Source: a virus
Reading direction: 5' to 3' (one strand)
DNA: 64,000 bases
Virus record (IMG/VR): IMGVR_UViG_3300045988_161338
Location: 1-64,000 of that record
Position 1 is the stretch's first letter. Every line of letters begins with the position of its first letter. This document shows positions 1 to 64,000 of the stretch, piece after piece. Under the pieces are notes generated by a model. That model was not told the origin of the DNA. It ran no database searches and saw only the letters and a list, made by a program, of their open reading frames with translations. Position numbers and translations under genes: made by a program.

Positions 1-348
1 AAGAAAAACTACTGGATCAGCTATAGTGGTTCTGTGACGCTTCAGAACTTTGGGTCTGAGAGCGCGAAGATTTATCAGAGCAAGTTGCAGCTCGTTATCG
101 ACGGCTTCACGCAGACGCTCACAGCGAGCTTCAAGGACAGCAGCTTCCCCATGACAGAGGTGGGTCAAGGCAAGGTCATGACGCTCATGCCCGGTAAGCT
201 GATGCAGGCCGAGTTTGAGATAAACGCTATTGGCGAAACCATGCCTACGACAGGCAGCGACGGGTCGGTGATTGCGAAGCCGAGCGGCGCGAGGGGCTGC
301 CAGCTGAAGCTCAACGGCGAGGTTATAGGCAGAGGAGCAATTTCTTAG
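1..348 (+). CDS. 3' part of a late/structural gene (5' end left of window)
   Basis: Frame 1 is open from nt 1 to TAG 346-348. The listed ORF 34-348 is only its GTG-initiated tail. Co-oriented with the fibre cluster. No motif recognised. Confidence 0.5.
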   Translation, partial: KKNYWISYSGSVTLQNFGSESAKIYQSKLQLVIDGFTQTLTASFKDSSFPMTEVGQGKVMTLMPGKLMQAEFEINAIGETMPTTGSDGSVIAKPSGARGCQLKLNGEVIGRGAIS

Positions 349-409
349 ATGATTATTTAATTATTTATTATTTATTATTTATTATTTATTATTTTGTTGT
401 TATGAGTTT

Positions 410-1198
410 ATGAAGAAGATTGTTAGGGGCAACGACTTTACGTTGCGGGTGCCTGTCATGAAGATTGTTGACGGCGCGAAGGTGGCGTTTCCGCTACCAG
501 GGTGTACGGACATAAAGGTGAACATCGTGAACCAATACAGACGCATCGCCCTGAGCTACACCATTGATGTGAGCGAGGACAACGTGCTGCTTGCGCGTGT
601 GGAGGGCGACAAGGTGGCTGTGGGAACCTATGCCTTGGAGGTAAAAGGAAAGTTGTTCGGCAACGACTGGCGCAGCAACGAGTACGAGCAGTTTCAGATT
701 GTTGACAACAACGCTGCCGGTGACACGGTGTTTGAGCCGCAGGAGGGCGAGGACAGCGTGGAGATGGACACAGCCCTTGTGGTACTGGCTCCCGCGGTGG
801 AGCTGGGCAACCTGATAAAGGATGCTGAAGAGACAATTGCCGACACCAAGGAGGCCTTGAAGGGCGTGGAGACCAAGATGGGCGACATCGAGAAACGTGC
901 CGACACAGCCATCGGCGCAGCCACGACAGCTGCCGAGAAAGCGAACACACAGGCAGACAGGGCGAAGAGCACGGCGGAGCACCCCAACATCATATCGGAA
1001 GACGGCTACTGGATGGTGTGGAACATAGAAAAAGGTGCTTATGATAAGACCGACAAGTTTTCCCGCGGCACGGTCGACTTCCCCACCTTCGAGGTGGACA
1101 CCGACGAGATGGAGCTGAACGTGAAGCTCACTGACGGGAACGAAGGCAGATATGAGCTGACGGAAGACGGAGAGCTCGTCATTAACACGAACTATTAA
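410..1198 (+). CDS. hypothetical tail-region structural protein
   Basis: 262-aa ATG ORF directly upstream of the fibre-like gene. The overlapping minus-strand ORFs look like GC-rich shadows. Confidence 0.6.
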   Translation: MKKIVRGNDFTLRVPVMKIVDGAKVAFPLPGCTDIKVNIVNQYRRIALSYTIDVSEDNVLLARVEGDKVAVGTYALEVKGKLFGNDWRSNEYEQFQIVDNNAAGDTVFEPQEGEDSVEMDTALVVLAPAVELGNLIKDAEETIADTKEALKGVETKMGDIEKRADTAIGAATTAAEKANTQADRAKSTAEHPNIISEDGYWMVWNIEKGAYDKTDKFSRGTVDFPTFEVDTDEMELNVKLTDGNEGRYELTEDGELVINTNY

Positions 1199-1216
1199 TT
1201 AATTATATCGCGATAT

Positions 1217-4200
1217 ATGGTAACAAAGAAAATCAATTTAGGAAGAGTGGGCTTTGCGCCAAAAGGTGCATATTCGCCCGAAACGACCTATGGTAGGTTG
1301 CATGTGGTGACATGGAAGAACACCACCTATTGGAGTAAGCAGGAGGGCAACACAGGACATGAGCCTGTGGGCGAAGACGAGTGGTGGGGCATTCTTGTGG
1401 ACGGTCAGGCTTCTTATGACGCTGCCGGGACGGCACAGACCGCTGCACAGACCGCCACGACAGCCGCTGACAACGCCAACACCAAAGCCCTTGCTGCTGA
1501 ACAGTCGGCGACGAGAGCCAACGCGGCGAGCGACAAGCTGAACGCTGCTTTGGATAAGGTGACGGAGGCGACGAACAACGCCAACGGAAGCGCGGACAGC
1601 GCCAGCACACAGGCAGCACGCGCACAGGATGCTGCTGAGAAGGGCGAGGCTATGAACGAGCGCATGGCGATTAACCTCACGGAGGTAGAGAAGACCACTA
1701 AGGCCATCAATGAGCTGAACGCCACAGCCACTGCTGCGGAGACAGAGCGCACAAAAGCCGAAGCAGCGCGAGGCGAGGCAGAGAGCGGACGCGCCACAGC
1801 CGAGACACAGCGCACGGAAGCGGAGGATGCACGGCGCACAGCCGAGACTGAGCGTAAGAGTGCCGAGAAATTGAGAGCATCTGCCGAGGCCCGTCGTGAT
1901 GCAGCCGAGACACAGCGCGACAAAGCCGAGCAGAACCGCGTGAAGGAGACTTCACAGGCTCTCGCCGAGGTTAAGACCGCCACAGACACAGCCCTGCAAG
2001 CTGCGGGTGCGGCACAGACGGCCGCGAGCGCGGCAGAGCAGAGCGCCACGGCTGCAAACAACGTGAACGCCACGCTTGCCGAAGACGGCACACTGACGAT
2101 AACCGACAGAGAGGGACATGAAGCCTCGATAAACATAGGCGAGGGAGAGAAGGTGAAAGAGCTTGTGGCCTCGATGGAGCGCGTGAAGGCGAGTCTGGGC
2201 CACTACACGGCGCGTCCCGACATTGTGCTCACGGCTGCTGAGCAGAACGTGGCCATAAGCGCCGACGGCGTGAAGGTGGCAAAGACAGGCTGGGCCATCG
2301 CCGAGTTTACGGCAGAGAAGGGCAACGAATATCTGTTCAAGCCCAACATCGTAGACGGCACGGTGTGTATCTTTGCCGAGAAGATCAGCAGTGTGGAGAC
2401 GCGCAGCATCGACTACACCTACACCTACAACGAGGATGGCACGACAGCCACAGCCACAGCTACCTATCTGGGTAAGACACACGCCTATAGCTATGCCTAC
2501 GCCGACGGTGAGGACGGCACGAAGAGCATGACCATTACCGACGAGAGCGGAGCTGTGGTGACAGAGCTGCCTTATCAATATAAGACCACCGTAGGTTCCT
2601 ACGCCCCGCTTGTGCGCCTTAACGCTGAAGCCGAGCTGCCCGAAGACGGCTATTGTCGTTTCATGAGCCATTTCCAGGGCAACGCCTCCATGACGGTTGC
2701 TGTGAGCTACAAGACGGGCACAGCCGATTTGACGATGAAGGTGCTGCGTGACGGCGTGTTCGCCTCTATCTCCACACAGCTCGGCAATCTGAGTCAGAAG
2801 GAGAACGAGACACGTTCGCTCGCCGTTGAGCTGAAGGAGAAGATGGCAATATTTATTGACACCAACCCCTATGTGGGCATGGTAAGGATGAACGGCGACG
2901 CGAGCCCTGACGCGGAAATGACGTTTGGCGACAAGCAGTTGATGCATGAGGTGGGAGCCGAGTGGAAGCTGGCAACGGTGAAGGACGGTGTGGTGACACA
3001 CGTCTGTGCCCCCGGCCGTCTGACCCTCGACGAGAACGGCGAGGAGGTGAAGATCGACGGAAGCGATGGTGACGTGATTCTCATAAACCGCAACGCCAAT
3101 TTGATCAATGCGACAAAGGTTATTGACGGACGCGAGATGAACTGTTTGGCTATCGGCAAGACAGCGGCCAAATGGTACGGTGTGGAGTCGAAAAAGATGC
3201 CCGCGTTCGGCATGACACCCTGTGAGATCGTGAACGCGAAGATCGAGGGGGATACAAGGTCACAGGCACACTGCGTGTACAACACGACACTGAACGGAAT
3301 GTACGGCACGGCCGACACTTCTGTGCTGAAAGCATCTTACATAAACAGAGGGGCGGGCCACGCTTCAAACATAAGTTCTGTGTCAAGCATACAGAACGCA
3401 CAGAACAAGAATACAGATCCGTTGACCGCCCGTCCTTACATGGGCTGGCACCATGGCACCTACGAGGCTCTTCTGACCACCATGTTTGCGGAGATAGGCT
3501 CGGTTGACCACACCGGCGTGAAGATGTTTGGCTCGGGCGTGACAGCGCAAAACATAAGCGCGAGCCAGTTTAACGACGATGCGATAAGTGGCGTGAGCGG
3601 CTGGAAGATCATTGCTGCTACAGGCGAGACCTACTATAACCATTATTTAAGTTCACAGGCCTATGTCGTAAGCAAGAACAAGAACATTCAGCTTGCGAAC
3701 GGCTTGTCAACAGCCTTATACAACCCTGTGCAGCTGCTTGAAGGCCAACGCATACTTGATGCCATCGCCAAGGCAGGACTTATTGACAAGATAGGCAACA
3801 AAGCCAACATTTTCTATTATGACGAGAACGGCAACGCCGTGTGTGCAAGCGACGGCAGCGTGAACCTCGATACAGGCGAGGGCATGGAGATGCTAAAATT
3901 CTATTTTGTCGTGCGCGATGTTCCTCGCTGTGAGGGAATGAAGGACGGTGTTATGACCGCTGTGGTGAACCGATATGTCAAGACAGAGATTGCCGACGGT
4001 TGTCAGAGCACCGACAAGAAGGTGTCATTTGACGGGGCTATTGCCATTCTGAAGGTAAGCATACCCGTGTATCGCGGTTTCACCTTGCCTTACGTCGGGC
4101 AGTTCCGTCAGATAAGCTACGCCTATTACACAATACATAACATTGATGGAGCCACGCATGTAGACTACCGTTGCACGGAGAGCATGGAAGATGTGCAGCC

Positions 4201-4573
4201 GCTGACGGTGTTCAATAATAACGCCTTTCAATGTGTCTACGGCACCAAGCCCCCAATGCTCGTTGGACTCAACAAGATGAAGGATTATGGTGTGACGGAC
4301 ATGCGAGAGAGTAATATAAAGTCTTCCGACTATAACATGTCGCAATTCTGCTATAAGACGGTAGGTTCTTCGCTCCACACGCACGAATGTACCTACTTAT
4401 GGTTATCTCCGTCAAACAATGGAGGAGTGGGCACGTCTCAGGTACACGGCTCTGTGGTTGGTTGCTATGCGAGCAGCAGCAGCGTCTCGGCTCGTGCTGC
4501 GTTCTGTAACTCTCACGCTGGCTTTGGCCACGGCATCTACGCTGGGGCGTTCGCTGTCCTCCTAAAACAATAA
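1217..4573 (+). CDS. tail-fibre-like receptor-binding protein; DGR target with C-terminal variable region
   Basis: 1118-aa ORF with an N-terminal globular part, a long Ala/Glu/Arg-rich coiled-coil stretch (AETxR-type repeats, about aa 70-290) and a large C-terminal domain. Codons 1077-1114 form the VR, which is in frame. Confidence 0.85.
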   Translation: MVTKKINLGRVGFAPKGAYSPETTYGRLHVVTWKNTTYWSKQEGNTGHEPVGEDEWWGILVDGQASYDAAGTAQTAAQTATTAADNANTKALAAEQSATRANAASDKLNAALDKVTEATNNANGSADSASTQAARAQDAAEKGEAMNERMAINLTEVEKTTKAINELNATATAAETERTKAEAARGEAESGRATAETQRTEAEDARRTAETERKSAEKLRASAEARRDAAETQRDKAEQNRVKETSQALAEVKTATDTALQAAGAAQTAASAAEQSATAANNVNATLAEDGTLTITDREGHEASINIGEGEKVKELVASMERVKASLGHYTARPDIVLTAAEQNVAISADGVKVAKTGWAIAEFTAEKGNEYLFKPNIVDGTVCIFAEKISSVETRSIDYTYTYNEDGTTATATATYLGKTHAYSYAYADGEDGTKSMTITDESGAVVTELPYQYKTTVGSYAPLVRLNAEAELPEDGYCRFMSHFQGNASMTVAVSYKTGTADLTMKVLRDGVFASISTQLGNLSQKENETRSLAVELKEKMAIFIDTNPYVGMVRMNGDASPDAEMTFGDKQLMHEVGAEWKLATVKDGVVTHVCAPGRLTLDENGEEVKIDGSDGDVILINRNANLINATKVIDGREMNCLAIGKTAAKWYGVESKKMPAFGMTPCEIVNAKIEGDTRSQAHCVYNTTLNGMYGTADTSVLKASYINRGAGHASNISSVSSIQNAQNKNTDPLTARPYMGWHHGTYEALLTTMFAEIGSVDHTGVKMFGSGVTAQNISASQFNDDAISGVSGWKIIAATGETYYNHYLSSQAYVVSKNKNIQLANGLSTALYNPVQLLEGQRILDAIAKAGLIDKIGNKANIFYYDENGNAVCASDGSVNLDTGEGMEMLKFYFVVRDVPRCEGMKDGVMTAVVNRYVKTEIADGCQSTDKKVSFDGAIAILKVSIPVYRGFTLPYVGQFRQISYAYYTIHNIDGATHVDYRCTESMEDVQPLTVFNNNAFQCVYGTKPPMLVGLNKMKDYGVTDMRESNIKSSDYNMSQFCYKTVGSSLHTHECTYLWLSPSNNGGVGTSQVHGSVVGCYASSSSVSARAAFCNSHAGFGHGIYAGAFAVLLKQ
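4445..4558 (+). repeat. DGR variable region (VR)
   Basis: 114 nt aligned by hand to 4951-5064: 98 identities and 16 mismatches, every mismatch opposite an adenine of the TR copy. Confidence 0.85.
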
Positions 4574-4950
4574 TTTAATCGAGAGTAATAAACAATAATA
4601 ATTAACAATAGTCTCAATCGCAAGCTGCGTCTTAGCAAGCTGCGGCGAGAGCCCAAGCAAGAAGGCCATGACCTGAAGCCAAAGCGGAGCGGCGGAACGT
4701 CTTAGTGGAGCCGCTCCCCGCCTCGATTTTCAGACCAAAGATGCGGAAGGACGACATCAAAAAAAAGAGTTTTAACATGAAGAAACAAAAACACAACGTG
4801 CATGGGGAGGCGAAAGCCTCTGCGCCTCGCGGCAAGGGTCGCGGGTACGTCGGCATGGTGTGTGAGCATGTGGCGAGAGGTGTGTGCGCGACCTATCCCA
4901 GTCACGACAACGCACACGCGGACGACACATGCAAGACCGAAGGTGAGAAG

Positions 4951-5064
4951 AACGGCTCTGTGGTTGGTTGCAATGCGAACAACAGCAACGTCTCGGCTCG
5001 TACTGCGAACTGTAACAATCACGCTGGCAATGGCAACAACAACTACGCTGGGGCGTTCGCTGTC
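4951..5064 (+). repeat. DGR template region (TR)
   Basis: Adenine-rich copy with 9 AAC and 3 AAT codons. It lies between the target gene and the RT domain. The identical GC-rich 3' end GCTGGGGCGTTCGCTGTC is shared with the VR. Confidence 0.85.
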
Positions 5065-5238
5065 AACACGGAAAAAGGGAAACCTCTCACATCGGGAGCA
5101 GCAAGCTCAAAGACTAAAGATGGCCATGTCGCCACTGGTGGGCATGGACGATGCGATTACGGCTCGGAGCTGCCCTTCTGGGACAGCTGCGGGAGCGCGG
5201 AAAGCAACGTGTCGGCTACCGTTGAGGAAGCTGACGTT

Positions 5239-6612
5239 ATGGAAGAGTTGAAGACAGCCAACAAGAAGAGGAAACTGAAAAACCTCAGACGTTTCTTCGT
5301 GAACAGAACAATTATAGAGATGGCGTTTGACCGCACGATGGACCGGACGGATGCGCCCGACAGCGTGATTGAAGCATGGACGGCACAGAAGCAGAAGGTG
5401 TGTGACAGGATTGAACGCGAGCTGCGCGACATGACCTACACGCCGAAGCCGCCGAAGCGCAAGGTGATACACAAGAAGGGCAAGGGCGACAAGGACAGGA
5501 ACGCTGACGTGTCGGCGATGTATGACCGCATTGTGCAGACGCTAACCCTTCTCGTCATTGAGAAGAAGCTGCGCAACATGATGGTCCGTAACATCTATTC
5601 GGGCATCAAGGGCCGTTCGCTGCTTAGCAAAGACCGACGGTTCTGCATGGTGAACAAGATACGTCAATGGGTGAAGGGCCACCCCGACATGTGGGTGGGC
5701 CAGACCGACATTCGCCATTTCTACGAGACGTTGCAGACGCGCATCGTGCTGGGCGAGCTGTTCAAGGTTGTGGTGTGTCCATACACGCGATGGCTGCTTA
5801 CACGGCTGTTCATGCACATGGAATATCTGCCCATCGGCGGATGCCTCAGTCAGCTTCTTGCCATGTTTGTGCTTGTCATCGCCGACCGCGAGGTGTTGCG
5901 CCGCTACAAGGTTGACCTGTTCGGTTTTGGCGACAACAGGTTGATGTGTGGAGAGAAGAAGGAGGTGAGAGAGGCGATGAGCTTTCTTATGTCTTTCTAT
6001 GCGGGGCGCTTCTCGCTGGCGGTGAAAGGCGACTACCAGATGCGGCGCGTGGGCGACGGCTTCCGCTTCTGCAAGTATGACTACAAGCAGAGCTATGTGC
6101 ATGTGCGTGCGGAGATGCGGCGACGCGCCATAAGAGGTAGGGCGACGGGCTGGAAACACTATGCAGGCTACCGTGGCATGCTGCTAAAGACGGACAGTGT
6201 GAGGTTGAGACACATGATAGAGGACAACTATATGAAACTTGTAAACAAGCACGGCATGACCGTGACGACACAGAAAGGCGACAAGGTGAAGCTGCGTGAC
6301 TTGGCAGACGGCAGCGTGGTGGTGCCTGTGGAGTTTAACATCGAGTCGTCGGAGGCGAAAGCCAAGGAAGGCAAGGAGGGGTTCATGGTAAGGTTGACGT
6401 ATGTCTGTCTGCATGACGGTCAGAAACGGCTTTGTCACTCTACAGAGGGCAGCGAGGAGATAGTGGAGTTTTTCCGTCTTGTTGCCAACGGTACTGCGGA
6501 GCTGCACCAACACCTTCATGTAAAGCATGACGGCACAAAGGTGTTCTTCGACGAATATCACACCACGAAGCAGGAGGCGTGTGACCTGATATGTGCTGAG
6601 CTGGGAATTTAG
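5239..6612 (+). CDS. DGR-type reverse transcriptase (motif C reads FGDN, not YxDD)
   Basis: The listed ORF 4705-6612 reads through the TR. The RT-like part shows PKRKVI..DRIVQ, YSGIKGRS, GQTDIRHFY, LPIGGCLSQ (DGR-type IGxxxSQ), LFGFGDNRLM and FRFCKY, in the order seen in Bordetella Brt. ATG 5239 is the first in-frame Met after the TR, so the start is uncertain. Confidence 0.75.
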   Translation: MEELKTANKKRKLKNLRRFFVNRTIIEMAFDRTMDRTDAPDSVIEAWTAQKQKVCDRIERELRDMTYTPKPPKRKVIHKKGKGDKDRNADVSAMYDRIVQTLTLLVIEKKLRNMMVRNIYSGIKGRSLLSKDRRFCMVNKIRQWVKGHPDMWVGQTDIRHFYETLQTRIVLGELFKVVVCPYTRWLLTRLFMHMEYLPIGGCLSQLLAMFVLVIADREVLRRYKVDLFGFGDNRLMCGEKKEVREAMSFLMSFYAGRFSLAVKGDYQMRRVGDGFRFCKYDYKQSYVHVRAEMRRRAIRGRATGWKHYAGYRGMLLKTDSVRLRHMIEDNYMKLVNKHGMTVTTQKGDKVKLRDLADGSVVVPVEFNIESSEAKAKEGKEGFMVRLTYVCLHDGQKRLCHSTEGSEEIVEFFRLVANGTAELHQHLHVKHDGTKVFFDEYHTTKQEACDLICAELGI

Positions 6613-6638
6613 ATTATTTATTATTTATTATTTTTTGC

Positions 6639-7199
6639 ATGATGAGATTAGAATTTATGGAGCGTCAGCAAACGCTGACCATTTGCAAGGGCGGCAGACA
6701 GGCGTTGGTGCTGCTGGGCGAGAGTGAGGAGAAAAGGGAGCAGGAGTCTCCCGACGGTGAGAAGACGGAGGCTACAGTCTATGTCTATGACGCGACATGG
6801 CTTGACCTGACGAAGCAGCATGACCCGGTGGCTGCGGCGCGTGAGGAGGTTCTGAAGCAGATCGAGGCATATGATACCTCGTCTGCCGTGAACGGCTTTA
6901 TGCTCAACGGCGCGGTGGTGTGGCTCGACAAGGCCACGCGCGTGGGGCTGATGAACTCAACGACCATCGCGAAGGCTATGGGACAGGCTACGACGACGCT
7001 GTGGCTCGGGAACACAAAGCTGGAGGTGGGCTGTGACATGGCCATTCAGCTGCTCTCGGCACTTGAGATGTATGCCCTGGAGTGCTTTAACGTTACGGCG
7101 GCTCACAAGAAGGCTGTGGGCGAGCTGACGAGCGTTGAGGAGGTGCTGACCTACGACTACACTAAGGGCTACCCTGCGAAGCTGACGATGACGGTTTAG
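6639..7199 (+). CDS. hypothetical protein, possibly fibre-associated (DUF4376-like)
   Basis: 186-aa ORF just after the DGR. The central segment (SSAVNGFMLNGAVVWLDKATRVGL) resembles phage fibre-accessory DUF4376 proteins. Weak by-eye call. Confidence 0.45.
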   Translation: MMRLEFMERQQTLTICKGGRQALVLLGESEEKREQESPDGEKTEATVYVYDATWLDLTKQHDPVAAAREEVLKQIEAYDTSSAVNGFMLNGAVVWLDKATRVGLMNSTTIAKAMGQATTTLWLGNTKLEVGCDMAIQLLSALEMYALECFNVTAAHKKAVGELTSVEEVLTYDYTKGYPAKLTMTV

Positions 7200-7326
7200 G
7201 CACGGTTTGATGGTCTGAAAATCGGCTTGACGATTTAAAGGATTATTTCAACAGGTCTAAGGATTGTGTTAACAGACCTAAAATTCGTAACAACATCTTT
7301 TAAAATTGTGTTAACTGCTTTAAAAA

Positions 7327-7557
7327 TTGACGGACATGAAGAAAACGACAAAGAGAAACCTTTTAGGTATGCTGGTGTATATGACCATCGCTTTCGCGTT
7401 TGGCGGCGGCTTCGGTCTGTTGGCTCTCATCGTGAAGGAGGACAACGACAGATGCCATTACTATGGCGGGACGTGGAACAGGGGCGACCTTGTGCGCGGC
7501 TGCCTGGCTGTGGGCGTGGGCATGGGGCTGAGGTATTGGTCCTTCGGTCTGCTGTGA
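7327..7557 (+). CDS. small membrane protein
   Basis: 76 aa with two hydrophobic helices. Preferred over the overlapping 7266-7676 ORF, which has Arg-rich shadow-like composition. Confidence 0.45.
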   Translation: MTDMKKTTKRNLLGMLVYMTIAFAFGGGFGLLALIVKEDNDRCHYYGGTWNRGDLVRGCLAVGVGMGLRYWSFGLL

Positions 7558-7672
7558 GAGAAAACGAAAGGCACGGCCTTGTCGGGAGAGCAATTTGCAC
7601 CCGACGGGGCTTTGCCGTGTGGAGAAAATTTTGTAAATTTGAGATTATTTTAAAGACTAAAAAAAGAGATAT

Positions 7673-8215
7673 ATGATGATAGTATTAAGTATTTGGGCCT
7701 TCCTGCTGTTGGGAGGTTTACTGTTGCTCACAGCGCTGCGCTTCGGCGTGCCCGACATGGTGAGCGGTGTGTATTATCAGCTTCAGCACACGACTGACAG
7801 CACGGTGCTGGGCGGAACAACGGAGCACAAGAGAGGATGGATCTTCTCGGTTGTTATGATCGTGTCGGCATTCCTCATGATGGTGTGCATGCTCGACACG
7901 GGGCAGGGGGTGCAGCCGATGGCCTTCTTGGGCTGCTGCGGCATGATAACGGTTGGACTGGCACCCCGCTATCTTAGTGAGGAGCAACGCGAGGTACACA
8001 GGTTTGGTGCTTGGGTAGCCACGGCAGGCTGCATATTTTGGTGCATTACGGCATGTTACCCTGTTACGCTCGTTATAGCCCTCGCGTATCTTGCAGGAAT
8101 GGCTTATGCAGGACAGAAGGACGACGGACGGGACGTGAAGGCGTTTTATTGGCTTGAGATAGCGAGCTTGGCAGACGTATTTCTGACGTATTGGACGGTG
8201 AGATTGTGTGGCTGA
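7673..8215 (+). CDS. multi-pass membrane protein
   Basis: 180 aa with at least 5 hydrophobic segments, upstream of the lysis genes. Confidence 0.6.
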   Translation: MMIVLSIWAFLLLGGLLLLTALRFGVPDMVSGVYYQLQHTTDSTVLGGTTEHKRGWIFSVVMIVSAFLMMVCMLDTGQGVQPMAFLGCCGMITVGLAPRYLSEEQREVHRFGAWVATAGCIFWCITACYPVTLVIALAYLAGMAYAGQKDDGRDVKAFYWLEIASLADVFLTYWTVRLCG

Positions 8216-8245
8216 TTGATGTATAACCAATAAACGAAAAGAACG

Positions 8246-8782
8246 ATGAACGGATTGGTACCTGAACAGATGCGGTTTGTGTGGACGCTGCTGTGCTCTA
8301 CCCTATTAGCTATTGTTGCGCCGACTGGCACTTTTTTGGCTGCCCTGACGTTGGCCTGCATGTTTAACGTGTGGGCAGGGATGAGAGCGGACGGCGTGAG
8401 TGTGATAAGATGCAAGAAATTTTCTTGGGACAAGTTTCTGAGGGCGCTGTATGAGTTTGCCGTTATCTTGGCCGTGATAGAGCTGATACGCGGCATAATG
8501 TATCTCTGCGGCGATGACGGCGTGAGCTTATATCCTGTGAAGATATTGACATACGCTGCCTGCATTATCTATTTGCAGAACGCGCTGAAAAATTTGGTGA
8601 AGGCTTACCCGAAGAACAAGATGCTGTGGGTGGTCTACCTGTTTATAAGATGTGAGTGGCGGAAAGCCCTGCCTGCAAACGTGGACGCGATGCTGGAACA
8701 ATATGAGCAGCATGTGGCGCGGACGAACAGGAACTGCAAGGACTGTAAGGAAGGAAAGGAGGTGAAAGATGTGGAAGGTTAG
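8246..8782 (+). CDS. holin-like membrane protein
   Basis: 178 aa with 3-4 TM helices and a charged C-terminus. Its 3' end overlaps the endolysin start. Confidence 0.55.
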   Translation: MNGLVPEQMRFVWTLLCSTLLAIVAPTGTFLAALTLACMFNVWAGMRADGVSVIRCKKFSWDKFLRALYEFAVILAVIELIRGIMYLCGDDGVSLYPVKILTYAACIIYLQNALKNLVKAYPKNKMLWVVYLFIRCEWRKALPANVDAMLEQYEQHVARTNRNCKDCKEGKEVKDVEG

Positions 8783-9200
8783 TGAGACGCTGCTAAAGCA
8801 CATAAAGGCTGCTGAGGGCTACAGAAGCAAGGCTTATCTCTGTCCTGCTGGACGCTACACCTGCGGTTACGGTCACACTAAGGGCGTGACGCGGAAGACG
8901 GTCTGTGACGCTGACAAGGCGGAACGATGGCTAAGGGAGGATTTGCAGCCTGTGGAGAGCTTTGTTAACGCGGTGAAGCACATCAACACACAGGGAAGGT
9001 TTGACGCGCTTGTGGACTTTGGCTTTAACGTGGGGCTGGGCAATCTGCGGTCGAGCACGCTGCTTAAGCTCATTCAACGGGGTGCTTCTGACAAGGAGAT
9101 TTGCAGGGAGTTTGAAAAATGGGTGTATGCTGGAGGAAAGGTGCTGAGCGGTCTTGTGGAGCGACGCGAATGGGAAGCACGGAGATGGTGTGAAACGTAA
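8769..9200 (+). CDS. GH24 (T4-lysozyme-like) endolysin
   Basis: AAEGYRSKAYLCPAGRYTCGYGHT fits the E-x8-D-x5-T lysozyme signature, with Cys at the Asp position. Confidence 0.85.
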   Translation: MWKVSETLLKHIKAAEGYRSKAYLCPAGRYTCGYGHTKGVTRKTVCDADKAERWLREDLQPVESFVNAVKHINTQGRFDALVDFGFNVGLGNLRSSTLLKLIQRGASDKEICREFEKWVYAGGKVLSGLVERREWEARRWCET

Positions 9201-9211
9201 AGACATGGACT

Positions 9212-9685
9212 ATGGAAAACTATGATGAATTGTTCAGAAAGATGGTGGCTGTGCTTGTGGGGTGCGTGCTCTGCTGGCTTATAGGCCACCTGTTTGCGAG
9301 CTGTTCGCCGGGCAGACAGGTGACAGGCAGCTCTTCTCACAGGGTGGACACGGTGTATGCCATAAACACTGTGAGGGACACGGCACGGGTCAGCGACTCG
9401 GTGATCGTGAGGGTGACAGCAAAGGGCGACACGGTGTATAAGACCAAAGAGACGTGGCGAGAAAGAGAGAGGGTGAGGTGGCGCGTCGACACGGTGTATA
9501 AGGCAGCTGTGAGGACGGACACAATAAGGGTTCCTGTTGCAGTGGAACGGAAGGTGCCGTTGTGGGAGCGCGTGGTATATAATATAGATACCGTTTTCAA
9601 GATTTTAGGGCCGATGTGTCTGATAGGTTTTATATTGTATATATGTGCGTGGGCGCGTGGACGGTTGACGAGAAGAAAAGAATAA
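9212..9685 (+). CDS. candidate unimolecular spanin / lysis accessory protein
   Basis: N-terminal signal with a lipobox-like LFASC, four (V/I)DTV(Y/F) repeats, and a C-terminal TM helix (ILGPMCLIGFILYICAW). Sits immediately after the endolysin. Confidence 0.45.
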   Translation: MENYDELFRKMVAVLVGCVLCWLIGHLFASCSPGRQVTGSSSHRVDTVYAINTVRDTARVSDSVIVRVTAKGDTVYKTKETWRERERVRWRVDTVYKAAVRTDTIRVPVAVERKVPLWERVVYNIDTVFKILGPMCLIGFILYICAWARGRLTRRKE

Positions 9686-9739
9686 AGATAAATGCTCATT
9701 TCTTAATTTTTTAAAAGGTTGTTAATTGTTAGGTTTTGG

Positions 9740-9780
9740 CCTTTCCTGTCCGTGAGGATGGGAAAGGTTTTTGTTTTTTT
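9740..9780 (+). terminator. intrinsic terminator after the lysis cassette
   Basis: Stem CCTTTCC/GGAAAGG followed by a 13-nt T-rich tract. Confidence 0.7.
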
Positions 9781-9901
9781 GTGTGCGGTAACATGTTACG
9801 ATATGTAAGTTGACGGAAAAATTTTGAAAACTTAACAACATTTTACTTGATTACATACTGACAAATTGCTATATTGCAAAATATTACATAAAACAACGAC
9901 T

Positions 9902-10423
9902 ATGACAAAAGAAGAGCAAGAAGAGACAATGGAGCTGCTGAAAGGCAGGGACGTCAGCGATGTGTTGGGTGTGCTGATGCACACAGGTAACAGATATTCG
10001 AGGAGGACGCTACGGTTCTTCAGATGGTTCTGCAAGTGGGTGCCAGTGATGATAATGCTGTTTCACATGTACGGCATGTGGGATTTCGGGCACAGCCCGC
10101 GCGAGATGTTTTTAGTGCATGAAGAGAACGCGGCGTGCTACGCCTTTATATACTTCATGGTTTACATTTTGCCGTTGGTCACAGTGTTGGCCTCGCGGTT
10201 CTTTTTCCTGTGCTGGCGTTACAGGATTCCGTTCTTCTATCTGTTTGGCGTAAACGCCATACACATGTGCTACTGGTCATGGTACACGACCAACGCTATG
10301 GTGATGCCTCACTATTGTCTTACGGTGATGGTGCTGACGCTTTACCTCTACGGGTTTGCCGATGACTTTATAAACAGGACGCGGATAGGAAGACGCTTAT
10401 TTAACTCACGAGGTGCAAGATGA
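9902..10423 (+). CDS. multi-pass membrane protein
   Basis: ATG at 9902 within the listed ORF 9866-10423 (TTG). Acidic N-terminus followed by 4-5 hydrophobic helices. Confidence 0.55.
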   Translation: MTKEEQEETMELLKGRDVSDVLGVLMHTGNRYSRRTLRFFRWFCKWVPVMIMLFHMYGMWDFGHSPREMFLVHEENAACYAFIYFMVYILPLVTVLASRFFFLCWRYRIPFFYLFGVNAIHMCYWSWYTTNAMVMPHYCLTVMVLTLYLYGFADDFINRTRIGRRLFNSRGAR

Positions 10424-10761
10424 AGAAGCTATTTGGTTACAGGCTGCTCGGTCAGCTGTTGCAGGGCCTTGCAGATGCCTGCTATCGCGCCGACGAGCAG
10501 GAGAAGCGCGGCGAGAAGGTCACGGCTTGCGGGATGTCGGACGAAGACATGGAGACGCTGTGTCAGGACATTCTGCCCAACATGATGAACCCGATGATGA
10601 GCACGGAGGAGGTGAAGGACAGGTTAGGCGTGAGCGAGGCGACGCTAAACAGGCTCGTTGCCAAAGGCGAGCTGCCCAACGGAAAGAAGAAGAGACGCGG
10701 ACACACGCGGTACTGGGCGAAATGGGACGTGCTGTGGTTCTTGAGAAAGAAGAGAGGCTGA
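10420..10761 (+). CDS. HTH DNA-binding protein (excisionase/MerR-like fold)
   Basis: STEEVKDRLGVSEATLNRLVAKGELP HTH-like segment. ATGA overlap with the upstream stop. Confidence 0.5.
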   Translation: MKKLFGYRLLGQLLQGLADACYRADEQEKRGEKVTACGMSDEDMETLCQDILPNMMNPMMSTEEVKDRLGVSEATLNRLVAKGELPNGKKKRRGHTRYWAKWDVLWFLRKKRG

Positions 10762-10768
10762 TGGAAAA

Positions 10769-10803
10769 GCGCTCACCTTGGAGACAGGGTGGGCGCGTTT
10801 TTG
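10769..10803 (+). terminator. intrinsic terminator
   Basis: 9-bp stem GCGCTCACC/GGTGGGCGC followed by TTTTT. Confidence 0.7.
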
Positions 10804-10985
10804 TATGGACGTGAGGGAAAATGATATTACCTCCTATCAAGCTAACCGACTGATAATGAAAGGATAACAAAAAGACTGATAGAGTTGTTAACCGTTTGTG
10901 AAGAACTTGCTAACTTTGCCTATGTAACGTTACAGAAAACGAGTTAATAAACCTATTAGTAAAAAAACAGAAAAACATTGTTATT

Positions 10986-11987
10986 ATGGAGAGTAAAACT
11001 TATGTGTTCGGAGAGAACGGCACCAACACTGGCGGCGGTCTTAACAGCGTTTTGGCTATGCTCCCAGCCCTCTTACAGAAGCAGGGCGTAGATCCGGGTC
11101 TGTTAGCCCTTTGCAACGGCAGGGGAAACGGCAACAGCTGGGGTGACAACCTGTTCGCTATCCTGCTGCTCTTTATCATCATGGGCAGAGGCAACTTCTT
11201 CGGCGGCGGTTATGGCGGCGGCATGATGCCCAACGGACAGGGCGGCGTTGTGCCGATGATCAACAACGATGCCAACACGGCTGTGATCATGCAAGCCGTT
11301 CAGCGCAACGGCTATGACGTGCAGAGCTTGGCTACAGCCCTCAACACATCGAGCGACGCTGTGATGGCAGCTATCAACAGTCTTGGGCAGCAGGTGTGCA
11401 ACATAGGCAACCAGATGGGTATGAACACCAACCAGGTCCTTACAGCTCTGATGCAGGGAAACAACGCTATCGCCACCCAGCTGGCAGAGTGTTGCTGCAA
11501 GACGAACAACGCCATCACGGCGATGGACGGCAACGTGAAGCTGGCCATGTGTCAGCAGACGGGAGCCTTGCAGAACGCCATCAACAACGTGGCCGTTGGT
11601 CAGGAGCGTGCGGCTTCTTCCCTTGCCTATGCTACCAAGGACCAGTCTTGTGAGTTAAAAAATGCCATCAAGGACAGCACTCTTACCATCGTCAACGGTC
11701 AGAAGCAGCAGGAGATGCGCGAGATGCAGAACAAGCTTGACGCTCTGCGCGAGGAGAACAGCACCTACAAATCGTCTGCCATGACGAGTCAGATTGTGGG
11801 TCAGGCCATTGCTCCCATCAATGCGGCATTGGCTGGCTTGCAGAAGGAGGTTGGTGCAATCAAATGTGCCCAGCCGGATACGGTGACTGTACCGTACCAA
11901 CCATTTCAGGCTGTTCCTAACTGTGTAGCAGCTCAGATGGGTCTGTACGGTTACAACGCTGTCAACGGTGGCGGTTTTTGGTATTAA
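10986..11987 (+). CDS. hypothetical low-complexity protein (one TM, Gly-rich, N/Q/A-rich, Cys cluster)
   Basis: 333 aa. LFAILLLFIIMG is followed by GGGYGGGMMPNGQGG and then a long N/Q/A-rich region containing CCC. Confidence 0.6.
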   Translation: MESKTYVFGENGTNTGGGLNSVLAMLPALLQKQGVDPGLLALCNGRGNGNSWGDNLFAILLLFIIMGRGNFFGGGYGGGMMPNGQGGVVPMINNDANTAVIMQAVQRNGYDVQSLATALNTSSDAVMAAINSLGQQVCNIGNQMGMNTNQVLTALMQGNNAIATQLAECCCKTNNAITAMDGNVKLAMCQQTGALQNAINNVAVGQERAASSLAYATKDQSCELKNAIKDSTLTIVNGQKQQEMREMQNKLDALREENSTYKSSAMTSQIVGQAIAPINAALAGLQKEVGAIKCAQPDTVTVPYQPFQAVPNCVAAQMGLYGYNAVNGGGFWY

Positions 11988-12004
11988 GCGAGGAGGGCAA
12001 GACT

Positions 12005-12349
12005 ATGATTTGGGGCTATCCTTTTTCATGGGTCAACCGTAGAGGATCGGCAGCTATCGGCTCGACGGGTGTGAAGGTGAACACAGACAACGTGGTGTTT
12101 ACGTTCAAGGACCACGCCTTCGTGAACGCCAGCTACAGAGGCACGATATTTGTGAACCTGATGCAGGCTATCCCGACAGGCACGACGGGCACGCTGCCTA
12201 TCCTCTTTGAGACGAACGGGACGACACAGGCTGTTACCAAATTTAACGGTGCGGCCTTGACCGTGGCCGATATAGCAGGAACAGGCGTATATCAGCTATG
12301 GTTTGAGAGAGACACGAACACCCTTCAACTTATGACGGGTATTGTTTAA
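12005..12349 (+). CDS. hypothetical protein
   Basis: ATG 12005 within the listed ORF 11978-12349. 114 aa with beta-rich composition. Confidence 0.55.
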   Translation: MIWGYPFSWVNRRGSAAIGSTGVKVNTDNVVFTFKDHAFVNASYRGTIFVNLMQAIPTGTTGTLPILFETNGTTQAVTKFNGAALTVADIAGTGVYQLWFERDTNTLQLMTGIV

Positions 12350-12369
12350 CAAATTAGCACTTATTATTT

Positions 12370-12891
12370 ATGTTCAGCGGATTAAGAGAGAACAGCATAT
12401 TTTATGTGCTTGACAAGAGTGGAGAGCCTGTGCTGAAGATAGGACAGGTAGTAAGCGTCAGCAACCCACAGCCAAAATTTCCGACTTACCAGCCTGGTCA
12501 GATGGGCATGCAGGGGATGGAGACCACGGTTGACATCAAGGTGAAGATGCAAGACGGCGAGGCAGAGTTTAAGCAGTTGCCATCGAACGCGCAGATTGCG
12601 AACTCGGGCACCCTTGTGGTGTCGGAGAGCAGAGAGGCCATGCTGTCGGAGGTCGAGGCGTTGCTGAAGATGTCGCGCGACGTTCTTGCGAGCAAGGACT
12701 ATCACGAAAAGGTCGTTGCGAGCTGCGAGAAGATACGCGGTGTGTTGAACCCCCAGATTGCCAAGGAGAAGGCGCAGGAAGAGCGCATAGGGAACCTTGA
12801 GGCAGACGTCAGCGGGATGAAGGGCACACTTGACAACATCGAGAGTATGCTGCAAAAGGCGTTGAACAAGAAGACGAGTGCAAGCTCTTAA
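12370..12891 (+). CDS. hypothetical protein
   Basis: 173-aa ORF co-oriented in the cluster. Confidence 0.6.
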   Translation: MFSGLRENSIFYVLDKSGEPVLKIGQVVSVSNPQPKFPTYQPGQMGMQGMETTVDIKVKMQDGEAEFKQLPSNAQIANSGTLVVSESREAMLSEVEALLKMSRDVLASKDYHEKVVASCEKIRGVLNPQIAKEKAQEERIGNLEADVSGMKGTLDNIESMLQKALNKKTSASS

Positions 12892-12904
12892 AAACACAAA
12901 GACT

Positions 12905-13168
12905 ATGTATATGATAGAGATCAGAGAAGACAAGCTCGACGAGCTTGTGGAGAACGCCGAGAAGATGCTGCGTTACGGCGGCAAGGTGATGTCATGTCTT
13001 GACAGCCTGAGCGGTGAGCGCGGACGGATGGGCCGTAGGAGTCCGATGCCCGACTATCGCGACGAATGGCGCATGGAGCGAGAGCGTGACGATTATGATG
13101 ATGATCGTGAGGGCCGTTACGGCGAGCGCGACGGCAGAGGCTACGGCAGAGGTAGAGGCCGTTACTAA
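12905..13168 (+). CDS. hypothetical protein with Arg/Gly/Asp-rich tail
   Basis: ATG 12905 within ORF 12878-13168. C-terminal sequence DDYDDDREGRYGERDGRGYGRGRGRY. Confidence 0.5.
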   Translation: MYMIEIREDKLDELVENAEKMLRYGGKVMSCLDSLSGERGRMGRRSPMPDYRDEWRMERERDDYDDDREGRYGERDGRGYGRGRGRY

Positions 13169-13246
13169 TGTTTAGTTTTAGTTTAACCGAAGCTTTGGCG
13201 GTGGTGTTTATTGCGCTGCTGCCAAAGCTCATCAAAATTGGGAAAG

Positions 13247-13675
13247 ATGGGAAAATGTAGGATGCCACTGGACGTTTACGACATGAAGCCCGAAGGGATG
13301 ATAGCCTACCTAAGATATAACGGCTATCACTTTAACAAGAAGATGTGTGACTGGGCTGTCGGTCAGATGCGCAAAAAGAGCAAGGCTACGGACGGCGAAG
13401 AGCCTATAGAGCCTATAAGCAAGGACAAGGTGGAGGCGATGCTGGAGACGGCAGGTCTGAAACTTGACAACCTTGTTGGTTATGACCATGTGTATGTTGC
13501 CAACATGTGCAAGGCCGACTTTTGGGGCAGCTCGATCAAGGACGAGGAGAGCATGGCACGCTATGTCAAGGACACGGTGGACGATGTGGACCAGAAGGAC
13601 GGTTTCATCTTTAACAGGTTTTACGCGGACTGTTGCCATGGCGGTCTGCCGATACCGTGGGACGATGTGTTATGA
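13247..13675 (+). CDS. hypothetical protein
   Basis: In-frame ATGs at 13247 and 13262 within the listed ORF 13211-13675. The stop overlaps the next start (ATGA). Confidence 0.55.
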   Translation: MGKCRMPLDVYDMKPEGMIAYLRYNGYHFNKKMCDWAVGQMRKKSKATDGEEPIEPISKDKVEAMLETAGLKLDNLVGYDHVYVANMCKADFWGSSIKDEESMARYVKDTVDDVDQKDGFIFNRFYADCCHGGLPIPWDDVL

Positions 13676-14079
13676 CGAGAAGAAAGATCAGGCTTGACCT
13701 GTATGGTTGGGAGGTGATGGGCTTCGTGGGCTATGACCGCGACGACGCGGCAGAGATATGTGATGCCTTAGAGGCTATTGGCTGTCGTCGGGAAGCCGTG
13801 AGGGAAGCATATCACCACCTCACGCTTGGCAGCGCGGAGAGAGGCTTGACCTACTCGAACGTTGCGGAGCGCAAGAGCGTTGTTGCCGTTGGTGCTTCGG
13901 ATGCGGCAGATGTGGTGAACACGATAGGTCACGAGCTGCTGCACGTTGTGGCACACATCTGCGAGAAGGACGGCATAGACATGCTGGGCGAGGAGCCATG
14001 CTACATACTGGGTCAGCTGTGTGAAGATTTATTTAAGAACTTAAAGAAAGAAGACGATGGAGACAACAAAGATTATTGA
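13672..14079 (+). CDS. putative zinc metallopeptidase-like protein (HExxH)
   Basis: ATG 13672 within ORF 13633-14079. IGHELLHVVAH contains an HExxH motif. Confidence 0.5.
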   Translation: MTRRKIRLDLYGWEVMGFVGYDRDDAAEICDALEAIGCRREAVREAYHHLTLGSAERGLTYSNVAERKSVVAVGASDAADVVNTIGHELLHVVAHICEKDGIDMLGEEPCYILGQLCEDLFKNLKKEDDGDNKDY

Positions 14080-14296
14080 CGCTTTGGCACACTTCAACGA
14101 GGTGTGGAGCGAGGTTACGGGGAGTGTTGACAAGGAAGATGTGTCGGCAAAGGCCTATGACGCCATTTTTGAGGTTGACGATGCTATCGTGAGCCTTGTG
14201 GAAAAGGTGGGAGAATGTGTGAAAGAGATTGCCGTAAACAAGATGTACGGCGGATCGCCTCTTTCGGGCACGCGCAACGGCGCGGGAAAAGAATGA
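14057..14296 (+). CDS. hypothetical protein
   Basis: 79-aa ORF, the last plus-strand gene before the convergent terminator. Confidence 0.5.
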   Translation: METTKIIDALAHFNEVWSEVTGSVDKEDVSAKAYDAIFEVDDAIVSLVEKVGECVKEIAVNKMYGGSPLSGTRNGAGKE

Positions 14297-14301
14297 AAGA
14301 A

Positions 14302-14347
14302 AACGAAATGCGGACGTAGGCTTCTGATGCTACGCCCGCATTTCGTT
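14302..14347. terminator. bidirectional hairpin between convergent gene blocks
   Basis: 12-bp stem AACGAAATGCGG/CCGCATTTCGTT plus inner CGTAG/CTACG pairing. Confidence 0.7.
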
Positions 14348-14356
14348 GACTGGGTT

Positions 14357-15118
14357 TTATGACAGCGGCAAGCCCTTCTTGAGCCTCATGCGGTCTTCTT
14401 TGTCGAGAAGATGCCACTTGTCGGGGTTCTGCTTGAGGGCCTGTTCGCTTGCCCTGTTGAAGATGTGCTCGTCGGTGAGTTTTCTTGCGATGATCTCGTA
14501 GGCGAGGTTGATGTCCTTGGACTGGTTAAAGTTGATGTGCTCCTTGGGCTGATACATCTTTATGAGGGTGTCTGTCGCCCTCTGCCACCAGAACAAGACG
14601 TCGCGAAAGTCGGCCCCGGCGAAGAGAGGGCGGAGGTTGACATGTATCTGCTCATCGAACTTGTCGAAGAGGATGCCGAAGGTCTGCTGTGCCATGCGCA
14701 CGATGGTCAGGGCTGTCTCCATGTGGGCGAGCAGGGCGTGCTCCTGCACGTTGTAGCGTAGGAGCCATGCGTCGAAGGAGAGGCGCAGGGTCTGTATGTG
14801 GCTGCGCATCTCGTCGTCTACATTGTCGGAGAGGTCGAGCCAGAGCTGGTATCTGTCGCCGAGGGTCTGCTGAAGGGCCTTGTCGAGCCTTTCGTAAGCG
14901 AGGAGTGCTTTCTTAGCTGAGCGTTTGATCTCCTGCCTGTAGGCAGGGTGCTGACGCAGGAAGGCGTGGGCATCGACCATGGCCGACTGTGCCACGTTGT
15001 AGATGGACGCCATGGCGACGTAGAAGAGCGAGCAGCAGCGGTCGATGTTGCCCAATGTCTTTTGCTTTGCCTCTGCCGTGAGGGCAAAGGCGTTTACTGA
15101 CGGTGGTGTGTCTGTCAT
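14357..15118 (-). CDS. hypothetical protein
   Basis: 253-aa ORF, last gene of the minus-strand block. Confidence 0.65.
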   Translation of the reverse strand: MTDTPPSVNAFALTAEAKQKTLGNIDRCCSLFYVAMASIYNVAQSAMVDAHAFLRQHPAYRQEIKRSAKKALLAYERLDKALQQTLGDRYQLWLDLSDNVDDEMRSHIQTLRLSFDAWLLRYNVQEHALLAHMETALTIVRMAQQTFGILFDKFDEQIHVNLRPLFAGADFRDVLFWWQRATDTLIKMYQPKEHINFNQSKDINLAYEIIARKLTDEHIFNRASEQALKQNPDKWHLLDKEDRMRLKKGLPLS

Positions 15119-15303
15119 ATTTTTCCTGTTTTGAAGCCGAGCTCTTTCGCTGTCGCGAGGAACAGGAGGAAGCTGTGCCGGCTTAGGGTTATTGTTCGGT
15201 CTTTTATGGTGACGGTGTTTTCTGTTGTCTGAAAATAGAGCGTTGACGATCCTGTGTCGATGTAGAACGTTTCAACGTTGCTTGTTTGTGCTGCCATATC
15301 CAT
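15115..15303 (-). CDS. hypothetical protein
   Basis: 62 aa. 4-nt overlap with the downstream gene. Confidence 0.5.
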   Translation of the reverse strand: MDMAAQTSNVETFYIDTGSSTLYFQTTENTVTIKDRTITLSRHSFLLFLATAKELGFKTGKI

Positions 15304-15305
15304 GA

Positions 15306-15515
15306 CTATTTTGCTTTAACATTATATTTTCCGTCTATAATTTCCACTTCGTAACAATCGGGGCAATAGTGCTTGCCGTTTATTTCTTCCCAGTCGGAAT
15401 AGTCGGAAATATCGGTCTGTGTGTTGCTGAACAGACCTGAACATGTGTCTGTGCCATCAAACGTTTTGCCACATTTGTCACAGACTATTTGATACATTGT
15501 AATCGGTTTGTACAT
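15306..15515 (-). CDS. zinc-ribbon-like small protein
   Basis: CDKCGK ... CPDC pairs of cysteines. Confidence 0.55.
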   Translation of the reverse strand: MYKPITMYQIVCDKCGKTFDGTDTCSGLFSNTQTDISDYSDWEEINGKHYCPDCYEVEIIDGKYNVKAK

Positions 15516-15541
15516 AATTAGTCCTCCCTTATGCAGTAATG

Positions 15542-15772
15542 TTACTCTTCTTTAATTTCGACAGGTTCATCTTCCCATGTAAGCTCTCTTCCGATGAGTT
15601 TCTTAATGGTTCCTTTGGGAAGATTTATGCAACCAGGATATTTGTCATCTGTCCATTCATGTGTAAACACATCATTTTCATCAATCTGGAACACGTTTTT
15701 ATAAATACTTCTATGTGGTTTATTGTTGAATATAAGTTCTTCGCCACCATATCCTACACATATCCATGCCAT
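15542..15772 (-). CDS. hypothetical protein
   Basis: 76-aa ORF in a packed AT-rich early block. Confidence 0.5.
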   Translation of the reverse strand: MAWICVGYGGEELIFNNKPHRSIYKNVFQIDENDVFTHEWTDDKYPGCINLPKGTIKKLIGRELTWEDEPVEIKEE

Positions 15773-15781
15773 AACATTTTT

Positions 15782-16006
15782 TTAAGATAAAGGTTTATCA
15801 TGATTTCCAAATATTATAAAATCAGATATTATGAAACTTACAGCTAACATCGAACCTATAAATGAGGTTAAAATAAACGATATAGACACAAATATATCGT
15901 TTTTAGTTACAGGTTCATAACTTTCATTTTGTATAGAAAGCCAAAATATACTTATACCTAAATTAAGTATACAACAGCTTAAATAAATTATTAAAAGTGT
16001 TATCAT
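15782..16006 (-). CDS. small membrane protein
   Basis: 74 aa with two hydrophobic helices. Confidence 0.5.
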   Translation of the reverse strand: MITLLIIYLSCCILNLGISIFWLSIQNESYEPVTKNDIFVSISFILTSFIGSMLAVSFIISDFIIFGNHDKPLS

Positions 16007-16180
16007 TTATTTACAATGTTCTTTAATAAATTTGGCACATCTTACTGCTTTATTTCTGATAGTCGGCCCCTGGTGTGAAACATTGCCACTGGTAAGCTTG
16101 CTACTAATGCTTTCAATATCCTCAAACCATGAGATGAGCATGTCTTTAAGGTCTTTGTCGATTATATATTCTTGTTTCAT
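16007..16180 (-). CDS. hypothetical small protein
   Basis: 57-aa ORF (MKQEYIIDKDL...) translated by hand. Its stop abuts the next start. Below the track size cutoff. Confidence 0.4.
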   Translation of the reverse strand: MKQEYIIDKDLKDMLISWFEDIESISSKLTSGNVSHQGPTIRNKAVRCAKFIKEHCK

Positions 16181-16182
16181 TA

Positions 16183-16590
16183 TTAGTCCTCCTTTACGCC
16201 GAAGGGTGTGCCGTCGGCGAAAGTGTAGTTATAAAATAAATGGCGATAGCAAAAAGGAGTATCGTTGATACCAACTACTGCACCCTTATCTTTGATAAGT
16301 GTAAGCATACCATATACAGTATCTTCACATTTCAACTTCAACCACCCGAACGGTTGGTGTTTCTGCATCTCTTGCCAGCACTCTTCCGCGTTAACGAACG
16401 GTCGGTACTTTGGCTCTGGCTTGATGCGATACTCTGTATTATTCCAAAATTCAAACTCTTTCATTTCCGTCCATTCATTCGGAGTGTCAGAATCTTTTAG
16501 GCTGCTTGGCTTGGTTCTACACTCAATTACCTTTCCTTCTGCAAAAGCCTGTAGAATAGGATAAAAATATTTAGCTTCTTCTTTTGTCAT
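16183..16590 (-). CDS. hypothetical protein
   Basis: 135-aa ORF. Confidence 0.6.
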   Translation of the reverse strand: MTKEEAKYFYPILQAFAEGKVIECRTKPSSLKDSDTPNEWTEMKEFEFWNNTEYRIKPEPKYRPFVNAEECWQEMQKHQPFGWLKLKCEDTVYGMLTLIKDKGAVVGINDTPFCYRHLFYNYTFADGTPFGVKED

Positions 16591-16972
16591 GTACGTTATT
16601 TATTTTATTTAATGTTGAATCAATAAAATCTACATATCTATAGTTTAATGCAAGTTCTTCTAATAGATATTTTACATCATTGGCAACAAGTTTTGCCATT
16701 TCTTCGGATGTAATAGTAGGATTTGCAGCTAATCTTCCTTGGATAGCTGCAATTGAAAAATCACGCACGAAACTGTCTATTGTCTTCATATAGTGACCAT
16801 AGCAATTCTTGGTAAGTGCTTTTAAATCACTTAACCATACTGCTAATTGTCGATGGTCTAATGAACATTCTTTATTACACTCTGCAAGAGCAGAAGCTTT
16901 TTGTTTACAGTGCTCTATTGCTTCATCTAAAGTCATAGTTTTTTCTTTTTGTAAATCCGTTATTAACTTCAT
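16571..16972 (-). CDS. hypothetical protein
   Basis: 133-aa ORF. An alternative start exists at 16936. Confidence 0.55.
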   Translation of the reverse strand: MKLITDLQKEKTMTLDEAIEHCKQKASALAECNKECSLDHRQLAVWLSDLKALTKNCYGHYMKTIDSFVRDFSIAAIQGRLAANPTITSEEMAKLVANDVKYLLEELALNYRYVDFIDSTLNKINNVHDKRRS

Positions 16973-17135
16973 AGGTTCTATTGCCTACATAAATTCCCTT
17001 GATTGGAACAGATGGGAGCGAGGTTCTTTTCCATTGTCTCAAAGTTGGGTCAGATGTTATGGCTGTCTTGCCTAACACCTTTGCCAGCTTACTTATTTTT
17101 GGAAATTCCTTGAAGGGGTCTTCTTTTGTCGCCAT
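16923..17135 (-). CDS. hypothetical protein
   Basis: 70-aa ORF. Confidence 0.45.
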   Translation of the reverse strand: MATKEDPFKEFPKISKLAKVLGKTAITSDPTLRQWKRTSLPSVPIKGIYVGNRTYEVNNGFTKRKNYDFR

Positions 17136-17138
17136 AGT

Positions 17139-17306
17139 TCAATCCTCCAATTCTATATTATGTTCATCTGCGAAATCCTCTTCTGCCAAGTTGCAATACC
17201 TACCTTCGCAAAGCGTTTCCGGATATGCTCTATTGGTAAAATACTCTCGGCAACACAACTCACAGATGTCGTTTCCATAATTATTTATCAACTCTTCTCT
17301 GTTCAT
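17139..17306 (-). CDS. Cys-rich small protein
   Basis: 55 aa translated by hand (MNREELINNYGNDICELCC...). TAATG junction with the upstream gene. Confidence 0.4.
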   Translation of the reverse strand: MNREELINNYGNDICELCCREYFTNRAYPETLCEGRYCNLAEEDFADEHNIELED

Positions 17307-17461
17307 TATTCATTCTCCTTCCTCACTAAATAGTCGTACATAGGCTTGCGGGTTCTACGATATTCATTGCATATTTTTTCTGCCTCTTCCTTTGTTTCGC
17401 AAGTTGCAACAACACCATCGGGATATGTGTCCCAGTATCTAACGACTTGAAATTTTGTCAT
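17306..17461 (-). CDS. hypothetical small protein
   Basis: 51 aa translated by hand (MTKFQVVRYWDTYPDG...). Confidence 0.4.
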   Translation of the reverse strand: MTKFQVVRYWDTYPDGVVATCETKEEAEKICNEYRRTRKPMYDYLVRKENE

Positions 17462-17581
17462 ATTTAACCCTCCAATAATTCAAAATTTGCTAATTACTTG
17501 TGGATTAAAACCTCTTTGCCTATTTGTGGAAGCTTATCCTTGACAGGAATCCTTTTAGGATATTCACGTTCAACTTTCGAC

Positions 17582-17845
17582 TTATATAACATAATATACC
17601 TCCTTCTCTCTCTTCTTCGCAATCCAATCTTCAAGCCATTTTTTTTGATCTTCTGTAGCTTGATAGCAAGAAGAAATAAATCCATAAAAACGGGTGTACG
17701 GCTCTCTCTGCAATTTTCCTCTTGCGGCATCGGCGTATGCCATAAAATAGACCTCTCCATTTATTCCGAGGTGATGCACCTTGACCAAGGTATCATCGGA
17801 AGAACAAACTATATCTCCAATTTTTAAACTATGTAAATCAATCAT
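17582..17845 (-). CDS. hypothetical protein
   Basis: 87-aa ORF. Confidence 0.5.
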   Translation of the reverse strand: MIDLHSLKIGDIVCSSDDTLVKVHHLGINGEVYFMAYADAARGKLQREPYTRFYGFISSCYQATEDQKKWLEDWIAKKREKEVYYVI

Positions 17846-17896
17846 ATTATTGTTTTTAGGCCCTCTCCACCTGTCACATGGAGAGGGTAATTAAAT

Positions 17897-18031
17897 TTAA
17901 AGATTACCTGATGTCCCGTCCCAAGAATAGACAAACTCTCCTAAGGATTTCCAACCTAAACAATTTTCTCCATGCTTTCTATAATCACAAGTACTATAGT
18001 TTCTGCATTTAAAACAATCTGGTTTACTCAT
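17897..18031 (-). CDS. Cys-rich small protein
   Basis: 44 aa translated by hand (MSKPDCFKCRNYSTCDYRKHGENC...). Followed by the hairpin CCCTCTCC/GGAGAGGG. Confidence 0.4.
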   Translation of the reverse strand: MSKPDCFKCRNYSTCDYRKHGENCLGWKSLGEFVYSWDGTSGNL

Positions 18032-18512
18032 CTACAACCTCCCAATCTTCCGCAAATACGTCAGATGAAGAAGGAACCCAAGAATCTGCTCTTCCATCTG
18101 GATTGATGATAAGCATCTGATTGGTGTAGTCAATGTGAGGATTCTTACGGCTCATCAAGATGGTTTTGGCAGACTTAGGGAGAGACTGCATCTTTGGAAT
18201 GATGTCACCTGTTATGTGGGAAGGAACCTGCTTGACAACAAACAAGCCCTTTCCATTCCATCCTTCTCTACGGACAGCAAGACCAGACTTCAATGCCTCA
18301 ACAGCTTCACCAAAGAACATTTTTCCAAAGCGGTGATATGCTTCATTAAAAACACTTGCAGGAGACCACGATTTATAGCCATCCTTGTACTCAACCAAGA
18401 AGCCGTCTTCCTCAACGGTTGCTGGCTTCAATTCTCTACCAAGCACTTTCTGTGCTTCTGTCATTGTCATAGGCTCTGCCTTGACAACTTTAATTCCAAT
18501 GAACTTTTTCAT
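18024..18512 (-). CDS. DUF2829/Tad2-like protein (candidate anti-Thoeris signal sponge)
   Basis: The C-terminal half, FGEAVEALKSGLAVRREGWNGKGLFVV ... ADSWVPSSSDVFAEDWEVV, matches the remembered DUF2829 pattern. The N-terminal KAEPMT...GYKSWSPASVFNEAY module often accompanies that domain. Confidence 0.6.
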   Translation of the reverse strand: MKKFIGIKVVKAEPMTMTEAQKVLGRELKPATVEEDGFLVEYKDGYKSWSPASVFNEAYHRFGKMFFGEAVEALKSGLAVRREGWNGKGLFVVKQVPSHITGDIIPKMQSLPKSAKTILMSRKNPHIDYTNQMLIINPDGRADSWVPSSSDVFAEDWEVVDE

Positions 18513-18530
18513 ATTACTATCTGTTTATAG

Positions 18531-19439
18531 TTACTCAGTTACTTCGACAAATTCGCCGTCTTTGAGTTTATACCAGGTGTCGGGCTTGATTTTGATGCCG
18601 TCGACACGCTCCGTCTTTACGCACACGGGGACCAAACAGCCTTTTCTTTCATCACGATCCCACTCTGCAAGGGTTATCCAGGAGCCAATCTTTGCTTTGG
18701 CAACAGAACCAAGGCCTGAACACATGATAACCGAATTTTCTCCAGTGCTATCTATCTTGGCGTTGAAGCCCGAAGAGCTAACTTGAGCCATTTCGCCTGA
18801 CGAGCCAATTTGGGAATAGTCGCCTGACGAGCCAATTTGGGCATAGTCGCCCGAAGAGCCTATCTGAGCATAGCCGCCTGAAGAGCCTATCTGAGCATAG
18901 CCGCCTGAAGAGCCTATCTTGGCTTCGATGCCCGACGAGCCTATCTTGGCTTCGATGCCTGACGAGCCTATCTTGACACAGTCACCAGATGAGCCTATCT
19001 TGACGTTATTGCCTGACGAGCCAATTTGGGCATAGTCGCCTGACGAGCCAATTTGGGCATAGTCGCCTGACGAGCCAATTTTGGCATAGTTGCCCTCCGC
19101 GTCGCCTTTATAAGGCGATGTGAGGTTCTTAAGCCACTCGACACCGATATTGATGATGTCAGCCAGCTTCAACTCTGCTTTGATTTTGATTTGCGAGGAG
19201 CAGATCTTTGTTGGATGCTTTCCTGTGCTAATCTTGCCCGACTGTTCTACCTCTGCGAAGCGCGAGGTTAACATGTCGTAATAATCCCACACCTCCATTG
19301 GAGACTCGCAAGCATGGAAGCCACGCTTACAGCATTGGATGTCGCCATTCATGTCGTACTCTTTTCCGACTTCGTATTGAAAGCCCCGGCATCGCATGTT
19401 TTCGTCGAAGGCTTTGTATGATTTGATTGGTTTGTTCAT
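18531..19439 (-). CDS. protein with about 11 tandem nonapeptide repeats (IGSSGxxxx)
   Basis: 302 aa. A Cys-containing N-terminal domain, then a KIGSSGDYAQ-type repeat array, then a C-terminal domain. Confidence 0.7.
   Translation of the reverse strand: MNKPIKSYKAFDENMRCRGFQYEVGKEYDMNGDIQCCKRGFHACESPMEVWDYYDMLTSRFAEVEQSGKISTGKHPTKICSSQIKIKAELKLADIINIGVEWLKNLTSPYKGDAEGNYAKIGSSGDYAQIGSSGDYAQIGSSGNNVKIGSSGDCVKIGSSGIEAKIGSSGIEAKIGSSGGYAQIGSSGGYAQIGSSGDYAQIGSSGDYSQIGSSGEMAQVSSSGFNAKIDSTGENSVIMCSGLGSVAKAKIGSWITLAEWDRDERKGCLVPVCVKTERVDGIKIKPDTWYKLKDGEFVEVTE
18794..19092. repeat. in-frame 27-nt tandem repeat array (about 11 units)
   Basis: Units such as CGCCTGACGAGCCAATTTGGGCATAGT, several identical or near-identical. 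Confidence 0.85.
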
Positions 19440-19551
19440 AATCTTTATTGATGTTGTTGTGTCTCATCTCCTTCCTTGGTAACAGCAAGGAGGAGATGAG
19501 GATATAGCAGCCCCCGTCCTAAACGTTTGTAAAAGACGGGGTACACAATAA

Positions 19552-20535
19552 TTATTTAGTCATCATAATTTGCGGTACGTTTCCATAAACAGGAAGCTTG
19601 CCATCCCATTTTTCAATCCACATCTTTTTAAGGATGGCTGGAGTAAGAGTTGCAGATTTAAGCTCATTGGCTTCGCGCTCGGCACGAGCCTGTACAAGCA
19701 TCTTCTCAGCTTCAGCTTTTTTGACGGCCACCTCGTTGAGTGCTCGCTGTGCCTCCTGGATAGCCTTGTTCTTCTGGTTGACAGCCTCGACGATGGAGTT
19801 GGGATATTTGAGTCCTGAGGTAAGCTGCTCAAGATGAAAATGTTCATTGATGAGAGCCTTGCTTAGCTGTGCCTCGATAGCTCGCTCAACCATGTCGCGG
19901 TTGCTGACGATCTGGTCGGTTGTGTACTTGTTGAGCTGTATGCGGAAGGCATCCTTGACATAATTGAAGAGCGTTCCTCCAATAATGTCCTTCAGCTCTT
20001 TGCGGTATTTCTTGAACACCTTTGGCGCATTGCCGTCAATCATCTTTAGAGACACCGTAGGGTCGACGGTAAACTCGGAGCCGTCCTTGGCGTTGATGGT
20101 GAACGCGGGATAGTCGATTGTCTGCACGAACGTGGGGTACTCATAGACCTCTTCTGTGAAGGGGTTGTACCACACGCGGCCTGTAACGAGGCTGACGTCA
20201 TCGACACCTTTTTCAGAACCGTACAGGTTGACGAGGATGCCTTCTGAGCCAGCGTCTATGCGCTCGCTGCAAGAGGTTAGACACGATGCTGCGGCAAGCA
20301 GCGAAAACAGACACACTGATTTAAAATTTCTCATTTTTGTTTGTTTTTTTTTAAAAAAAGATGTTAGACAATTTGTTGCCAAGGACAGGAGCGTCCAGAA
20401 CAGCAAGACGGCGATGCTGACAAGGTTTATTGCCGTGTCGGCCTTGCTCACGCCTCTCAGAGCGGCGCTCAGGACGATGAGCGTCATGACGCCCCATGCC
20501 ACGAAAGAGGCGCTTTTCCATTTTGATATTTTCAT
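19552..20535 (-). CDS. SPFH/band-7 (prohibitin-like) protein, probably a lipoprotein
   Basis: The core has SPFH-like composition, with a coiled coil AIQEAQRALNEVAVKKAEAEKMLVQARAEREANE. An internal Met at 20334 gives MRNFKSVCLFSLLAAASCLTSC (lipobox). The 67 upstream in-frame codons add 2 TM helices. Confidence 0.6.
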   Translation of the reverse strand: MKISKWKSASFVAWGVMTLIVLSAALRGVSKADTAINLVSIAVLLFWTLLSLATNCLTSFFKKKQTKMRNFKSVCLFSLLAAASCLTSCSERIDAGSEGILVNLYGSEKGVDDVSLVTGRVWYNPFTEEVYEYPTFVQTIDYPAFTINAKDGSEFTVDPTVSLKMIDGNAPKVFKKYRKELKDIIGGTLFNYVKDAFRIQLNKYTTDQIVSNRDMVERAIEAQLSKALINEHFHLEQLTSGLKYPNSIVEAVNQKNKAIQEAQRALNEVAVKKAEAEKMLVQARAEREANELKSATLTPAILKKMWIEKWDGKLPVYGNVPQIMMTK

Positions 20536-20547
20536 ATTTTTGTTTTG

Positions 20548-20760
20548 TTAGACATCTGCATTTGTTATGTTGATTTCTATTTTTACCTTGTATGAACCAA
20601 GATCGCCCATGCTTTGGAGTATGAGGTCGCGAAGATATTTTCCAAGTCGATGAACCAGGTTTTCAGCTTTATCTTGCGTAACGTCTATAACTTGTGAAAA
20701 ACCTTCTCCACGCACGATATAACCATTATCAACCATTTCTATGGTTAGAGCATCTTTCAT
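20548..20760 (-). CDS. hypothetical protein
   Basis: 70-aa ORF. Confidence 0.5.
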   Translation of the reverse strand: MKDALTIEMVDNGYIVRGEGFSQVIDVTQDKAENLVHRLGKYLRDLILQSMGDLGSYKVKIEINITNADV

Positions 20761-21035
20761 TTGTCGCCTCCTTTCTCTTTTTCGTGTACATTATTTTTCA
20801 TATTATCTATTTCGTCTGTTATATTGCCCATTTCGTCTGTTATATACTTGTACACCTTGCGACACCACTCTTCGGGAGGTGTGCCATAGAGAGAGTCGGC
20901 CTTTTGCTTTATGCTATTGATTCTATTTAGCATGCAAAAATGCCAGAACAGGTAGGAGGGTGCCTTTTCCCTTGCTAACTCTTGTTTTGTGACTCCACCG
21001 AGGAGGTGGATGAGATAAGACTTTATATGTTTCAT
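20757..21035 (-). CDS. hypothetical protein
   Basis: 92-aa ORF with a 4-nt overlap. Confidence 0.5.
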   Translation of the reverse strand: MKHIKSYLIHLLGGVTKQELAREKAPSYLFWHFCMLNRINSIKQKADSLYGTPPEEWCRKVYKYITDEMGNITDEIDNMKNNVHEKEKGGDK

Positions 21036-21049
21036 ATTGTTGATGATTG

Positions 21050-21247
21050 TTAATTGCGCATGATGTGGACTTTCACAGCCTTGCCAGCAGCGTGAGGCTG
21101 GCTGCGGTTGAACTCTTTTATGAACTGCTCTTCAAGCTGTTCTATGAAGAGCGGCTTGCGAGGCTGCGGTATGGAGAGCGTGGCCTGTACTTTATGTCCG
21201 CCACTGAGGGTGATGATGCAGCGGCGCGTGATGAACAATGATTGCAT
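21050..21247 (-). CDS. hypothetical protein
   Basis: 65-aa ORF. Confidence 0.45.
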   Translation of the reverse strand: MQSLFITRRCIITLSGGHKVQATLSIPQPRKPLFIEQLEEQFIKEFNRSQPHAAGKAVKVHIMRN

Positions 21248-21259
21248 GACTTTGTTGTT

Positions 21260-21394
21260 TTAAGGGTTATCGTTATGTCGCCCACACCAAAGCTCTATCT
21301 CGATGCGAGCGCCAGCCCAGATGGCCTGTTGTGGCGTAGCGTCAGGATGCTCGGCGAGCCATTGGGCGATCAGGGAACTGAGAGACTTTTTCAT
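21260..21394 (-). CDS. hypothetical small protein
   Basis: 44 aa translated by hand (MKKSLSSLIAQWLAEHPD...). Confidence 0.4.
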   Translation of the reverse strand: MKKSLSSLIAQWLAEHPDATPQQAIWAGARIEIELWCGRHNDNP

Positions 21395-21398
21395 AAGA

Positions 21399-22001
21399 TT
21401 ATCTTCTTAGCGACGGTCCGTTGAAGGAAACGATGGACGTTGTTGCCCGCAAGCGGTCTATCGTTCTTTCGCCGTACTTGGCAGACAGCTCGGGGACGGT
21501 GAGATTGGAAGAGAAGATGAGGAGATTTCCTTCTGCTTCGGCCTGATCGCACAGTTCAAGGAAAGGGATGCGCTTGTTGCCATAGATGTTTGAGACATCT
21601 TCTGTGCCGACATCATCTATGTAGACGAGGTGGCGAGACAAGACCTCCTGGGGAATGGTGTTGAGCTGCTGTGCGGAATAGGCATATATGTTCTTGTTGC
21701 AAAAGAAGCGTATGAGGTAAGGCAGGGCATACTTGCCTATGAGAGATTTTCCGCGCCCACAGGAGCCTATGAGGCAGAGGCCACGTCCGCGGTTGCGGGT
21801 CATCCAGTTGACGATGGGCCTGTACTCGCGCTCGTTCCAGATGGCTTCTGTTGTCTGGCCCCTTGAGAAGCGGTTGACAAGATAGTTGAGTGCGCTGCGC
21901 AGATGCTTCTCGGCATCGGGTATGGAGATGTAGACGGGATGGGGCAGCGGAATCCACTCGTCGTAATCGTCGATGAGTTGTTGAAAATCGAAATCTACCA
22001 T
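21399..22001 (-). CDS. DnaC/IstB-like AAA+ helicase loader
   Basis: Walker A GSCGRGKS and Walker B LVYIDDVG. Located downstream of an initiator-like gene. Confidence 0.75.
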   Translation of the reverse strand: MVDFDFQQLIDDYDEWIPLPHPVYISIPDAEKHLRSALNYLVNRFSRGQTTEAIWNEREYRPIVNWMTRNRGRGLCLIGSCGRGKSLIGKYALPYLIRFFCNKNIYAYSAQQLNTIPQEVLSRHLVYIDDVGTEDVSNIYGNKRIPFLELCDQAEAEGNLLIFSSNLTVPELSAKYGERTIDRLRATTSIVSFNGPSLRR

Positions 22002-22621
22002 AGAGACTGTTCATAATCTTTCTTTTGGGTGTCTTGCACGACGACACCCAAAGATGTGTTGTTAGAGTGTTTAAAATCGGTTCTGCTCCATCGTGAGAGT
22101 CGGCGGCCGATGTCGAAGGTCGGTTCTTTCTCGTAGCGCATCTTTGAACCATGCTCGTTGTGCTCGGTCCAATATTGGCAAAAGTTGTCAAGCATCTTAG
22201 AGCTGTATTTGTCCTTGAAAGCGTTGACCTTTGCTACGAAAGCAGCAGCCCGTCGCCCGATGTCGTCGGCAGGCTTAGGCGAAGACGGCTTTTCCTTCTT
22301 GGGAGCGGGAGCGGATGGATGCGACCATATCGTCATCGTATCGCCATCGTATTGGGGACGTTTGTAACTTGCTATATTACAGACCATTAAGCCCGATTTT
22401 TTGTATCGCGACCGTATCGCGACCGTATCGACAAGGTGTTTTGCAGCCAGAAGCTGCACAAGCCGCTGCACCCTCGCCTTTGAACACGCGAAGACTTTAG
22501 CTATGTCGGCATAGCTAAGAAGAACCACCCCCTCGTTGTCAGCTTGTGATACGAGAAAGAAGAGGAGACAGGAGGCCAACGGATTGCCAATGTCGGTCGG
22601 TAAGGAGTCGCGGAAAAACAT
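21995..22621 (-). CDS. replication-initiator-like winged-helix protein
   Basis: N-terminal LSYADIAKVFACSKARVQRLVQLL HTH. Position just upstream of the loader. Confidence 0.45.
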   Translation of the reverse strand: MFFRDSLPTDIGNPLASCLLFFLVSQADNEGVVLLSYADIAKVFACSKARVQRLVQLLAAKHLVDTVAIRSRYKKSGLMVCNIASYKRPQYDGDTMTIWSHPSAPAPKKEKPSSPKPADDIGRRAAAFVAKVNAFKDKYSSKMLDNFCQYWTEHNEHGSKMRYEKEPTFDIGRRLSRWSRTDFKHSNNTSLGVVVQDTQKKDYEQSLW

Positions 22622-22633
22622 GGATGACAGTAT

Positions 22634-23068
22634 TTAGATGAACCGCTTGCTGCGTTCGATGTCGTGCTGCATGTGAAGAACGGCGACATATTCGTCGGCC
22701 GGTGCTATGTAGACCCCGTTCTCAGCGGCAAAGGAGAGGAAGCGGTCGATGGCCACACCCATCTCCTCTTTAGACAGCTCCGTTGTGGAGCGTAGATAGG
22801 AGCGCGAGGTGTTAAGGATATGGTCGAAGCGCGTGCGGACGAAAAGCGTGGGGTTGCAATGGCGCTTGAAATAATCGTCTTTGACCTCTTGCAAGGTAAG
22901 CCCCACCTGCAAGGCAAAGAAGGCGAGAGCCGTGTGGAGGTAAGCGTTCTGGGCCAGAGACCTCGGACGCTTCTCCACAAGCTCCACCATTGTCTGCTTG
23001 CAGGCGAGGTTCTTTGCCTTGCACAGGAAAGCCTCCCTTTCAAGCTCGTTGGCGAGGTTATACATCAT
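22634..23068 (-). CDS. NinB/Orf-family recombination mediator-like protein
   Basis: RSLAQNAYLH and STTELSKEEMGVAIDRFLSFAAENGV parallel lambda NinB RSLDQN...STSRMRVGEFAELLELIQAFG. Confidence 0.55.
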   Translation of the reverse strand: MMYNLANELEREAFLCKAKNLACKQTMVELVEKRPRSLAQNAYLHTALAFFALQVGLTLQEVKDDYFKRHCNPTLFVRTRFDHILNTSRSYLRSTTELSKEEMGVAIDRFLSFAAENGVYIAPADEYVAVLHMQHDIERSKRFI

Positions 23069-23119
23069 AGCAGTGTAGCGTTAAGATGTGTTATAAGATA
23101 CTGTACCACCTTATCGGTG

Positions 23120-23524
23120 TCAAAAGGGGAGGTCGTCGGACGATTGTGACGCGGTCTGCGCGGCAGGCTGCTGCGGCGGGAACGGGTTCTGCGGGTTCAT
23201 GGGGTTTGCTGCTCCCTGCAAAGCCGTTGTCACGCTTGCTGCGTTCTGCTGCACGGTGCGCGTGATGTTCCACGCCTTGATCTCGTTGTAGAAGCGTCCG
23301 TTGTATTCGTGGGCGTCGATGTCGAAATCGACGACGACATTAACCTCTCCCTCCTTTGGCGCGAGAGCCTTGATGCGCTCCTCTCCAAAGATGTTGAGAG
23401 CTATGCGACGCGCGTACTGTCCAGGTACTTGCACGACGAAATCGAGCGAGCACCACTGCTTGCCGCTTGACGAGGTGCCTGAGCGCGGCTCAAACACCTT
23501 AACGATGTTTCCTTGTATCTGCAT
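23120..23524 (-). CDS. ssb: single-stranded DNA-binding protein
   Basis: Start MQIQGNIVKVF at 23524. OB-fold-like N-terminus, a Gln/Pro-rich linker and an acidic C-terminal tip DDLPF. Confidence 0.85.
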   Translation of the reverse strand: MQIQGNIVKVFEPRSGTSSSGKQWCSLDFVVQVPGQYARRIALNIFGEERIKALAPKEGEVNVVVDFDIDAHEYNGRFYNEIKAWNITRTVQQNAASVTTALQGAANPMNPQNPFPPQQPAAQTASQSSDDLPF

Positions 23525-23526
23525 TG

Positions 23527-24285
23527 TTACTTTATTGTTTGATTTAAAAGATAGCTTGTGAGCGAGCGCTTGTCGGCCCACTCAAGAAATTCTTCGAGAA
23601 GGATGCGGTTGTCGCGTTCCATGTCGGCATAGCGATAGAGACAGATGGGCGGCGTGTGAGGCGTGAGGGGCAAGCCGCGCACGTCGTAGCCATGTTTCTC
23701 AAGCTTATATCCTTCAAAGCAGAAGAGGTCGAAAGAGAACACGTCGGCGCCGAAGATCTGAAGATAATAGCGCCACTGGCAGGAGTTGACATAGGAGTCG
23801 TCCTGCGGTGGCGAGAACTTTGTCTTGATGTCGCGTATCTGAACACAGTCGATCATGTCGGCACAGCCTGTGACTTCGGCAGGGCCAAAGTCGTAGAAAC
23901 GCCGAACCTCATGGAAGGCGTTGATGTGGCGATAGCGATAATCGAGCGCGACCTTGATCTGTGCGAGGTCGAGCGTGACCTCATGGCCGTCGACGAGGAA
24001 CGTGCGCCCCTCGGGGACAGGCTCCTGCTTCTCCTTGCCATAATAAGAGAAAGAGCGTGAGCCTGCCGGTGCGAGCGAGCACGGCTGACAGCCTGTCTGC
24101 ACGAGGGCATGGAAGGCTGTGCCTATGCGCGTCATCTCGTTTCCCTGGAAAGCCCCCGTGATGCTATCTATGACAGACTGTTCAGGAATTTCATAGTTGT
24201 CGTGTTCAGACTGATAGAAATAGCGGCGGAAGGCTTCGATCTGCGTGACGCGGACGAGAGGTTTACTGTTTTGCGTTGTCGGCAT
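23527..24285 (-). CDS. PD-(D/E)XK (RecB/Cas4-like) nuclease
   Basis: ADMID..IRDIKT (D...D-x-K) and QWRYY (QxxxY) motifs. Start taken at Met 24285 inside the listed ORF. Confidence 0.6.
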   Translation of the reverse strand: MPTTQNSKPLVRVTQIEAFRRYFYQSEHDNYEIPEQSVIDSITGAFQGNEMTRIGTAFHALVQTGCQPCSLAPAGSRSFSYYGKEKQEPVPEGRTFLVDGHEVTLDLAQIKVALDYRYRHINAFHEVRRFYDFGPAEVTGCADMIDCVQIRDIKTKFSPPQDDSYVNSCQWRYYLQIFGADVFSFDLFCFEGYKLEKHGYDVRGLPLTPHTPPICLYRYADMERDNRILLEEFLEWADKRSLTSYLLNQTIK

Positions 24286-25222
24286 TGTCGTTAGCGTTTT
24301 CGTCCTTGCCCTTGTTCTTCTTCTTTTTGTCCTCCTTTTGCTCGGGGAGCGTGAACTTGCCGTCGGCATAGGCGAAGCCCCTGCCTGTGAGAGCAGCGTT
24401 GATCTCGGCGAAGAACGGGCGTTTCATTATGGCGGGCAGCTCCTTGCAGGCAGAGAGGAGAGCAGCGGCGCTGTCGTTGTCGTCGACCTTTGCGAGATCT
24501 TCGCGGAGCTTTGTTATGAGCACGTTTGCCTTGCGCTGCGCCTCAGAATGGGACTGTATGGAGGTCTTTACCTGCTTGACGATATTCGCCATGAACGCAG
24601 AGAACTCGGGCGAGGACGCATCGGGTATGGGCATCGGCTTGATCTGAGCCACGTTCTTTCCGACGAAATTGTCGGAAGGGTCGAAGGTGATGTGACGCTT
24701 GCCGTTGACGATAGAGATGTAGCCCACCTGGTCGGCCTTGCGCAGGAGGAGGTCTTTAGACTGTCCTGTGCAGTCGGGCGAATGGCGTACCACATCGCCC
24801 TCAGATGTCTCCTTGTCGTGACAGACAAAGATGAGGTCGGTGCCGTTAGACTGTAGGGTGCCGACGAACGCCTTGAACTCGTCACCCATCTGTCCGAAGC
24901 GTTTAAGAGAGTTGGTGCGCAGCTTGTAGTTTTGCTTGCACACATACTCGGAGAGAAAATCGTCGAGCATGGCTTTCGCCGTGTCACAGATGATGGTGTG
25001 GTAAGCGGCAAAGTCGGGTATGGCAGCGAGGATTTCCTCCCATGTGTTAACGCAGAGCGTGTCGACGCGCTGCACGGCGCGGTCGAAGCCACGGTCACAG
25101 TCGATAAGGATCGGCGCGTCGGCGGTTGTCGCGAGCGACGTCTTACCAGAGCCCGGTGTGCCGTAGATGACGATAACGACGGGTCGCTCAGGTGCGACTT
25201 CGTTTTTCTTGATAATTGGCAT
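24263..25222 (-). CDS. Sak4-like RecA-fold ATPase (ssDNA annealing/recombination)
   Basis: VIVIYGTPGSGKTSLA Walker A near the N-terminus and LIFVCHD Walker B. Sits next to the nuclease and SSB. Confidence 0.6.
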   Translation of the reverse strand: MPIIKKNEVAPERPVVIVIYGTPGSGKTSLATTADAPILIDCDRGFDRAVQRVDTLCVNTWEEILAAIPDFAAYHTIICDTAKAMLDDFLSEYVCKQNYKLRTNSLKRFGQMGDEFKAFVGTLQSNGTDLIFVCHDKETSEGDVVRHSPDCTGQSKDLLLRKADQVGYISIVNGKRHITFDPSDNFVGKNVAQIKPMPIPDASSPEFSAFMANIVKQVKTSIQSHSEAQRKANVLITKLREDLAKVDDNDSAAALLSACKELPAIMKRPFFAEINAALTGRGFAYADGKFTLPEQKEDKKKKNKGKDENANDNADNAKQ

Positions 25223-25233
25223 GATGTGTGTGA

Positions 25234-25428
25234 TTAAATGTGTTTATAGAAAAATATGTCCATTTTGTTGTTGTAGGGTAAACGCTTGCGCTCCTGGATG
25301 TCGACGATGAGAGCCCTTTTTGCGATGTTCTGAATTTCGGAGCGCAGCAGCTCCATGAGGCAAGCGTGGACCGTTCGTAGCGTCTCTGTGGAGATGCTAC
25401 CTCTTGTCGGAAACTGGTCTTCTGTCAT
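25234..25428 (-). CDS. hypothetical protein
   Basis: 64-aa ORF. Confidence 0.45.
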   Translation of the reverse strand: MTEDQFPTRGSISTETLRTVHACLMELLRSEIQNIAKRALIVDIQERKRLPYNNKMDIFFYKHI

Positions 25429-25880
25429 AGGGGCATAACTTTATGGTCGAAGACAAAGGTGGTGATCGGTGTCTCGACGATGGCAATGATGTCGTAATCA
25501 ATCATTGTACCGTCAAAGAAAGAGTTGACGATGCACTTTGCCTCGTTGATGTCTTGAGCATCGACAAGATAAAAGATGTTCTGAGCCTTCTCCTTGCCGT
25601 CGGAACAGACCGTCTGCCTGACCTTCACCTTGAAGAAGCGTTCGCAGAACTGTCCTGCGTAGACCTCGTTGTAAGAGGCGGGTGTGATGGCAAGGATCTG
25701 CAGCTCGGGAGAATCTTCGCCGAGGACCTTAAGTGCGGTTTCTTCAGCATCGCCGAAGGAGGCGGCATCGGTGACGAGAGCTGTTCTGACTCTCTTGACC
25801 ACGCCATCCTTGTCTTGGGAGATGATGCTGGCTTTTACCTCGTAATAGTGGCCGAGGGATGTTGTGATAAGTTTTCCCAT
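25425..25880 (-). CDS. hypothetical protein
   Basis: 151-aa ORF. Confidence 0.6.
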   Translation of the reverse strand: MGKLITTSLGHYYEVKASIISQDKDGVVKRVRTALVTDAASFGDAEETALKVLGEDSPELQILAITPASYNEVYAGQFCERFFKVKVRQTVCSDGKEKAQNIFYLVDAQDINEAKCIVNSFFDGTMIDYDIIAIVETPITTFVFDHKVMPL

Positions 25881-25900
25881 AAAAATCTGTTTTTAAAAAA

Positions 25901-26533
25901 TTATATTGAAGATTTGAAGCATATTCTGTAACGAGCGACATAGAGGTGCTCAAAGGGTGTCCTGTCGGTCTGTTCATCGTAGAAGAGCGTGAAATGACCG
26001 CCGGCTTCGATGTCGCGGAAATAGTTGCGTTCGCGGCAGAGGCGCGTGACCGCTACCTGAGCTTTAGGGTTGAGGAGCGAGATGCGCAGCTTCGTCTTCT
26101 GCGGCATGCCCGACATTATGCGGAAGCGCTCCAATGTGCGTAGGCGCTTCATCTTGGCTATAAACGCCTTGCGCGAAGAGGGGTTGAAGACCCGGTTGAA
26201 CGTGTCTTTATGCTTTAGCCTGAGGCGTTTTTCGGTGTCTTCGGTGTGTTTCAAGCCCATCTTCTTTGCGAGTCGGGCCACGGAAGCATAGGGGATGTCG
26301 AAGGACGAGCTTATCTCCCTCAGAGACATGTAGGGATAATGTTCCTTCACAATGTTCATGCGTTCCTCTGACGGGGTGGACAGAGAGTGGTCGACGATGC
26401 CGCCCTGTGCCTTGATGCAGGCATAAAGAGCGGAGATGCTTACACCCGCGGCTTTTGCCACCTTTGAGCGCGGTCGGTCGTTGATGTGGTCAATGATATA
26501 TTGACATTGCCACGATGTAAGGCGCTTTCCCAT
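25901..26533 (-). CDS. HTH DNA-binding protein
   Basis: PRSKVAKAAGVSISALYACI HTH near the N-terminus. Confidence 0.55.
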   Translation of the reverse strand: MGKRLTSWQCQYIIDHINDRPRSKVAKAAGVSISALYACIKAQGGIVDHSLSTPSEERMNIVKEHYPYMSLREISSSFDIPYASVARLAKKMGLKHTEDTEKRLRLKHKDTFNRVFNPSSRKAFIAKMKRLRTLERFRIMSGMPQKTKLRISLLNPKAQVAVTRLCRERNYFRDIEAGGHFTLFYDEQTDRTPFEHLYVARYRICFKSSI

Positions 26534-26535
26534 TG

Positions 26536-27000
26536 TTATATGATTTTACACCCGGCTGGCGGGTAGTCGATTATGCGCCACTGATGCCTGGGCATGGCAA
26601 TGGCTTTCCTGAAGATAACCACAGGCTCGCCTCCGTGTCGCCGCCTGTTGTGGGCGACGATTTTCTGTATGCACGCTTTCGCCGTGATGTTGAACTCGCG
26701 CATGGTTGCCGTGTAAGAGGACTTCACGTCGCAGATGACGATGCGTCCGCGCTCGAAGAAGATAAAATCGGGCTTGTAATGATGCGGCGAGACGAGCTGC
26801 CTCTTGTCATACCGTATCTTCGTCTTGAGCTGCTTGGGGACGATCATCTCCACTTTTGGGATGATGAGCAGCCGGACCTGTCGATGGATGCAAGAGACAT
26901 CGGGAGAGGCGAGCAGGATTTGATGGTACCTGTACTCATCGGCAGAGTCGTAGACGGCTCCGCCGGATGCGGTGTATTTGTGCTGTACTATTCTGGGCAT
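26536..27000 (-). CDS. DUF1064-like protein (nuclease-fold)
   Basis: YDSADEYRYHQIL ... YKPDFIFF ... ICDVKS pattern. Confidence 0.55.
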   Translation of the reverse strand: MPRIVQHKYTASGGAVYDSADEYRYHQILLASPDVSCIHRQVRLLIIPKVEMIVPKQLKTKIRYDKRQLVSPHHYKPDFIFFERGRIVICDVKSSYTATMREFNITAKACIQKIVAHNRRRHGGEPVVIFRKAIAMPRHQWRIIDYPPAGCKII

Positions 27001-27006
27001 AAGCTA

Positions 27007-27129
27007 TCAGTCTTGTTTTTCGTAACGAAATTCCCAGTTGGGGCATGTCGCCTCAGAAAGGGGCGACGGGTCACGGACGGGGTTGTCACACCATCGTCCG
27101 AAGAGGCATGTGTGGCAGTTATGCGTCAT
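27007..27129 (-). CDS. Cys-rich small protein
   Basis: 40 aa translated by hand (MTHNCHTCLFGRWCDNP...). Confidence 0.35.
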   Translation of the reverse strand: MTHNCHTCLFGRWCDNPVRDPSPLSEATCPNWEFRYEKQD

Positions 27130-27241
27130 TGTGGTCGTTGTTAAAGAATTGAACAATCTTGTCAACGGTTTTCTGTATTGCCCACGCTCCTGCCGTGAGG
27201 GCTATGAGCGTGATGACGGTGGAGATGAGGATTATCTTCAT
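27119..27241 (-). CDS. small single-TM protein
   Basis: 40 aa translated by hand (MKIILISTVITLIALTAGAWA...). Confidence 0.35.
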   Translation of the reverse strand: MKIILISTVITLIALTAGAWAIQKTVDKIVQFFNNDHNDA

Positions 27242-27253
27242 GATGCGTTGGTT

Positions 27254-27493
27254 TTACTGTGGTGAAGCGATGAGGCGTTCAAAGGCGAGAGGGCCGAAGC
27301 GCTGCCACAGGTGGCTTGCGAAGCAGACGAGATAATCGCCATTCCGCAAGACGTGTGACCCTCGCGTTGAGTCGGGGTGAAGCGTGACCGTCGGGTTGCC
27401 GCTGCTGTCGGTCTCAACGGACTTGACGCACGGCAGCTCTTTGAAAAGAGCGATATTTTGTTTGTCTAATTTTAGACTCTGGATTACTTTCAT
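27254..27493 (-). CDS. hypothetical protein
   Basis: 79-aa ORF, first gene after a terminator. Confidence 0.5.
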   Translation of the reverse strand: MKVIQSLKLDKQNIALFKELPCVKSVETDSSGNPTVTLHPDSTRGSHVLRNGDYLVCFASHLWQRFGPLAFERLIASPQ

Positions 27494-27504
27494 AATTGAC
27501 TAAA

Positions 27505-27539
27505 TTTAAAAAAGGCCAGTATTCTCACGAACTCTGGCC
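27505..27539 (-). terminator. intrinsic terminator closing the 27.5-28.5 kb minus-strand unit
   Basis: Stem GGCCAG/CTGGCC. On the minus strand it is followed by TTTTTTAAATTT. Confidence 0.65.
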
Positions 27540-28338
27540 TCGGAGTGTTCAAAAAACTCAAAAAGTGAAAAATATTTAAAACTCAAGCTACGCCACCCCT
27601 CAGAGAGGGTATGGGATGAAAACAAATAACGTGTGTGCGCAAATGCGGACTCAAACCGCAAAAAAAAGACGACGAGGTGTCAATCTTTCCCGTCTTGGAT
27701 TGCGCAAGTTGAGGCCTATTTGTCCTCACGGATTGAAGGCCTCTGTGATATTAAATACCAATAAAAACATTTGAAAAAAGTATAATCTTTCTAAGAAGGA
27801 CGCAAAGAACAGAAATCGGCGCCTTGTAAGCGTGTTCTGTCTATGCGCCCATGTGTTTTAACAAAAATTGAAGACTTAGAAACTATTTTATTTATAACTA
27901 CTCCGTTTATAGACGTTCTTTGCGGTACGTCTCACACAGGCGATTTGTGATGCCTGCATGGCCAGACTGTGTTGCTGTTCGCGAGCGCCTACAGCGACGA
28001 TTCTTTAATTCCGCTGCGGTTCATCTTGCTACTTGACACAGAAGAGCTGGTCTTTGTGCGTAACGCGGTCCTTTCGGAGGTCGCGGCGCTCATTGCGCTA
28101 TCTCCTTCTCCTTTTGGCGTTCGCTGTTTTGTCCATTATGTTAAAGATCTCATTCTTCTTTGCGTGGCAAGGAAGGTTGTGGGTAATGAGGTCTTGAACC
28201 TCGCGGGAGCCTGTCTCCTTTACCCGTTTGTCTCGCATGGCATTCACATGTGACGCGAGACTGTAGAAATTTCGACCGGAGTTCTTTCAGTCGTGTTTAC
28301 ACTTCAACTTTAAATTATGACTTTTCTAACATTAAGCG

Positions 28339-28481
28339 TGAGGTGAAGAGGAATCGAACCTCTTTCCCTGCCCTGTTGTTGTTGCAGGAGTCACCCCGGA
28401 TGGTGGAGGAGCAATCTCTCGGTACCTCCACCTGTGAGCGGCACGCTTGCCGCTTTGTGTCATTTGCTGTCTCGCGACAGT
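28339..28481 (-). ncRNA. tRNA-like structured RNA candidate (four consecutive hairpins ending in T-arm plus acceptor)
   Basis: Minus-strand elements in order: CTGTC/GACAG, AGCGGCA/TGCCGCT, GGTGGAGG-[UACCGAGAGAUUGCU]-CCUCCACC, then GGGGTGA..CCTG-loop-CAGG..AGAGG-TTCGATT-CCTCT-TCACCTC-A. No D-arm and no 7-nt anticodon loop, so it is not a canonical tRNA. Confidence 0.35.
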
Positions 28482-28552
28482 GTTATGACGAAACGAAATT
28501 AAGATTTCTTTTATGAGTGAATTTATTAATACATTTAAAATATGATAATGAA

Positions 28553-28765
28553 TTATACAACATTATTGCGTTCCAAGAGTCGGTCAATGTCGGCTTTTCT
28601 ATAGAAGACGGACTGTCCCAATTTGTAATAAGGGAGCGTTCCGTTCTCCCGCAGGTGCTTGAAGAACCCTGCCGACATTCCGAGATAACGCTGAGCTTCA
28701 GCGTTGGAAAGCCATATCTTTTCAATCTCTTTTACTACTGTCTTTTGCATAGCTGTCAATATCAA
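28553..28765 (-). CDS. excisionase/AlpA-type HTH protein
   Basis: WLSNAEAQRYLGMSAGFFKHLRENGTLPYYKLG..FYRKADIDRLL. Confidence 0.65.
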   Translation of the reverse strand: MILTAMQKTVVKEIEKIWLSNAEAQRYLGMSAGFFKHLRENGTLPYYKLGQSVFYRKADIDRLLERNNVV

Positions 28766-28935
28766 AATCTTTTAACATATCCAAGCTCTCGCGCTCTTTG
28801 TCGGACGAGGTTCTGGATGTCGGTGTCGGCATCCCAAGCCAAAGCCCGTGAAACGGTAGCTCTGCTAACCCCGCAAGCGTCTTGCAGTTTTTTTCTGCAT
28901 CCCATGCGAAGTTTTATTGCTTTTCTCTTTGCCAT
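28762..28935 (-). CDS. small HTH protein (Cro-like candidate)
   Basis: Met at 28935 within the listed ORF. DACGVSRATVSRAL HTH. Divergent from the repressor-like gene. Confidence 0.5.
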   Translation of the reverse strand: MAKRKAIKLRMGCRKKLQDACGVSRATVSRALAWDADTDIQNLVRQRARELGYVKRF

Positions 28936-29040
28936 ATCGTTTTTATTTATTATCTTTGCATACTGATTGTTGGTTGAGCCTTTTGTGATACACCTTAGAG
29001 TGATTACTGAGGCCCTGTCAACGATTGCAAAGGTATAAAA

Positions 29041-29154
29041 AATTACCAAACAATTACCAACTTGGTAATAGAAAATTTCCAAATTTAACTTTGTTTTACA
29101 AAATGAGCGTTTCTGATTAACAATTATATCGAATAAATTAACATTTTGGTAATT
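29041..29154. promoter_or_regulatory. operator cluster in the divergent switch region
   Basis: AATTACCAA at 29041-29049 and 29052-29060. TTGGTAAT at 29062-29069, forming a palindrome with the second copy, and again at 29146-29153 abutting ATG 29155. Confidence 0.6.
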
Positions 29155-29625
29155 ATGACAACAGATTCAACATTAAGAGTGATGTCGCTTATCGGGCGCA
29201 CTAACTTATCGAAAAAGGATTTCGCAACTAAGTGTGGTATTACACCTCCTGCTTTTAGTCGCTCGCTCAAGAACGGTTTTTCGCTGGAATATCTTGCAAG
29301 GATTGCCAAGGCTTTTGACGAAGACTTGGATTGGCTGCGTTATGGCCAGGCGAAGGCCGACGCCAAAAAAGAGCTGTCAGTGGATAACGGCAGCATGGCA
29401 CAAGGATATGCCACCATCAACACCATCAACGGCGAGAACAACAATGGGACACAGACGATCAACTCTTCGGAAGATGATTGCAGGGTGCTGCGCGAGCGCA
29501 TTGCCATGCTGGAAGAAAAGATTGCTCTGCAAGACAAGGTTATTGCCGACAAAGAAGAGGAAATAAAGTTCTTGAGAAAGATGCTTTCGGGTGACGGCGT
29601 ACCCAAAAGCGTACCATGCGAATAG
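29155..29625 (+). CDS. XRE/cI-type repressor candidate
   Basis: N-terminal HTH (LSKKDFATKCGITPPAFSRSL) and a C-terminal coiled coil. ATG 29155 lies within the listed TTG ORF. Confidence 0.65.
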   Translation: MTTDSTLRVMSLIGRTNLSKKDFATKCGITPPAFSRSLKNGFSLEYLARIAKAFDEDLDWLRYGQAKADAKKELSVDNGSMAQGYATINTINGENNNGTQTINSSEDDCRVLRERIAMLEEKIALQDKVIADKEEEIKFLRKMLSGDGVPKSVPCE

Positions 29626-29690
29626 TGGTAGTGTGTAAAGTGTTGTGTTTCAAATAGTTATAATAGTGCTTACTTTCTTCCCAAGCTTGG

Positions 29691-29719
29691 GGTCGCGGGT
29701 TCGAGCCCCGTTTGTCGCT
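29691..29719 (+). other. tRNA 3'-end-like segment (T-arm plus acceptor strand); candidate att core
   Basis: GCGGG-TTCGAGC-CCCGT-TTGTCGC-T. There is no matching 5' acceptor, D-arm or anticodon arm upstream. Lies 230 nt upstream of the integrase. Confidence 0.55.
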
Positions 29720-29946
29720 CTTGACATAAACATCTAACATTCAGCGAGTTAAAGAAAATAAGCAGTCATTTTTTGGCTGCTTTTTCGCGTTTTAGGCTAA
29801 TTTGAAAATGGCTTATTAGGGTCTATGGAGGTCTATCGAGAAAAAGAAACGTACCCTTCAACGTACCCAAATGCAAAATAAGCCAACTTGCGACATATAG
29901 CCTTATAGACTGGAGACGGAGTAGGCCGTTAAAAAATAACAGGACT

Positions 29947-31134
29947 ATGAAGTACAGGATTTATGTGGATTTCACAAAGAAGAAGAAGGACGGGACTGCG
30001 CCCGTGGTGTTGATTTTTGAGGGTTGCGGCAAGCGTTTCAAGCTCTCTACAGGTCTTTGTGCGGTGAACAACATTGTGGGCCGCGCGTTTCAGAAGGGAG
30101 AGCCTTGCGCTACGGCGAAGAACGCGGTGCTGGCGAAGAAGCTGCTGGCCGTTGACCAGTTTATGCTGTTGCGGGGCGACAACATGCCCGTTGACGAGCT
30201 AAAGGACGAGCTGCGGCTCATCTTGAGCAACAGGCAGAAGAGCGCGAAGACGCTGGTTCACTATATCGAGCGTTTTGCGGACACGAAGGAGCGCAAGGGG
30301 ACGCGCGACCTGTATGACCTTGCCGCGCGTAAGGTGGCTGCCTTTGACGCCAAGGCGACGTTTGAGGACGTTGACGTGAGGTGGCTTGACGGTTTTGTGC
30401 GCTCGATGGGTGACGTGAGCGTGAACTATCAGTCGATCATGCTTCGCAACATAAGGACGGTGTTCAACTGGGCCATCGACAACGAGTGGACGGACAAATA
30501 TCCGTTCAGGCGTTACAAGATTAAAAGCGAGAAGGTGGCGATAAACAACATCACGGTTGCGCAGCTTCGCGCGGTGAGGGACTATCCGCTGGATGATGAC
30601 TGGCGGTGCATGTACAGGGACCTGTTCATGCTTGTGTTCTATCTGTGCGGCATCAACCCCGTTGACCTGCTGCACCTGAAGAAGGAAAACCTGAAGAACG
30701 GCAGGATACGCTACAAAAGGGCCAAGACGGGGCGTTTGTATGACATACCTGTGCCGACGGAGGCCCGGAAGATTATAGAGCGTTACAGGGGAAAAGAATG
30801 GCTTCTGTGCCCACTTGACAGGTTTGGGTCACACAAGGACTTTGACGCGCACTGGAACGCTGCCCTGAAGAAGATTGGTCCTGTGAGGATTGTTCCCGAC
30901 AAGGTGGGGAGGATGAGAAAGATGGAATGGGAGCCGATTGTGGACGGTATGACGATATACACGGCGCGTTACACGTTTGCGAGCATCGGCGCGGAGCTTG
31001 ACATTCCGAGAGAGACGATAGCCTTGTGTCTTGGCCATGCCTGGACGGACGTGACGAGCCGATACATAAGCTACGACAACAAGAAGATTGACGGGGCTGT
31101 GAAGAAGATTATCGGTTACGTCAACAAGGCGTAA
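29947..31134 (+). CDS. tyrosine recombinase / integrase (IntDOT-like, Asn at the Arg-I position)
   Basis: YTARYTFASIG and LCLGHAWTDVTSRYISY box II. Box I reads LCGINPVDLL. Confidence 0.8.
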   Translation: MKYRIYVDFTKKKKDGTAPVVLIFEGCGKRFKLSTGLCAVNNIVGRAFQKGEPCATAKNAVLAKKLLAVDQFMLLRGDNMPVDELKDELRLILSNRQKSAKTLVHYIERFADTKERKGTRDLYDLAARKVAAFDAKATFEDVDVRWLDGFVRSMGDVSVNYQSIMLRNIRTVFNWAIDNEWTDKYPFRRYKIKSEKVAINNITVAQLRAVRDYPLDDDWRCMYRDLFMLVFYLCGINPVDLLHLKKENLKNGRIRYKRAKTGRLYDIPVPTEARKIIERYRGKEWLLCPLDRFGSHKDFDAHWNAALKKIGPVRIVPDKVGRMRKMEWEPIVDGMTIYTARYTFASIGAELDIPRETIALCLGHAWTDVTSRYISYDNKKIDGAVKKIIGYVNKA

Positions 31135-31143
31135 AAGAAAAAG

Positions 31144-31180
31144 CCCGGCCGCGCACAGAGAGAAGAGAAGCGCGGCCGGG
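31144..31180. terminator. hairpin between convergent int and the accessory block
   Basis: 10-bp stem CCCGGCCGCG/CGCGGCCGGG. Confidence 0.55.
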
Positions 31181-31197
31181 TCTTGGGAAACGGAGGG

Positions 31198-31431
31198 CTA
31201 AACGCCGATCATCTTGTCGGTGAGTTCTTGCTCTGCCATGCTGATGACGGCCTTGTAGGCGGTGTCGTAGCCTTGGATGAAGGTTCCGTACTTGCGCCCG
31301 TAGGCGTTGCTGTCCTGTCCCTTCTCGGGGTTGGTCTGTTCTATGAAGCGTTCAAGGCAGCAGCTTGCTGCACGGAGGTGGAAGAGAGCCGATGCTATCT
31401 CGTCTGAAATTTGTATCTTATCGCTGTTCAT
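31198..31431 (-). CDS. hypothetical protein
   Basis: 77-aa ORF. Confidence 0.5.
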   Translation of the reverse strand: MNSDKIQISDEIASALFHLRAASCCLERFIEQTNPEKGQDSNAYGRKYGTFIQGYDTAYKAVISMAEQELTDKMIGV

Positions 31432-32212
31432 TGTCGTTTGAGGTTTTTTCGATTAATGGAATGATGTTGTGAGACTTGAGGGTGTCGTAGAGAAAGAGGC
31501 GGCCGCGCTGTGACCACTTGGTGAACGTGCGCACGCCCTGTGTGCCGTCGGCCTTGGCGTAGGTGAAGGTCTCGGACTGGACGTAGCCCTTGGCGAGGTA
31601 CTTGCCGTAGACTATCCATATCTGCCCCACCTTGTGCTGTATCTTCAGGTTGCGCAGCAGGACGTTGAAGGCCTTTGCGGACATGCCGTAGTCTTGTGCG
31701 ATTTGCGTGACATTGATTGTGTCCTTGCACTGGAGGATGTTGTCGACATAAGACACCTTCGGCTTCATGTTGTTGACGGCTGTGTCGAGCTCGACGATCT
31801 GTGCGTCTTTCATCTCTATTGCCTGCTGCTTCTTCGCGTTGTCGGCAGCGAGCATCTGTTTCTCCTCTTCGGAGGCGACGAGAGCCTTTAGGGCATCGAG
31901 GTAGGTTGAGGGGAGCTGAGGAGCGTTTTTGCGTTCAAGTTCTTCCCAACGAAGGACAAGTTTTGCTCTTGCCTCGTCGTTAAACTTTGTGGCAATGTAA
32001 AGACACTCTTCTTTGTTTAGTAGAAACATTGGGCGTTTTCGGTTGTTGGGGTCTGTGTAATAGCAGAGGGAAAATTTGCGCCCAGCTATCTTTTCCCACG
32101 AACGCTCCATTTTCCTGATTGCTTTTAATACATCGTTGTGTTGTTTCCCTGAAATTTCTGCGATTAGCAGTGAACTCATTGTTTCTTGCTTCATTAATTC
32201 GTCCATAAACAT
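31418..32212 (-). CDS. Rha-family regulator with KilA-C/ANT-like C-terminal domain (antirepressor-like)
   Basis: SSLLIAEISGKQHNDVLKAIRKM (Rha N-terminus) and NVTQIAQDYGMSAKAFNVLLRNL (KilAC-like). Several candidate starts. Confidence 0.7.
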   Translation of the reverse strand: MFMDELMKQETMSSLLIAEISGKQHNDVLKAIRKMERSWEKIAGRKFSLCYYTDPNNRKRPMFLLNKEECLYIATKFNDEARAKLVLRWEELERKNAPQLPSTYLDALKALVASEEEKQMLAADNAKKQQAIEMKDAQIVELDTAVNNMKPKVSYVDNILQCKDTINVTQIAQDYGMSAKAFNVLLRNLKIQHKVGQIWIVYGKYLAKGYVQSETFTYAKADGTQGVRTFTKWSQRGRLFLYDTLKSHNIIPLIEKTSNDNEQR

Positions 32213-32500
32213 GATTTTTGAACATTGAACTATGCGGACACAAAAAAGGCGTACCGCTACCCTTTGTTCAATGCCTCATGTGGCTGGCACGCACACGCCA
32301 TTACAGCGTATGCAAGGGGCGATACGCCAAAGGCATATCTTTTTCCCAAAAGTTTCGAGCATAAATAAAGCCCTCCCTCAAAAGTTTTTGTGGAAGAGCT
32401 TACGACTCTGCCACATGATTATTGAACACTGCAAAGTTAAGGCTTTTGCGTGAAACAACAAAATTTTTGAGGGAGAATTTTTATAAAAATCATTTATCTG

Positions 32501-32626
32501 TCATTGGTGTGGGGACGACAATCCAAAATTGGATTGTTGCAAACCTTGCGCCAAAATGTTGCGAATATCCCGCATCACATGAGCGTGTTGTTTACCTGTG
32601 ACCTCAGCAATTTCAAGGGAGGTCAT
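32501..32626 (-). pseudogene. truncated Rha-family N-terminal fragment
   Basis: Hand translation MTSLEIAEVTGKQHAHVMRDIRNILAQGLQQSNFGLSSPHQ*. It parallels the N-terminus of 31418-32212 and then stops. Confidence 0.6.
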
Positions 32627-32649
32627 GCGTCTGATATAAGGTCGGAGTT

Positions 32650-33315
32650 TTATTCGCTTTGACGACGATAATCGTTAACGGCCTTTTGGATTAGTCGATA
32701 TTTGTCGGCTTCGATTTGCTGGTCTATCTCATGTTCTTCTTTTTGCATTTGGGTTTCATAGGAAGAAGGATACAAAGAAGCGTCAAACCCAGTTAGGGAG
32801 AATTTGTATGCCGTAAAGACAGCCAAACAAACAAAAGCCGTACACATCCATCCGTACATTAAAGGCTTGGTCTTGCCTTTTTTTATTAAAGACAAAGATG
32901 TACTAAAAATTCCGGCAACGGCAAATAATGAGTACACAATATAGGCGATGGTTATGAAGCCGACTATTAGCCCTCCCTCATATATAGTTTGGAAGTGTGC
33001 GCCAAAAATATAGTTTATCTTGTTTAAAAATTTGCTGCTTTCCATAAAAAAGGGGAACAGCACCAAGATGTAAGATGGCAATATCATGGATGCTGCAAAT
33101 GAATATAGCAAGACATCAGATCCTTTCGCGTTTTTATGCTCTGTTAAACCTGTGAAATTCATCATTGTAAAAATAACATAAGCTCCCAACGCAAATAATT
33201 GCATAACAACACAGACAAGCATCCACCACCCATTTTGGAATAGAAGAAAAGCGCAGATGGGGATAATTGTAAATAGAATGGGTATTGAAAGACCCTGAAT
33301 TGTTTTGAAGTTCAT
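32650..33315 (-). CDS. multi-pass membrane protein (AT-rich moron-like gene)
   Basis: 221 aa with 6-7 hydrophobic helices and a charged C-terminal tail. Visibly lower GC than the flanks. Confidence 0.65.
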   Translation of the reverse strand: MNFKTIQGLSIPILFTIIPICAFLLFQNGWWMLVCVVMQLFALGAYVIFTMMNFTGLTEHKNAKGSDVLLYSFAASMILPSYILVLFPFFMESSKFLNKINYIFGAHFQTIYEGGLIVGFITIAYIVYSLFAVAGIFSTSLSLIKKGKTKPLMYGWMCTAFVCLAVFTAYKFSLTGFDASLYPSSYETQMQKEEHEIDQQIEADKYRLIQKAVNDYRRQSE

Positions 33316-33805
33316 GATTTTTGATATTTTAAGAGATTATATTTAGGCCGCAAATTTACGGAATAATCTGCTACCCTGCAAGATTTTTTGCGGCTTTAAC
33401 ACGGATTTAACAAATTTCTGCCGTGTATTGTGTGCTGGCATGGGTGTGTGCCTGTGTGTGCGTATATGCGTAGGCGCACACATGCTCACGCGCACGCGCG
33501 CGCGAAAAAGCCCGTTTTTTTCTCCAAACCTTGGGTCTTGTAGAAACCCAGTTTTTGGCTTTCGAAAAGTTTACAAAGAAAAAGAAGCAAAAAGAAAGAA
33601 CATAAATAATATATATATATATTTATTATATATTAACTAGCTATTAACGCGCGACCTTAGCTTTTATACATGTACCTTATTATATACATGTGTATTATAA
33701 GGTGAAAAGTGGAATTTTGGTGATTTTTGGGTGTTTTTGATGTCTGATTGTGGATTTTTATGCCGTAAAAGGCTGATAATTAGCGACATAGAACCCATAG
33801 AAACG

Positions 33806-33985
33806 GTGATACGATATGAAACGAAAGTGATACGATTGCGATACGGTTTGTAAAAGACTGATACACAATAGGTTATACGATTTTAGGGTGAGCCGTTTGT
33901 GATACACGATACATCATGGAGGCTTGTAACGTACTGATTATAGGGTAGTTACAATCGTATCGTAATCGTATCACCAACGTATCAC
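33806..33985. repeat. iteron-like GATAC(G/A) array
   Basis: GTGATACGAT at 33806 and 33827. Variants at 33838, 33858, 33872 and 33899-33914. Inverted copies ATCGTATC..ATCGTATCAC..CGTATCAC at 33954-33985. Confidence 0.7.
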
Positions 33986-34097
33986 AATAATATATAAGGG
34001 GTTGTTGTGGTCGGACGGGACCTATTGGGAAATTGGGGCAGACTGGGGCAAAAACAGGGTCTGAGGGACGAAGAGCCCCGCTTGTAAGCAGGGCTCT

Positions 34098-34130
34098 TTT
34101 ACATGGGGTTTACATGGGGTTTACATGGGG
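34098..34130. repeat. 3 x 11-nt tandem repeat TTTACATGGGG
   Basis: Read directly. Preceded by the hairpin AGAGCCC/GGGCTCT (34072-34097). Confidence 0.85.
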
Positions 34131-34137
34131 TCATGGT

Positions 34138-34431
34138 TTAATCTTCGTCGTCCTCCTCGTCTTGTGGTTGCTTCTCGGCTATGTAGAGCGATGCTGCCTT
34201 GACGAGCACGGCGAGACCTCCTGCAAACCATGCGCCAAAGATGTAAGGGAAAAACTCTCTCATCATGAAGATGCCGATGAACTTTTTGTTAGAGTAGTCG
34301 TCGGTAAAGAACCACAGGCAGAAGCCGATGACTACAATTGCCAAGGCGAGGATGAAGCCAAGGCGTGCGAAGACGTTCAACACTCGGGCTGTCGTTGATG
34401 CGTCCATGGAAAAGAATTTCTTGATGTTCAT
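34138..34431 (-). CDS. small membrane protein with acidic tail
   Basis: 97 aa with 2-3 TM helices. C-terminal sequence QPQDEEDDED. Confidence 0.55.
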   Translation of the reverse strand: MNIKKFFSMDASTTARVLNVFARLGFILALAIVVIGFCLWFFTDDYSNKKFIGIFMMREFFPYIFGAWFAGGLAVLVKAASLYIAEKQPQDEEDDED

Positions 34432-34488
34432 AATAATTTTGAAAATAATTGTTAAAGTTTAGAGCAAATGCTTGCTCTGTATTGATTG

Positions 34489-34920
34489 TTATAACGTATG
34501 CTCGCCGTTCTTGTAGGGTACTATAATCTCCTGCTCGTCGCCGTTCTCGAAGATGTGCGTGTGGTGCAGACGGTATTCCTTATCAACGTAAAACTCGCCA
34601 TCAACCTCATACGTCTTGCCGTCGGCCTTATACTGGAGGTTGTCGCTTCCGTTACTATGCTTAGTGAGCATAATGTCTTCGATACGGTGCACTATAGGTG
34701 TCGTGTAGTGCTCACGGAGGTAAGCCTTCAACTCCTCGATTTGAGCCTCTGTCGGTTCGCCAGTCTCGTCAAGTTCATCATCGTCAAAGTACTCGTAATA
34801 GCCTGTACAGCTCTCAGCATCATTGATGATATAGTCGGCTACTGTCATGTAGTTCTCACGAATTTCTTGCTCGTTATCGTGAGCTATCGCCTTGATGTAA
34901 GTGTCTATTGATTTTCGCAT
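34489..34920 (-). CDS. hypothetical acidic protein
   Basis: 143-aa ORF rich in D/E/Y. Confidence 0.6.
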   Translation of the reverse strand: MRKSIDTYIKAIAHDNEQEIRENYMTVADYIINDAESCTGYYEYFDDDELDETGEPTEAQIEELKAYLREHYTTPIVHRIEDIMLTKHSNGSDNLQYKADGKTYEVDGEFYVDKEYRLHHTHIFENGDEQEIIVPYKNGEHTL

Positions 34921-34980
34921 ATTCTTTCCGCTTTGCCGTAATGCGGTAGGGCTGAAACGTGGTTATTTTTATGTTATTTG

Positions 34981-35364
34981 TTACTTGTCTTCGGGGTCTT
35001 TAGGCAAGACAGAAGACCAGAAGGGATCATCGTCTTCGGTCTGTTGAGGCTCCATGAGAGCGTTGAGCTGCTCGTCGGGAAACTCTAAAAGGGTGAGGGT
35101 GCCGAGGAAGAGCTGTGAAAAATCTTCAAGAGAGTCGCCCGCCCTCTTCGCCTTCTCGATAAGCTCAAAGATCGTAGGGTTGAGCTGTTCGTGATAGCCT
35201 GTCGGCTCGATGGCATCGGTGAAGCGACGGCTGAGGTCGGTGTACTTGGCCTCGAACTCGTCGAAAGACGTGATGACGCCACGCCTGATGTCGAGGAAGA
35301 GGTCTTGCGTCATGTCCTCGTACTGGGCGAGGATCTTCCTGTAAGCTTTGTAGTTTCTTTCCAT
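34981..35364 (-). CDS. hypothetical protein
   Basis: 127-aa ORF. Confidence 0.6.
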   Translation of the reverse strand: MERNYKAYRKILAQYEDMTQDLFLDIRRGVITSFDEFEAKYTDLSRRFTDAIEPTGYHEQLNPTIFELIEKAKRAGDSLEDFSQLFLGTLTLLEFPDEQLNALMEPQQTEDDDPFWSSVLPKDPEDK

Positions 35365-35412
35365 ATTCTTAATTCTTAAAAGATTTTATTGTCATACATA
35401 AGCCACACGCTG

Positions 35413-36546
35413 CTACATGGAATGCGTGAGGCTGTCGGGTTGCGGGCGTTCGGGGATGACGGCATTGGTGTCGTCGGGGAGGTTGTCGAACGCCTGTGCT
35501 ATGGCAGGGTCGTCGTAAGACGGCGACGGCGAGTGGAGCGCGAGCTGTTCGGCTTCGAGCTGTTCGGAGCCAGGCAGACGGAAAGCCTGGAAGGCTGCCG
35601 GGGAGAGCTGGAGGCGCGTGACGATGTAGCGCTGCGTCATGGCTATGTCAGGGGCGTTGCCCGTGAGATGACCCATCATGAGGGCTATCTGTTCAAGCGG
35701 CACGTTCTTAAGCGACAGGTTTGTGGCGAAAGAGCGCCGCCCGGTGTGGGTGGAGACAAACTGCCACTTGGGGCCTGTCTGCTCCCTGCCCGCCTGAAAG
35801 ATCTTTACCTTTGTGTTGATGCCGCAAGCCTTGCAGAAGAAGCGCACGCCCTCATTGTAGGACGATACGGCAACGGATGCAGGCTCGGTGGGCGAAGACG
35901 GTGTGAGGTACTGGCGCAGCCACGGATGGACAGGCACCGTGACCTCGCGGCGCGTCTTCTGCGCGACATAGGTGATGGTGCGTCCGTCGGGCGAGATATT
36001 GTCGGGCGAGAGGCGCACACAGTCGGACAGTCGCGCTCCACACAGACACTCAAGCATGAAAATGCGCTTGATGTGCCTTCTTTTTGCCGTGCGCGGCAGA
36101 TAAGAGTGGAGACGGTATATTTCCCCGTCTGTAAGATAAACGGCCTGTGTGACCGTTTTCTTGGTTTTCAGGACCTTTGCGTAAGACATGGACGGGATGT
36201 CCTTGGAGTCGGCGTTGGCACTTATGATCGAATTGATCTCGGCACAGATTGTCTTTACCGAGTTGGGCGCATAAGCCTCGTCGAGCTCTGCCTTTAAGTC
36301 GCGGAGGTTGTCGTCGGTGATGTCGCTCCACATGGGAGCCCGCCCCAAGATGTCGCGAAAGATGTTGAGCACCTTTATGCGACCGGGGTATTTCCAGATA
36401 TACGCGCCGTAGAACGTATGTCGCCAACGGTAGCCGTCGTAAGTAGAGAAATAGCCCTGACGGATGGCGTTGGCATAAGTCTTCTGTTGCTCAGAAGAGA
36501 GCAACACCGTCCAACGGCGCGTCGGGATTGTCGGAAGATGTTTCAT
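35413..36546 (-). CDS. tyrosine recombinase (second integrase; full R..HxxR..H..Y set)
   Basis: Start MKHLPTIP at 36546, inside the artefactually long ORF 35413-37011. CGARLSD, HTGRRSFAT, MMGHLTG...TQRYI. About 70-aa C-terminal tail. Confidence 0.8.
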   Translation of the reverse strand: MKHLPTIPTRRWTVLLSSEQQKTYANAIRQGYFSTYDGYRWRHTFYGAYIWKYPGRIKVLNIFRDILGRAPMWSDITDDNLRDLKAELDEAYAPNSVKTICAEINSIISANADSKDIPSMSYAKVLKTKKTVTQAVYLTDGEIYRLHSYLPRTAKRRHIKRIFMLECLCGARLSDCVRLSPDNISPDGRTITYVAQKTRREVTVPVHPWLRQYLTPSSPTEPASVAVSSYNEGVRFFCKACGINTKVKIFQAGREQTGPKWQFVSTHTGRRSFATNLSLKNVPLEQIALMMGHLTGNAPDIAMTQRYIVTRLQLSPAAFQAFRLPGSEQLEAEQLALHSPSPSYDDPAIAQAFDNLPDDTNAVIPERPQPDSLTHSM

Positions 36547-36610
36547 ATCTAAAAGTTTTGGTTTAACATGGGGCGCGTGACGAGGACGCGCCATTTGAGG
36601 CAGGGGTGTG

Positions 36611-37057
36611 TCAGAAGAGCGTGACCTTATAGACAGGTAAGCCGAAGCTCTTGCGCCGTCGGCCGACGGTGAAGCCCAGCATCTTGAGCAGACCAACGGC
36701 GTTGGCGGCGAACGGCTCGTCAACAATGATGTGAGGGCGGCTGATCTCGTCGTCCTGAAGGGTCCCGAAATGAGGACCGTCAGGCTCTTGCCGCAAGAGT
36801 TCGGGAGGGACGGCGTAGCCGATGAAGACCTCGCCACACAAACGTTCGGCAGAGGTGACGAAGAGCGACGACGCGAAGCCCGACTTTGGAGCGTCCTTAA
36901 AGTCGGCAAACCTAAGGACATAGATGAGCAGATAGTCTTCAACGCTATGGTCACGGAAGAACATTGCCACATCGGCCTGGAAAGCCGCTGTGTCGAAGAC
37001 AGGAGCGACAAAACCCTTCTCTTTGAGAATGTCTTGCGCCCGAACGATTTTAGACAT
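36611..37057 (-). CDS. hypothetical protein
   Basis: 148-aa ORF with the CATAATTCT start context. Confidence 0.6.
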   Translation of the reverse strand: MSKIVRAQDILKEKGFVAPVFDTAAFQADVAMFFRDHSVEDYLLIYVLRFADFKDAPKSGFASSLFVTSAERLCGEVFIGYAVPPELLRQEPDGPHFGTLQDDEISRPHIIVDEPFAANAVGLLKMLGFTVGRRRKSFGLPVYKVTLF

Positions 37058-37739
37058 AATTCTTGTTTTTAAGGTTCTACTTAGGTTATTGCAAAGGTAG
37101 TAATATTTGCAATAACATTGTGTTTTGCCAAACCCATTAACACTTAATTAACACAAGGTGTTAAAGAAAAGACGTGTCTTGACAACATGTCGCGATGTCT
37201 GTAAAGGATTGATGTGAAGCCTTGACGACATCCAGGTGATACCGGCTTATGATGCCGGTGGAACCTGTTGATGTTTGGCAGAGGGTTCACTAAAGGGAAT
37301 TGTCCTGACACGTCATGGGTTCGCGAAACCCTCTCCCCTCTCACATAAGATGCCGCATTGCTGTAAGGGTTTGATCTTGGTGATGATCGGACGATGAGAC
37401 GGGAGCCGCGGGGTCTCGTCTCATCGTATCAGGTCATCAGGCATGTTAACGAAGATATGCTTGAAGGGAGATGCGCTGCGGTGCGCGTGTGTGTGTGTGG
37501 TTTGGTTGTAGACACACCGAGAAGGGCGTGTCTTGTTTTAGGGCGGGAGCCAAGCAGGACGGCACATGGCTGTAAAGGATTGATATTGCCTGTAAGGAAC
37601 CAGAAAGAAGGTCCCTTGTTCCTTTCAGACAGGGATGCCCTGTCTTGAAAGAATAAGGGCCCTTCTTTCTGGATGTCTTATAGGAAAATTAAACTGAGCT
37701 GCTTCGCTGTCCGTCTCCGTGTGCGCGGAGGATGAGGGG
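37058..37739. ncRNA. ORF-free, hairpin-dense region 3' of the RT (three CTGTAAAGGATTGAT-type boxes)
   Basis: Boxes at 37199-37213, 37361-37375 and 37570-37584. Stems at 37085-37116 (11 bp), 37241-37259, 37281/37327, 37391-37426 (11 bp) and 37600-37672 (12 bp, with an inner GACAGGG/CCCTGTC). (GT)n at 37488-37500. The transcribed strand is unknown. Confidence 0.45.
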
Positions 37740-39005
37740 TCAGATGTTGTCTACGAGAGCGTCGTAAGCAGCCCTGCGTGTGAGCATGGCGGCCTGAGCG
37801 CAACCGATGGTGAGATAACCCTCGATGATTTGTTCAGTGGCCAACCTGTTGGCCCTGACATTCTTGCCTTTGCCCCTTGCGATGCAGCCGTCTTTCTGCA
37901 TCTTGTCGAAGCCGAGGCCACCAAGCTTTTTCTTGCCCGTCTGAACGGCCCGCAGGCAGTCGAGGACGAACGTGTTGAGGATGGAGACGTCTCTCTTGAC
38001 GTTGATGATGGGCAAGACCTGTGTGGCCCATGAGTGGGAGCCGAAGCCTTTGTAGAGGTACTTGTTGACCGCGTTGACCGCACGTTGGAGCGTGGTCTCG
38101 CGCCAGTTGACGGTTCTACGTTCAATCTCCTTCTGGAACGTCTTGATGCGCGAAGGAGAGAGCGAGATGTCATGGCCCTTGACGGCAAAGCCGAGGAACT
38201 TGAACCAATGGTTGGAATCGAGATACTCGACCTTTTTGGGGTTGAGCTTCATGGACATCTTGTCGAGCTCCTGCTGCAAGACGGTCATGGCCTGAGCATA
38301 ATCGTCGCCGATGTAGAGCATGTCGTCAGAATAGCGTACATAATAGCCATTAAGACAGGACAGCTTCTCGTCGATGTGACAGAGCAGCACGTCGGCGAGC
38401 CATGCAGCCACGGCACAGCCCTGCTTAAGGGACTGATAGCTGTTGCAGATGTTGCCGTCGGGGTCGAAGAACGTGTCGCAATGGTAATAGCTGCGAAGAA
38501 GAGCGATGAGCGCGGACTGGCCGTGCATCTCTTCGATGCGGTCAAAGATCGCGTCGATGAAAGAGAGCGGGACAGAGTCGAAATATTTAGACAAGTCGGA
38601 CTTGAAGCCTATCGTCTTGCCTTCGGCAGCACACACCATGCGCGAAGCCTCCTGCACGACACGGCCACAGCCAATGCCTTTCTGGTAAGACTTGCATGAG
38701 CTGTGGACCATGTCGGGCGCGAGGTCGAACAAGAGGTCGTTGATGCCGCTCAGCAACACCCGGTCAACAGGCTCGTTGACATAGACGGTACGGTAGTCGC
38801 CGTTGTCCTTTGGTATCAGGGCAGCATGGGGCGGCATGATTTTGTACTGCCCGTCCCTTATGCGCTGATAGAGGAGAGCGCGAGCTTCTGGCGTTGTGAG
38901 CTGATAAAGCGTTGCTTTGTCGATGCCCTTGTCTACGCCCTTGTTGATGGCCTGTTGCCACCGTTGAGGCTCGAAGAGCATCTGGAGGATTTTGTCTTCT
39001 TTCAT
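37740..39005 (-). CDS. reverse transcriptase (stand-alone; not DGR-, retron- or obviously group-II-like)
   Basis: 421 aa: IPKDNGDYRTVYV, SDLSKYFDSV, LKQGCAVAAWLAD, YVRYSDDMLYIG, KLNPKKVEYL...FKFLGF, plus a C-terminal region of about 120 aa. Confidence 0.85.
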   Translation of the reverse strand: MKEDKILQMLFEPQRWQQAINKGVDKGIDKATLYQLTTPEARALLYQRIRDGQYKIMPPHAALIPKDNGDYRTVYVNEPVDRVLLSGINDLLFDLAPDMVHSSCKSYQKGIGCGRVVQEASRMVCAAEGKTIGFKSDLSKYFDSVPLSFIDAIFDRIEEMHGQSALIALLRSYYHCDTFFDPDGNICNSYQSLKQGCAVAAWLADVLLCHIDEKLSCLNGYYVRYSDDMLYIGDDYAQAMTVLQQELDKMSMKLNPKKVEYLDSNHWFKFLGFAVKGHDISLSPSRIKTFQKEIERRTVNWRETTLQRAVNAVNKYLYKGFGSHSWATQVLPIINVKRDVSILNTFVLDCLRAVQTGKKKLGGLGFDKMQKDGCIARGKGKNVRANRLATEQIIEGYLTIGCAQAAMLTRRAAYDALVDNI

Positions 39006-39054
39006 AATTCTGTTGTTTAATGGTTTTGAGAAGGTCTGCCGTTGGAGGCAGACC

Positions 39055-39227
39055 CTGTTGGGAAGCGTGCGGCCACGGGCGCGGGCCTTGCTTTAAAGGA
39101 TTGATACGAAAGCTTCTGAAGAGAAGATCGGGGAATCAGGAAATCTTCCTGAAGACGCGATCTTGGTTCTTAAGAGCTTTGTTAAACAGAAGCCCGTCCA
39201 CCACACGCCGTGCGGCTTGAAGAGGTG
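39055..39227. ncRNA. ORF-free structured leader 5' of the RT (one box copy)
   Basis: Box CTTTAAAGGATTGAT at 39091-39105 between GCTTT/AAAGC flanks. Stem GAAGAT/ATCTTC at 39123-39148. GC-rich palindromic stretch at 39066-39088. Confidence 0.45.
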
Positions 39228-40238
39228 TTACTTTTGCTGTTTCTGCACCTTCCACTCATGGACCTTGTCCTCGATGGAGATGCCAGCGTCGGCGATGAGC
39301 TGCTTCATGACACCCATCATGCGCCAGCCCTCTTTCTCGTACTCGCGAGCTTTGTCCTCGACATGCCGCAAAGACGCCTTTTCGCCCTTTGACGCGAAGC
39401 GTGCGCCATGGAACATGACGAGGTTGCGCATGGTGAAATAGGCACCCGCGCCCTTGTAGGCATTGATGAACGCATCGGCCTGCTTGGTTCTCCATTTAAG
39501 ATGCGGACGCTGCTTGTTGAAGCTGACGACGAGCTGATAAAGCTCCCTGTAAGACTTGGCTTGCTTGACGGCAAGAGAAGCCTTGACGACAGGCGTATAG
39601 AGTTTTCTGCCGATGTCGTTGAGGAAGACGTTCTTGCCAGCAATCTTGACGTAAGGCATGCCCTTGCAGGTGTGCTTATAAACCATCTCGCCACGCTTGT
39701 TGCGGCGGTGGGAGAGCTTGTCGACATGAGAACGCAGCTTAAAGAGATAGTCGTCTATCATGGCTGAGACCACGTCTTGGTTGAACCACAGGATGCGCTG
39801 CGAGAAGCAAGCGGCGTCGTTGTTCTCCTGCATCTTCGCGATGGCATGGAGCTCGTTTTCAAGCATGCGCCACTGATATTCGTAGCCGTTATGCTGAACG
39901 AGAGCGTTGAAACTTTCGCCCGACCTCTCCATTCGGCGAAGCAAGCGGAACATCTGCGCCATGACGAAACGGCGGAAGAGCGGGTGGACGTTGACGTAGC
40001 CCCCAGAAGCTATGCTCTGATAGATGGGGTCGTCGTCGAGGACCTGGACAGGTACACCGTCGACAACCTTGACCACCATGTCGCTTCCCATCGGGAAGAA
40101 GCACGATGTGTCGATGCCTGCTGCCTTGAGCGCAGCGATGCGGTCAACAGCCGTCTTCGGCTTGGAAGCGTTGGACGGCTTGGGTGCTGTCAGTTCGTTG
40201 ATTGTAAACTCGCCTGAGATGATGACGTTTCTTTTCAT
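39228..40238 (-). CDS. hypothetical protein
   Basis: 336-aa ORF immediately upstream of the RT leader. No motif recognised. Confidence 0.65.
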   Translation of the reverse strand: MKRNVIISGEFTINELTAPKPSNASKPKTAVDRIAALKAAGIDTSCFFPMGSDMVVKVVDGVPVQVLDDDPIYQSIASGGYVNVHPLFRRFVMAQMFRLLRRMERSGESFNALVQHNGYEYQWRMLENELHAIAKMQENNDAACFSQRILWFNQDVVSAMIDDYLFKLRSHVDKLSHRRNKRGEMVYKHTCKGMPYVKIAGKNVFLNDIGRKLYTPVVKASLAVKQAKSYRELYQLVVSFNKQRPHLKWRTKQADAFINAYKGAGAYFTMRNLVMFHGARFASKGEKASLRHVEDKAREYEKEGWRMMGVMKQLIADAGISIEDKVHEWKVQKQQK

Positions 40239-40307
40239 AATTCTATTGTTTTTTTGTTAATAATGATGGTTAAAAGAGGGAGCAAGGGATGGCGTTGCTC
40301 CCGTTTT

Positions 40308-40766
40308 TCAGGCTGTCTGGCGAGTTTTGGGCTCTACCCACGCACGAAGGATGATGAACTCTTTCTCGTAGGGCGACTGATAGAACCAACTGCCCCACTG
40401 TTCGTGCCAACATAGCTGGCCGCTGCGAAGCATGAGCAGGATGAACAGTTCGAGACGGCAGCGTGCGGTCTCGCGTGCAGCTCCGTAGATCATGTCCTCG
40501 TCAGAAAGCCCGTCTTCAGGCAGCGCCTTGAAATAGCGTCGGCGGTGAGACTCGGACCTCTCCGAGGGGACAGAATGGCGATATTGCCAATAGAGATCTT
40601 CGATGCAGCGGAACATGACCGCTTCATCGACACGGAAGACATCAACCTCGTCGAGGTTGACAAGGCGGCCATCGAGACGGAGCGTGCGTTTTTCGAGATT
40701 GACCATGAAACGTGCGCCATCGTCTACCTTGGCACAGATAGCGTCGATAAACTCTGTGTGTTGCAT
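40308..40766 (-). CDS. hypothetical protein
   Basis: ATG 40766 (MQHTEFID) has the CATAATTCT context. The listed ORF extends further only through non-ATG codons. Confidence 0.55.
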   Translation of the reverse strand: MQHTEFIDAICAKVDDGARFMVNLEKRTLRLDGRLVNLDEVDVFRVDEAVMFRCIEDLYWQYRHSVPSERSESHRRRYFKALPEDGLSDEDMIYGAARETARCRLELFILLMLRSGQLCWHEQWGSWFYQSPYEKEFIILRAWVEPKTRQTA

Positions 40767-40789
40767 AATTCTTATTTGTTGGTGAATAA

Positions 40790-40977
40790 GAAACCGCCAC
40801 ACACAGAAGCGTGAGACGGTCTGTTTAAAGGCTTGCATGTGAAAGACCTGGCGCAATTGCTATAAACGGTTGATGTTACCAGTTGTAACGCCGCACAGCG
40901 CGGCGTGCTTAAGAACTGGTCGCTAAAGGCTGTCTTTCCGGCACACAGAATTTCAGGCTGCGCTGCCTTCTCGGGAT
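40790..40977. ncRNA. ORF-free structured spacer with a degenerate box copy
   Basis: GGTCT-[GTTTAAAGGCTTGCATGTGAA]-AGACC at 40818-40848. Nested stems ACCAGTT/AACTGGT and CGCCGC/GCGGCG at 40879-40918. Confidence 0.35.
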
Positions 40978-41250
40978 TTACGCATAGAGGGCGTAATTCT
41001 CTACCATTTTCTTGTACTTCTTAGGGAGCTTGTCCCAACAGCTGTAGACATGTACAACTTGGCAAGAAGACCACTCGTTGAGCGCAAGCTCGTAAGTGTA
41101 AAAACACTTCTTCTTGTTCGTGTCGTCAAACAGGAGCCACTCGCCAGAAGCGAGACAGCCGTCGTTAAGACAGATGACCTGACCGCCTTCCTCTTCGTAG
41201 CGGCGGATGAGGTCGTCGACATAGTGGTAGTCGCATTTGAACTTTCTCAT
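40978..41250 (-). CDS. hypothetical protein
   Basis: ATG 41250 (MRKFKCDYHY). Confidence 0.5.
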   Translation of the reverse strand: MRKFKCDYHYVDDLIRRYEEEGGQVICLNDGCLASGEWLLFDDTNKKKCFYTYELALNEWSSCQVVHVYSCWDKLPKKYKKMVENYALYA

Positions 41251-41311
41251 AATTTCATAATATTGGTTAAACAAGAAGGGGAGGCATTACACCTCCCCCT
41301 TTTCAGGATTT

Positions 41312-42160
41312 TCATGCGGCAGAGCTTGGCCGCAAGTCATGTTCACGGATCACCTCTTCGATGAGCTCGTCAGGGTCACAGTAGTAGCCCCAACAAGAGT
41401 CTACGTCAACCCAATCGAAGCCCTCCTCGTTGTCGCGCTCCTCGTCGGGATAGACCTTTTCGTAAAAGTCTTTTTTCTCCAGCTTGAAGCCGAAGATGTC
41501 GCCCCACATCCATCTTCCGATGTCCTCTGCCTCTGCCTCCATGATGTCCTCTGCCCGGGTCTTCCAATTTTTGGTGTTGCGGTCGCATGTCTCGGCAAAC
41601 CGCTCCTCTGTACAGAAGGCGTAGCCGTGGACATAGTCGCCTTGACAATAACCCCTGGAAGACCACTCGGTGAAGGCAAGATCCTTGGCGAGGTCGTAAA
41701 GGATTTGCGCAAGCTGCTCCTCGCTCATGTACTCCGTGAGCTCATAGATGTAGTTGTCCTCCTTCAAATCTCGCGGGGAGAACTCTAAGCTCCACAGATA
41801 CTCGTTGCGGTCATCATGTCCCACTTCCTCCCATATATTGAGATAGCGGTTGTATTCGAACGTGACAGAACCCAGCTTTCCTCTCTTTAGATAGTTGAGG
41901 AGCTTTCTTTGCGAGACATGTTTGGCGATAAGCTCTCTGAGAGCTTCACACACGGTATGGTTGCCATCGTCGTGCTTTCCGAACAGCTCACGCCAATTGC
42001 AGGCAGGGCTCAGTTGGTCGCAATCGCGGCCGTAGCCGCCCCAGATGAACAGCCCTGACATACACCATTCGGTACATGGGCAATCGTTGCCTGAGTCATA
42101 ATAGATGCTGATTCTGTAGTCTCCTACAGTTTCAATCCTTACTGCTTCATATTCATTCAT
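41312..42160 (-). CDS. hypothetical protein
   Basis: ATG 42160 (MNEYEAVRIE) with the module context. 282 aa, acidic and Trp/Tyr-rich. Confidence 0.6.
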   Translation of the reverse strand: MNEYEAVRIETVGDYRISIYYDSGNDCPCTEWCMSGLFIWGGYGRDCDQLSPACNWRELFGKHDDGNHTVCEALRELIAKHVSQRKLLNYLKRGKLGSVTFEYNRYLNIWEEVGHDDRNEYLWSLEFSPRDLKEDNYIYELTEYMSEEQLAQILYDLAKDLAFTEWSSRGYCQGDYVHGYAFCTEERFAETCDRNTKNWKTRAEDIMEAEAEDIGRWMWGDIFGFKLEKKDFYEKVYPDEERDNEEGFDWVDVDSCWGYYCDPDELIEEVIREHDLRPSSAA

Positions 42161-42221
42161 AATTCTATTATTATTGGTTAAACTGTGCCTCCCTTGCACG
42201 GGAGGCTTTTGAGGCCAAAGG

Positions 42222-42602
42222 TTACTCTTCGATAAGGTAGGTGAAGAGCACCTTGCAAACGTGTCTGTTGTTGTGAAAACTGATGTTTGTCATCATTTTT
42301 TCGGAATTTGTCATCATTTTTTCATAATTTGACGACAAATTTTTGTTGACACCGTCTCGGATGATGCCGAGCCATTCTTCTATTCGCTCCATGTCGAGCT
42401 CATTGATTGGGCGTTCGAGGAAGCGGATGGTTACGGCGTTAGAACCCTCGGTGTACTTTGCGGTGGTGACGCCGCCGTTGAGAAAGCCAACGAGCGTGTT
42501 GCGCTCGCCCTCGCAATAGATGTCATTATCGAAAAGACAATCGAACAGGACATCGCTGCACAGGTCTTTCTCGTTGATTGGGCACGGGATAAGATTTGAC
42601 AT
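42222..42602 (-). CDS. hypothetical protein
   Basis: 126 aa. Contains a duplicated EKMMTN segment. Confidence 0.55.
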   Translation of the reverse strand: MSNLIPCPINEKDLCSDVLFDCLFDNDIYCEGERNTLVGFLNGGVTTAKYTEGSNAVTIRFLERPINELDMERIEEWLGIIRDGVNKNLSSNYEKMMTNSEKMMTNISFHNNRHVCKVLFTYLIEE

Positions 42603-42657
42603 AATTCTTGTTTTTTTTGGTTAATGGAAGGGAGATTGCTCTCCCCCTTTTTTTTGG

Positions 42658-43653
42658 TTAGACTATTTCCGATTTGACATAATTGGATGCCGTCTCGAAG
42701 ATCTCGGCAAAACCGCTCTTGCTAAACGGGAAATACATACGAGCAGCATCTATGAACTCGTCGAGGGTGAGCTGCGGGGCGTCTTTCAACCAATTGCAGC
42801 AATAGTCAAGACATTCGTCATAGAAATCACAGTAATAGTAACGGTCCCACTCGCCACGGCTCCACTCGCTACTGTTGCCGTTATATCCGTAATCGTCCTC
42901 TTTGTGAGGATAAACGGACGTGCAATGCTCTATGAGGTGGCAGACGAAAGCGTGACATTTCTTCACGTCTTCAATTACGGTAAACTCATGGTCCGTGTGG
43001 GGCTCGTAATAGCCGCACGACATGTTGATGCACGACGCTGTGACACCATTGCCACGCAACGCCTCGACATCGGTCATGAGACCTGTGCTGACGGCATAGC
43101 CGTAAGTCTCACAATCGGCAGCCATGACAAACTCCTCAGAACAGATATTTCCAAAGGATATGCTCGTCACCATGTCGCTGTTGCCGCGACGGTCGATCTG
43201 AGCACAGAAACGGCAGTCGGCAAAGAACTCGATGTCGGCAGCGTGTGAACCCACACAACCTATCTCCTCGCCTACGAAGAACGCACATTTGAGGACATCA
43301 TAACGCTCAAGACATTGCAGGGCGATAAAGATGCCGTTCTTGTCGTCGGCACCGAGACCACACTGCTTGTGCAGCTTGGGCGAATAGCCAAAGATGACAC
43401 CCTGGCCCTCGATGCACACAAAATCGGAGGGGTGCAGATGCTGCACCTGATCCATGTGAGCACACAGACAAGGATAGCTCTCGGCCTCGCCTTTGGTGAC
43501 GAAGATGTTACCATGCGCGTCTTGTGTGACGACGGCTGCGGGTATGTTTTTCTTGATGTGACGCTTGATGAAACGTCGCATCTTTTTCTCTCCATTGCTT
43601 GGAGAGAAAACACAGTAAAGGGCCTTGAGAAGGTCTAAATTTAATTCTTTCAT
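42658..43653 (-). CDS. M42/M28-type metallo-aminopeptidase-like protein
   Basis: Metal-ligand pattern CAHMD, GADDKNG, VGEEIGCVGS, with later D and H residues. About 90-aa C-terminal extension. Confidence 0.55.
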   Translation of the reverse strand: MKELNLDLLKALYCVFSPSNGEKKMRRFIKRHIKKNIPAAVVTQDAHGNIFVTKGEAESYPCLCAHMDQVQHLHPSDFVCIEGQGVIFGYSPKLHKQCGLGADDKNGIFIALQCLERYDVLKCAFFVGEEIGCVGSHAADIEFFADCRFCAQIDRRGNSDMVTSISFGNICSEEFVMAADCETYGYAVSTGLMTDVEALRGNGVTASCINMSCGYYEPHTDHEFTVIEDVKKCHAFVCHLIEHCTSVYPHKEDDYGYNGNSSEWSRGEWDRYYYCDFYDECLDYCCNWLKDAPQLTLDEFIDAARMYFPFSKSGFAEIFETASNYVKSEIV

Positions 43654-43711
43654 AATTCTATTTTTTAATGGTTAATAGAAGGCAGGAGGAAAAATCCTCC
43701 CGCCTTAATTT

Positions 43712-45364
43712 TTAGACTACAACAAGCAGAGCATGCTCTCGTCTGAACTTCGCTTCATCCTCTTCCATGCACTTCTCGGAACAATAACACTCTCCCGTGA
43801 TCTCAGAATAGAAATCCTCGGTGTCGCCCGGGAAATATTCTCCACACACAGGGCACAGAGAATCTTTCTCGGCGTCGAGCCATGAGTTGGCAGCGTCGCT
43901 CCATACGGCACGTTTCTCGGGGATGTACTCCTCGTGATAGTCAGAATACTCACAGTCCTCTTTGAGCTGCCAATTGCCGTCGATGTCCAGGATACAATCG
44001 TCAACGAGACGAGAATCTCCGACGCTATCGACATAGCAGCAATCGTCGTCATACAGATAAGCATCCTCGTGGTTTGACCAATACCAATCGTCGCTCATCG
44101 AAGCACGACCGTCGTTGATAACGATTCTCTCGCCTCTGTATATGGCGTCTGATTGCTGATTATTCCACATCCAATCCTCGTAGTAGTCGTCATAGACACT
44201 CTCCTCTTCTGGAATGTACTCTCCGTAATAGTCCGACCAATTACCGCCGCCGCCAAACTGACTGTCTGTCGTGTTTAGCTCGTCGGAATAGGACTTAGAC
44301 GAGTCGTTGTACGAGATTTGTTCGTCGTGGTTATAGTAGATGAACGAATCTTGATAGCTCAGCGTGTTGCCAGCTTCAAGACAACACGCAATGTGCAGCA
44401 CAAGGTCACGCATAGAAGAACCGTCGTTGCGGACAAAGTTCTTGTTATCGTGACAATCGACGCCCACACGCTTGTAGCCGTCAATCTCGCCTGCCTTGAT
44501 AAGCTTGTCAACGAGAATCTGCTTGAGGACATTGTCTTGCCCCATTGAATATTGACGCTCTGCAAGACGATAATGGTTGCCGTTTTCGTCTATCACATCG
44601 GTGTAGACGATGCAACGAGCAACAATCCATCCGTATTCGTCTGTGATATAAGCCGCCTTGGCCTCTATCGCGTCGCGATAGAAGGTGTGCTGATCCTTAT
44701 CTGTCATGCAGCTTCCAAAGTCACCATAACAGCGGCCGCTGTCATAAATATCTTCGAAATTATCATCGACATGCAGCGTGTACCTGTCGGTGCAGCGCTG
44801 CTCGGCAAAGACCTGCCACTCACGGGCAAACTCCTCGCCTATCCAGCGTTTAAGCTGCTCAGGCATGTAGTCGCGCGTGATGCGGCATTCCTCTATGCAC
44901 CTTGTGATGAACTTTCCGGCCTTCATTTTGAAGACCTTCTCGCGTTCTACGTTCTCATAGCGCACGGCCTTGGAATCTCCATCGGCACAAATGCCTTTGA
45001 AGCCGTCAAGACGCATGCTTGAACTATAGAACGTGAACGAAAGATCTCCGAAATCTATGCAGTAATAAGGGGACGCCATGCCGCAAACATCGTTATACAC
45101 GATACGGTTCATCATCTTCTTGGCGAAATACTTGAGATCGTCCATGCTTGTAGCACGGAGATAGTCACAGTTCTTGTAAAGATGACTTCGATGTGTTCTG
45201 TCGCAACTGTCCTTGAACGAAAGCCACCAATGAAGCAGCTTTCTGTCCTTCAGGCAAGCCAGAAGGATTTTGTTCTTGCGCGACTTTACACCGTTGCCAT
45301 GCTCCACAACACCGAAGAGAACTTTGAACTCCTCATAATTTTTGAAACTCTTAATGTAAATCAT
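43712..45364 (-). CDS. hypothetical large protein
   Basis: 550 aa. Acidic, Tyr/Trp/Cys-rich C-terminal half ending in CxxC...CxxxC. Confidence 0.65.
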   Translation of the reverse strand: MIYIKSFKNYEEFKVLFGVVEHGNGVKSRKNKILLACLKDRKLLHWWLSFKDSCDRTHRSHLYKNCDYLRATSMDDLKYFAKKMMNRIVYNDVCGMASPYYCIDFGDLSFTFYSSSMRLDGFKGICADGDSKAVRYENVEREKVFKMKAGKFITRCIEECRITRDYMPEQLKRWIGEEFAREWQVFAEQRCTDRYTLHVDDNFEDIYDSGRCYGDFGSCMTDKDQHTFYRDAIEAKAAYITDEYGWIVARCIVYTDVIDENGNHYRLAERQYSMGQDNVLKQILVDKLIKAGEIDGYKRVGVDCHDNKNFVRNDGSSMRDLVLHIACCLEAGNTLSYQDSFIYYNHDEQISYNDSSKSYSDELNTTDSQFGGGGNWSDYYGEYIPEEESVYDDYYEDWMWNNQQSDAIYRGERIVINDGRASMSDDWYWSNHEDAYLYDDDCCYVDSVGDSRLVDDCILDIDGNWQLKEDCEYSDYHEEYIPEKRAVWSDAANSWLDAEKDSLCPVCGEYFPGDTEDFYSEITGECYCSEKCMEEDEAKFRREHALLVVV

Positions 45365-45445
45365 AATTCTAAAATTTTGGTTAATAGAGTCCGCACCAAT
45401 ATGTGCGGACCTTTTTAAGGTTGGCTAACCGAACATGAGCAGTCG

Positions 45446-45832
45446 TTAGAAACGGCTCATATCCACCCCGTAGATTTTTGCAAGGCTCAGAATGCCTTTG
45501 GCGATGCGCTCAAACCATGAATGCACAAACAGATAGGGTCCTGCGTCAATTCTGCAATAACCCCACTCCGTGCCAATTTGGGCGATGTCGTAATCTGTAA
45601 ACGCTACATTTACGGTGGAACACAGACCGCTTATCCACTCCGTCAGCAAATCGAGAACGGACATTCCGCGTCTGTCGTTTTCAAACTTCTCTACATAGAA
45701 AGTATCAAGCGCAAACTCGATTCTTTCTTTGTCCGACATAGACTCCACATCTACCTCATCGGAAGAGATGGAGTCAAGAATGTAGGCGTACATTTTGCCG
45801 CGCACTTCGTAATTCCGTGGATTCTTTTTCAT
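45446..45832 (-). CDS. hypothetical protein
   Basis: 128-aa ORF with the module upstream. Confidence 0.6.
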   Translation of the reverse strand: MKKNPRNYEVRGKMYAYILDSISSDEVDVESMSDKERIEFALDTFYVEKFENDRRGMSVLDLLTEWISGLCSTVNVAFTDYDIAQIGTEWGYCRIDAGPYLFVHSWFERIAKGILSLAKIYGVDMSRF

Positions 45833-45893
45833 AATTCTAAAATTTGTTGGTTAATAGAAATCCCCATCCTTGCGGGTGGGGATTAATTTAGGC

Positions 45894-46073
45894 TCAGCAA
45901 TGAGTTATGCTGATAATTCCTTTAAGCGCCTCACGAAGAAGGCACTCGGCGCGAGGGTCTATATAATCTGTCATGCGACAGTTGTGCAGCTTACGCGCTG
46001 CAATCTTTAGTCGCTTCACCTCGTATGAAAGTGAAGCCTCAAACTCTTGGTTACATCTTTTGTCTCTTAGCAT
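45894..46073 (-). CDS. hypothetical small protein
   Basis: ATG 46073 with the CATAATTCTCG context. Confidence 0.45.
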   Translation of the reverse strand: MLRDKRCNQEFEASLSYEVKRLKIAARKLHNCRMTDYIDPRAECLLREALKGIISITHC

Positions 46074-46134
46074 AATTCTCGTACTATTTGGTGAATAGAA
46101 GGCAGCATGGCAATTCATGCTGCCCGTTTTTAGG

Positions 46135-46455
46135 TCATGCGACACGTCCGAGGTTTTCAATCCCTGCATTTTCTGCAAGGATATAGGCAGGACGTGCCGA
46201 CGGATCCGTCATCGTAGGGTCGATGTAGATAAACATCTCCTCTTTCTCCACGATGTCAAGATCCATGTCTCTCACCTCCTCTTCTGTGAAGAAAAGGCCG
46301 TTGTATTCTATCCTCTCAAGATAAGCGAGGACATACTCAAGCGCCTCCTCCTCATGGAAGGCGTAGACATTGAATGAAGATGTGGTATAGCCACAGCCAC
46401 ACCACAACGACACCTTGAAAAGGTAGGTGCCGCATTCTTTGTTGTTAATTGTCAT
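46135..46455 (-). CDS. hypothetical protein
   Basis: 106-aa ORF with the module upstream. Confidence 0.55.
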   Translation of the reverse strand: MTINNKECGTYLFKVSLWCGCGYTTSSFNVYAFHEEEALEYVLAYLERIEYNGLFFTEEEVRDMDLDIVEKEEMFIYIDPTMTDPSARPAYILAENAGIENLGRVA

Positions 46456-46509
46456 AATCCTTTTGCTTTGGTGAATAGAGCCACTCGTCTTTGAGTGGCG
46501 GTTTAGGGT

Positions 46510-46818
46510 TTAGTGTCGCTCCAGACAAAGGAGAATCACAATGGAGAGGTTGGTTTCTAAGACCTTGAACTCCACCTCTCCCCGCATCAAATATCTCATA
46601 AGATGCGGATGTTCCTCGCAGTCATAGTCGCAAGCGTAGGCTGTGAGGTATTTCCCCGGCTGCAAGATAACCTCTCCTGTAGCAGGATTGTCGCTAACAA
46701 ACAAGTCGGCAGCTGTCATCTCTTCCTTAATTGTCACGATGTCGTAGTTACGAGAATCGCCATCTGACAGCAGCATCTCCATGACGGAGATAAGCTGCTG
46801 TTTCGTTAATTCCTTCAT
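46510..46818 (-). CDS. hypothetical protein
   Basis: 102-aa ORF with the module upstream. Confidence 0.55.
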   Translation of the reverse strand: MKELTKQQLISVMEMLLSDGDSRNYDIVTIKEEMTAADLFVSDNPATGEVILQPGKYLTAYACDYDCEEHPHLMRYLMRGEVEFKVLETNLSIVILLCLERH

Positions 46819-46874
46819 ATTTCAAAAAAATTGGTTAATAGAGCTGCTCTTGTTCCTGAGCAGCATTTTTGGCT

Positions 46875-47060
46875 TTAATCAATATAAACCTTGCGCGAAC
46901 CTTTCAGTTCCGCAAAATGACATATATTGTCGTACTTGTAAACCTCAAATTTCTTTGAGAATTTGTTGTACGAATCACGCACCCACACGGGCGCATCCTC
47001 TGAATCTGTTAGGCGAAGATGCGCACCTCGCTTAACTTTTCTTACTTCAATCTTTTTCAT
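46875..47060 (-). CDS. hypothetical small protein
   Basis: 61-aa ORF with the module upstream. Confidence 0.5.
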   Translation of the reverse strand: MKKIEVRKVKRGAHLRLTDSEDAPVWVRDSYNKFSKKFEVYKYDNICHFAELKGSRKVYID

Positions 47061-47115
47061 ATTATCTTTTTTGGTTAATAGAAGGCGTGCGTAATGAACA
47101 CGCCATGTTTAACTG

Positions 47116-47280
47116 CTAAAAGAAGCGTGGGCGCGAGAAATGACGCTCTATCTCTCGCGCCACCCTATCGGCATGAGCAGCACGTTTGGAATATTCTCCA
47201 TCACTCTTACTCTCCTTTGCAATAAATGCCTTGTGACTCGCCACGAGAGCAGCGAGAAACATCTTGTCTGCTTTTGTCAT
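47116..47280 (-). CDS. hypothetical small protein
   Basis: 54 aa translated by hand (MTKADKMFLAALVASHK...), with the module upstream. Confidence 0.4.
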   Translation of the reverse strand: MTKADKMFLAALVASHKAFIAKESKSDGEYSKRAAHADRVAREIERHFSRPRFF

Positions 47281-47339
47281 AATTCTTGATTTTGGTTAAT
47301 AGAACCACCCCAAAGAAAGAGGTGGCTTTTTAGGGTTTG

Positions 47340-47480
47340 TTACTCCATCCACACGCCGCCATGGAACGATAAATTATGCCCGTTCCACTCGCCGTGCCAA
47401 TGTCCACCGCTCAACTCTGTAACTTCTACGGAAGCAAACAGTGTTGAGCCATCCTGCAAGATTATCATCTCTTTTTCCAT
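47340..47480 (-). CDS. hypothetical small protein
   Basis: 46 aa translated by hand (MEKEMIILQDGSTLF...), with the module upstream. Confidence 0.4.
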   Translation of the reverse strand: MEKEMIILQDGSTLFASVEVTELSGGHWHGEWNGHNLSFHGGVWME

Positions 47481-47692
47481 ACTCAAAAATGTTGGTTAGT
47501 AGAACCACCCCACAAAGAGGTGGCGTTTCGATTTCCGCTTTCAGTCCTTTCTTTGTTTCAAGGCGGGAAACGGCTCAAAGGGAACTTCTAACCGCAAATC
47601 TGTAAGACCACCTCAGGTTAATGAGACCTTTGTTCCGTGCCACGGCTTGAACGTGGTGTGCGCCTCGGACGCTCACGGAAATAACGTACTGC

Positions 47693-47926
47693 TCAACATT
47701 CGGAATTGCATCCGAATATTTCTTTTTCCAAGCGCAGATTTGCAGCGTAGAAGGCTGCAAAAAATCTGCGACCAATTCTCGTACTGCTCAAGAGATAGAA
47801 CAGCACAACAAGATAAGCCACGCCAATGACGCAGCTAATTAACGTACTGCTCAAGATGAGCAATATAGGAATGAAAAACAAATTTCCAAGCACAATTATC
47901 GTACTTGTTTTTAAAAACTCTTTCAT
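47693..47926 (-). CDS. small membrane protein
   Basis: ATG 47926 with the CATAATTCTCG context. Two TM helices and an internal LSST duplication. Confidence 0.5.
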   Translation of the reverse strand: MKEFLKTSTIIVLGNLFFIPILLILSSTLISCVIGVAYLVVLFYLLSSTRIGRRFFAAFYAANLRLEKEIFGCNSEC

Positions 47927-47986
47927 AATTCTCGTACTATTTTTGGTTAATAGAAGGCAGCACATTATCGTACTGCCCTTTTTGCC

Positions 47987-48220
47987 TCACAGAGCATACA
48001 GCTCACTTTCGGAAGCATCCAAAAGTGAACCACCCGCGAGAATGGAAAATACACAAGGAACAAAACCCTTTATGTTCTCCATCTTCTTTACTCTCTCCTG
48101 TGCTTTAGCCCTTATAGACAACAGACCCAATCTGCCGTCAATAGGCATGAAAGAATCCATGCCTATCATTTCCACAAGGTTGGATTTAAGATCCTTGTGG
48201 TAAAATTTTATCCATTTCAT
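47987..48220 (-). CDS. hypothetical protein
   Basis: 77-aa ORF with the module upstream. Confidence 0.5.
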   Translation of the reverse strand: MKWIKFYHKDLKSNLVEMIGMDSFMPIDGRLGLLSIRAKAQERVKKMENIKGFVPCVFSILAGGSLLDASESELYAL

Positions 48221-48284
48221 AATTCTCGTACTTAGTTAATAGAAAGAAGGTGTGTCAAAACACCCTCTTGATTTAGACGCGCTC

Positions 48285-48500
48285 TCAAAACATGAAAAGC
48301 GCGGTTGTTCTTTTCGTTATGGCATATAGACGGCCGCTTTCGCCTTGCAACAGCTTGCCGTTACAGCCGTAGAGGCCGTTGGATTGCCCGATTTGGGTAT
48401 ATGATTCTGGCACATCACTGCGCGTATTACAGAATGTGATGTCCTTCGCGGCTCCTGTTCTCACAAGCCGCTTCAACTCCTTTAATGTGTATCTTTCCAT
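48285..48500 (-). CDS. hypothetical protein
   Basis: 71-aa ORF with a variant module upstream. Confidence 0.5.
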   Translation of the reverse strand: MERYTLKELKRLVRTGAAKDITFCNTRSDVPESYTQIGQSNGLYGCNGKLLQGESGRLYAITKRTTALFMF

Positions 48501-49262
48501 TTCTAATTTGTTGGTTTGTAATTGCAGAGCGGAGATCTCTCCCCGCCCCGTTTGCCTGGGATGTGCATCTTTGCACCGCGCTTTATCTTTATCGTCTTAA
48601 CTACGCGGCTCACACCCCACCATTTCACAGCATGGCTGCTGCATGTTTTTCTGCTGCAAACTCAAACGTTACACGGCTAACATGAAACCGCTTTCAGAAG
48701 AGAATCGCTTGTCGGATATACCTCACGGGGGATATTCTCTTGTTACCCCCGGTGTTATGCGCGAGGAACCACCTCGCACGGCCACAACGCCGTTAGAATA
48801 TGAATTATGATAACACCTATTTTTCTACTACTCCCACCGCTGTGGGTAGCTCGGTTCGTTACGGCGCATTGGATTGCTTAACCTCACTCGTTCCCTTCTT
48901 GCGTCCTGCTCGCTCTTGTCCTCTCCTTTGCCCTCAGTCGTGGCGAAACTGCAATACCTGATCGCGCTCGTTTCGCTCGTGTGCCTGTGCCACTCGTTCC
49001 AGATAGAACTACATGACTCAGAGAAGATAGTTAGCGGCATTCGTGCCGACCGCGTTACGAATGTAACCGACATTCAGGACATCTCGATGGGATGTTGTGC
49101 CCCACCCTCGCACATGCGAGGTTTGCTGACGCCCTAAAAATAAGCGATACAATAAAGGCGTGCCACTTTGCAGCGACGCGCCAAAATTATATGTTCCTTT
49201 GTTGGGGTTGAACCAACGGCAGGGCCTTTAACCCTTAAAGGATGAAAAAGCTATTAAACGAC

Positions 49263-49295
49263 AAAAGGTTGCCAAAATTTGTCTGGCAACCTTTT
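49263..49295. terminator. bidirectional intrinsic terminator
   Basis: AAAA, then stem GGTTGCCA/TGGCAACC, then TTTT, directly downstream of 49342-49872. Confidence 0.7.
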
Positions 49296-49341
49296 GCAAG
49301 AGAGTTAAACGTCTCTCTTAAACGTTTGAACGGCTTAGAGC

Positions 49342-49872
49342 TTATTTGCCCTTTGCAACCTTTGCGCGTGCTTCTTCACGAGTCATAAAGCCAACAGCAA
49401 CCATTTGCAACAGTAGTTTAATTTCTGAAATGGTCAACGGCGTTTTCTTTGTAACCGTTACACGTTTCTCGCTTACATCCTTATAAACAGAAGAAACGAA
49501 CGACGCCAAACGCGCGGGCGTGTCAAGGTATTGGCCGTGTGTGGCTACTTTGTCCGCGAACGCCTTAGAGTTTAAAAACTCTTCTGCCTTCATTGCGTCA
49601 ACATTGTATCGATAGCCAAACGCGCGGACCGCCTTTGTAGCGGTCAACAATACGGCGTTGTTGTATGCGGCATTTGCTTTCACCGCTTTCATCTCAAAGG
49701 CTTCGACTGCCTTACATGCTGTCGCCTTAGTGTCTAACAACGCTTTGTAGTCCTTGTTTGCCTTAAAGGCTTCGTCTGTTAGCGTGTCGTTCTTTCTGTC
49801 TGAAACAACACTAACCATAATCTCTAACTCTTTCGCAACGGCTAAAGCCATTTCATTTACTGATTTTGCCAT
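49342..49872 (-). CDS. hypothetical Ala/Lys-rich protein
   Basis: 176-aa ORF, first gene of the minus-strand block next to the divergent control region. Confidence 0.6.
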   Translation of the reverse strand: MAKSVNEMALAVAKELEIMVSVVSDRKNDTLTDEAFKANKDYKALLDTKATACKAVEAFEMKAVKANAAYNNAVLLTATKAVRAFGYRYNVDAMKAEEFLNSKAFADKVATHGQYLDTPARLASFVSSVYKDVSEKRVTVTKKTPLTISEIKLLLQMVAVGFMTREEARAKVAKGK

Positions 49873-50858
49873 AACTTAAATTGGTTTAAACGTTTCCCCT
49901 TACTTGCTTAACTCTCTGTCTGTCAAGGGGAAACGAGACAAGAGAGAGAGCGGAACAAATTAGCCGCCCTTCACCTATATAAGAGCAAAAAACGCGCCTT
50001 AGAAGCACGTTTTACACACTTTAACAAACGTGTAACTTATTGTGTTTCAGTGTTTTACAGATGTTTAAAATGTAAATATTTATGCAATGTGTGCCAATAT
50101 GGCAATTTTAACTTAATATATCTTAATTTGGCAGACCTTGTCAGTGACAAGTGGTCAAAAAATACAAAGTTTAACCTTTTTATACATTCGTGAAACATTA
50201 AATCAAAAGTGTGTTTGTATTAATATATCGGTGTAACGTGGTGATATTTAAGGGGTTACGAAAGTTAATAATGTTTGGTTTGACGTGAAACATTTTTTGA
50301 AGAAGAAGGGACGTTTGCAAATATTATGTTAAATAATATTGGGTTTTTGGATATTTTACAGGGGGTGCCCCCCTTTGGGAGGGGCGCGAGGGCGCGTAGT
50401 GACCTCACAAAAAATCTTTTCTTCTTTTTTGGGAGTGTTTTTGTGTTTTGCGTATTGGTTTGCTAACGTGTGTGAAATTTTGTAATGTATTCCAAAAATA
50501 TACGTCTTTATGTATATTTATGCAGTTTGTGGTTGTATTAACTATTGTTTGCGTTTGTTTACATATTTATTCTATTGACATTGTTTTGAGGGTTATCGCC
50601 TTTTTTGAAGGCCGAAGCTTCATTTAATGTAGCAAAAAGAGCAGTAAGTTTATTGGTTTTATGGGGGTTTATGCAGCATTGAAGGATAATAATGAGTATC
50701 TTTATCGTGCAGATGCGAGATTGTGTTTGGGTGAGCTTAGGGTTCATACATTCATGATTGTAGCGTTCATCGGTGTTTGCGGTGTGTAGATGCTCCATGT
50801 TGCTGACGGATTTGGTAGTATGGAGGCCGCAAGTGAGAATTAACGAAAAGAATAGAGT

Positions 50859-51512
50859 ATGAAGAAGATTATGTTTAACGACAAGTACGGTCTCACGCAG
50901 GCTGTACTTAAAGGCAGAAAGACTCAGACAAGACGTATTCTGAATCCTGCAATGCTTTTCGAGCGTTTGGGCACATACGAAGGTTGGGCAAAAGAATCTA
51001 TTGCTGATTGGAAGGAATCTTGTAAAGCCCGACTTTACAAAGCAGAGGGTGAAGAACTGCAAAAAATGCTTGATTACGCCTTGGAGCATTCACCATACAA
51101 ACTCGGCGAAACCATAGCCATCGCTCAGAAATATGAAGATCTGAAAGATAACGATGAATTTCTCTGTCTTAGTGGCAAAAACGAAATGTTTTTGTGGTTC
51201 ATCGGACTTGAGAAAGGGTTCAACAATAAGATGTTTGTCCGTGCGGACCTTATGCCTCATCATATTAGCATCACCAACATCCGCGTAGAACGCCTGCAAG
51301 ACATCAGTAATGGAGGCTGCCTGAAAGAAGGCATTTGGCGTGACGACAACGTAGGGCTTGAAGGTCCGACTTATTGGTATCACGGTCTTGCCAACTCTTC
51401 GTTTCGCACTCCGCAGGAGGCCTACGCCTCCCTTATTGACCGTATTTCCGGCAAGGGTATATGGAAGAGCAACCCCTATGTATTCGTTTATGATTTTGAA
51501 CTAATAGATTAG
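50859..51512 (+). CDS. ASCH-domain protein
   Basis: LTQAVLKGRKTQTRR near the N-terminus and SNPYVFVYDFELI at the C-terminus. Confidence 0.6.
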   Translation: MKKIMFNDKYGLTQAVLKGRKTQTRRILNPAMLFERLGTYEGWAKESIADWKESCKARLYKAEGEELQKMLDYALEHSPYKLGETIAIAQKYEDLKDNDEFLCLSGKNEMFLWFIGLEKGFNNKMFVRADLMPHHISITNIRVERLQDISNGGCLKEGIWRDDNVGLEGPTYWYHGLANSSFRTPQEAYASLIDRISGKGIWKSNPYVFVYDFELID

Positions 51513-51515
51513 CTT

Positions 51516-51836
51516 ATGTATATCAAAGTAAAACGTCACAACCGTCCCGACTGCATCGTAATGCTCTGTCAGGACCGCAGAACAAAGAAATGGTGTTTCG
51601 TAAACCTTTCCACAGAGCACGTCTGTACCTGTCATTTCGATACCATTGATGATGCTATAGCCGACCTGAACAATAGAGCGGAAGTAGCGAGCTACGCCCT
51701 AATCGAAAATCCCTTTGTCTATGAACAGATGGTGCCTCTTCATGGCGCGTGCTTATCTAACGTCGTAGAAAAATTCCGAAAGAACAAGAATTTTATGAAA
51801 CGATTGTTAGGCACAGTAGAAGACGAGAAACAGTAA
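51516..51836 (+). CDS. hypothetical protein
   Basis: 106-aa ORF between the ASCH and RtcB genes. Confidence 0.55.
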   Translation: MYIKVKRHNRPDCIVMLCQDRRTKKWCFVNLSTEHVCTCHFDTIDDAIADLNNRAEVASYALIENPFVYEQMVPLHGACLSNVVEKFRKNKNFMKRLLGTVEDEKQ

Positions 51837-51865
51837 GTAATAATGTCTTAACGAAAATATAGAGT

Positions 51866-53041
51866 ATGAAGAACGTAAAGATTTTTGCCAAGACCATCGA
51901 GCCTGAAGCCCAGAAGCAAGTAAGGCAGATGGCAGAGAGCGAGGCATACCGCGACTGCAAGATTCGCATTATGCCTGACTGCCATGCCGGCAAGGGATGC
52001 ACCGTAGGCACTGTGATTGAAACCCGTGGCAAGGTCGTGCCTAATACCGTAGGCGTGGATATAGGCTGTGGTATGTTGGTATTCAAGTTCGCCGAGAAGG
52101 ATATAAACCTTTCGCTTCTCGACCGAATCATCAATGAGTCGGTGCCGAGTGGATTTGACGTTCACGAAAAGTCCAAGCTAAAAGTTTTGAATCCGCTTAC
52201 GTCACATCTTTTGCTCGATTTATACGAAAGGACACAAGGCTGCTTCGACCCCGACTATATCGGACGCTCGCTTGGCACCCTCGGTGGCGGCAATCACTTC
52301 ATCGAGCTGGACGAGGACGAGCAGGGTTATAAGTATCTTGTGATACATTCGGGCAGTCGCAATCTCGGAGTTAAGGTGTGCAACTATTTCCAACACTTAG
52401 CCAAGAAGAATGTGAATCGAAACGAGGAGCGCAAGCGCATCATCGAAGACTTAAAGAAGTACGGCTTAGAGAAGGAGATTAACAATACGTTGCGTCGTTT
52501 GGGTACCGTGCCTCCCGATCTCGCCTATCTTGAGGGAGAAGACCTCGATGCCTATATTTTCGCAGCGAACGTCTGTCAGTGTTTTGCCGACGACAACAGA
52601 TGGAATATAGCAATGACTATCATCCATGGGCTTCATTTACCGTTCGTGAATTTCTTTACCACCAGGCATAACTATTTCGACATACACTCAGGCATCATCC
52701 GAAAAGGAGCCGTGCGTGCCGAAAATGGCGAACAGCTTATCATCCCACTTAATATGCGCGACGGTTCGTTGATATGCCGCGGCAAGGGCAATGAAGACTG
52801 GCTTTGCTCGGCTCCGCACGGTGCTGGCAGACTAATGTCGCGCTCGGCGGCCAAGAAACAGCTCAGCATGGAGGAATACCGACAGCAGATGCACGATATT
52901 TACTCCACATCGGTATGCGAGTCAACAATCGACGAGTCACCCATGGCGTATAAGCCTGCCGAAGAGATAGAATCGCTTATAGCCGACACGGTGGACGTGG
53001 CGAGGAGAATTAAACCGATATACAACTTCAAAGCGAAATAA
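51866..53041 (+). CDS. rtcB: RtcB-family RNA 3'-phosphate ligase
   Basis: MPDCHAGKG, GGGNHFIEL, HSGSRNLG and SAPHGAGR (His nucleophile motif) are all present. Confidence 0.85.
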   Translation: MKNVKIFAKTIEPEAQKQVRQMAESEAYRDCKIRIMPDCHAGKGCTVGTVIETRGKVVPNTVGVDIGCGMLVFKFAEKDINLSLLDRIINESVPSGFDVHEKSKLKVLNPLTSHLLLDLYERTQGCFDPDYIGRSLGTLGGGNHFIELDEDEQGYKYLVIHSGSRNLGVKVCNYFQHLAKKNVNRNEERKRIIEDLKKYGLEKEINNTLRRLGTVPPDLAYLEGEDLDAYIFAANVCQCFADDNRWNIAMTIIHGLHLPFVNFFTTRHNYFDIHSGIIRKGAVRAENGEQLIIPLNMRDGSLICRGKGNEDWLCSAPHGAGRLMSRSAAKKQLSMEEYRQQMHDIYSTSVCESTIDESPMAYKPAEEIESLIADTVDVARRIKPIYNFKAK

Positions 53042-53091
53042 TACAACAATATATTGTGTTATCGTAAGTATTAACGAAAATGTAGAAGACA

Positions 53092-53355
53092 ATGAAGATA
53101 CATAAAGAAAGACAATACATCGTAACCGTCAATTGGGAATATGTTTGTCAATTGTATTTGCATCAGACTGGAGAGAAGAAGCCGCAGAGTGAGGTTCTTC
53201 GTGCAGTACTGAAAGAGATAGACGGTTTTCTTGAAGGCAAGACAAAGAGGATATTCCGTTTAATCTTGCCCGACGGATCGCCATCGTTCACCATTACGCC
53301 ACTTGTGCGGCATAACCTGCAAGAACGACGCAAGGCGAAACGAAGAAAGAGATAA
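53092..53355 (+). CDS. hypothetical protein
   Basis: 87-aa ORF with the TATTAACGAAAA leader. Confidence 0.5.
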   Translation: MKIHKERQYIVTVNWEYVCQLYLHQTGEKKPQSEVLRAVLKEIDGFLEGKTKRIFRLILPDGSPSFTITPLVRHNLQERRKAKRRKR

Positions 53356-53388
53356 ACGATGTGAGTATTAACGAAAATATAGAGAACA

Positions 53389-53874
53389 ATGAGAACAATT
53401 AAGTTTAAAGGTAAAAGTCTTATTAATGGGCAGTGGGTTTCAGGTGATTTGGCCCATTCTCTTGATGGCAAATTAAACATCTTGGGTTTTGTTGAAGATG
53501 AAGGCAAGATAGGTTTCACTGGGGCACATAAAATCGACCCTCGTCCCCTCTGCCAGTTTATCGGCTCCATCGACAAGAACGGCAAGGAGATTTATGAGGG
53601 CGACGTGTTGCGGTCCGACATCTATCCGTTCAGTTGTACCGAAGACAACAAGTATGACAATTATTACGGCGCGATAGGCTGGAGCGAGGAAGAGGCATCG
53701 TTCTATATCGTGGCTATCAAGAACCCTAAGTCGTCCGTCAGAGGCATTTCCGACGGCATCTGCGATTCCATTTCGCAAAAGATGATGCAAGACTTCGAGG
53801 TTGTCGGCAATATTCATGAACCCGAGTGGAAGCAATATGGCGAGTATTTTCAAGAGATAGAAGAAAGGAGGTAA
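53389..53874 (+). CDS. YopX-family protein
   Basis: IKFKGK..., QFIGSIDKNGKEIYEGDVL, EVVGNIHE. Confidence 0.75.
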   Translation: MRTIKFKGKSLINGQWVSGDLAHSLDGKLNILGFVEDEGKIGFTGAHKIDPRPLCQFIGSIDKNGKEIYEGDVLRSDIYPFSCTEDNKYDNYYGAIGWSEEEASFYIVAIKNPKSSVRGISDGICDSISQKMMQDFEVVGNIHEPEWKQYGEYFQEIEERR

Positions 53875-53877
53875 GAA

Positions 53878-54345
53878 ATGATTAAACCCGAAGATCTGAG
53901 AATAGGCGACCTGGTGAGGGGAAGGGTAAGTTGCGATTACATATTTCCGAAAGGCACAATGTTCGCTGTTTTCGAAATAAAGCCCCTAAGTGACCTTCTT
54001 GATAAAGAAGGAGTTGTCGGTCTAAGAGCAATCAACAATAATGACGATAGACTCTGGGAAACTTGTTCCCGCAATGTCGAAGGCATACCCGTCACGCCTG
54101 AAATACTTAACAAGAACGGTTTTAAAGAAGTAACTGTTGGCAAATACTACACAAGGTCTATTGACAACAAAAAGACGTGGGGCTTAGCCAGATATTTGGC
54201 AGTAGTACGGGAAGGAGGCGATTGGGCCGTTTTTATAAAACATGACGGCTTATGCGACCAAGCTCTCTTACGAGAAATTCGACACGTCCATGAGCTCCAG
54301 CACGTTCTTTGGGTGCTGGGGTTGGATGCAGAACTAAAAATATAA
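53878..54345 (+). CDS. hypothetical protein
   Basis: 155-aa ORF. Confidence 0.6.
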   Translation: MIKPEDLRIGDLVRGRVSCDYIFPKGTMFAVFEIKPLSDLLDKEGVVGLRAINNNDDRLWETCSRNVEGIPVTPEILNKNGFKEVTVGKYYTRSIDNKKTWGLARYLAVVREGGDWAVFIKHDGLCDQALLREIRHVHELQHVLWVLGLDAELKI

Positions 54346-54352
54346 ACGAGAT

Positions 54353-54784
54353 ATGAAAGCACGATTGGCAAAGAAGAAGGGATATTACGAATATACACCG
54401 CAGATTTACCCAAGGAGACTTTGGGTGATGTACAACACATCTGAAGAAGAAATAGACAAATGCTTTACCGACATGAAGGGCGAACCTCTTGTTCACGACG
54501 ACGAGCCTATGAGCGAAGGAAGCTACGGAGGTATGGTTTATGCCGAATGTGTGAGTAGAACAGGTGGATATTTCGGTAATCTTGTTGTCTTTCCAAAGAA
54601 GAAAAATATGACTATGAAAAATATCTGCCATGAGGCGTTTCACGTTCTATCGTCTATCAGCGATGCGTGCGATTTGGAAAGGATATGTAATGCCAGGAAT
54701 GAGCACCTGGCATACCTTATGGGTTGGATATGCGATTGCATCAACAAGGCTCGTTTGGGTATTGGAGATTTTATTGAAATTTAA
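54353..54784 (+). CDS. hypothetical protein
   Basis: 143-aa ORF. Confidence 0.6.
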   Translation: MKARLAKKKGYYEYTPQIYPRRLWVMYNTSEEEIDKCFTDMKGEPLVHDDEPMSEGSYGGMVYAECVSRTGGYFGNLVVFPKKKNMTMKNICHEAFHVLSSISDACDLERICNARNEHLAYLMGWICDCINKARLGIGDFIEI

Positions 54785-54802
54785 GATAAGGAGGGATAGC
54801 TT

Positions 54803-55474
54803 ATGATTAAGAAAGAAGATATTAAGGTTGGGCTGAAGTTTTTTCTCCCGTGTGAGCGTATTGAACGTCATGAAGATATGTTTCTTTATTTTGTCAATAC
54901 AAGGGAGAACTGCTATTTGGGACTGAGTGAACCAACAAAGGCTTTTTGTGTAAAATCCGTAGAGGACAACTGTGTCTGTTGTGATGTTGATTGCAGGACT
55001 AACGTGTATGTTACGTTGGATATTTTGCAAGAGAAAGGTAGCATGACTGTAAAAAAAGTGATGGAAAAATGGGAAAGCAGTGCGACTGCAAAAGTTTACT
55101 TTTCGCATATTATTCCGAAAGACTTTGTTGACAATTTCTGTGGAATGTCGGCAAAAAGATTTGCTGATTTGATAAATAAGGAGAGGGAGGCCCTTCGTAA
55201 TCCGTGTAAGGCATACAAAGCTATCACAGACGAGATGTTTGATACCTTCAAGGCGAAGAACCAGGACTACGGCAATAGCTTTGCGAAGTTGTTCAAGGAG
55301 TGTGGCATGACATACGCCTACGGGCACTTGGCAGAGAAACTGGAGCGCGTGAAGTCGCTTATGAAGGACGAGGCGAAGGTAAAAGGTGAGGGAATGAAAG
55401 ACTCTCTGCTTGACCTTGCGAACTATGCGATACTTACAATCATGGAACTTGACGCCGGGGCGAGACAACTGTGA
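54803..55474 (+). CDS. DUF1599-like protein (nucleotide-modification-associated domain)
   Basis: C-terminal FKAKNQDYGNSF...GHLAEKLERVKSL...DSLLDLANYAIL. Confidence 0.55.
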   Translation: MIKKEDIKVGLKFFLPCERIERHEDMFLYFVNTRENCYLGLSEPTKAFCVKSVEDNCVCCDVDCRTNVYVTLDILQEKGSMTVKKVMEKWESSATAKVYFSHIIPKDFVDNFCGMSAKRFADLINKEREALRNPCKAYKAITDEMFDTFKAKNQDYGNSFAKLFKECGMTYAYGHLAEKLERVKSLMKDEAKVKGEGMKDSLLDLANYAILTIMELDAGARQL

Positions 55475-55562
55475 AATGGTTTAACTGACGCGAGAGATAG
55501 ATTATGGATAGCTTATAGACAGATATTAATGTTAAATTATTATAAAATAAGGAGAAAAGAAA

Positions 55563-56180
55563 ATGGAGTTTGGTAAGAAGATTTGTGTGGGTAACTTTGT
55601 GTTGCTGAAGAAGGCCCGCGCTTTGAGCAAGAAAGAGATGAAGGCGTTGCGTGACCTGGCGAAGATTCCCGAGGACAAGCGCAAGATATTGTCGCGCGGC
55701 ACCGTTCCGTATATCCGTGTCAGCGATGTGGGCGGCGGCTGGAGCTTGGAGGTGAGCTTGGAGCACACCATGTTTGATGCCCTTGACGCCCTGACCGTTG
55801 TCTGTGGCGATGACGGCCGCTGGACCGTTCCCGGCATAGAAGGCAAGAACGCGGAGGCTGTGCTGACAGGTATGTTTGTAGACACGACCATTGTCGGGGA
55901 TATGGAATATCAGAAGGAGAAGGTCCGTGTGATGAGCGCTTACCTTGAGAGGGCGACCAAGGAGCGGTTGGAGCGCGAGAAGGCCGAGAGAGCAGAAAAG
56001 GAGCCTGATAAGATTAAAGAGGAGGTCGAGAAGGCCAAAAAGGAGGCTGCTGAGGCTTCAAAGGAGGCTGCTGAGGCCCCGACTATACATCTGGGACAGA
56101 GAAAGCAGCAGAAGGAAGCTTCAGAGGCATTGAAGGAGGCTGCTGAGGGCGACAAAGGCGAGAACGGTGCCGAGGGTTGA
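55563..56180 (+). CDS. hypothetical protein with Glu/Lys/Ala-rich tail
   Basis: 205-aa ORF. Confidence 0.6.
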   Translation: MEFGKKICVGNFVLLKKARALSKKEMKALRDLAKIPEDKRKILSRGTVPYIRVSDVGGGWSLEVSLEHTMFDALDALTVVCGDDGRWTVPGIEGKNAEAVLTGMFVDTTIVGDMEYQKEKVRVMSAYLERATKERLEREKAERAEKEPDKIKEEVEKAKKEAAEASKEAAEAPTIHLGQRKQQKEASEALKEAAEGDKGENGAEG

Positions 56181-56247
56181 TAATGGCGGATGCGGCTCAT
56201 GGGGTGGAGAGTTATTGTTGAACTGTTATAGTTGAATTGTTGTTGTA

Positions 56248-56766
56248 ATGAAAGATTTGTCAGAAAGAATGAAAGAAGAGGCCGTTTCGTTGGGTCTGTG
56301 CAAGCAGTGGACCTCGGAATGGTCGGATGGCAGCAGCCGTGACGAGCTTGTGGACAAGTTTGTCCGCGGTCTGGATTTCTGCATAGAGCACGACTGGCCG
56401 AGCGTTGACGTGATGAAGCGCGACTTTGGCGACGTGATACACCGTCATGGCGTGTATGCCGATGAGCGCGTGGACCTTGACGAAGCCTCAACCGTGGTGT
56501 TGAACGGCTGCTGTGTAGCCGATTTGCGTTATTCGGGCAATAGTGTGGGCGATGTCTATGTGCGCCATGACAGCAGAGCCTGCATAGTGGTCCACGGCCT
56601 GTCCCGTGTTCATGTGACCGTCTATGACAGGGGCGTTGTGTCCGTGTGCTGTGACGAGGACGCCCAGTGTTTTATCTATCTTCACGGTGGCGAGGTGCTG
56701 TCCCTGGACGGGGAGGGCAAGATCGTTGTGCGTGACAAGCGAGCAGAGAAAGGAGGTGAGCGATGA
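56248..56766 (+). CDS. hypothetical protein
   Basis: 172-aa ORF. Its stop overlaps the next start. Confidence 0.6.
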   Translation: MKDLSERMKEEAVSLGLCKQWTSEWSDGSSRDELVDKFVRGLDFCIEHDWPSVDVMKRDFGDVIHRHGVYADERVDLDEASTVVLNGCCVADLRYSGNSVGDVYVRHDSRACIVVHGLSRVHVTVYDRGVVSVCCDEDAQCFIYLHGGEVLSLDGEGKIVVRDKRAEKGGER

Positions 56767-58319
56767 AGCGCAGTAACGGCGAGCTTATAGACCTGCTGTT
56801 TGCCCAGCTGTTGCAGTTGAGCACCGAGGACCGTTTTGACTTTGAGCGTTACCGCGAGGACTGGGGCCGTTCAAACAGCGAGAAATATAACGACATGCTG
56901 TCAGGCTTTTGCAGGAGCATGAGAGAGTTGGCCAAGAGCTGTCCTGTGAAATATTTCGCTGGCGGTTACTATATCTTCAACGGCAGGATATACGAGTTGG
57001 TAGAGACGATTGTTGTGGAGCAGTCATACCAGTTGCTTGTAGAGAAGCTCCGCATAGGTCCCGCCATGGTCCGTCCCTCCATCCGCAGGGACGCTTTCAT
57101 GGAGGTTATCAAGAACTACAACGTGCTGGTTCCGCAGTTTGACGTTGTGGCCTTCAACAACGGCGTTGTGGACTTTGGGCTGTCGCGTGCGAACCCCCGT
57201 GCGTTGCCATTCTCCCCCCACTATCATGTGACCTACTCCCACCCCTACGATTTCGACCCGAAGGCCAAATGTCCCCGTTGGACGAGTTTTTTAGACGAGG
57301 TGCTGCCCGACAGAGACCAGAGGGAGATCTTACAGATGTTCTTAGGCTTAGGTCTGGTTCAGCGTGGTGACGCCTATAACCCCTACGACGGCAAGATGTC
57401 GAACAAGATAGAGCTGTGCCTGATGATGATTGGCGGCGGCGCTAACGGCAAGAGTGTGATATTTGAGGTGATGTGCGCCTTGTTCGGGCGCGACCGCATC
57501 TCGAAGATGGACTATGCCGAGCTGACCGCCGACGGCGACGAGGGCATGCGCGGGCGTTACCCTATCCGCAACGCCATCTTCAACTGGTCAAGCGACAGCG
57601 ACCCGAAGAAATTTGGCAAGAAGAACACCGGCATGTTCAAGCGTCTTGTGTCAGGCGAGCCCGTGCCCTACCGTAAGCTTGGCGAGAACGTTCTTGAGGC
57701 CAAGACCCTGCCCTACCTCATCTTCAGCTTGAACGACACGCCCGAGAGCGGCGATGCGTCGTTAGGCATGATCAGGCGTTTGCAGTATGTCTACTTTGAG
57801 GTGACCATTCCGAAGGCGAAGCAAGACCCGCTGTTAGCCGCAAAGATCATCAAGACCGAGCTGTCAGGCGTGTTCAACTGGGTGCTGGAGGGCGAGCGGC
57901 TGTTGCGGAAGCGTAAGTTTGTGTTCCCCGACACGAAGAAGACCGAGCGTCTCCGCATCTTGACCTACCTTCGCACGAACCCCGTTGTGTCATGGATAAC
58001 AGCCTACCACATGCGCCCTGACCGTCAGGCCAGGAACGAGGTGCCGTTATGGATCCAGTCGAGCGTGTTGTATGACAGCATGTTGCAGTTTTGTAACGAC
58101 AACAACGTGGAAGACGGCGACATACCCTCGATGAACCGCTTCGGGCGCGTTATGCGTGACGACTGCAAGTTTAACAAGAAGAAGACGACGAAAGGCATCT
58201 ACTATGAGACGTTTGGCGTGACGGAAGCTGACCTTAAGAGCCATTTCCTTGTTGAGGAACTTGACGGGTTGGAGTTTGGGGAGGAGCCGAGCTTTATTAA
58301 GGAGGATGTTGAATGTTGA
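56763..58319 (+). CDS. primase-helicase-type (D5/P4-like SF3) replicative NTPase
   Basis: MIGGGANGKS Walker A and LIFSLND Walker-B-like motif. 518 aa. Confidence 0.7.
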   Translation: MKRSNGELIDLLFAQLLQLSTEDRFDFERYREDWGRSNSEKYNDMLSGFCRSMRELAKSCPVKYFAGGYYIFNGRIYELVETIVVEQSYQLLVEKLRIGPAMVRPSIRRDAFMEVIKNYNVLVPQFDVVAFNNGVVDFGLSRANPRALPFSPHYHVTYSHPYDFDPKAKCPRWTSFLDEVLPDRDQREILQMFLGLGLVQRGDAYNPYDGKMSNKIELCLMMIGGGANGKSVIFEVMCALFGRDRISKMDYAELTADGDEGMRGRYPIRNAIFNWSSDSDPKKFGKKNTGMFKRLVSGEPVPYRKLGENVLEAKTLPYLIFSLNDTPESGDASLGMIRRLQYVYFEVTIPKAKQDPLLAAKIIKTELSGVFNWVLEGERLLRKRKFVFPDTKKTERLRILTYLRTNPVVSWITAYHMRPDRQARNEVPLWIQSSVLYDSMLQFCNDNNVEDGDIPSMNRFGRVMRDDCKFNKKKTTKGIYYETFGVTEADLKSHFLVEELDGLEFGEEPSFIKEDVEC

Positions 58320-58552
58320 ATTTTGATTTTTGAATTTTGAATTTTGAATTGTTGCGCCGATGGCGCAATGTTGAATTTTTGAATGTTGAATTTGCTCTTT
58401 TTAGCAGGGTTTGAGGATGATGGGAAATATTCGGAAATAATCGGGGGATTTCCGCATTTTTTCACTTTGAATGATTGGAGATTTCGGAGAAAATTGGGGA
58501 ATTTCGGAGAAATTTGGAGAAAATTGGGGATTTTGGGGGATTATTGGAGAAA
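58306..58552. repeat. two short-repeat arrays downstream of the primase-helicase (ori-like)
   Basis: (A/T)TTGAATTTT(G) units at 58306-58395 flank the hairpin TTGCGCC/GGCGCAA. (TTC)GGAGAAAATTGGGGA-type units at 58477-58552. Confidence 0.7.
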
Positions 58553-58604
58553 AGAAAGGATATGGTAAACAAGAAAATATGTTAAACTAAAAAAGGAGGT
58601 TATT

Positions 58605-58802
58605 ATGGAAAGTGTGTTACGCGAGCTGGCGTCTATGATAGAAGACCGCCACTCATTGGAACAAGGGCTTCGCATCATCATGGAGGCCGCGGAACGGAAG
58701 AAGCTTCCCGAAGAGGTGTTTCTTCCTACGTTCAACGACAGTATGCTTGAAGAAGCGTTCGTTCACACGTTAGAGGCTGTTGTGGGCGAGCGTTACGAAT
58801 AG
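58605..58802 (+). CDS. hypothetical protein
   Basis: 65-aa ORF. Confidence 0.5.
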   Translation: MESVLRELASMIEDRHSLEQGLRIIMEAAERKKLPEEVFLPTFNDSMLEEAFVHTLEAVVGERYE

Positions 58803-58862
58803 CAGGAGCTGTGAGCACAAGAACAACAAGGTTGCAGCTGTTGTTTGGAATTTTGTTAATCG

Positions 58863-58907
58863 GGGACAGGCCGTTTGAGATTATTCTTTGTCGGTCTGTC
58901 CCTTTTT
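58863..58907. terminator. hairpin between convergent genes
   Basis: 11-bp stem GGGACAGGCCG/CGGTCTGTCCC followed by TTTTT. The loop contains the stop codon of 58881-59402. Confidence 0.6.
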
Positions 58908-59402
58908 GTAAAGCAGACATTCGGAGCACTTTGTCGGGTAGTTGATGGGTACATAGTAATGTACGACATTGTTCTCCTTGTCGATTTCGTCCTGCTTGAT
59001 TTTTTTGTAGTCGGCTTCGAGCTGCACGATTTTAAGCCAGTCGGGCGAGCCGTACTTGGCCTTTTTCTCAGCGAAGACGAGCTTTCTAAGAATTGTTTCC
59101 TTTGATGTTTCCTTAGCCAGCTCTTCAGGCGAGATGTCATCGTATTTGTCCTTCTGTTGAGCTTTACCCTGCAAATCGGCGATTCTGCTTTGCACCGAGT
59201 TGAGCGTTTCGAGCTTGTTCATCTCCTTTACAAGCTCCGCTTTAGACCAGTTGAGTCCCTTGCCTTGGAACGCGACGTTCCAGGCGTCTGTCTGCGACCA
59301 TCCCGCCGCCCTGAGGTCAGCATAGATGAGGTATGCGGGATCAGACATGCCGTATTTCTTTTTCAGATTATTAACAGCGATAGAAAAAGCATATTGTGCC
59401 AT
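58881..59402 (-). CDS. hypothetical DNA-binding-like protein (possible small terminase subunit)
   Basis: 173 aa with an HTH-like N-terminus (YLIYADLRAAGWSQTDAWNVAF). The position after the head genes is atypical for TerS. Confidence 0.35.
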   Translation of the reverse strand: MAQYAFSIAVNNLKKKYGMSDPAYLIYADLRAAGWSQTDAWNVAFQGKGLNWSKAELVKEMNKLETLNSVQSRIADLQGKAQQKDKYDDISPEELAKETSKETILRKLVFAEKKAKYGSPDWLKIVQLEADYKKIKQDEIDKENNVVHYYVPINYPTKCSECLLYKKGQTDKE

Positions 59403-59424
59403 GATGATAAGAATTTAAGAAAAA

Positions 59425-60204
59425 TTAAAGAATGTTGTGATGTTCGCCGTTCTTGTTGTCGTACAAGAACTGTATGAAGCACCGGCAGTTGACATGGAAC
59501 GGGGGATAAGGGTCTCCGAAATGATGCACATAGACCGTTTCGTCGTCACATATAGCGCAGGGATAAGAGCTTCCGCGGAAGACCCTGAACGCCGTAGCCC
59601 CATGTTCCTTGCCGTAAGTCTGCTCCGCCATTCCCCATGCCACCGCCACCATCTGCTGTGCGTTTCTTATGATGTTATGGTAAGCAGCCTTGAAGATGCC
59701 CTTTCCGTAAGAAGGTGACGCGATGTTGATGTCATATCTCCTTGCTTTCGTTATGACCGACGAGAGATAAGGGTCCTTATATCCCGTTCTCACGGCAGCA
59801 AGGATTTTCTGTTCGTCATATCCCATCAAGACGCCCGCTTTCGCCATTCTGACGATGTCCTCCGCGAAATTGGCGAGATAAGCAGACGTCCTTTGCCTTG
59901 ACGTGGCGCCATAATATTGCGCCGAGAGGAACGCCGAGACGCCGCCCTCGTCAACATTCAGCCTTTTCGTTGCCGCGAGCGCATACTGCCCGATGATATT
60001 CTCCACCCTGTCTGTCATTCCCGTTGCGATGCCTTGCGCCTCTTGAAGAAACGTCTTTTCCGCCGACAGCCTCTTTCCCCTTCTGTATTTCGATGACAAG
60101 CCGACAATCTGCTTAGCCGCCGCGAAGACCACCTTTTTCAAGGCAGTCTCCGTGGCAGCGACGGCCTTAGACCTGTCGATGGCATAACTGTATTCCTTAG
60201 CCAT
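59425..60204 (-). CDS. head morphogenesis protein (Mu F / SPP1 gp7 family)
   Basis: C-terminal PPFHVNCRCF motif. Follows the portal gene. Confidence 0.7.
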   Translation of the reverse strand: MAKEYSYAIDRSKAVAATETALKKVVFAAAKQIVGLSSKYRRGKRLSAEKTFLQEAQGIATGMTDRVENIIGQYALAATKRLNVDEGGVSAFLSAQYYGATSRQRTSAYLANFAEDIVRMAKAGVLMGYDEQKILAAVRTGYKDPYLSSVITKARRYDINIASPSYGKGIFKAAYHNIIRNAQQMVAVAWGMAEQTYGKEHGATAFRVFRGSSYPCAICDDETVYVHHFGDPYPPFHVNCRCFIQFLYDNKNGEHHNIL

Positions 60205-60215
60205 AAGCCGATACC

Positions 60216-61922
60216 TTATTTATTGTCATACTTATTCCAGTTGTTACGTCCGGGCCAGTTGCCGTTAGAGTCGTATTGTCTTCCCGACTCGTTCGGTCTT
60301 CCCGCCTTTCTGCCTCCGCCCGTGTTGACATCCTGTCCGCTCTGCTGCGCGTTAATCTGCGCCTGCGCCTCCTGCTCCTCGATGGCGTTCTGCGTCTCGT
60401 TGTCGGCCCTCTGCATGTCCATGAGCAGATCCTGCTGCTGCTCCTCCTTCTTCTCCCTTATGATCCGTTCTATCTCGTTCGTTACAGGGAGGTCAGGGCA
60501 TCTCTCCGATGCCGTCTGTTTAGACAAGAACCCGTTTTGCACCGCCGTAGCGATATTGGTTATCATCTCCGACTTGTTTTGATGCACATAGACCTCCACC
60601 CAGGCATGAATGGGCAGAGCCGTCATAGAGGCCATGCAGTTTTGTTCCATTCCGATGCCATACTTACACATCTTGACGAGCTGCATGAGGAACGGATGCA
60701 GCATCTTGGCATCGTTCTCCGCGATTTCGATAGCAGGCGAGAAGAGCAGTTTAATGGCCACACCCGGCAAGTCGCCCGACTTAAGTTCAGGCGGTTTGAC
60801 CGTGAACGACAATTCATAGATGAGGTCATAGGACTTGTTGAGCTGCGTGGCGAAAGCGTTAGAAGCATCCGTTCCGTCGATGAACTCAGCATCGCCGTCG
60901 GTGTCAGTGATCTGAATGGTCTTTGCTCCGCCGTTAGTGTCGCCCACGACCATGATGTCATCGCCATCGCCTTTGAGCTTAAGCATAGGGAAGGCATAAG
61001 CCTTGTTGTTTTCACAGAGATAAGAGTAAGCCTCCTCGTAGTCTTCGATGTTACGCTGCACAGGCGCCCAGCACGGTCCGTCCTCGTTTCTTGCGTAAGC
61101 GACAGGCAGGAACGGGAAGCCATGCGGTTTTTCCTCCACGCACGAATAGTTGTCGATACCGAAGATGTTAGCAATCCTCTTTATCGTCTCCTTAACCGCG
61201 CCCTCGTTAAGCTGCTTCTTGAACCTGTAGAACATCTTTTTGTCCCACACCTCGACCCATTCAGTTTTTTCGATGCCCTGCTCGTCGTAGTCGATATATT
61301 TTCTTGCGAAGACCGTCATCTCGCCTGTTAGCGAGTCGATGTGCGGATAAAGAATGTCCCCATTGTCGAACGACAGCGTTTTCGTTCCGAAGACGCCGTT
61401 GCTGTCGAAGAATCCCACGACCGCGACCTCCGCCACCTTCATGTAGGCAGAGACCGCCTCGAAGTGTCTCACCTCCATGTCCTTCATGTACCACTCCTTC
61501 TTGAACGTGTTAAGGAGCTTTTGCAGCTGCTCGTTCTTCTTGTCGTCAGCACTTGCGAGCTCAAACTGGATGTCGTTACCCGTGAGGTGCAGCGTATGCT
61601 TAGTGTGTATGAGGCGTTGGAAGGCAAACGCCGTTCTTTGTATTTCCTGAATGTACCACTTGCCATCCTCAGGATTTTTCCTGTATATGTCAGGATAGAG
61701 GTTTTTGTCCCATATTTTGTGAGACGAAGGATAGAACTCCCTAAGGAAGTCGTGTTGCGTTTTGATACGCCTGTAGAGCGTGTCGTCAGGCATGTAGCAG
61801 TTGACATTCTCCGACAACTCCTGCTCCCTCATGATGCCGTGCGTCATGTAGTTCTTAGGCGTGAGCTCATAGAACGGTTTCCTTACGAGGATTTGTCTAA
61901 AATTAGTATTTGTGTTGTCCAT
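60216..61922 (-). CDS. portal protein
   Basis: 568 aa, between the large terminase and the MuF-like gene. Gln/Asn/Gly-rich C-terminal tail. Confidence 0.7.
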   Translation of the reverse strand: MDNTNTNFRQILVRKPFYELTPKNYMTHGIMREQELSENVNCYMPDDTLYRRIKTQHDFLREFYPSSHKIWDKNLYPDIYRKNPEDGKWYIQEIQRTAFAFQRLIHTKHTLHLTGNDIQFELASADDKKNEQLQKLLNTFKKEWYMKDMEVRHFEAVSAYMKVAEVAVVGFFDSNGVFGTKTLSFDNGDILYPHIDSLTGEMTVFARKYIDYDEQGIEKTEWVEVWDKKMFYRFKKQLNEGAVKETIKRIANIFGIDNYSCVEEKPHGFPFLPVAYARNEDGPCWAPVQRNIEDYEEAYSYLCENNKAYAFPMLKLKGDGDDIMVVGDTNGGAKTIQITDTDGDAEFIDGTDASNAFATQLNKSYDLIYELSFTVKPPELKSGDLPGVAIKLLFSPAIEIAENDAKMLHPFLMQLVKMCKYGIGMEQNCMASMTALPIHAWVEVYVHQNKSEMITNIATAVQNGFLSKQTASERCPDLPVTNEIERIIREKKEEQQQDLLMDMQRADNETQNAIEEQEAQAQINAQQSGQDVNTGGGRKAGRPNESGRQYDSNGNWPGRNNWNKYDNK

Positions 61923-61934
61923 AAAATTAAGAAA

Positions 61935-63581
61935 TTATAACATCCATAACCCTTTGATTTTGTTGTTTTTCCTTTTATAGAGCGAGAAGATCATGATATA
62001 GAACCACGATTCGAAGAAGTCGGGTGAGTGTCCGACAATCTTTTTCGCCATGTCCTTAGGCATGAGTTTGAAGCTTTTGTCATAGCTATTTTCGTCCCTC
62101 CTTATCATCTTTCTCTCCTTTTGCAGGATTTGCCTGAGCGGCACCTTGTCGAAGCCCTTACCCGAGTATTTTCTTTCAAGCAGGTCAGGGTCGATAGAGA
62201 AGCCCTTGTCCTTTACAGCCTTATAGAAGAGGAAAGCGCACTGCGACTTAAGGTCCTTATAGAGATATTTGATGCCCTTCTCCTCCTGCTTTGTTGCCGC
62301 AATAGGCGCCGCCTGGTTATTGAAGGGGACGGCATCCTTGAAGAAGCCCTTGAAATACTGTCCTATGCCCTGCATGTCATAGGTGAAGTTACGTTCCTCG
62401 ACCCCCCACTCTCTCAGTTTCGCCATGACCGTGTAGACGAGCGTTTGCGAGTCGAGCCTCATGACCACCAGGTCAGCGCAATGGTGCCCTATCCACAGCC
62501 ACATGACAAAGTTGTCGCCTCCCGTGAAGGCGATGTCCGCCGAAGCCCTTCTGACCCCGTCGCCCGTCTGCTGAGCGTTATCAAAAATCTCCTCCAGGTC
62601 CTCCCTCTTTATCATGTCATCTCCCGCCGCCTTATAGTTCCAGTTGGCTTCGAGGTCGCGCATGCGCTGCTCCTCATCCTGCTGTGCGAGGTTAGCGATA
62701 TAAGAAGCGTCAGTAGATATAAGTTTGATATTTTCCGACACATCTGCCCTTATGAACGTCACAGATTTTATGAACATGTCGAGCTTAGAATAGCCCAGCT
62801 CCGCGTAGCTATCCTTCCACAGCTTGTCGATGATGTCGCGGCATTGCTCGTAGACCTCCTCCCGAGTGTTTCCCCAATAGATAGAGTCGGGCGTGTCTCC
62901 GTCCATGAAGCAGAAGCGTATGACACCGTCGCGTTCAGGGATGATGAAGCCCTCATCGTCAATCCACCAGTCGATGAACTTGCGCACCCACGACTCAGGG
63001 TCAGGGTTACAAGTTATCCAGAAACGGTTTCTGATATGCGAAGCGTTACGGTTGTTTGTGAGCAGATATTTGAATTTCTTGTACGGGCATTGCGTACCCT
63101 CGTCGATGCAGACATAGGCAAACTGACGTCCTTGGAAGCGCGTTTTGAAGTCTTGATACGCTCCGGCATAGTAAGAGAATTTGAGCCATCCCCCGTTGGC
63201 AAAATTCCATGTCATGTCGTTTTGCGACTTGTTGTAAGTTCCGAACTGCGAGAAGAGCTTATAAGAGTCGGTTACGAGCGACTGAAGGTCATCCTTCTCG
63301 TTACGGAGGATAGTGGCATGGAAGTCGGGGTTCTTGATGTCCTTAAGCACCTCCATGAGCGAAGAGAACGATTTAGAGCCTCCGCGGCTGCCTCCCACGA
63401 TTTTTATGTCGGCGTCGATTGCAAGCATGCGCTCCTGTCCTCCCCGTTGTGCTATAATTTTCAGCTTGTCGGGGTGTTTTTTGTCAGCATCGCGAAGAGC
63501 CTGAACATACTCTTGCGTGTAGACAGGCTCTCCCGAAGGAAGGAAGAGGCCAGACAATATTTTAGTTTGCGCTTTTTGCAT
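61935..63581 (-). CDS. terL: terminase large subunit
   Basis: VGGSRGGSKS Walker-A-like and YVCIDEGTQ Walker B. 548 aa. Confidence 0.85.
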   Translation of the reverse strand: MQKAQTKILSGLFLPSGEPVYTQEYVQALRDADKKHPDKLKIIAQRGGQERMLAIDADIKIVGGSRGGSKSFSSLMEVLKDIKNPDFHATILRNEKDDLQSLVTDSYKLFSQFGTYNKSQNDMTWNFANGGWLKFSYYAGAYQDFKTRFQGRQFAYVCIDEGTQCPYKKFKYLLTNNRNASHIRNRFWITCNPDPESWVRKFIDWWIDDEGFIIPERDGVIRFCFMDGDTPDSIYWGNTREEVYEQCRDIIDKLWKDSYAELGYSKLDMFIKSVTFIRADVSENIKLISTDASYIANLAQQDEEQRMRDLEANWNYKAAGDDMIKREDLEEIFDNAQQTGDGVRRASADIAFTGGDNFVMWLWIGHHCADLVVMRLDSQTLVYTVMAKLREWGVEERNFTYDMQGIGQYFKGFFKDAVPFNNQAAPIAATKQEEKGIKYLYKDLKSQCAFLFYKAVKDKGFSIDPDLLERKYSGKGFDKVPLRQILQKERKMIRRDENSYDKSFKLMPKDMAKKIVGHSPDFFESWFYIMIFSLYKRKNNKIKGLWML

Positions 63582-63734
63582 ATTTATTCAGATTTATTGT
63601 ATATTTATGCAAAAATAGCTAATATTTTTTGGTTTTTTGTATATTTATTCATATTTTTGCGTAAGATAAATGTATATTTATGCAAAGAGAGGTAGAAGCA
63701 CTGCCTTTAAACCAACACAAAAACTAAAAAAGCC

Positions 63735-64000
63735 ATGACAGTAGAAGAACTGCTTTCATTAGTGAACAAGGAGGTAGACACCACCAAGTTCAAATCGTTG
63801 AGCCAGAAGACCATTACCGAAGAACTTAATGATGTACTGGACGAAATGGGTGACGACGCGGCAACGAATGCCAAGAAAGTTACCAAGCTGGCAACCCGTC
63901 TGAAGCGTATGGACGGCAACCTTCACAAGTGTGTCTCAGACGAGATCAAGAAGAGCCGTGAGGAAGCCGAGCGCAAGAAGAAGGAAGAAGAGGAGCGTCG
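63735..64000 (+). CDS. 5' part of a late gene (charged, coiled-coil; scaffold-like), runs off the window
   Basis: ATG 63735. Hand translation MTVEELLSLVNKEVDTTKF...EEAERKKKEEEER has no stop up to nt 64000. Confidence 0.5.
   Translation, partial: MTVEELLSLVNKEVDTTKFKSLSQKTITEELNDVLDEMGDDAATNAKKVTKLATRLKRMDGNLHKCVSDEIKKSREEAERKKKEEEER

Follow-up and report, generated by a model that had tools for sequence, protein, structure and literature searches.

What does the sequence that recurs between the genes of a long one-way viral array do? The window, by which we mean the whole 64,000-nucleotide stretch of DNA that was analysed, carries such an array on its minus strand. The initial annotation counted about 25 genes, almost all preceded by a hairpin, a conserved box and AGAATT-ATG, and likened this module to the promoter/stem-loop cassette boundaries of T4-type phages. 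Based on ORF lists and sequence reading, we counted 24 co-directional genes over 16 kb, from the ATG at 49872 to the stop at 34138. They are mostly ORFan cassettes joined by a composite stem-loop and gene-start linker, in line with the earlier description. The window belongs to a temperate, LoVEphage-like phage of Segatella/Prevotella, with LoVEphage itself a distant relative, and not to a T4-like myovirus.

The array and its linkers

The reverse transcriptase, recombinase and peptidase of what the initial annotation proposed to be an anti-defence or host-takeover island were all recovered, the first as part of the already known UG27 system; none of the ten small array proteins scanned against Pfam gave a credible family match.

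34138..49872, minus strand: unidirectional array, g1 (49872-49342) to g24 (34431-34138); ORF lists and sequence reading
42658..43653, minus strand: g13, peptidase-like protein (phrog_4191)
37740..40766, minus strand: UG27 reverse-transcriptase system, g17-g19 (PADLOC)
40308-40766, minus strand: g17, RTas346 (PADLOC, E 1e-46)
39228-40238, minus strand: g18, RTas337 (PADLOC, E 2e-100)
37740-39005, minus strand: g19, RT_UG27 (PADLOC, E 3.5e-209; Pfam RVT_1)
35413..36546, minus strand: g21, tyrosine recombinase (Phage_integrase)

Non-coding DNA in the array amounts to about 2.2 kb, with a typical intergenic length of 54-64 nt. Between 17 and 20 of the intergenic regions share a common layout, namely an A-rich flank, a GC hairpin, a U-rich spacer, (TATT)AACCAAAA and AGAATT-ATG. 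Twenty linkers carry the module, whereas g20 and the last three genes (35364-34138) lack its hairpin/TATTAACCAA part, which narrows the earlier claim that it precedes almost every gene. The repeats are strictly oriented: CATAATTCT occurs in 13 exact copies between 37055 and 48226, all on the plus strand (shuffle expectation 0.65), and TTGGTTAATAG in 11 copies at 0-1 mismatch between 42617 and 48242, again all on the plus strand. Furthermore, a weight matrix derived from relatives gave 16 minus-strand matches of at least 12 bits, all 16 within 36.5-49.95 kb. The near-identity of the modules at 46074 and 47927 over about 40 nt, already remarked upon, was confirmed.

49873..49935, minus strand: linker 1, before g1, no ORF upstream; long-loop hairpin 49935-49891, CGTT-TAAACCAA (49888), ATG 49872 (z -2.6)
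48501..48550, minus strand: linker 2, before g2; hairpin 48550-48525, CAATTACAAACCAA (weight matrix, z -3.1)
48221..48284, minus strand: linker 3, before g3; hairpin 48269-48244, TCTATTAACTAA, AGAATT-ATG (folding)
47927..47986, minus strand: linker 4, before g4; hairpin 47979-47954, TTCTATTAACCAAAA, AGAATT-ATG (matrix 17 bits, z -3.1)
47481..47524, minus strand: linker 5, before g5; hairpin 47524-47504, TTCTACTAACCAAC (weight matrix, folding)
47281..47339, minus strand: linker 6, before g6; hairpin 47326-47304, TTCTATTAACCAAAA, AGAATT-ATG (weight matrix, folding)
47061..47115, minus strand: linker 7, before g7; hairpin 47104-47084, TTCTATTAACCAAAA (weight matrix, z -3.7)
46819..46874, minus strand: linker 8, before g8; hairpin 46864-46843, TCTATTAACCAA (weight matrix, folding)
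46456..46509, minus strand: linker 9, before g9; hairpin 46499-46480, TCTATTCACCAAA (z -3.1)
46074..46134, minus strand: linker 10, before g10 (ATG 46073); hairpin 46125-46100, TTCTATTCACCAAA, AGAATT-ATG (z -4.5)
45833..45893, minus strand: linker 11, before g11; hairpin 45884-45859, TCTATTAACCAAC, AGAATT-ATG (weight matrix, folding)
45365..45445, minus strand: linker 12, before g12; hairpin 45411-45388, TCTATTAACCAAAA, AGAATT-ATG (folding); holds the remnant (ATGTTCGGTTAG) of a deleted 78-aa cassette
43654..43711, minus strand: linker 13, before g13 (peptidase); hairpin 43705-43680, TTCTATTAACCAT, AGAATT-ATG (z -5.5)
42603..42657, minus strand: linker 14, before g14; hairpin 42645-42630, TTCCATTAACCAAAA, AGAATT-ATG (folding)
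42161..42221, minus strand: linker 15, before g15; hairpin 42206-42187, ACAGTTTAACCAA, AGAATT-ATG (folding)
41251..41311, minus strand: linker 16, before g16; hairpin 41300-41276, CTTGTTTAACCAA (folding)
40767..40821, minus strand: linker 17, before g17, with about 155 nt of non-coding DNA (40822-40977) ahead; hairpin 40821-40792, TTCTTATTCACCAAC, AGAATT-ATG (z -5.7)
40239..40307, minus strand: linker 18, before g18; hairpin 40302-40278, TCTTTTAACCAT, atypically long 28-nt spacer to AGAATT-ATG (folding)
39006..39056, minus strand: linker 19, before g19 (RT); hairpin 39056-39031, TTCTCAAAACCATT, AGAATT-ATG (z -5.2)
36547..36610, minus strand: linker 20, before g21 (recombinase); hairpin 36592-36572, CCATGTTAAACCAAAA (weight matrix, folding)
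37501..37532, minus strand: module-like hairpin (GACACGCC/GGTGTGTC) then TACAACCAAACC, non-coding, no ORF behind (sequence reading)
34072..34097, minus strand: array-closing hairpin with an A-tract as 5' flank, one sense G·U pair and a sense strand without U-tract (sequence reading)

The same linker is present in more than 100 gut viral contigs and in all 80 relatives fetched via the reverse transcriptase of the array. In these 80 relatives the arrays are one-stranded, with a median of 13 modules versus 1 on the opposite strand. Outside the UG27 system, no gene is common to all arrays.

Hairpins and gene starts

Folding of the 20 module-bearing intergenic regions gave a single dominant hairpin in each, at -12 to -24 kcal/mol and with z-scores of -0.6 to -5.7 (≤-2 in 16 of them). 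The stems are short (6-11 bp), mostly perfect and without extrahelical bases; their sequences differ from copy to copy, and the conserved box lies outside them. Across 591 intergenic regions, 205 internal stem mismatches are G·T and 13 are A·C; among 316 distinct hairpins, the coding strand has 114 G·U and 14 A·C (p = 1e-20). This strong excess of G·U on the coding strand shows that the hairpin is under selection in the sense RNA. Orthologous hairpins display 60 compensatory double changes versus 31 disruptive ones, the loops being the most variable part.

Family-wide, A makes up 60% of the coding-strand 5' flank of the hairpin, and this flank often reads CCTAAAAA, corresponding to CTTTTT on the plus strand. 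The T-tract that had been noted on the seemingly wrong strand is thus real, and it is the A-rich 5' flank of a sense hairpin. The idea of a terminator acting on the non-coding strand is contradicted by the G·U pairs. Reading the linkers as punctuation of a long operon, as set out below, gives this conserved flank no established role, which counts against that reading. On the sense strand, the tails after the hairpins are interrupted and weak, which is compatible with leaky termination; the box is reached through 5-11 nt of spacer that is poor in G, rich in U and variable in sequence.

Unseeded motif discovery in 1180 upstream regions returned nTAT(T)AACCAAAA in 802. This motif starts at -24..-26 and thereby positions its A-run at -14..-11, while AGAATT places A at -6 and -3. 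In Flavobacterium johnsoniae, A-6 and A-3 were measured to be positive determinants (PMC6847099). The A-run and AGAATT match the published Shine-Dalgarno-less Bacteroidia start signal, a translation context. Only AACC at -18..-15 is not accounted for by this known context, and its two C's show the strongest conservation of all positions (93% and 88%). The distance from box to ATG is tight, varying by about 2 nt either way, while that from box to hairpin is loose (5-11 nt). Moreover, folding predicts no pairing from the box to the AUG in 13 of the 20 window linkers, and only weak pairing in the remaining seven.

Motif scans of the window found no box in the replication operon or the late genes, and internal genes of other operons have Shine-Dalgarno-like sites instead. 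Hairpin-less AACGAAAA boxes do precede four divergent right-arm genes, on the plus strand and beyond the region covered by the initial annotation; one of these genes encodes an RtcB RNA ligase.

50840..50858, plus strand: hairpin-less box TTAACGAAAA-GAATAGAGT, before the first right-arm gene (ATG 50859)
51848..51865, plus strand: hairpin-less box TTAACGAAAA-TATAGAGT, before rtcB (ATG 51866), in a 29-nt intergenic region
53071..53100, plus strand: hairpin-less box TATTAACGAAAA, before a small ORF
53368..53388, plus strand: hairpin-less box TATTAACGAAAA-TATAGAGAACA, before the YopX gene (ATG 53389)

Promoters, cassette exchange and competing readings

The host Bacteroidota -7 box TAnnTTTG was present in 59 of 1261 upstream regions (4.7%, versus 2.6% expected by chance), leaving more than 95% of linkers without it, and no host -7/-33 consensus emerged in the linker upstream regions. 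A scan of ORFs across the window detected no phage sigma factor or RNA polymerase. Of the proposed analogy to T4-type cassettes, the stem-loop and gene-start architecture stands; the promoter half finds no support in this one test, made for the host box. Three host-type boxes were located in and around the array; g20 (ATG 37057), which keeps AGAATT-ATG and has no hairpin/AACC module, sits behind one of them.

50493..50500, minus strand: host-type -7 box TATTTTTG, candidate promoter at the array head in a 0.9-kb AT-rich divergent region (pattern match only)
49182..49189, minus strand: host-type -7 box TAATTTTG, in the 840-nt non-coding stretch between g1 and g2 (pattern match only)
37092..37099, minus strand: host-type -7 box TACCTTTG, 35 nt before g20 (pattern match)

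Between relatives, indel breakpoints are enriched 4.6-6 fold at linkers, and both clean core-to-core insertions (L006/L025, L009/L088) and replacements bounded by the box and CCTAAAA were found. The expectation that gene content changes at module boundaries is borne out in these cases, but not between the window and its 93% relative, where both indels are microhomology deletions. Since the linker is the sole sequence common to otherwise unrelated genes, recombination there would exchange single genes.

We tentatively favour, at a little under an even chance, a two-part signal that works chiefly at the level of the sense RNA, in a long operon read by the host polymerase, and that combines punctuation, an optimised start and recombination. 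The A-rich flank, variable GC-rich hairpin and 5-11 nt spacer after each cistron would most likely serve as a leaky terminator or attenuator allowing read-through, and most likely also provide the preceding cistron with a 3'-end or insulating structure. The (UAUU)AACCAAAA at a set distance from the AUG, followed by AGAAUU-AUG, would supply A's at -14..-11, -6 and -3 and form an optimised Shine-Dalgarno-less Bacteroidia initiation region, single-stranded beside the hairpin. The invariant AACC at -18..-15 would mark the 5' edge of the ribosome-loading region, perhaps as a site contacted by the ribosome or S1, used in processing or bound by a regulator. Recombination within the linker would swap, insert and delete single genes, yielding the mosaic arrays observed in hundreds of related gut phages. 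The hairpin-less boxes before the right-arm genes, one of them in only 29 nt, agree with such a start region. However, the conserved C's of AACC exceed the known start context, and the class-specific distribution of the box is unexpected for a purely general ribosome signal. In addition, at least 18 hairpins follow one another, so that distal genes would be starved by termination of even modest strength, barring antitermination or internal initiation, and the hairpin before g1 has no upstream cistron to finish.

The main rival, possible though doubtful, is a true analogue of the T4-type cassettes, in which each linker is made of a terminator and, after it, a promoter specific to this class of phage, TATTAACC(AAAA). 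Transcription would begin at the A's after CC with the help of an unrecognised sigma factor, sigma appropriator or RNA polymerase of the phage, and each cassette would be autonomous with a 14-nt leader. This would resolve the polarity problem, and cryptic phage polymerases have precedents. It would also suit the conservation of about 12 specified bases directly upstream of a very short leader, a box found with a single class of genes only, on each of the two divergent arms, the Shine-Dalgarno-like sites of internal genes elsewhere, and the module-like element at 37501-37532 with no ORF behind. Besides the missing host consensus and the lack of a detected sigma factor or polymerase, the best conserved bases, AACCA, would coincide with or follow the start site instead of occupying a -10-like position, and the constant box-ATG spacing is more typical of a translation signal. 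Were transcription to start after the TATTAA -10-like element, the mRNA would lack the adenines at -14..-11, and the cassettes are all co-oriented.

An RNA operator is unlikely. Here, AACCAAAA...AGAAUUAUG would be bound or cut by a phage regulator or endoribonuclease that switches accessory and early genes together, with the hairpin protecting processed ends; T4 RegA and RegB are models for such RNA-level control. The class-specific box, its conservation beyond the needs of a general start context, the sense-RNA selection and the encoded RtcB all fit this purely inferential idea, but no candidate RNA-binding protein or nuclease was identified, and the arrays share no gene outside the UG27 system.

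It is very improbable that the linkers are attC-like DNA sites at which the tyrosine recombinase captures or excises cassettes. The one-way, apparently promoterless cassettes, the variable hairpins adjoining a short conserved box, the recombinase within the array and the breakpoints at linkers would suit such sites. Nevertheless, the G·U versus A·C asymmetry indicates strand-specific selection on RNA and not on a DNA cruciform or folded single strand, the stems lack extrahelical bases, and the box lies outside them and also occurs without a hairpin. Of 30 long related arrays, only 4 have the recombinase; g21 lies within the array in the common orientation, preceded by a linker like the other genes, and some indels are plain microhomology deletions. 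Least probable of all are intrinsic terminators shielding the array from convergent plus-strand transcription: despite the A-rich flank, a higher-scoring antisense tail in 66% of hairpins and several modules satisfying a simple terminator rule on the plus strand, the stem G·U pairs become A·C mismatches in antisense RNA, tails are weak on both strands, and no plus-strand genes or promoters feed the array.

Comparison with known systems

The promoter-early stem-loop (PeSL) cassettes of T4-type phages (Arbiol et al. 2010, PMC2839356; Comeau et al. 2014, PMC4122927) likewise combine a variable-sequence stem-loop with conserved gene-start signals in a short intergenic motif. Both are concentrated in hyperplastic regions directly upstream of co-oriented ORFans, and both are sites of indels and replacements between related phages. 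A PeSL has by definition a promoter of host sigma-70 consensus and a Shine-Dalgarno site (PMC2839356, PMC4122927), in contrast to the present linker, which has no Bacteroidota promoter box and a Shine-Dalgarno-less start region and occurs in a temperate LoVEphage-like phage instead of a T4-like myovirus.

Integron attC arrays resemble this one in their one-way, small, apparently promoterless genes, structure-conserved but sequence-variable hairpins, short junction box and tyrosine recombinase. They differ from it in that here selection acts on the sense RNA, the stems are short and perfect with the box outside, and the recombinase is neither conserved among arrays nor divergently placed. Phage morons are accessory genes with their own flanking hairpins, and in the T7 early polycistronic RNA intercistronic stem-loops can remain as 3' stabilisers, both of which recall the present arrangement. 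Morons, however, carry host-type promoters, unlike the linkers, and stems of 6-11 bp are far shorter than the duplexes that T7 RNase III sites require. As a lead only, the T7 gene 10 'epsilon' translational enhancer, UUAACUUUA, reportedly described by Olins and Rangwala in 1989, resembles the box in being rich in A/U, containing UUAAC and lying about 17-25 nt ahead of the AUG of phage mRNAs, although epsilon acts together with a Shine-Dalgarno site.

A close match for the start region is the Shine-Dalgarno-less Bacteroidia context (Baez et al. 2019, PMC6847099), which shares the A's at -14..-11, -6 and -3, the low G/C content and the unstructured region before the AUG. Compared with this context, the phage box has two additions, a U-rich prefix and the invariant AACC at -18..-15; it is far more uniform than the start regions of cellular genes and is confined to one class of phage genes.

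Organization of the array and its linkers

ORF calls and inspection of the sequence place 24 head-to-tail genes on the minus strand of the window, running from the ATG of g1 at 49872 to the stop codon of g24 at 34138. The initial annotation had described a one-way array of about 25 genes, of which the single orientation stands and the count is corrected to 24. The intergenic regions are mostly 54–64 nt long, and non-coding sequence makes up about 2.2 kb of the array. On the coding strand, each stop codon is typically separated by a few bases from an A-rich run, frequently CCTAAAAA; then come a GC-rich hairpin with 6–11 bp and a stem sequence that varies between copies, T(T/C)CTATTAACCAA, an A/T spacer, AGAATT and the next ATG. 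This unit is referred to here as the linker, and its AACC-containing part at a fixed distance before the ATG as the box.

Exact AGAATT-ATG, which reads CATAATTCT on the plus strand, is present 13 times, compared with 0.65 expected, always in this orientation (37055–48226), and TTGGTTAATAG, allowing at most one mismatch, 11 times, also on the plus strand only (42617–48242). In fold predictions, each of the 20 module-bearing intergenic regions gave one dominant hairpin of -12 to -24 kcal/mol, with a z-score of -2 or lower in 16 of these 20 linkers. A weight matrix derived from related phages yielded 16 minus-strand matches of at least 12 bits, all of them in 36.5–49.95 kb. Motif counts, folds and weight-matrix matches agree, and the one-way array with repeated gene-start modules is real. 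The statement that a module precedes almost every gene holds for the 20 linkers, but not for g20 (ATG 37057) and the last three array genes, which are devoid of the hairpin/TATTAACCAA part.

The reverse transcriptase (RT), recombinase and peptidase expected in the array were recovered as g19 (by PADLOC), the tyrosine recombinase g21 and the peptidase-like protein g13, while none of the ten small array proteins scanned against Pfam gave a credible family match. The RT belongs to a UG27 system:

37740–40766, minus strand, UG27 system: g17, RTas346 (1.4e-46); g18, RTas337 (2.3e-100); g19, RT_UG27 (3.5e-209), all PADLOC E-values

A UG27 RT together with cluster 337 and 346 proteins and an adjacent ncRNA has been described in gut phages, with its function unknown (Mestre et al. 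2022, PMC9226505). In the array, the RT, both cluster proteins and long non-coding flanks are all present. These flanks (39006–39227 and 37058–37739) appear structured, and the order in most relatives is RT, non-coding stretch and 346/337, whereas the RT comes last in the window. A 15-mer, ATCAATCCTTTACAG, occurs in four to five copies solely in the non-coding stretches around this RT, where it may indicate signals or repeat units in the ncRNA of the UG27 system:

37199–37213, minus strand, ATCAATCCTTTACAG
37361–37375, minus strand, ATCAATCCTTTACAG
37570–37584, minus strand, ATCAATCCTTTACAG
39091–39105, minus strand, ATCAATCCTTTACAG
40860–40874, minus strand, weaker copy of ATCAATCCTTTACAG

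A second reverse transcriptase (4705–6612, plus strand; phrog_1423, E = 5e-34) adjoins the tail-fibre genes and is probably part of a diversity-generating retroelement, in line with the annotation of LoVEphage/BI-TP1 (gp11, gp12).

Several other features were observed in and around the array. On the minus strand, AGTACGAGAATT has four exact copies, compared with 0.33 expected (46074–46085, 47774–47785, 47927–47938 and 48221–48232). Three of them lie directly before start codons and one within the ORF of g4, which also contains three copies of TTGAGCAGTACG; the AGTACGAGAATT copies could be a regulator site or the trace of linker duplication. Located 5′ of g2 is a non-coding element of about 110 nt (~48515–48625, minus strand) that matches 81–98 related loci, with individual matches reaching 80–90% identity compared with 66–76% for the neighbouring genes. 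Its predicted structure consists of nested stems with two compensatory pairs and ends in a module-type hairpin followed by ACAAACCAA, and no Rfam match was obtained for it. The last array gene is immediately succeeded by an 11-nt sequence in three perfect tandem copies (34098–34131; CCCCATGTAAA on the minus strand), then by a hairpin and 800 nt of unusual composition (33.3–34.1 kb), within which an attachment site could be located. At the other end, the array is separated from the divergent right arm by a 0.9-kb AT-rich region without credible ORFs (49936–50858). TTTG and TGTTT are frequent in this region, a GC-rich palindrome lies near 50360–50400, and the whole is a candidate control region or origin.

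Relatives and cassette exchange

The window encodes a terminase, portal, tail proteins, primase-helicase, RtcB, repressor-like protein, integrase and antirepressor. Its large terminase shares 57% identity with the temperate Bacteroides LoVEphage/BI-TP1 group, and no nucleotide match was found among GenBank phages. The exact pattern TCTATTAACCAA-N4-20-AGAATTATG was found in at least 116 stretches of IMG/VR viral contigs and, among bacterial genomes, in Segatella copri and Leyella stercorea, with isolated single matches elsewhere. Given this distribution, the phage is assigned to the Prevotella group. The pattern also occurs in L127, a MAG labelled Bacilli bacterium that carries the RT too, and in L119, a Methylomonas MAG, both of which are probably mis-binned phage contigs or chance matches.

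Relatives of the RT are encoded in 354 IMG/VR stretches, and all 80 relatives fetched via the RT (66–100% amino-acid identity) possess arrays, with a median of 13 modules on the RT strand compared with one on the opposite strand. No modules were found in LoVEphage, the early genes of which are tightly packed, or in Bacteroides phage BI-TP1 of the same group, the closest cultured relative. BI-TP1 has a hairpin-less TTAACGAAAAG box before rtcB (L002, 31849–31867), in the same place as at 51848 in the window. Literature searches did not retrieve an earlier description of the linker, which is real, widespread and, as far as these searches reach, previously undescribed.

Clustering of the proteins of 116 loci revealed that the gene order is loosely conserved, single genes being inserted, lost or replaced and some reordered. 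Breakpoints were then analysed between pairs of loci at least 88% identical, counting unique breakpoints. Upstream homology ended 0–60 nt past the box in 25% of them, compared with a baseline of 5.5%, and downstream homology started at -40 to +12 of the box in 29%, compared with 4.8%. This corresponds to a 4.6- to 6-fold enrichment at linkers, to which selection for intact genes could contribute. Of 169 distinct events, 48 had each of their four breakpoints no more than 70 nt from a box, and some insertions extend precisely from one core to another. For instance, a 281-nt cassette present in locus L006 and absent in L025 is flanked by two ATTAACCAA cores overlapping by 9 nt, and a 252-nt cassette distinguishing L009 from L088 is a similarly clean case. 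Clean replacements extend from the position directly following TCTATTAACCAA to the CCTAAAA that precedes the next hairpin.

Events of another kind were also encountered. Among near-identical genomes (L128–L136), four possess and five lack a cassette encoding 77–78 aa between g11 and g12; it was lost through a microhomology deletion, of which the window retains a 3′ remnant of the cassette (45365–45445). In L043, a 1-kb deletion fuses g14 to g15. The two indels between the window and its 93% identical relative, which were expected to be module-bounded, both proved to be microhomology deletions. The proposal that gene content changes at module boundaries in relatives is thus supported by the enrichment and the core-to-core events, but the microhomology deletions depart from it.

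Hairpin, gene-start box and possible mechanisms

A hairpin of at least 6 bp is present in 86% of the 753 distinct intergenic regions from the first set of loci, with A at 76–79% of positions -4 and -3 before the stem. The stem search treated both strands alike, and the mismatches counted were those flanked by Watson-Crick pairs. On the coding strand, 591 intergenic regions contained 205 G·T and 13 A·C mismatches, and the 316 distinct hairpin sequences 114 and 14, respectively (p = 1e-20). In principle, G·U pairs of a sense transcript appear as A·C mismatches in the antisense RNA, while in DNA both types are mismatched. Since the G·U pairs can form only in the sense transcript, the hairpin is selected as a sense-RNA structure, and the T-tract on the non-coding strand, which had been noted as odd, is the A-rich 5′ flank of the hairpin when read on the coding strand. 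Such mismatch counting is a reusable test for which strand's RNA a conserved hairpin serves. Orthologous hairpins showed 60 compensatory double changes compared with 31 disruptive ones, the loops being most variable.

On the sense strand, the stem is followed by an interrupted tail, which reads UCUAUU in the window and, outside it, ACAAU or UCCUACA (43% U). Two window modules pass a simple intrinsic-terminator rule on this strand, and the T-tail scores are weak on both strands; judged by the usual rules from sequence, the hairpins would be leaky terminators at best. They travel with the upstream gene in 37.5% and with the downstream gene in 27.6% of cases, without a clear-cut preference. No known RNA family was detected in Rfam at gathering thresholds or at E-values up to 1, and no tRNAs were found. 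A second weak hairpin, TTCTATT/AATAGAA around the AACC box, looked attractive in six to eight window linkers and was rejected family-wide because native, chimeric and shuffled sequences have similar energies (-0.18, -0.17 and -0.14 kcal/mol, respectively).

Unseeded motif discovery in 1180 upstream regions returned nTAT(T)AACCAAAA, present at 10 bits or more in 802 of them and usually starting at -24 to -26 from the ATG; AACCA contains its most informative positions (1.3–1.6 bits each). The distance from hairpin to AACC is loose (5–11 nt), and the spacers vary in sequence (TCTATT, ACAAT, TCCTACA, TGACATTATT and others; 43% T, 6% G). In view of this loose spacing, the linker is best regarded as two parts, namely the hairpin with its A-rich 5′ flank and pyrimidine-rich tail, and a box locked to the ATG. 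In Flavobacterium johnsoniae, A at -14 to -11 (especially -12 and -13), -6 and -3 has been measured to promote initiation without Shine-Dalgarno pairing (PMC6847099). At modal spacing, the A-run after CC occupies exactly -14 to -11, and AGAATT supplies A-6 and A-3. Of the 20 window linkers, 13 are predicted to be unpaired between box and AUG, the other seven being only weakly paired there. With these A positions and a start region of little or no predicted structure, the start half of the linker belongs, by its sequence features, to the Bacteroidia class of Shine-Dalgarno-less initiation regions. The Bacteroidia start signal does not account for AACC at -18 to -15, the C residues of which are 93% and 88% conserved.

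Hairpin-less boxes, (G)TATTAACGAAAA, stand at the same distance from the ATG before four right-arm genes, one of them within an intergenic region of 29 nt:

ATG 50859, plus strand, gene with hairpin-less box
ATG 51866, plus strand, rtcB, with hairpin-less box
ATG ~53101, plus strand, gene with hairpin-less box
ATG 53389, plus strand, gene with hairpin-less box

No box was found in the replication operon (27 to 14 kb), the late genes or the head genes of the window. The box is therefore class-specific and independent of the hairpin. As a separate observation, AAGGAGG at canonical Shine-Dalgarno spacing precedes about 12 of 100 ORFs and none in the array (for example ATGs 53878, 54803, 55563, 56763 and 58605 on the plus strand; 20760, 15515 and 16180 on the minus strand). 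Bacteroidia ribosomes reportedly disregard Shine-Dalgarno sites, and such sites are unexpected in a Bacteroidia phage.

A host primary-sigma promoter in each linker was ruled out. Of 1261 upstream regions, 59 (4.7%, compared with 2.6% expected by chance) contain the Bacteroidota -7 box TAnnTTTG, and a sigma-70-type promoter scan performed no better than on shuffled sequences. On the array strand, TAnnTTTG is found between 36.9 and 50.5 kb only at 50500 (the array head), 49189, 37099 (before g20) and 36914 (inside g20). The array gene behind the TAnnTTTG at 37099, g20, lacks the hairpin/AACC module.

Combined, these data lead us to favour, tentatively, a long operon that the host polymerase transcribes and that is punctuated at the RNA level. 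Each cistron would be finished and insulated by its hairpin, serving both as leaky attenuator and as 3′ or structural barrier, the box with AGAAUU would act as an optimised single-stranded ribosome-loading region, and the shared linker would offer a substrate for recombination. The main rival, a phage-specific promoter at the box, seems unlikely, even though it would explain the class specificity of the box and avoid the polarity problem of at least 18 serial hairpins. It presupposes an unseen factor as well as an atypical geometry, and no phage sigma factor or RNA polymerase was identified with Pfam or PHROGs among about 50 window ORFs, many of which have no assigned function. Were the box a promoter, it would be of a class not previously known, and a hidden transcription factor would be implied. 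An improbable alternative is that a regulator or nuclease resembling RegA or RegB uses an operator here. Integron-like recombination sites are very improbable in view of the G·U data and of the recombinase: g21 lies within the array, co-oriented and behind its own linker, and is present in just 4 of 30 long related arrays. Antisense terminators were dismissed on the G·U versus A·C counts and deserve hardly any credence.

Equally hard to credit is the idea that the linker is the cis-site of an RNA-based cassette mobility, making the array a kind of retro-integron. Sense transcripts with hairpin, U-rich spacer and AACCA would template or prime the UG27 RT, and single-cassette cDNAs would be inserted or recombined at AACC boxes. 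RNA-level hairpin selection, breakpoints at boxes and an RT travelling with the arrays are compatible with this idea, none being direct proof.

Implications and comparison with known systems

In a very large group of Prevotella/Segatella phages of the human gut, the accessory-gene arrays can be recognised by one short linker. Its sequence offers an easy way to locate such hyperplastic regions, which are expected to contain genes for anti-defence and host takeover, and it delimits single cassettes for functional screens. Judging from its sequence, the linker may also serve as a compact, naturally optimised Shine-Dalgarno-less start element for hard-to-engineer organisms, possibly with a promoter or processing element attached, and the AACC box may point to an undescribed gene-expression step of Bacteroidota phages.

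Among known systems, a Rho-independent terminator consists of a GC-rich hairpin directly followed by a U-tract; the linker has the hairpin, and its sense tail is interrupted. Integrons possess a conserved IntI-type integrase with attI and Pc beside the array, an arrangement not shown by g21. Their attC sites are imperfect palindromes acting as folded ssDNA, whose conserved R and L boxes form the stem. The linker, by contrast, has short stems, most of them perfect, and a conserved box that is not part of the stem, and its mismatches indicate RNA pairing.

The closest known system is that of the promoter-early stem-loop (PeSL) cassettes of T4-type phages, to which the array had been likened. The likeness holds for the architecture, the location upstream of ORFans and the role as mosaic boundary, but not for the host primary-sigma promoter that each PeSL motif contains, as indicated by the TAnnTTTG counts and the sigma-70 scan. 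The stem-loop of a PeSL motif acts as terminator or attenuator; a hairpin is present in all 20 window linkers and 86% of the related intergenic regions, selected as sense RNA and followed by a weak U-tract. Concentration in hyperplastic regions upstream of ORFans is shared, since all strong motif matches fall in the array and arrays are mosaic in relatives, and so are motif-bounded indels and replacements between close relatives, with counter-examples. Because the defining host-sigma promoter is missing, the linker region is regarded as working like PeSL without being a member of it, and PeSL-like modular shuffling is not confined to T4-like phages.

Follow-up and report, generated by a model that had tools for sequence, protein, structure and literature searches.

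A phage-borne UG27 reverse transcriptase locus and the anatomy of its array of structured, box-bearing modules

The reverse transcriptase (RT) gene and two partner genes encoded in a 64-kb stretch of viral DNA (hereafter, the window) are, as judged from their sequences, a member of the known UG27 system; the locus is a rediscovery of this family, to which some anatomical detail is added here. UG27 was published by Mestre et al. (NAR 2022, PMC9226505), together with the partner clusters 337 and 346, as a Class 2 UG/Abi RT that occurs in phages of Bacteroidota and Firmicutes from the human gut; beside the RT they reported a putative ncRNA with three long stem-loops, found enrichment in defence islands to be absent, and predicted a non-defence role. 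In a September 2026 preprint (10.64898/2026.09.22.753630), UG27 is named 74 times and the term "ncRNA array" occurs 10 times, so that the UG27 ncRNA array has probably already been reported there. In the window, the three genes are arranged in the order c346, c337, UG27 RT, all on the minus strand:

40308 to 40769, minus strand: c346 (RTas346), conserved UG27 partner, 153 amino acids (PADLOC RTas346, E 1.4e-46)
39228 to 40238, minus strand: c337 (RTas337), conserved UG27 partner, mostly helical, 336 amino acids (PADLOC RTas337, E 2.3e-100)
37740 to 39005, minus strand: UG27 RT, 421 amino acids, YSDD active site (PADLOC RT_UG27; Pfam RVT_1 only)
37092 to 37099, minus strand: candidate Bacteroidota -7 promoter motif TAccTTTG, with the 148-aa gene beginning about 35 nt downstream
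36611 to 37057, minus strand: 148-aa protein, a neighbour and not a core part
35413 to 36600, minus strand: tyrosine recombinase (Pfam Phage_integrase, E 2.4e-10), a neighbour and not a core part

A preliminary description of this DNA had called the RT an orphan. Its reading frame and its YSDD and FLGF motifs are confirmed, but the PADLOC profile RT_UG27 matches residues 3 to 420 of the 421 with an E-value of 3.5e-209, and the 336-aa and 153-aa proteins, listed as unknown at the time, correspond to RTas337 and RTas346, the two partners conserved with UG27. The closest other profile is UG26, followed by UG17 (E 2.7e-25) and Drt9 (E 2.7e-21), and the similarity to PADLOC Drt2 (E 1.7e-12) and to PDB entry 9c0i (E 1.6e-4) is weak and partial. 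A retron RT is ruled out, the best retron profile reaching an E-value of only 2.6e-11; profile classification places the enzyme in Class 2 UG/Abi. A Pfam scan of the RT revealed no domain besides RVT_1. The enzyme has no fused effector, which upholds the earlier picture of an effector-less RT set in conserved, structured non-coding sequence. The likeness to DRT2 and DRT9 drawn at the same time stands as far as class is concerned, since the ncRNA-dependent DRT2, DRT9 and DRT10 also belong to Class 2 UG/Abi, but the defence role that it implied is not established; UG27 lacks defence-island enrichment (PMC9226505).

Homologues of c337 (700) and c346 (176) were collected. Pfam scans of both proteins matched no domain, and their AF2 models (pLDDT 77.5 and 90, respectively) found no fold match in the PDB; no effector activity can therefore be named. 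Carriage by a phage, as originally proposed, is supported by the large terminase, portal and primase genes of the window; an RtcB RNA ligase is among the other products of the phage. Two circularly permuted gene orders exist, with boxes (see below) at the junctions: type A (c346-c337-RT-array), which is the order of the window and is found in 16 of 103 loci, and type B (RT-array-c346-c337), found in the other 87. The 148-aa protein and the tyrosine recombinase form a pair beside the RT in type A loci only, and tblastn detected no integrase or recombinase homologue in any type B locus; the adjacency that had been pointed out is true of the window but restricted to the minority gene order. The Bacteroidota -7 motif is absent inside the array on both strands and occurs once just downstream, before the 148-aa gene, where ACTACCTTTG is identical in six of the seven sequences of alignment A1, L002 carrying one substitution outside TAnnTTTG. 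By analogy with the known Bacteroides consensus, this predicted promoter may mark the start of a separate next transcription unit.

The ORF-free spacers recognised earlier are confirmed at 37058-37739 (682 nt), 39006-39227 (222 nt) and 40770-40977, as are the strong hairpins beside each box, five in all, with a stem of up to 12 bp. The structured elements are:

37163 to 37739, minus strand: putative ncRNA array; three modules (37739 to 37570, 37569 to 37361, 37360 to 37199) plus closing helix and U-tract; fold z = -11; homologous arrays in 109 loci
37600 to 37672, minus strand: long hairpin of module 1, 12-bp outer stem CCAGAAAGAAGG/CCTTCTTTCTGG; in relatives the sequence differs and the pairing is kept
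37391 to 37427, minus strand: long hairpin of module 2; another hairpin at 37510-37533
37233 to 37267, minus strand: hairpin of module 3
37306 to 37313, minus strand: 5' arm GACGUGUC of a long-range helix around module 3 and box 3 (RNAalifold columns 438-445 with 578-585, three pairs compensatory)
37163 to 37178, minus strand: 3' arm GACACGUC (37171-37178), then U-tract UUUUCUUU (37163-37170)
39113 to 39154, minus strand: hairpin of the c337-RT spacer module, homologous to the hairpin-plus-box after c337 in type B loci
39033 to 39054, minus strand: 8-bp hairpin GGTCTGCC...GGCAGACC between the post-c337 box and the RT start codon, read from the sequence
40879 to 40919, minus strand: hairpin directly 5' (RNA sense) of the box preceding c346; layout TTTAG, hairpin, box as in the array modules

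Each module of about 170 nt combines a conserved scaffold with a long, fast-evolving hairpin and ends with a box that serves as the junction. With three modules, the array of the window is short, the family mode being seven; outside the array, c346 is preceded and c337 followed by one further hairpin-and-box each. Relative to shuffled sequences, the 682-nt spacer folds with z = -11.1 in the sense and -12.6 in the antisense direction, so that folding does not assign the strand; the stems are about 95% Watson-Crick, an uncommon feature where a structure exists at the RNA level only, and fold equally on both strands. The pairing is evolutionarily conserved: RNAalifold yields 149 consensus pairs in the array, 37 of which are compensatory versus the L056 lineage, including pairs of long-range helices that enclose hairpin and box and whose arms lie about 140 nt apart. 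Across 50 type B loci, both partners have changed in 11 pairs, as compared with 4.7 +/- 1.3 in shuffles (none of 500 reaches 11), and slid controls collapse. A U-run follows the long-range helix in the L056 lineage as well, and helix plus U-tract near 37163, a predicted terminator, form the probable 3' end of the transcript.

The box itself generalises to a 24-nt sense-strand motif, ATCAA-N5-TAnAG-NN-A-N-G-YRMC, in which AG(C) is conserved. Five copies lie in the locus:

40860 to 40874, minus strand: box upstream of c346, the true fifth copy; CTATAAACGGTTGAT, RNA sense ATCAACCGTTTATAG (regular expression; R1 match 40843-40884, E 5.6e-4)
39091 to 39105, minus strand: box after c337, with the RT start 86 nt downstream; ATCAATCCTTTAAAG (R1 E 0.015)
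37570 to 37584, minus strand: box 1; ATCAATCCTTTACAG, extended motif to 37561 (R1 E 1.9e-4)
37361 to 37375, minus strand: box 2; ATCAAACCCTTACAG (R1 E 8.1e-4)
37199 to 37213, minus strand: box 3; ATCAATCCTTTACAG (R1 E 0.032)

Among the copies proposed initially, those at 37199 and 37570 are exact and those at 39091 and 37361 carry one and two mismatches, respectively, while the one at 40823, although present in the sequence, was not recovered by the family model and gives way to 40860-40874. All copies in the window, listed on the plus strand, have the sense orientation for the minus-strand genes. Allowing up to three mismatches, six matches to the box were counted versus 1.5 expected, a number reached by none of 100 shuffles; five of the six window matches to the pattern ATCA-N6-TA-N-AG fall within the UG27 locus. 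Model R1, which was trained only on boxes of other loci and searched against the whole 64-kb window, places the five boxes among its six best matches (E 2e-4 to 0.03, all minus strand); its rank-four match (20894-20923) falls inside a 92-aa ORF outside the locus. The box recurs across 109 related loci, in which a position weight matrix finds 741 sense versus 8 antisense matches; for ATCA-N6-TA-N-AG, the counts are 420 versus 2 in 80 viral loci and 119 versus 4 in 29 genome loci. The box is predicted to be unpaired (P 0.5-0.77) between strongly paired flanks. Of the complementary flanks described previously, GGCA/TGCC and GATGTC/GACATC exist, the former being kept in relatives, but no helix of fixed register encloses the box across all boxes; no complementarity was found between the box core and neighbouring modules.

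In relatives, two to eight boxes follow the RT gene, with a median spacing of 169 nt and 80% of the spacings between 150 and 190 nt. Of 101 loci, 92 have a box no more than 350 nt downstream of c337, and a box at up to the same distance upstream of c346 is present in 74 of 87 type B loci and in 8 of 15 of type A; across the loci scanned, no box separates c346 from c337 and only six boxes lie inside genes. Since the hairpin-plus-box element follows the RT ORF, the modules and the c346-c337 gene pair alike, the box appears to act as 3' punctuation of each transcript unit.

We consider it reasonably probable that c346, c337 and the UG27 RT form an operon with an RNA array, that the RT copies module RNA into cDNA, and that the partners act in conflict. 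The minus-strand phage operon would produce an RNA carrying the tandem modules and ending at the helix and U-tract near 37163, before the separately promoted 148-aa gene. By analogy with other Class 2 UG/Abi enzymes, the RT would bind module RNA, with box and scaffold as a recognition or boundary element, and copy a portion of every module, with the variable hairpin as the likeliest stretch; c337 and c346 may be obligate partners or effectors in phage-host or phage-phage conflict. Membership of the family, the layout of the array, the strand bias of the box and the conservation of pairing are shown by the sequences; that the array is transcribed, bound by the RT and copied into cDNA, and what the system does biologically, is inferred. 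It is the class of the RT that leads us to propose ncRNA-templated synthesis: DRT2, DRT9 and DRT10/UG17 are the characterised Class 2 UG RTs, and all of them copy an ncRNA template iteratively (PMC12632851). Against this reading weigh the slightly better folding of the antisense strand, the nearly pure Watson-Crick stems, a search for a template signature that gave neither a Neo-like circular ORF nor pairing of the box core with adjacent modules, the partners' want of any recognisable fold, and the missing defence-island enrichment.

A different view, which we regard as unlikely, takes the boxes as RNA-processing or punctuation sites without any templating role, at which an endonuclease (c337, c346 or a host enzyme) cuts the transcript, releasing the RT mRNA, the c346-c337 mRNA and hairpin RNAs that serve as decoys or regulators, while the RT acts on another substrate. 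Box placement after RT, each module and c337, and never between c346 and c337, fits such a scheme, as do the RtcB ligase of the phage and the predicted single-stranded state of the box between helices, a feature of many processing sites. However, array and RT gene show strict linkage in 109 loci of Bacteroidales and some Firmicutes, as expected if the RT uses array RNA, and neither partner has a detectable nuclease fold; moreover, processing and templating can coexist. That the boxes are instead DNA-level protein sites (IHF-like bending sites, as the preliminary description had considered, or attP-like arm-type sites of the recombinase), with the hairpins as incidental inverted repeats, is in our view quite improbable. 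The window copies do fit WATCAANNNNTTR, an integrase lies two genes from the array, and near-pure Watson-Crick stems that fold equally on both strands are what DNA inverted repeats would give. Yet the first T of IHF's TTR is a T in only 23% of boxes family-wide, and the conserved positions TAnAG, A+17, G+19 and C+23 lie outside the IHF consensus; because the family logo drops the TT and the 741-to-8 bias is always co-directional with the RT, the IHF fit is a coincidence of the window's own copies. The compensatory changes, which keep intramolecular pairing even across some 140 nt, and the position of the array between RT and c346 in the type B loci, where tblastn detected no integrase, also speak against DNA sites.

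The 3' half of the box, TA(T/A/C)AG, is reminiscent of promoters of single-subunit phage RNA polymerases around their initiation site, and the start codons of RT and c346 in the window are preceded by boxes at a distance of 86-91 nt. Nevertheless, we give very little credence to the idea that a dedicated polymerase or factor uses the boxes as promoters or start elements and that every module is a small transcription unit of its own, terminated by the hairpin that follows: the motif stays within the UG27 locus instead of recurring across the phage genome, it does not fit the Bacteroidota -33/-7 consensus, a partial screen of the window's proteins gave no RNA polymerase match, and the type B RT gene has an upstream box in only 3 of 87 loci, each unit carrying one downstream. 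The circular permutation of gene order with boxes at the junctions, and elements of conserved structure but variable sequence, recall an integron-like cassette array whose hairpin-plus-box elements are attC-like single-stranded DNA sites with which the neighbouring tyrosine recombinase would shuffle units. This we deem scarcely credible, as ORFs are missing from the tandem modules, the hairpin does not contain paired R''/R' boxes but has the conserved box outside it, the scaffolds of the modules, in contrast to attC sites, share sequence homology, and tblastn detected no homologue of the recombinase in type B loci.

Compared with known systems, the proposed operon with its RNA array shares with retrons a conserved RNA part and a long, highly variable hairpin beside the RT (msr-msd), and the AG(C) of the box loosely resembles the retron branching-G context; in contrast to retrons, no a1/a2-type inverted repeat joining the box to its module end was found, and modules are arrayed two to eight times. 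DRT2 (UG2) builds the neo gene by rolling-circle reverse transcription of a looped ncRNA. It resembles the UG27 locus as a Class 2 UG RT without fused effector, with an adjacent ncRNA and a helix closing a loop that holds the presumed template, but the UG27 ncRNA is a multi-module array downstream of the RT, and a search for stop-free circular frames in its modules found no Neo-like ORF beyond chance. DRT9 (UG28) and DRT10 (UG17), the nearest RT profiles after UG26, have structured ncRNAs with essential stem-loops that template protein-primed repetitive cDNA (poly-dA or tandem repeats), and DRT10 loci sometimes adjoin a dispensable tyrosine recombinase (PMC12632851). They differ in having a single ncRNA and in being host defence-island rather than phage-borne systems; the DRT10 effector is a SLATT protein, whereas c337 and c346 show neither a Pfam domain nor a recognisable fold, and apart from the terminal UUUUCUUU neither a short template nor a poly-U tract is obvious in the UG27 array. 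The description of UG27 itself (PMC9226505) does not include the 24-nt box, the periodicity of about 170 nt or the hairpin-plus-box after each gene unit. It matches the window in the RT, both partners, phage carriage, hosts among the Bacteroidota and long stem-loops in a structured ncRNA beside the RT; nothing essential is different, and the window represents the minority gene order with a short array.

The reverse transcriptase (RT) of the locus belongs to the UG27 family. The RT_UG27 profile of PADLOC matches residues 3-420 of its 421 amino acids with an E-value of 3.5e-209; the runner-up profiles are UG26 (3.5e-34), UG17 (2.7e-25) and Drt9/UG28 (2.7e-21), while the Drt2 profile gives a weak match to residues 195-322 only (E 1.7e-12) and the best retron profile is similarly weak (E 2.6e-11). 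The system genes, and some other genes of the window, are the following.

37740-39005, minus strand: RT, 421 aa, with the motifs ...RYSDDM... and ...KFLGFA...
39228-40238, minus strand: RTas337 (c337), 336 aa, PADLOC E 2.3e-100
40308-40769, minus strand: RTas346 (c346), 153 aa, PADLOC E 1.4e-46
35413-36600, minus strand: tyrosine recombinase with a Pfam phage-integrase domain
29947-31134, plus strand: second tyrosine recombinase, about 5 kb from that at 35413-36600 and on the opposite strand
51866-53041, plus strand: RNA ligase of the RtcB type, some 13 kb away from the UG27 locus (Pfam RtcB, E 1e-60)
4705-6612, plus strand: second, divergent RT-like protein, 635 aa (phrog_1423 'Reverse transcriptase', E 5e-34; PADLOC generic RT, E 6e-16)

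Other affiliations of the RT at 37740-39005 were considered and are not supported. The profiles of UG2 (DRT2), UG28 (DRT9) and UG17 (DRT10) are far weaker than that of UG27, and the profile assignment to UG27 also sets the enzyme apart from the RTs of diversity-generating retroelements (DGRs). A retron is disfavoured by its poor profile score and by complementarity between box and module end that does not exceed permuted controls. With respect to group II introns, Rfam gave no intron match at either the gathering or the E-value threshold, and Pfam detected RVT_1 as the only domain of the RT, with no GIIM domain; nor did any Rfam family match the RNA of the locus at the gathering threshold or at E <= 1. 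The HMM classification that the preliminary description had proposed has thus placed the RT in UG27, and neither among the retrons nor among the group II introns.

UG27 has been described by Mestre et al. 2022 (PMC9226505), who placed it in Class 2 of the UG/Abi RTs and linked it to clusters 337 and 346; in their work it is present in 1447 dereplicated human-gut phage genomes without enrichment in defence islands, and is accompanied in the intergenic region adjoining the RT by a putative ncRNA "with three long stem-loops". Since UG27 with these partners and an ncRNA was already on record, the RT is not the orphan for which it had been taken, and its supposedly unknown neighbours of 336 and 153 aa are RTas337 and RTas346. 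The locus is a further member of the UG27 family, and its recognition is a rediscovery of a published system, not of a new class. The same text also mentions a 'cluster 336'; this may be a slip for 346, because the array sits between RT and c346 in most loci, or it may denote the 148-aa protein found in loci with the minority gene order.

Neither c337 nor c346 has a match to a Pfam domain. The predicted structural model of c346 is confident (pLDDT 90) and that of c337 moderately so (77.5), and neither found a match in a Foldseek search of the PDB with E < 0.9; a PDB sequence search, carried out for c337, also returned nothing.

The window derives from a tailed phage that encodes a large terminase (TerL), a portal protein, a primase, the RtcB ligase and a second integrase; in the region from about 34.4 to 45.4 kb, every gene is on the minus strand. 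A strong terminator-like hairpin of 11 bp (six of them G-C), at 41276-41300 on the minus strand, separates two genes upstream of the UG27 operon, which encode proteins of 295 and 98 aa, and may indicate where the transcription unit with the UG27 system begins. Any link of the RtcB ligase to the processing or repair of array RNA is speculation. The 635-aa RT-like protein, which has no Pfam match, belongs to the structural module, where its gene is flanked by those for a tail-like protein of 1118 aa (1217-4573, plus strand) and a DUF4376 protein (6639-7199, plus strand); it could be an RT of DGR type or of another kind.

Our comparison covered 80 IMG/VR loci, whose RTs are 66-100% identical to that of the window and of which one is 100% identical to the window, together with 29 loci from genomes of Bacteroidales and a few Firmicutes; relatives are found in genomes of Segatella, Bacteroides, Alistipes and others, as well as in the cultured Bacteroides phage BS-TP1. 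Two of the ORF-free spacers of the window stand as previously delimited (37058-37739, 682 nt, and 39006-39227, 222 nt), and the third spans 40770-40977. The box shared by these spacers, CTGTAAAGGATTGAT, is exact at 37199 and 37570, as had been reported, and carries one mismatch at 39091 and two at 37361. With up to three mismatches allowed there are six matches against 1.5 expected, a number that none of 100 shuffles reaches, and the 682-nt spacer folds far more stably than its shuffled versions on both strands (z = -11.1 and -12.6). The original observation of a repeated box in structured sequence is therefore real. The fifth copy, formerly placed at 40823, is not picked up by the family model; the genuine fifth box lies at 40860-40874.

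The exact box of the window recurs only in its two closest relatives, and an alignment with a 67%-identical lineage shows boxes at homologous positions with a variable centre. For the pattern ATCA-N6-TA-N-AG, which captures this variation, the 80 viral loci have 420 matches on the RT strand against two on the opposite one, and the 29 genome loci have 119 against four. A logo of 181 distinct copies extends it to a 24-nt motif, ATCA-A-N5-TA-N-AG-NN-A-N-G-Y-R-M-C, and a position-weight scan found 741 sense and eight antisense instances. The motif is confined to the UG27 locus: five of six pattern matches in the window fall within it, all on the minus strand, and a model built without the window's boxes ranks the five boxes of the locus among its six best matches in 64 kb (E 2e-4 to 0.03). 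The remaining match, fourth in rank (20894-20923, minus strand; ATCAATAGCATAAAG; E 0.006), lies inside a 92-aa ORF among small genes and is probably due to chance. An ORF-poor stretch of about 800 nt downstream of the integrase (33316-34137) contains a degenerate box at 33848-33862 (RNA sense ATCAGTCTTTTACAA), which the family box model does not recover; in the 100%-identical relative (L001), ATCAGTCTTTTACAG at position 8973 fits the box pattern.

The boxes divide the sequence 3' of the RT into modules of regular length: the median distance from box to box is 169 nt, and 80% of the intervals measure 150-190 nt. The modules share the short recurrent scaffold motifs ATGTGCC, TGAGA, AGCAC, TTCAAGGA and ATTTAG, which are followed by a long hairpin specific to the locus and then by the next box. 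The number of boxes 3' of the RT varies from two to eight among loci, and seven is the most frequent number where the gene order is the common one (RT, array, c346, c337; 87 loci). Sixteen loci, including the window, have the order c346, c337, RT, array, usually followed by the 148-aa protein and an integrase. A hairpin-plus-box follows c337 in 92 of the 101 testable loci, and no box separates c346 from c337 in the surveyed loci; only six boxes lie inside the three system genes, and no box precedes the RT in 84 of the 87 loci with the common order. The simplest description of these data is that a long hairpin and a box close every transcript unit, namely the RT, each module, and the c346-c337 pair. 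The box, the periodicity of about 170 nt and the hairpin-plus-box after gene units are absent from the 2022 description (PMC9226505) as far as its accessible text extends. For a preprint dated 24 September 2026 (10.64898/2026.09.22.753630), term counts amount to 74 for UG27, 10 for "ncRNA array", 33 for hairpin, 24 for cDNA and 0 for plaque; in view of these numbers, the array, possibly together with its cDNA, has probably been described there already.

The array of the window comprises three modules with long hairpins, and its structure is supported by compensatory changes in related loci, of the kind that had been suggested as a check, alongside conservation of the box. An RNAalifold comparison of the window lineage with another lineage (L056) predicts 149 pairs, 37 of which remain paired although both of their bases have changed. 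Long-range helices around a hairpin and its box are among them; in one, GACGUGUC (37313..37306) pairs with GACACGUC (37178..37171), three of the pairs are compensatory, and UUUUCUUU comes next. Among 50 loci of the common type, 11 pairs changed on both sides compared with 4.7 +/- 1.3 in shuffles (none of 500 reached this number), and sliding the partners lowered pairing from 97.5% to 30-42%. Relative to a 97%-identical locus, parts of the module-bearing spacers of the window carry as many as 10-20 substitutions per 100 nt, while the three system genes carry about 0-8. According to the predictions, the box is unpaired (P 0.5-0.77) between strongly paired flanks. A fixed stem enclosing it was rejected, as position-by-position pairing across 185 boxes revealed no diagonal; the signal for a small stem formed by the upstream flank with the variable core is marginal (3.10 versus 2.93 +/- 0.10), pairing of box tails with the heads of the boxes that follow gives no antiparallel series, and no complementarity of the retron a1/a2 or kissing type links the box core to neighbouring modules (z = 0.9 downstream, 2.1 upstream).

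Folding energies do not single out the RT strand, with the antisense minimum free energy being the lower one for 13 of the 14 representative arrays; the pairs predicted on both strands include few wobble pairs, which show no sense-strand bias (G.U counts, sense versus antisense, of 1 to 11 and 13 to 16). The sense strand was assigned because of the extreme orientation bias of the box relative to the RT, the absence of a Bacteroidota -7 motif from both strands of the array, and the fact that such a motif first appears immediately past the array, as TACCTTTG at 37092-37099; it lies about 35 nt before the 148-aa gene and is essentially invariant in relatives. Across the window and its 109 relatives, Watson-Crick pairs make up about 95% of the array stems, and G.U pairs are scarce on both strands. 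This is unusual for selection on RNA only and would fit folding also as cDNA or DNA.

For the box, a role as a pure RNA-processing site fits the punctuation pattern and is compatible with a templating function. The resemblance to the IHF consensus WATCAANNNNTTR, raised in the preliminary description, does not hold up across the family, for the first T of TTR is T in just 23% of the 181 distinct boxes, and the conserved positions reach 3' to +23, beyond that consensus. DNA-level sites more generally, be they for IHF or the arm sites of a recombinase such as that encoded beside the window's array, are disfavoured by the logo, by the orientation bias of the motif and by compensatory changes, and loci of the common order have no detectable integrase homologue. 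Against a role as promoter, including a general phage promoter, speaks the confinement of the box to the UG27 locus, as does its position in the common order downstream of the RT and almost never upstream. An attC-like role of the hairpin-plus-box is likewise disfavoured, given that the tandem modules are devoid of ORFs and that the box lies outside the hairpin.

A guide-like match of the array hairpins elsewhere in the window was sought with a 12-mer scan, which found no long repeat, the longest being 15 nt. This exact direct repeat, GAAGCCTTGACGACA (plus strand), is located at 37216-37230 beside the third box and at 39577-39591 inside the c337 ORF; about 0.08 such repeats are expected by chance, and we regard it as borderline.

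Iterative copying of an ncRNA template is common to the characterised Class 2 UG RTs: DRT2 uses a rolling-circle mode, a poly-U tract is the template of DRT9, and DRT10/UG17 produces tandem repeats by protein-primed synthesis (PMC12632851). By analogy, the UG27 RT would bind the array RNA and copy part of each module, with box and scaffold serving as a recognition or boundary element. A circular ORF of the neo type known from DRT2 was rejected, as an open frame is present in 15 of 239 modules, a number expected by chance, and module lengths are not biased towards multiples of 3. We consider it rather improbable that the 24-nt box is a universal 3' tag marking every transcript unit as an RT substrate, in a multi-template retroelement that makes different hairpin single-stranded DNAs. 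If this were so, the tag would sit on the mRNA of the RT itself, on every hairpin module of about 170 nt, and on the mRNA of the c346-c337 pair; box-to-box template switching would explain why the number of modules varies (2-8), why hairpins turn over fast and why gene order is circularly permuted between loci, and the near-pure Watson-Crick pairing would follow from stems having to fold in RNA as well as in cDNA.

UG27 RTs are among the most abundant RTs of human-gut phages and are phage-borne, not residents of host defence islands. Bacteroides phage BS-TP1 (L110; PQ571274.1), whose host is B. salyersiae BG8, carries a complete UG27 system: gp79 (79351-80613), annotated as 'tail protein', matches RT_UG27 with an E-value of 4e-228 and is followed by an unannotated gap of 1.35 kb that represents the array, while gp80 is RTas346 and gp82 is RTas337. 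This cultured phage-host pair is a usable experimental system, for which the predicted RNA map, with its module of about 170 nt, its 24-nt single-stranded junction box and its hairpin-plus-box per gene unit, would offer direct handles. In comparison with known systems, the partners differ from those of DRT10, which requires a SLATT protein, whereas c337 and c346 are without Pfam domain or known fold. With the published UG27 system, the window shares the RT, the cluster 337 and 346 neighbours, carriage by a tailed phage, and a structured intergenic ncRNA with long stem-loops.
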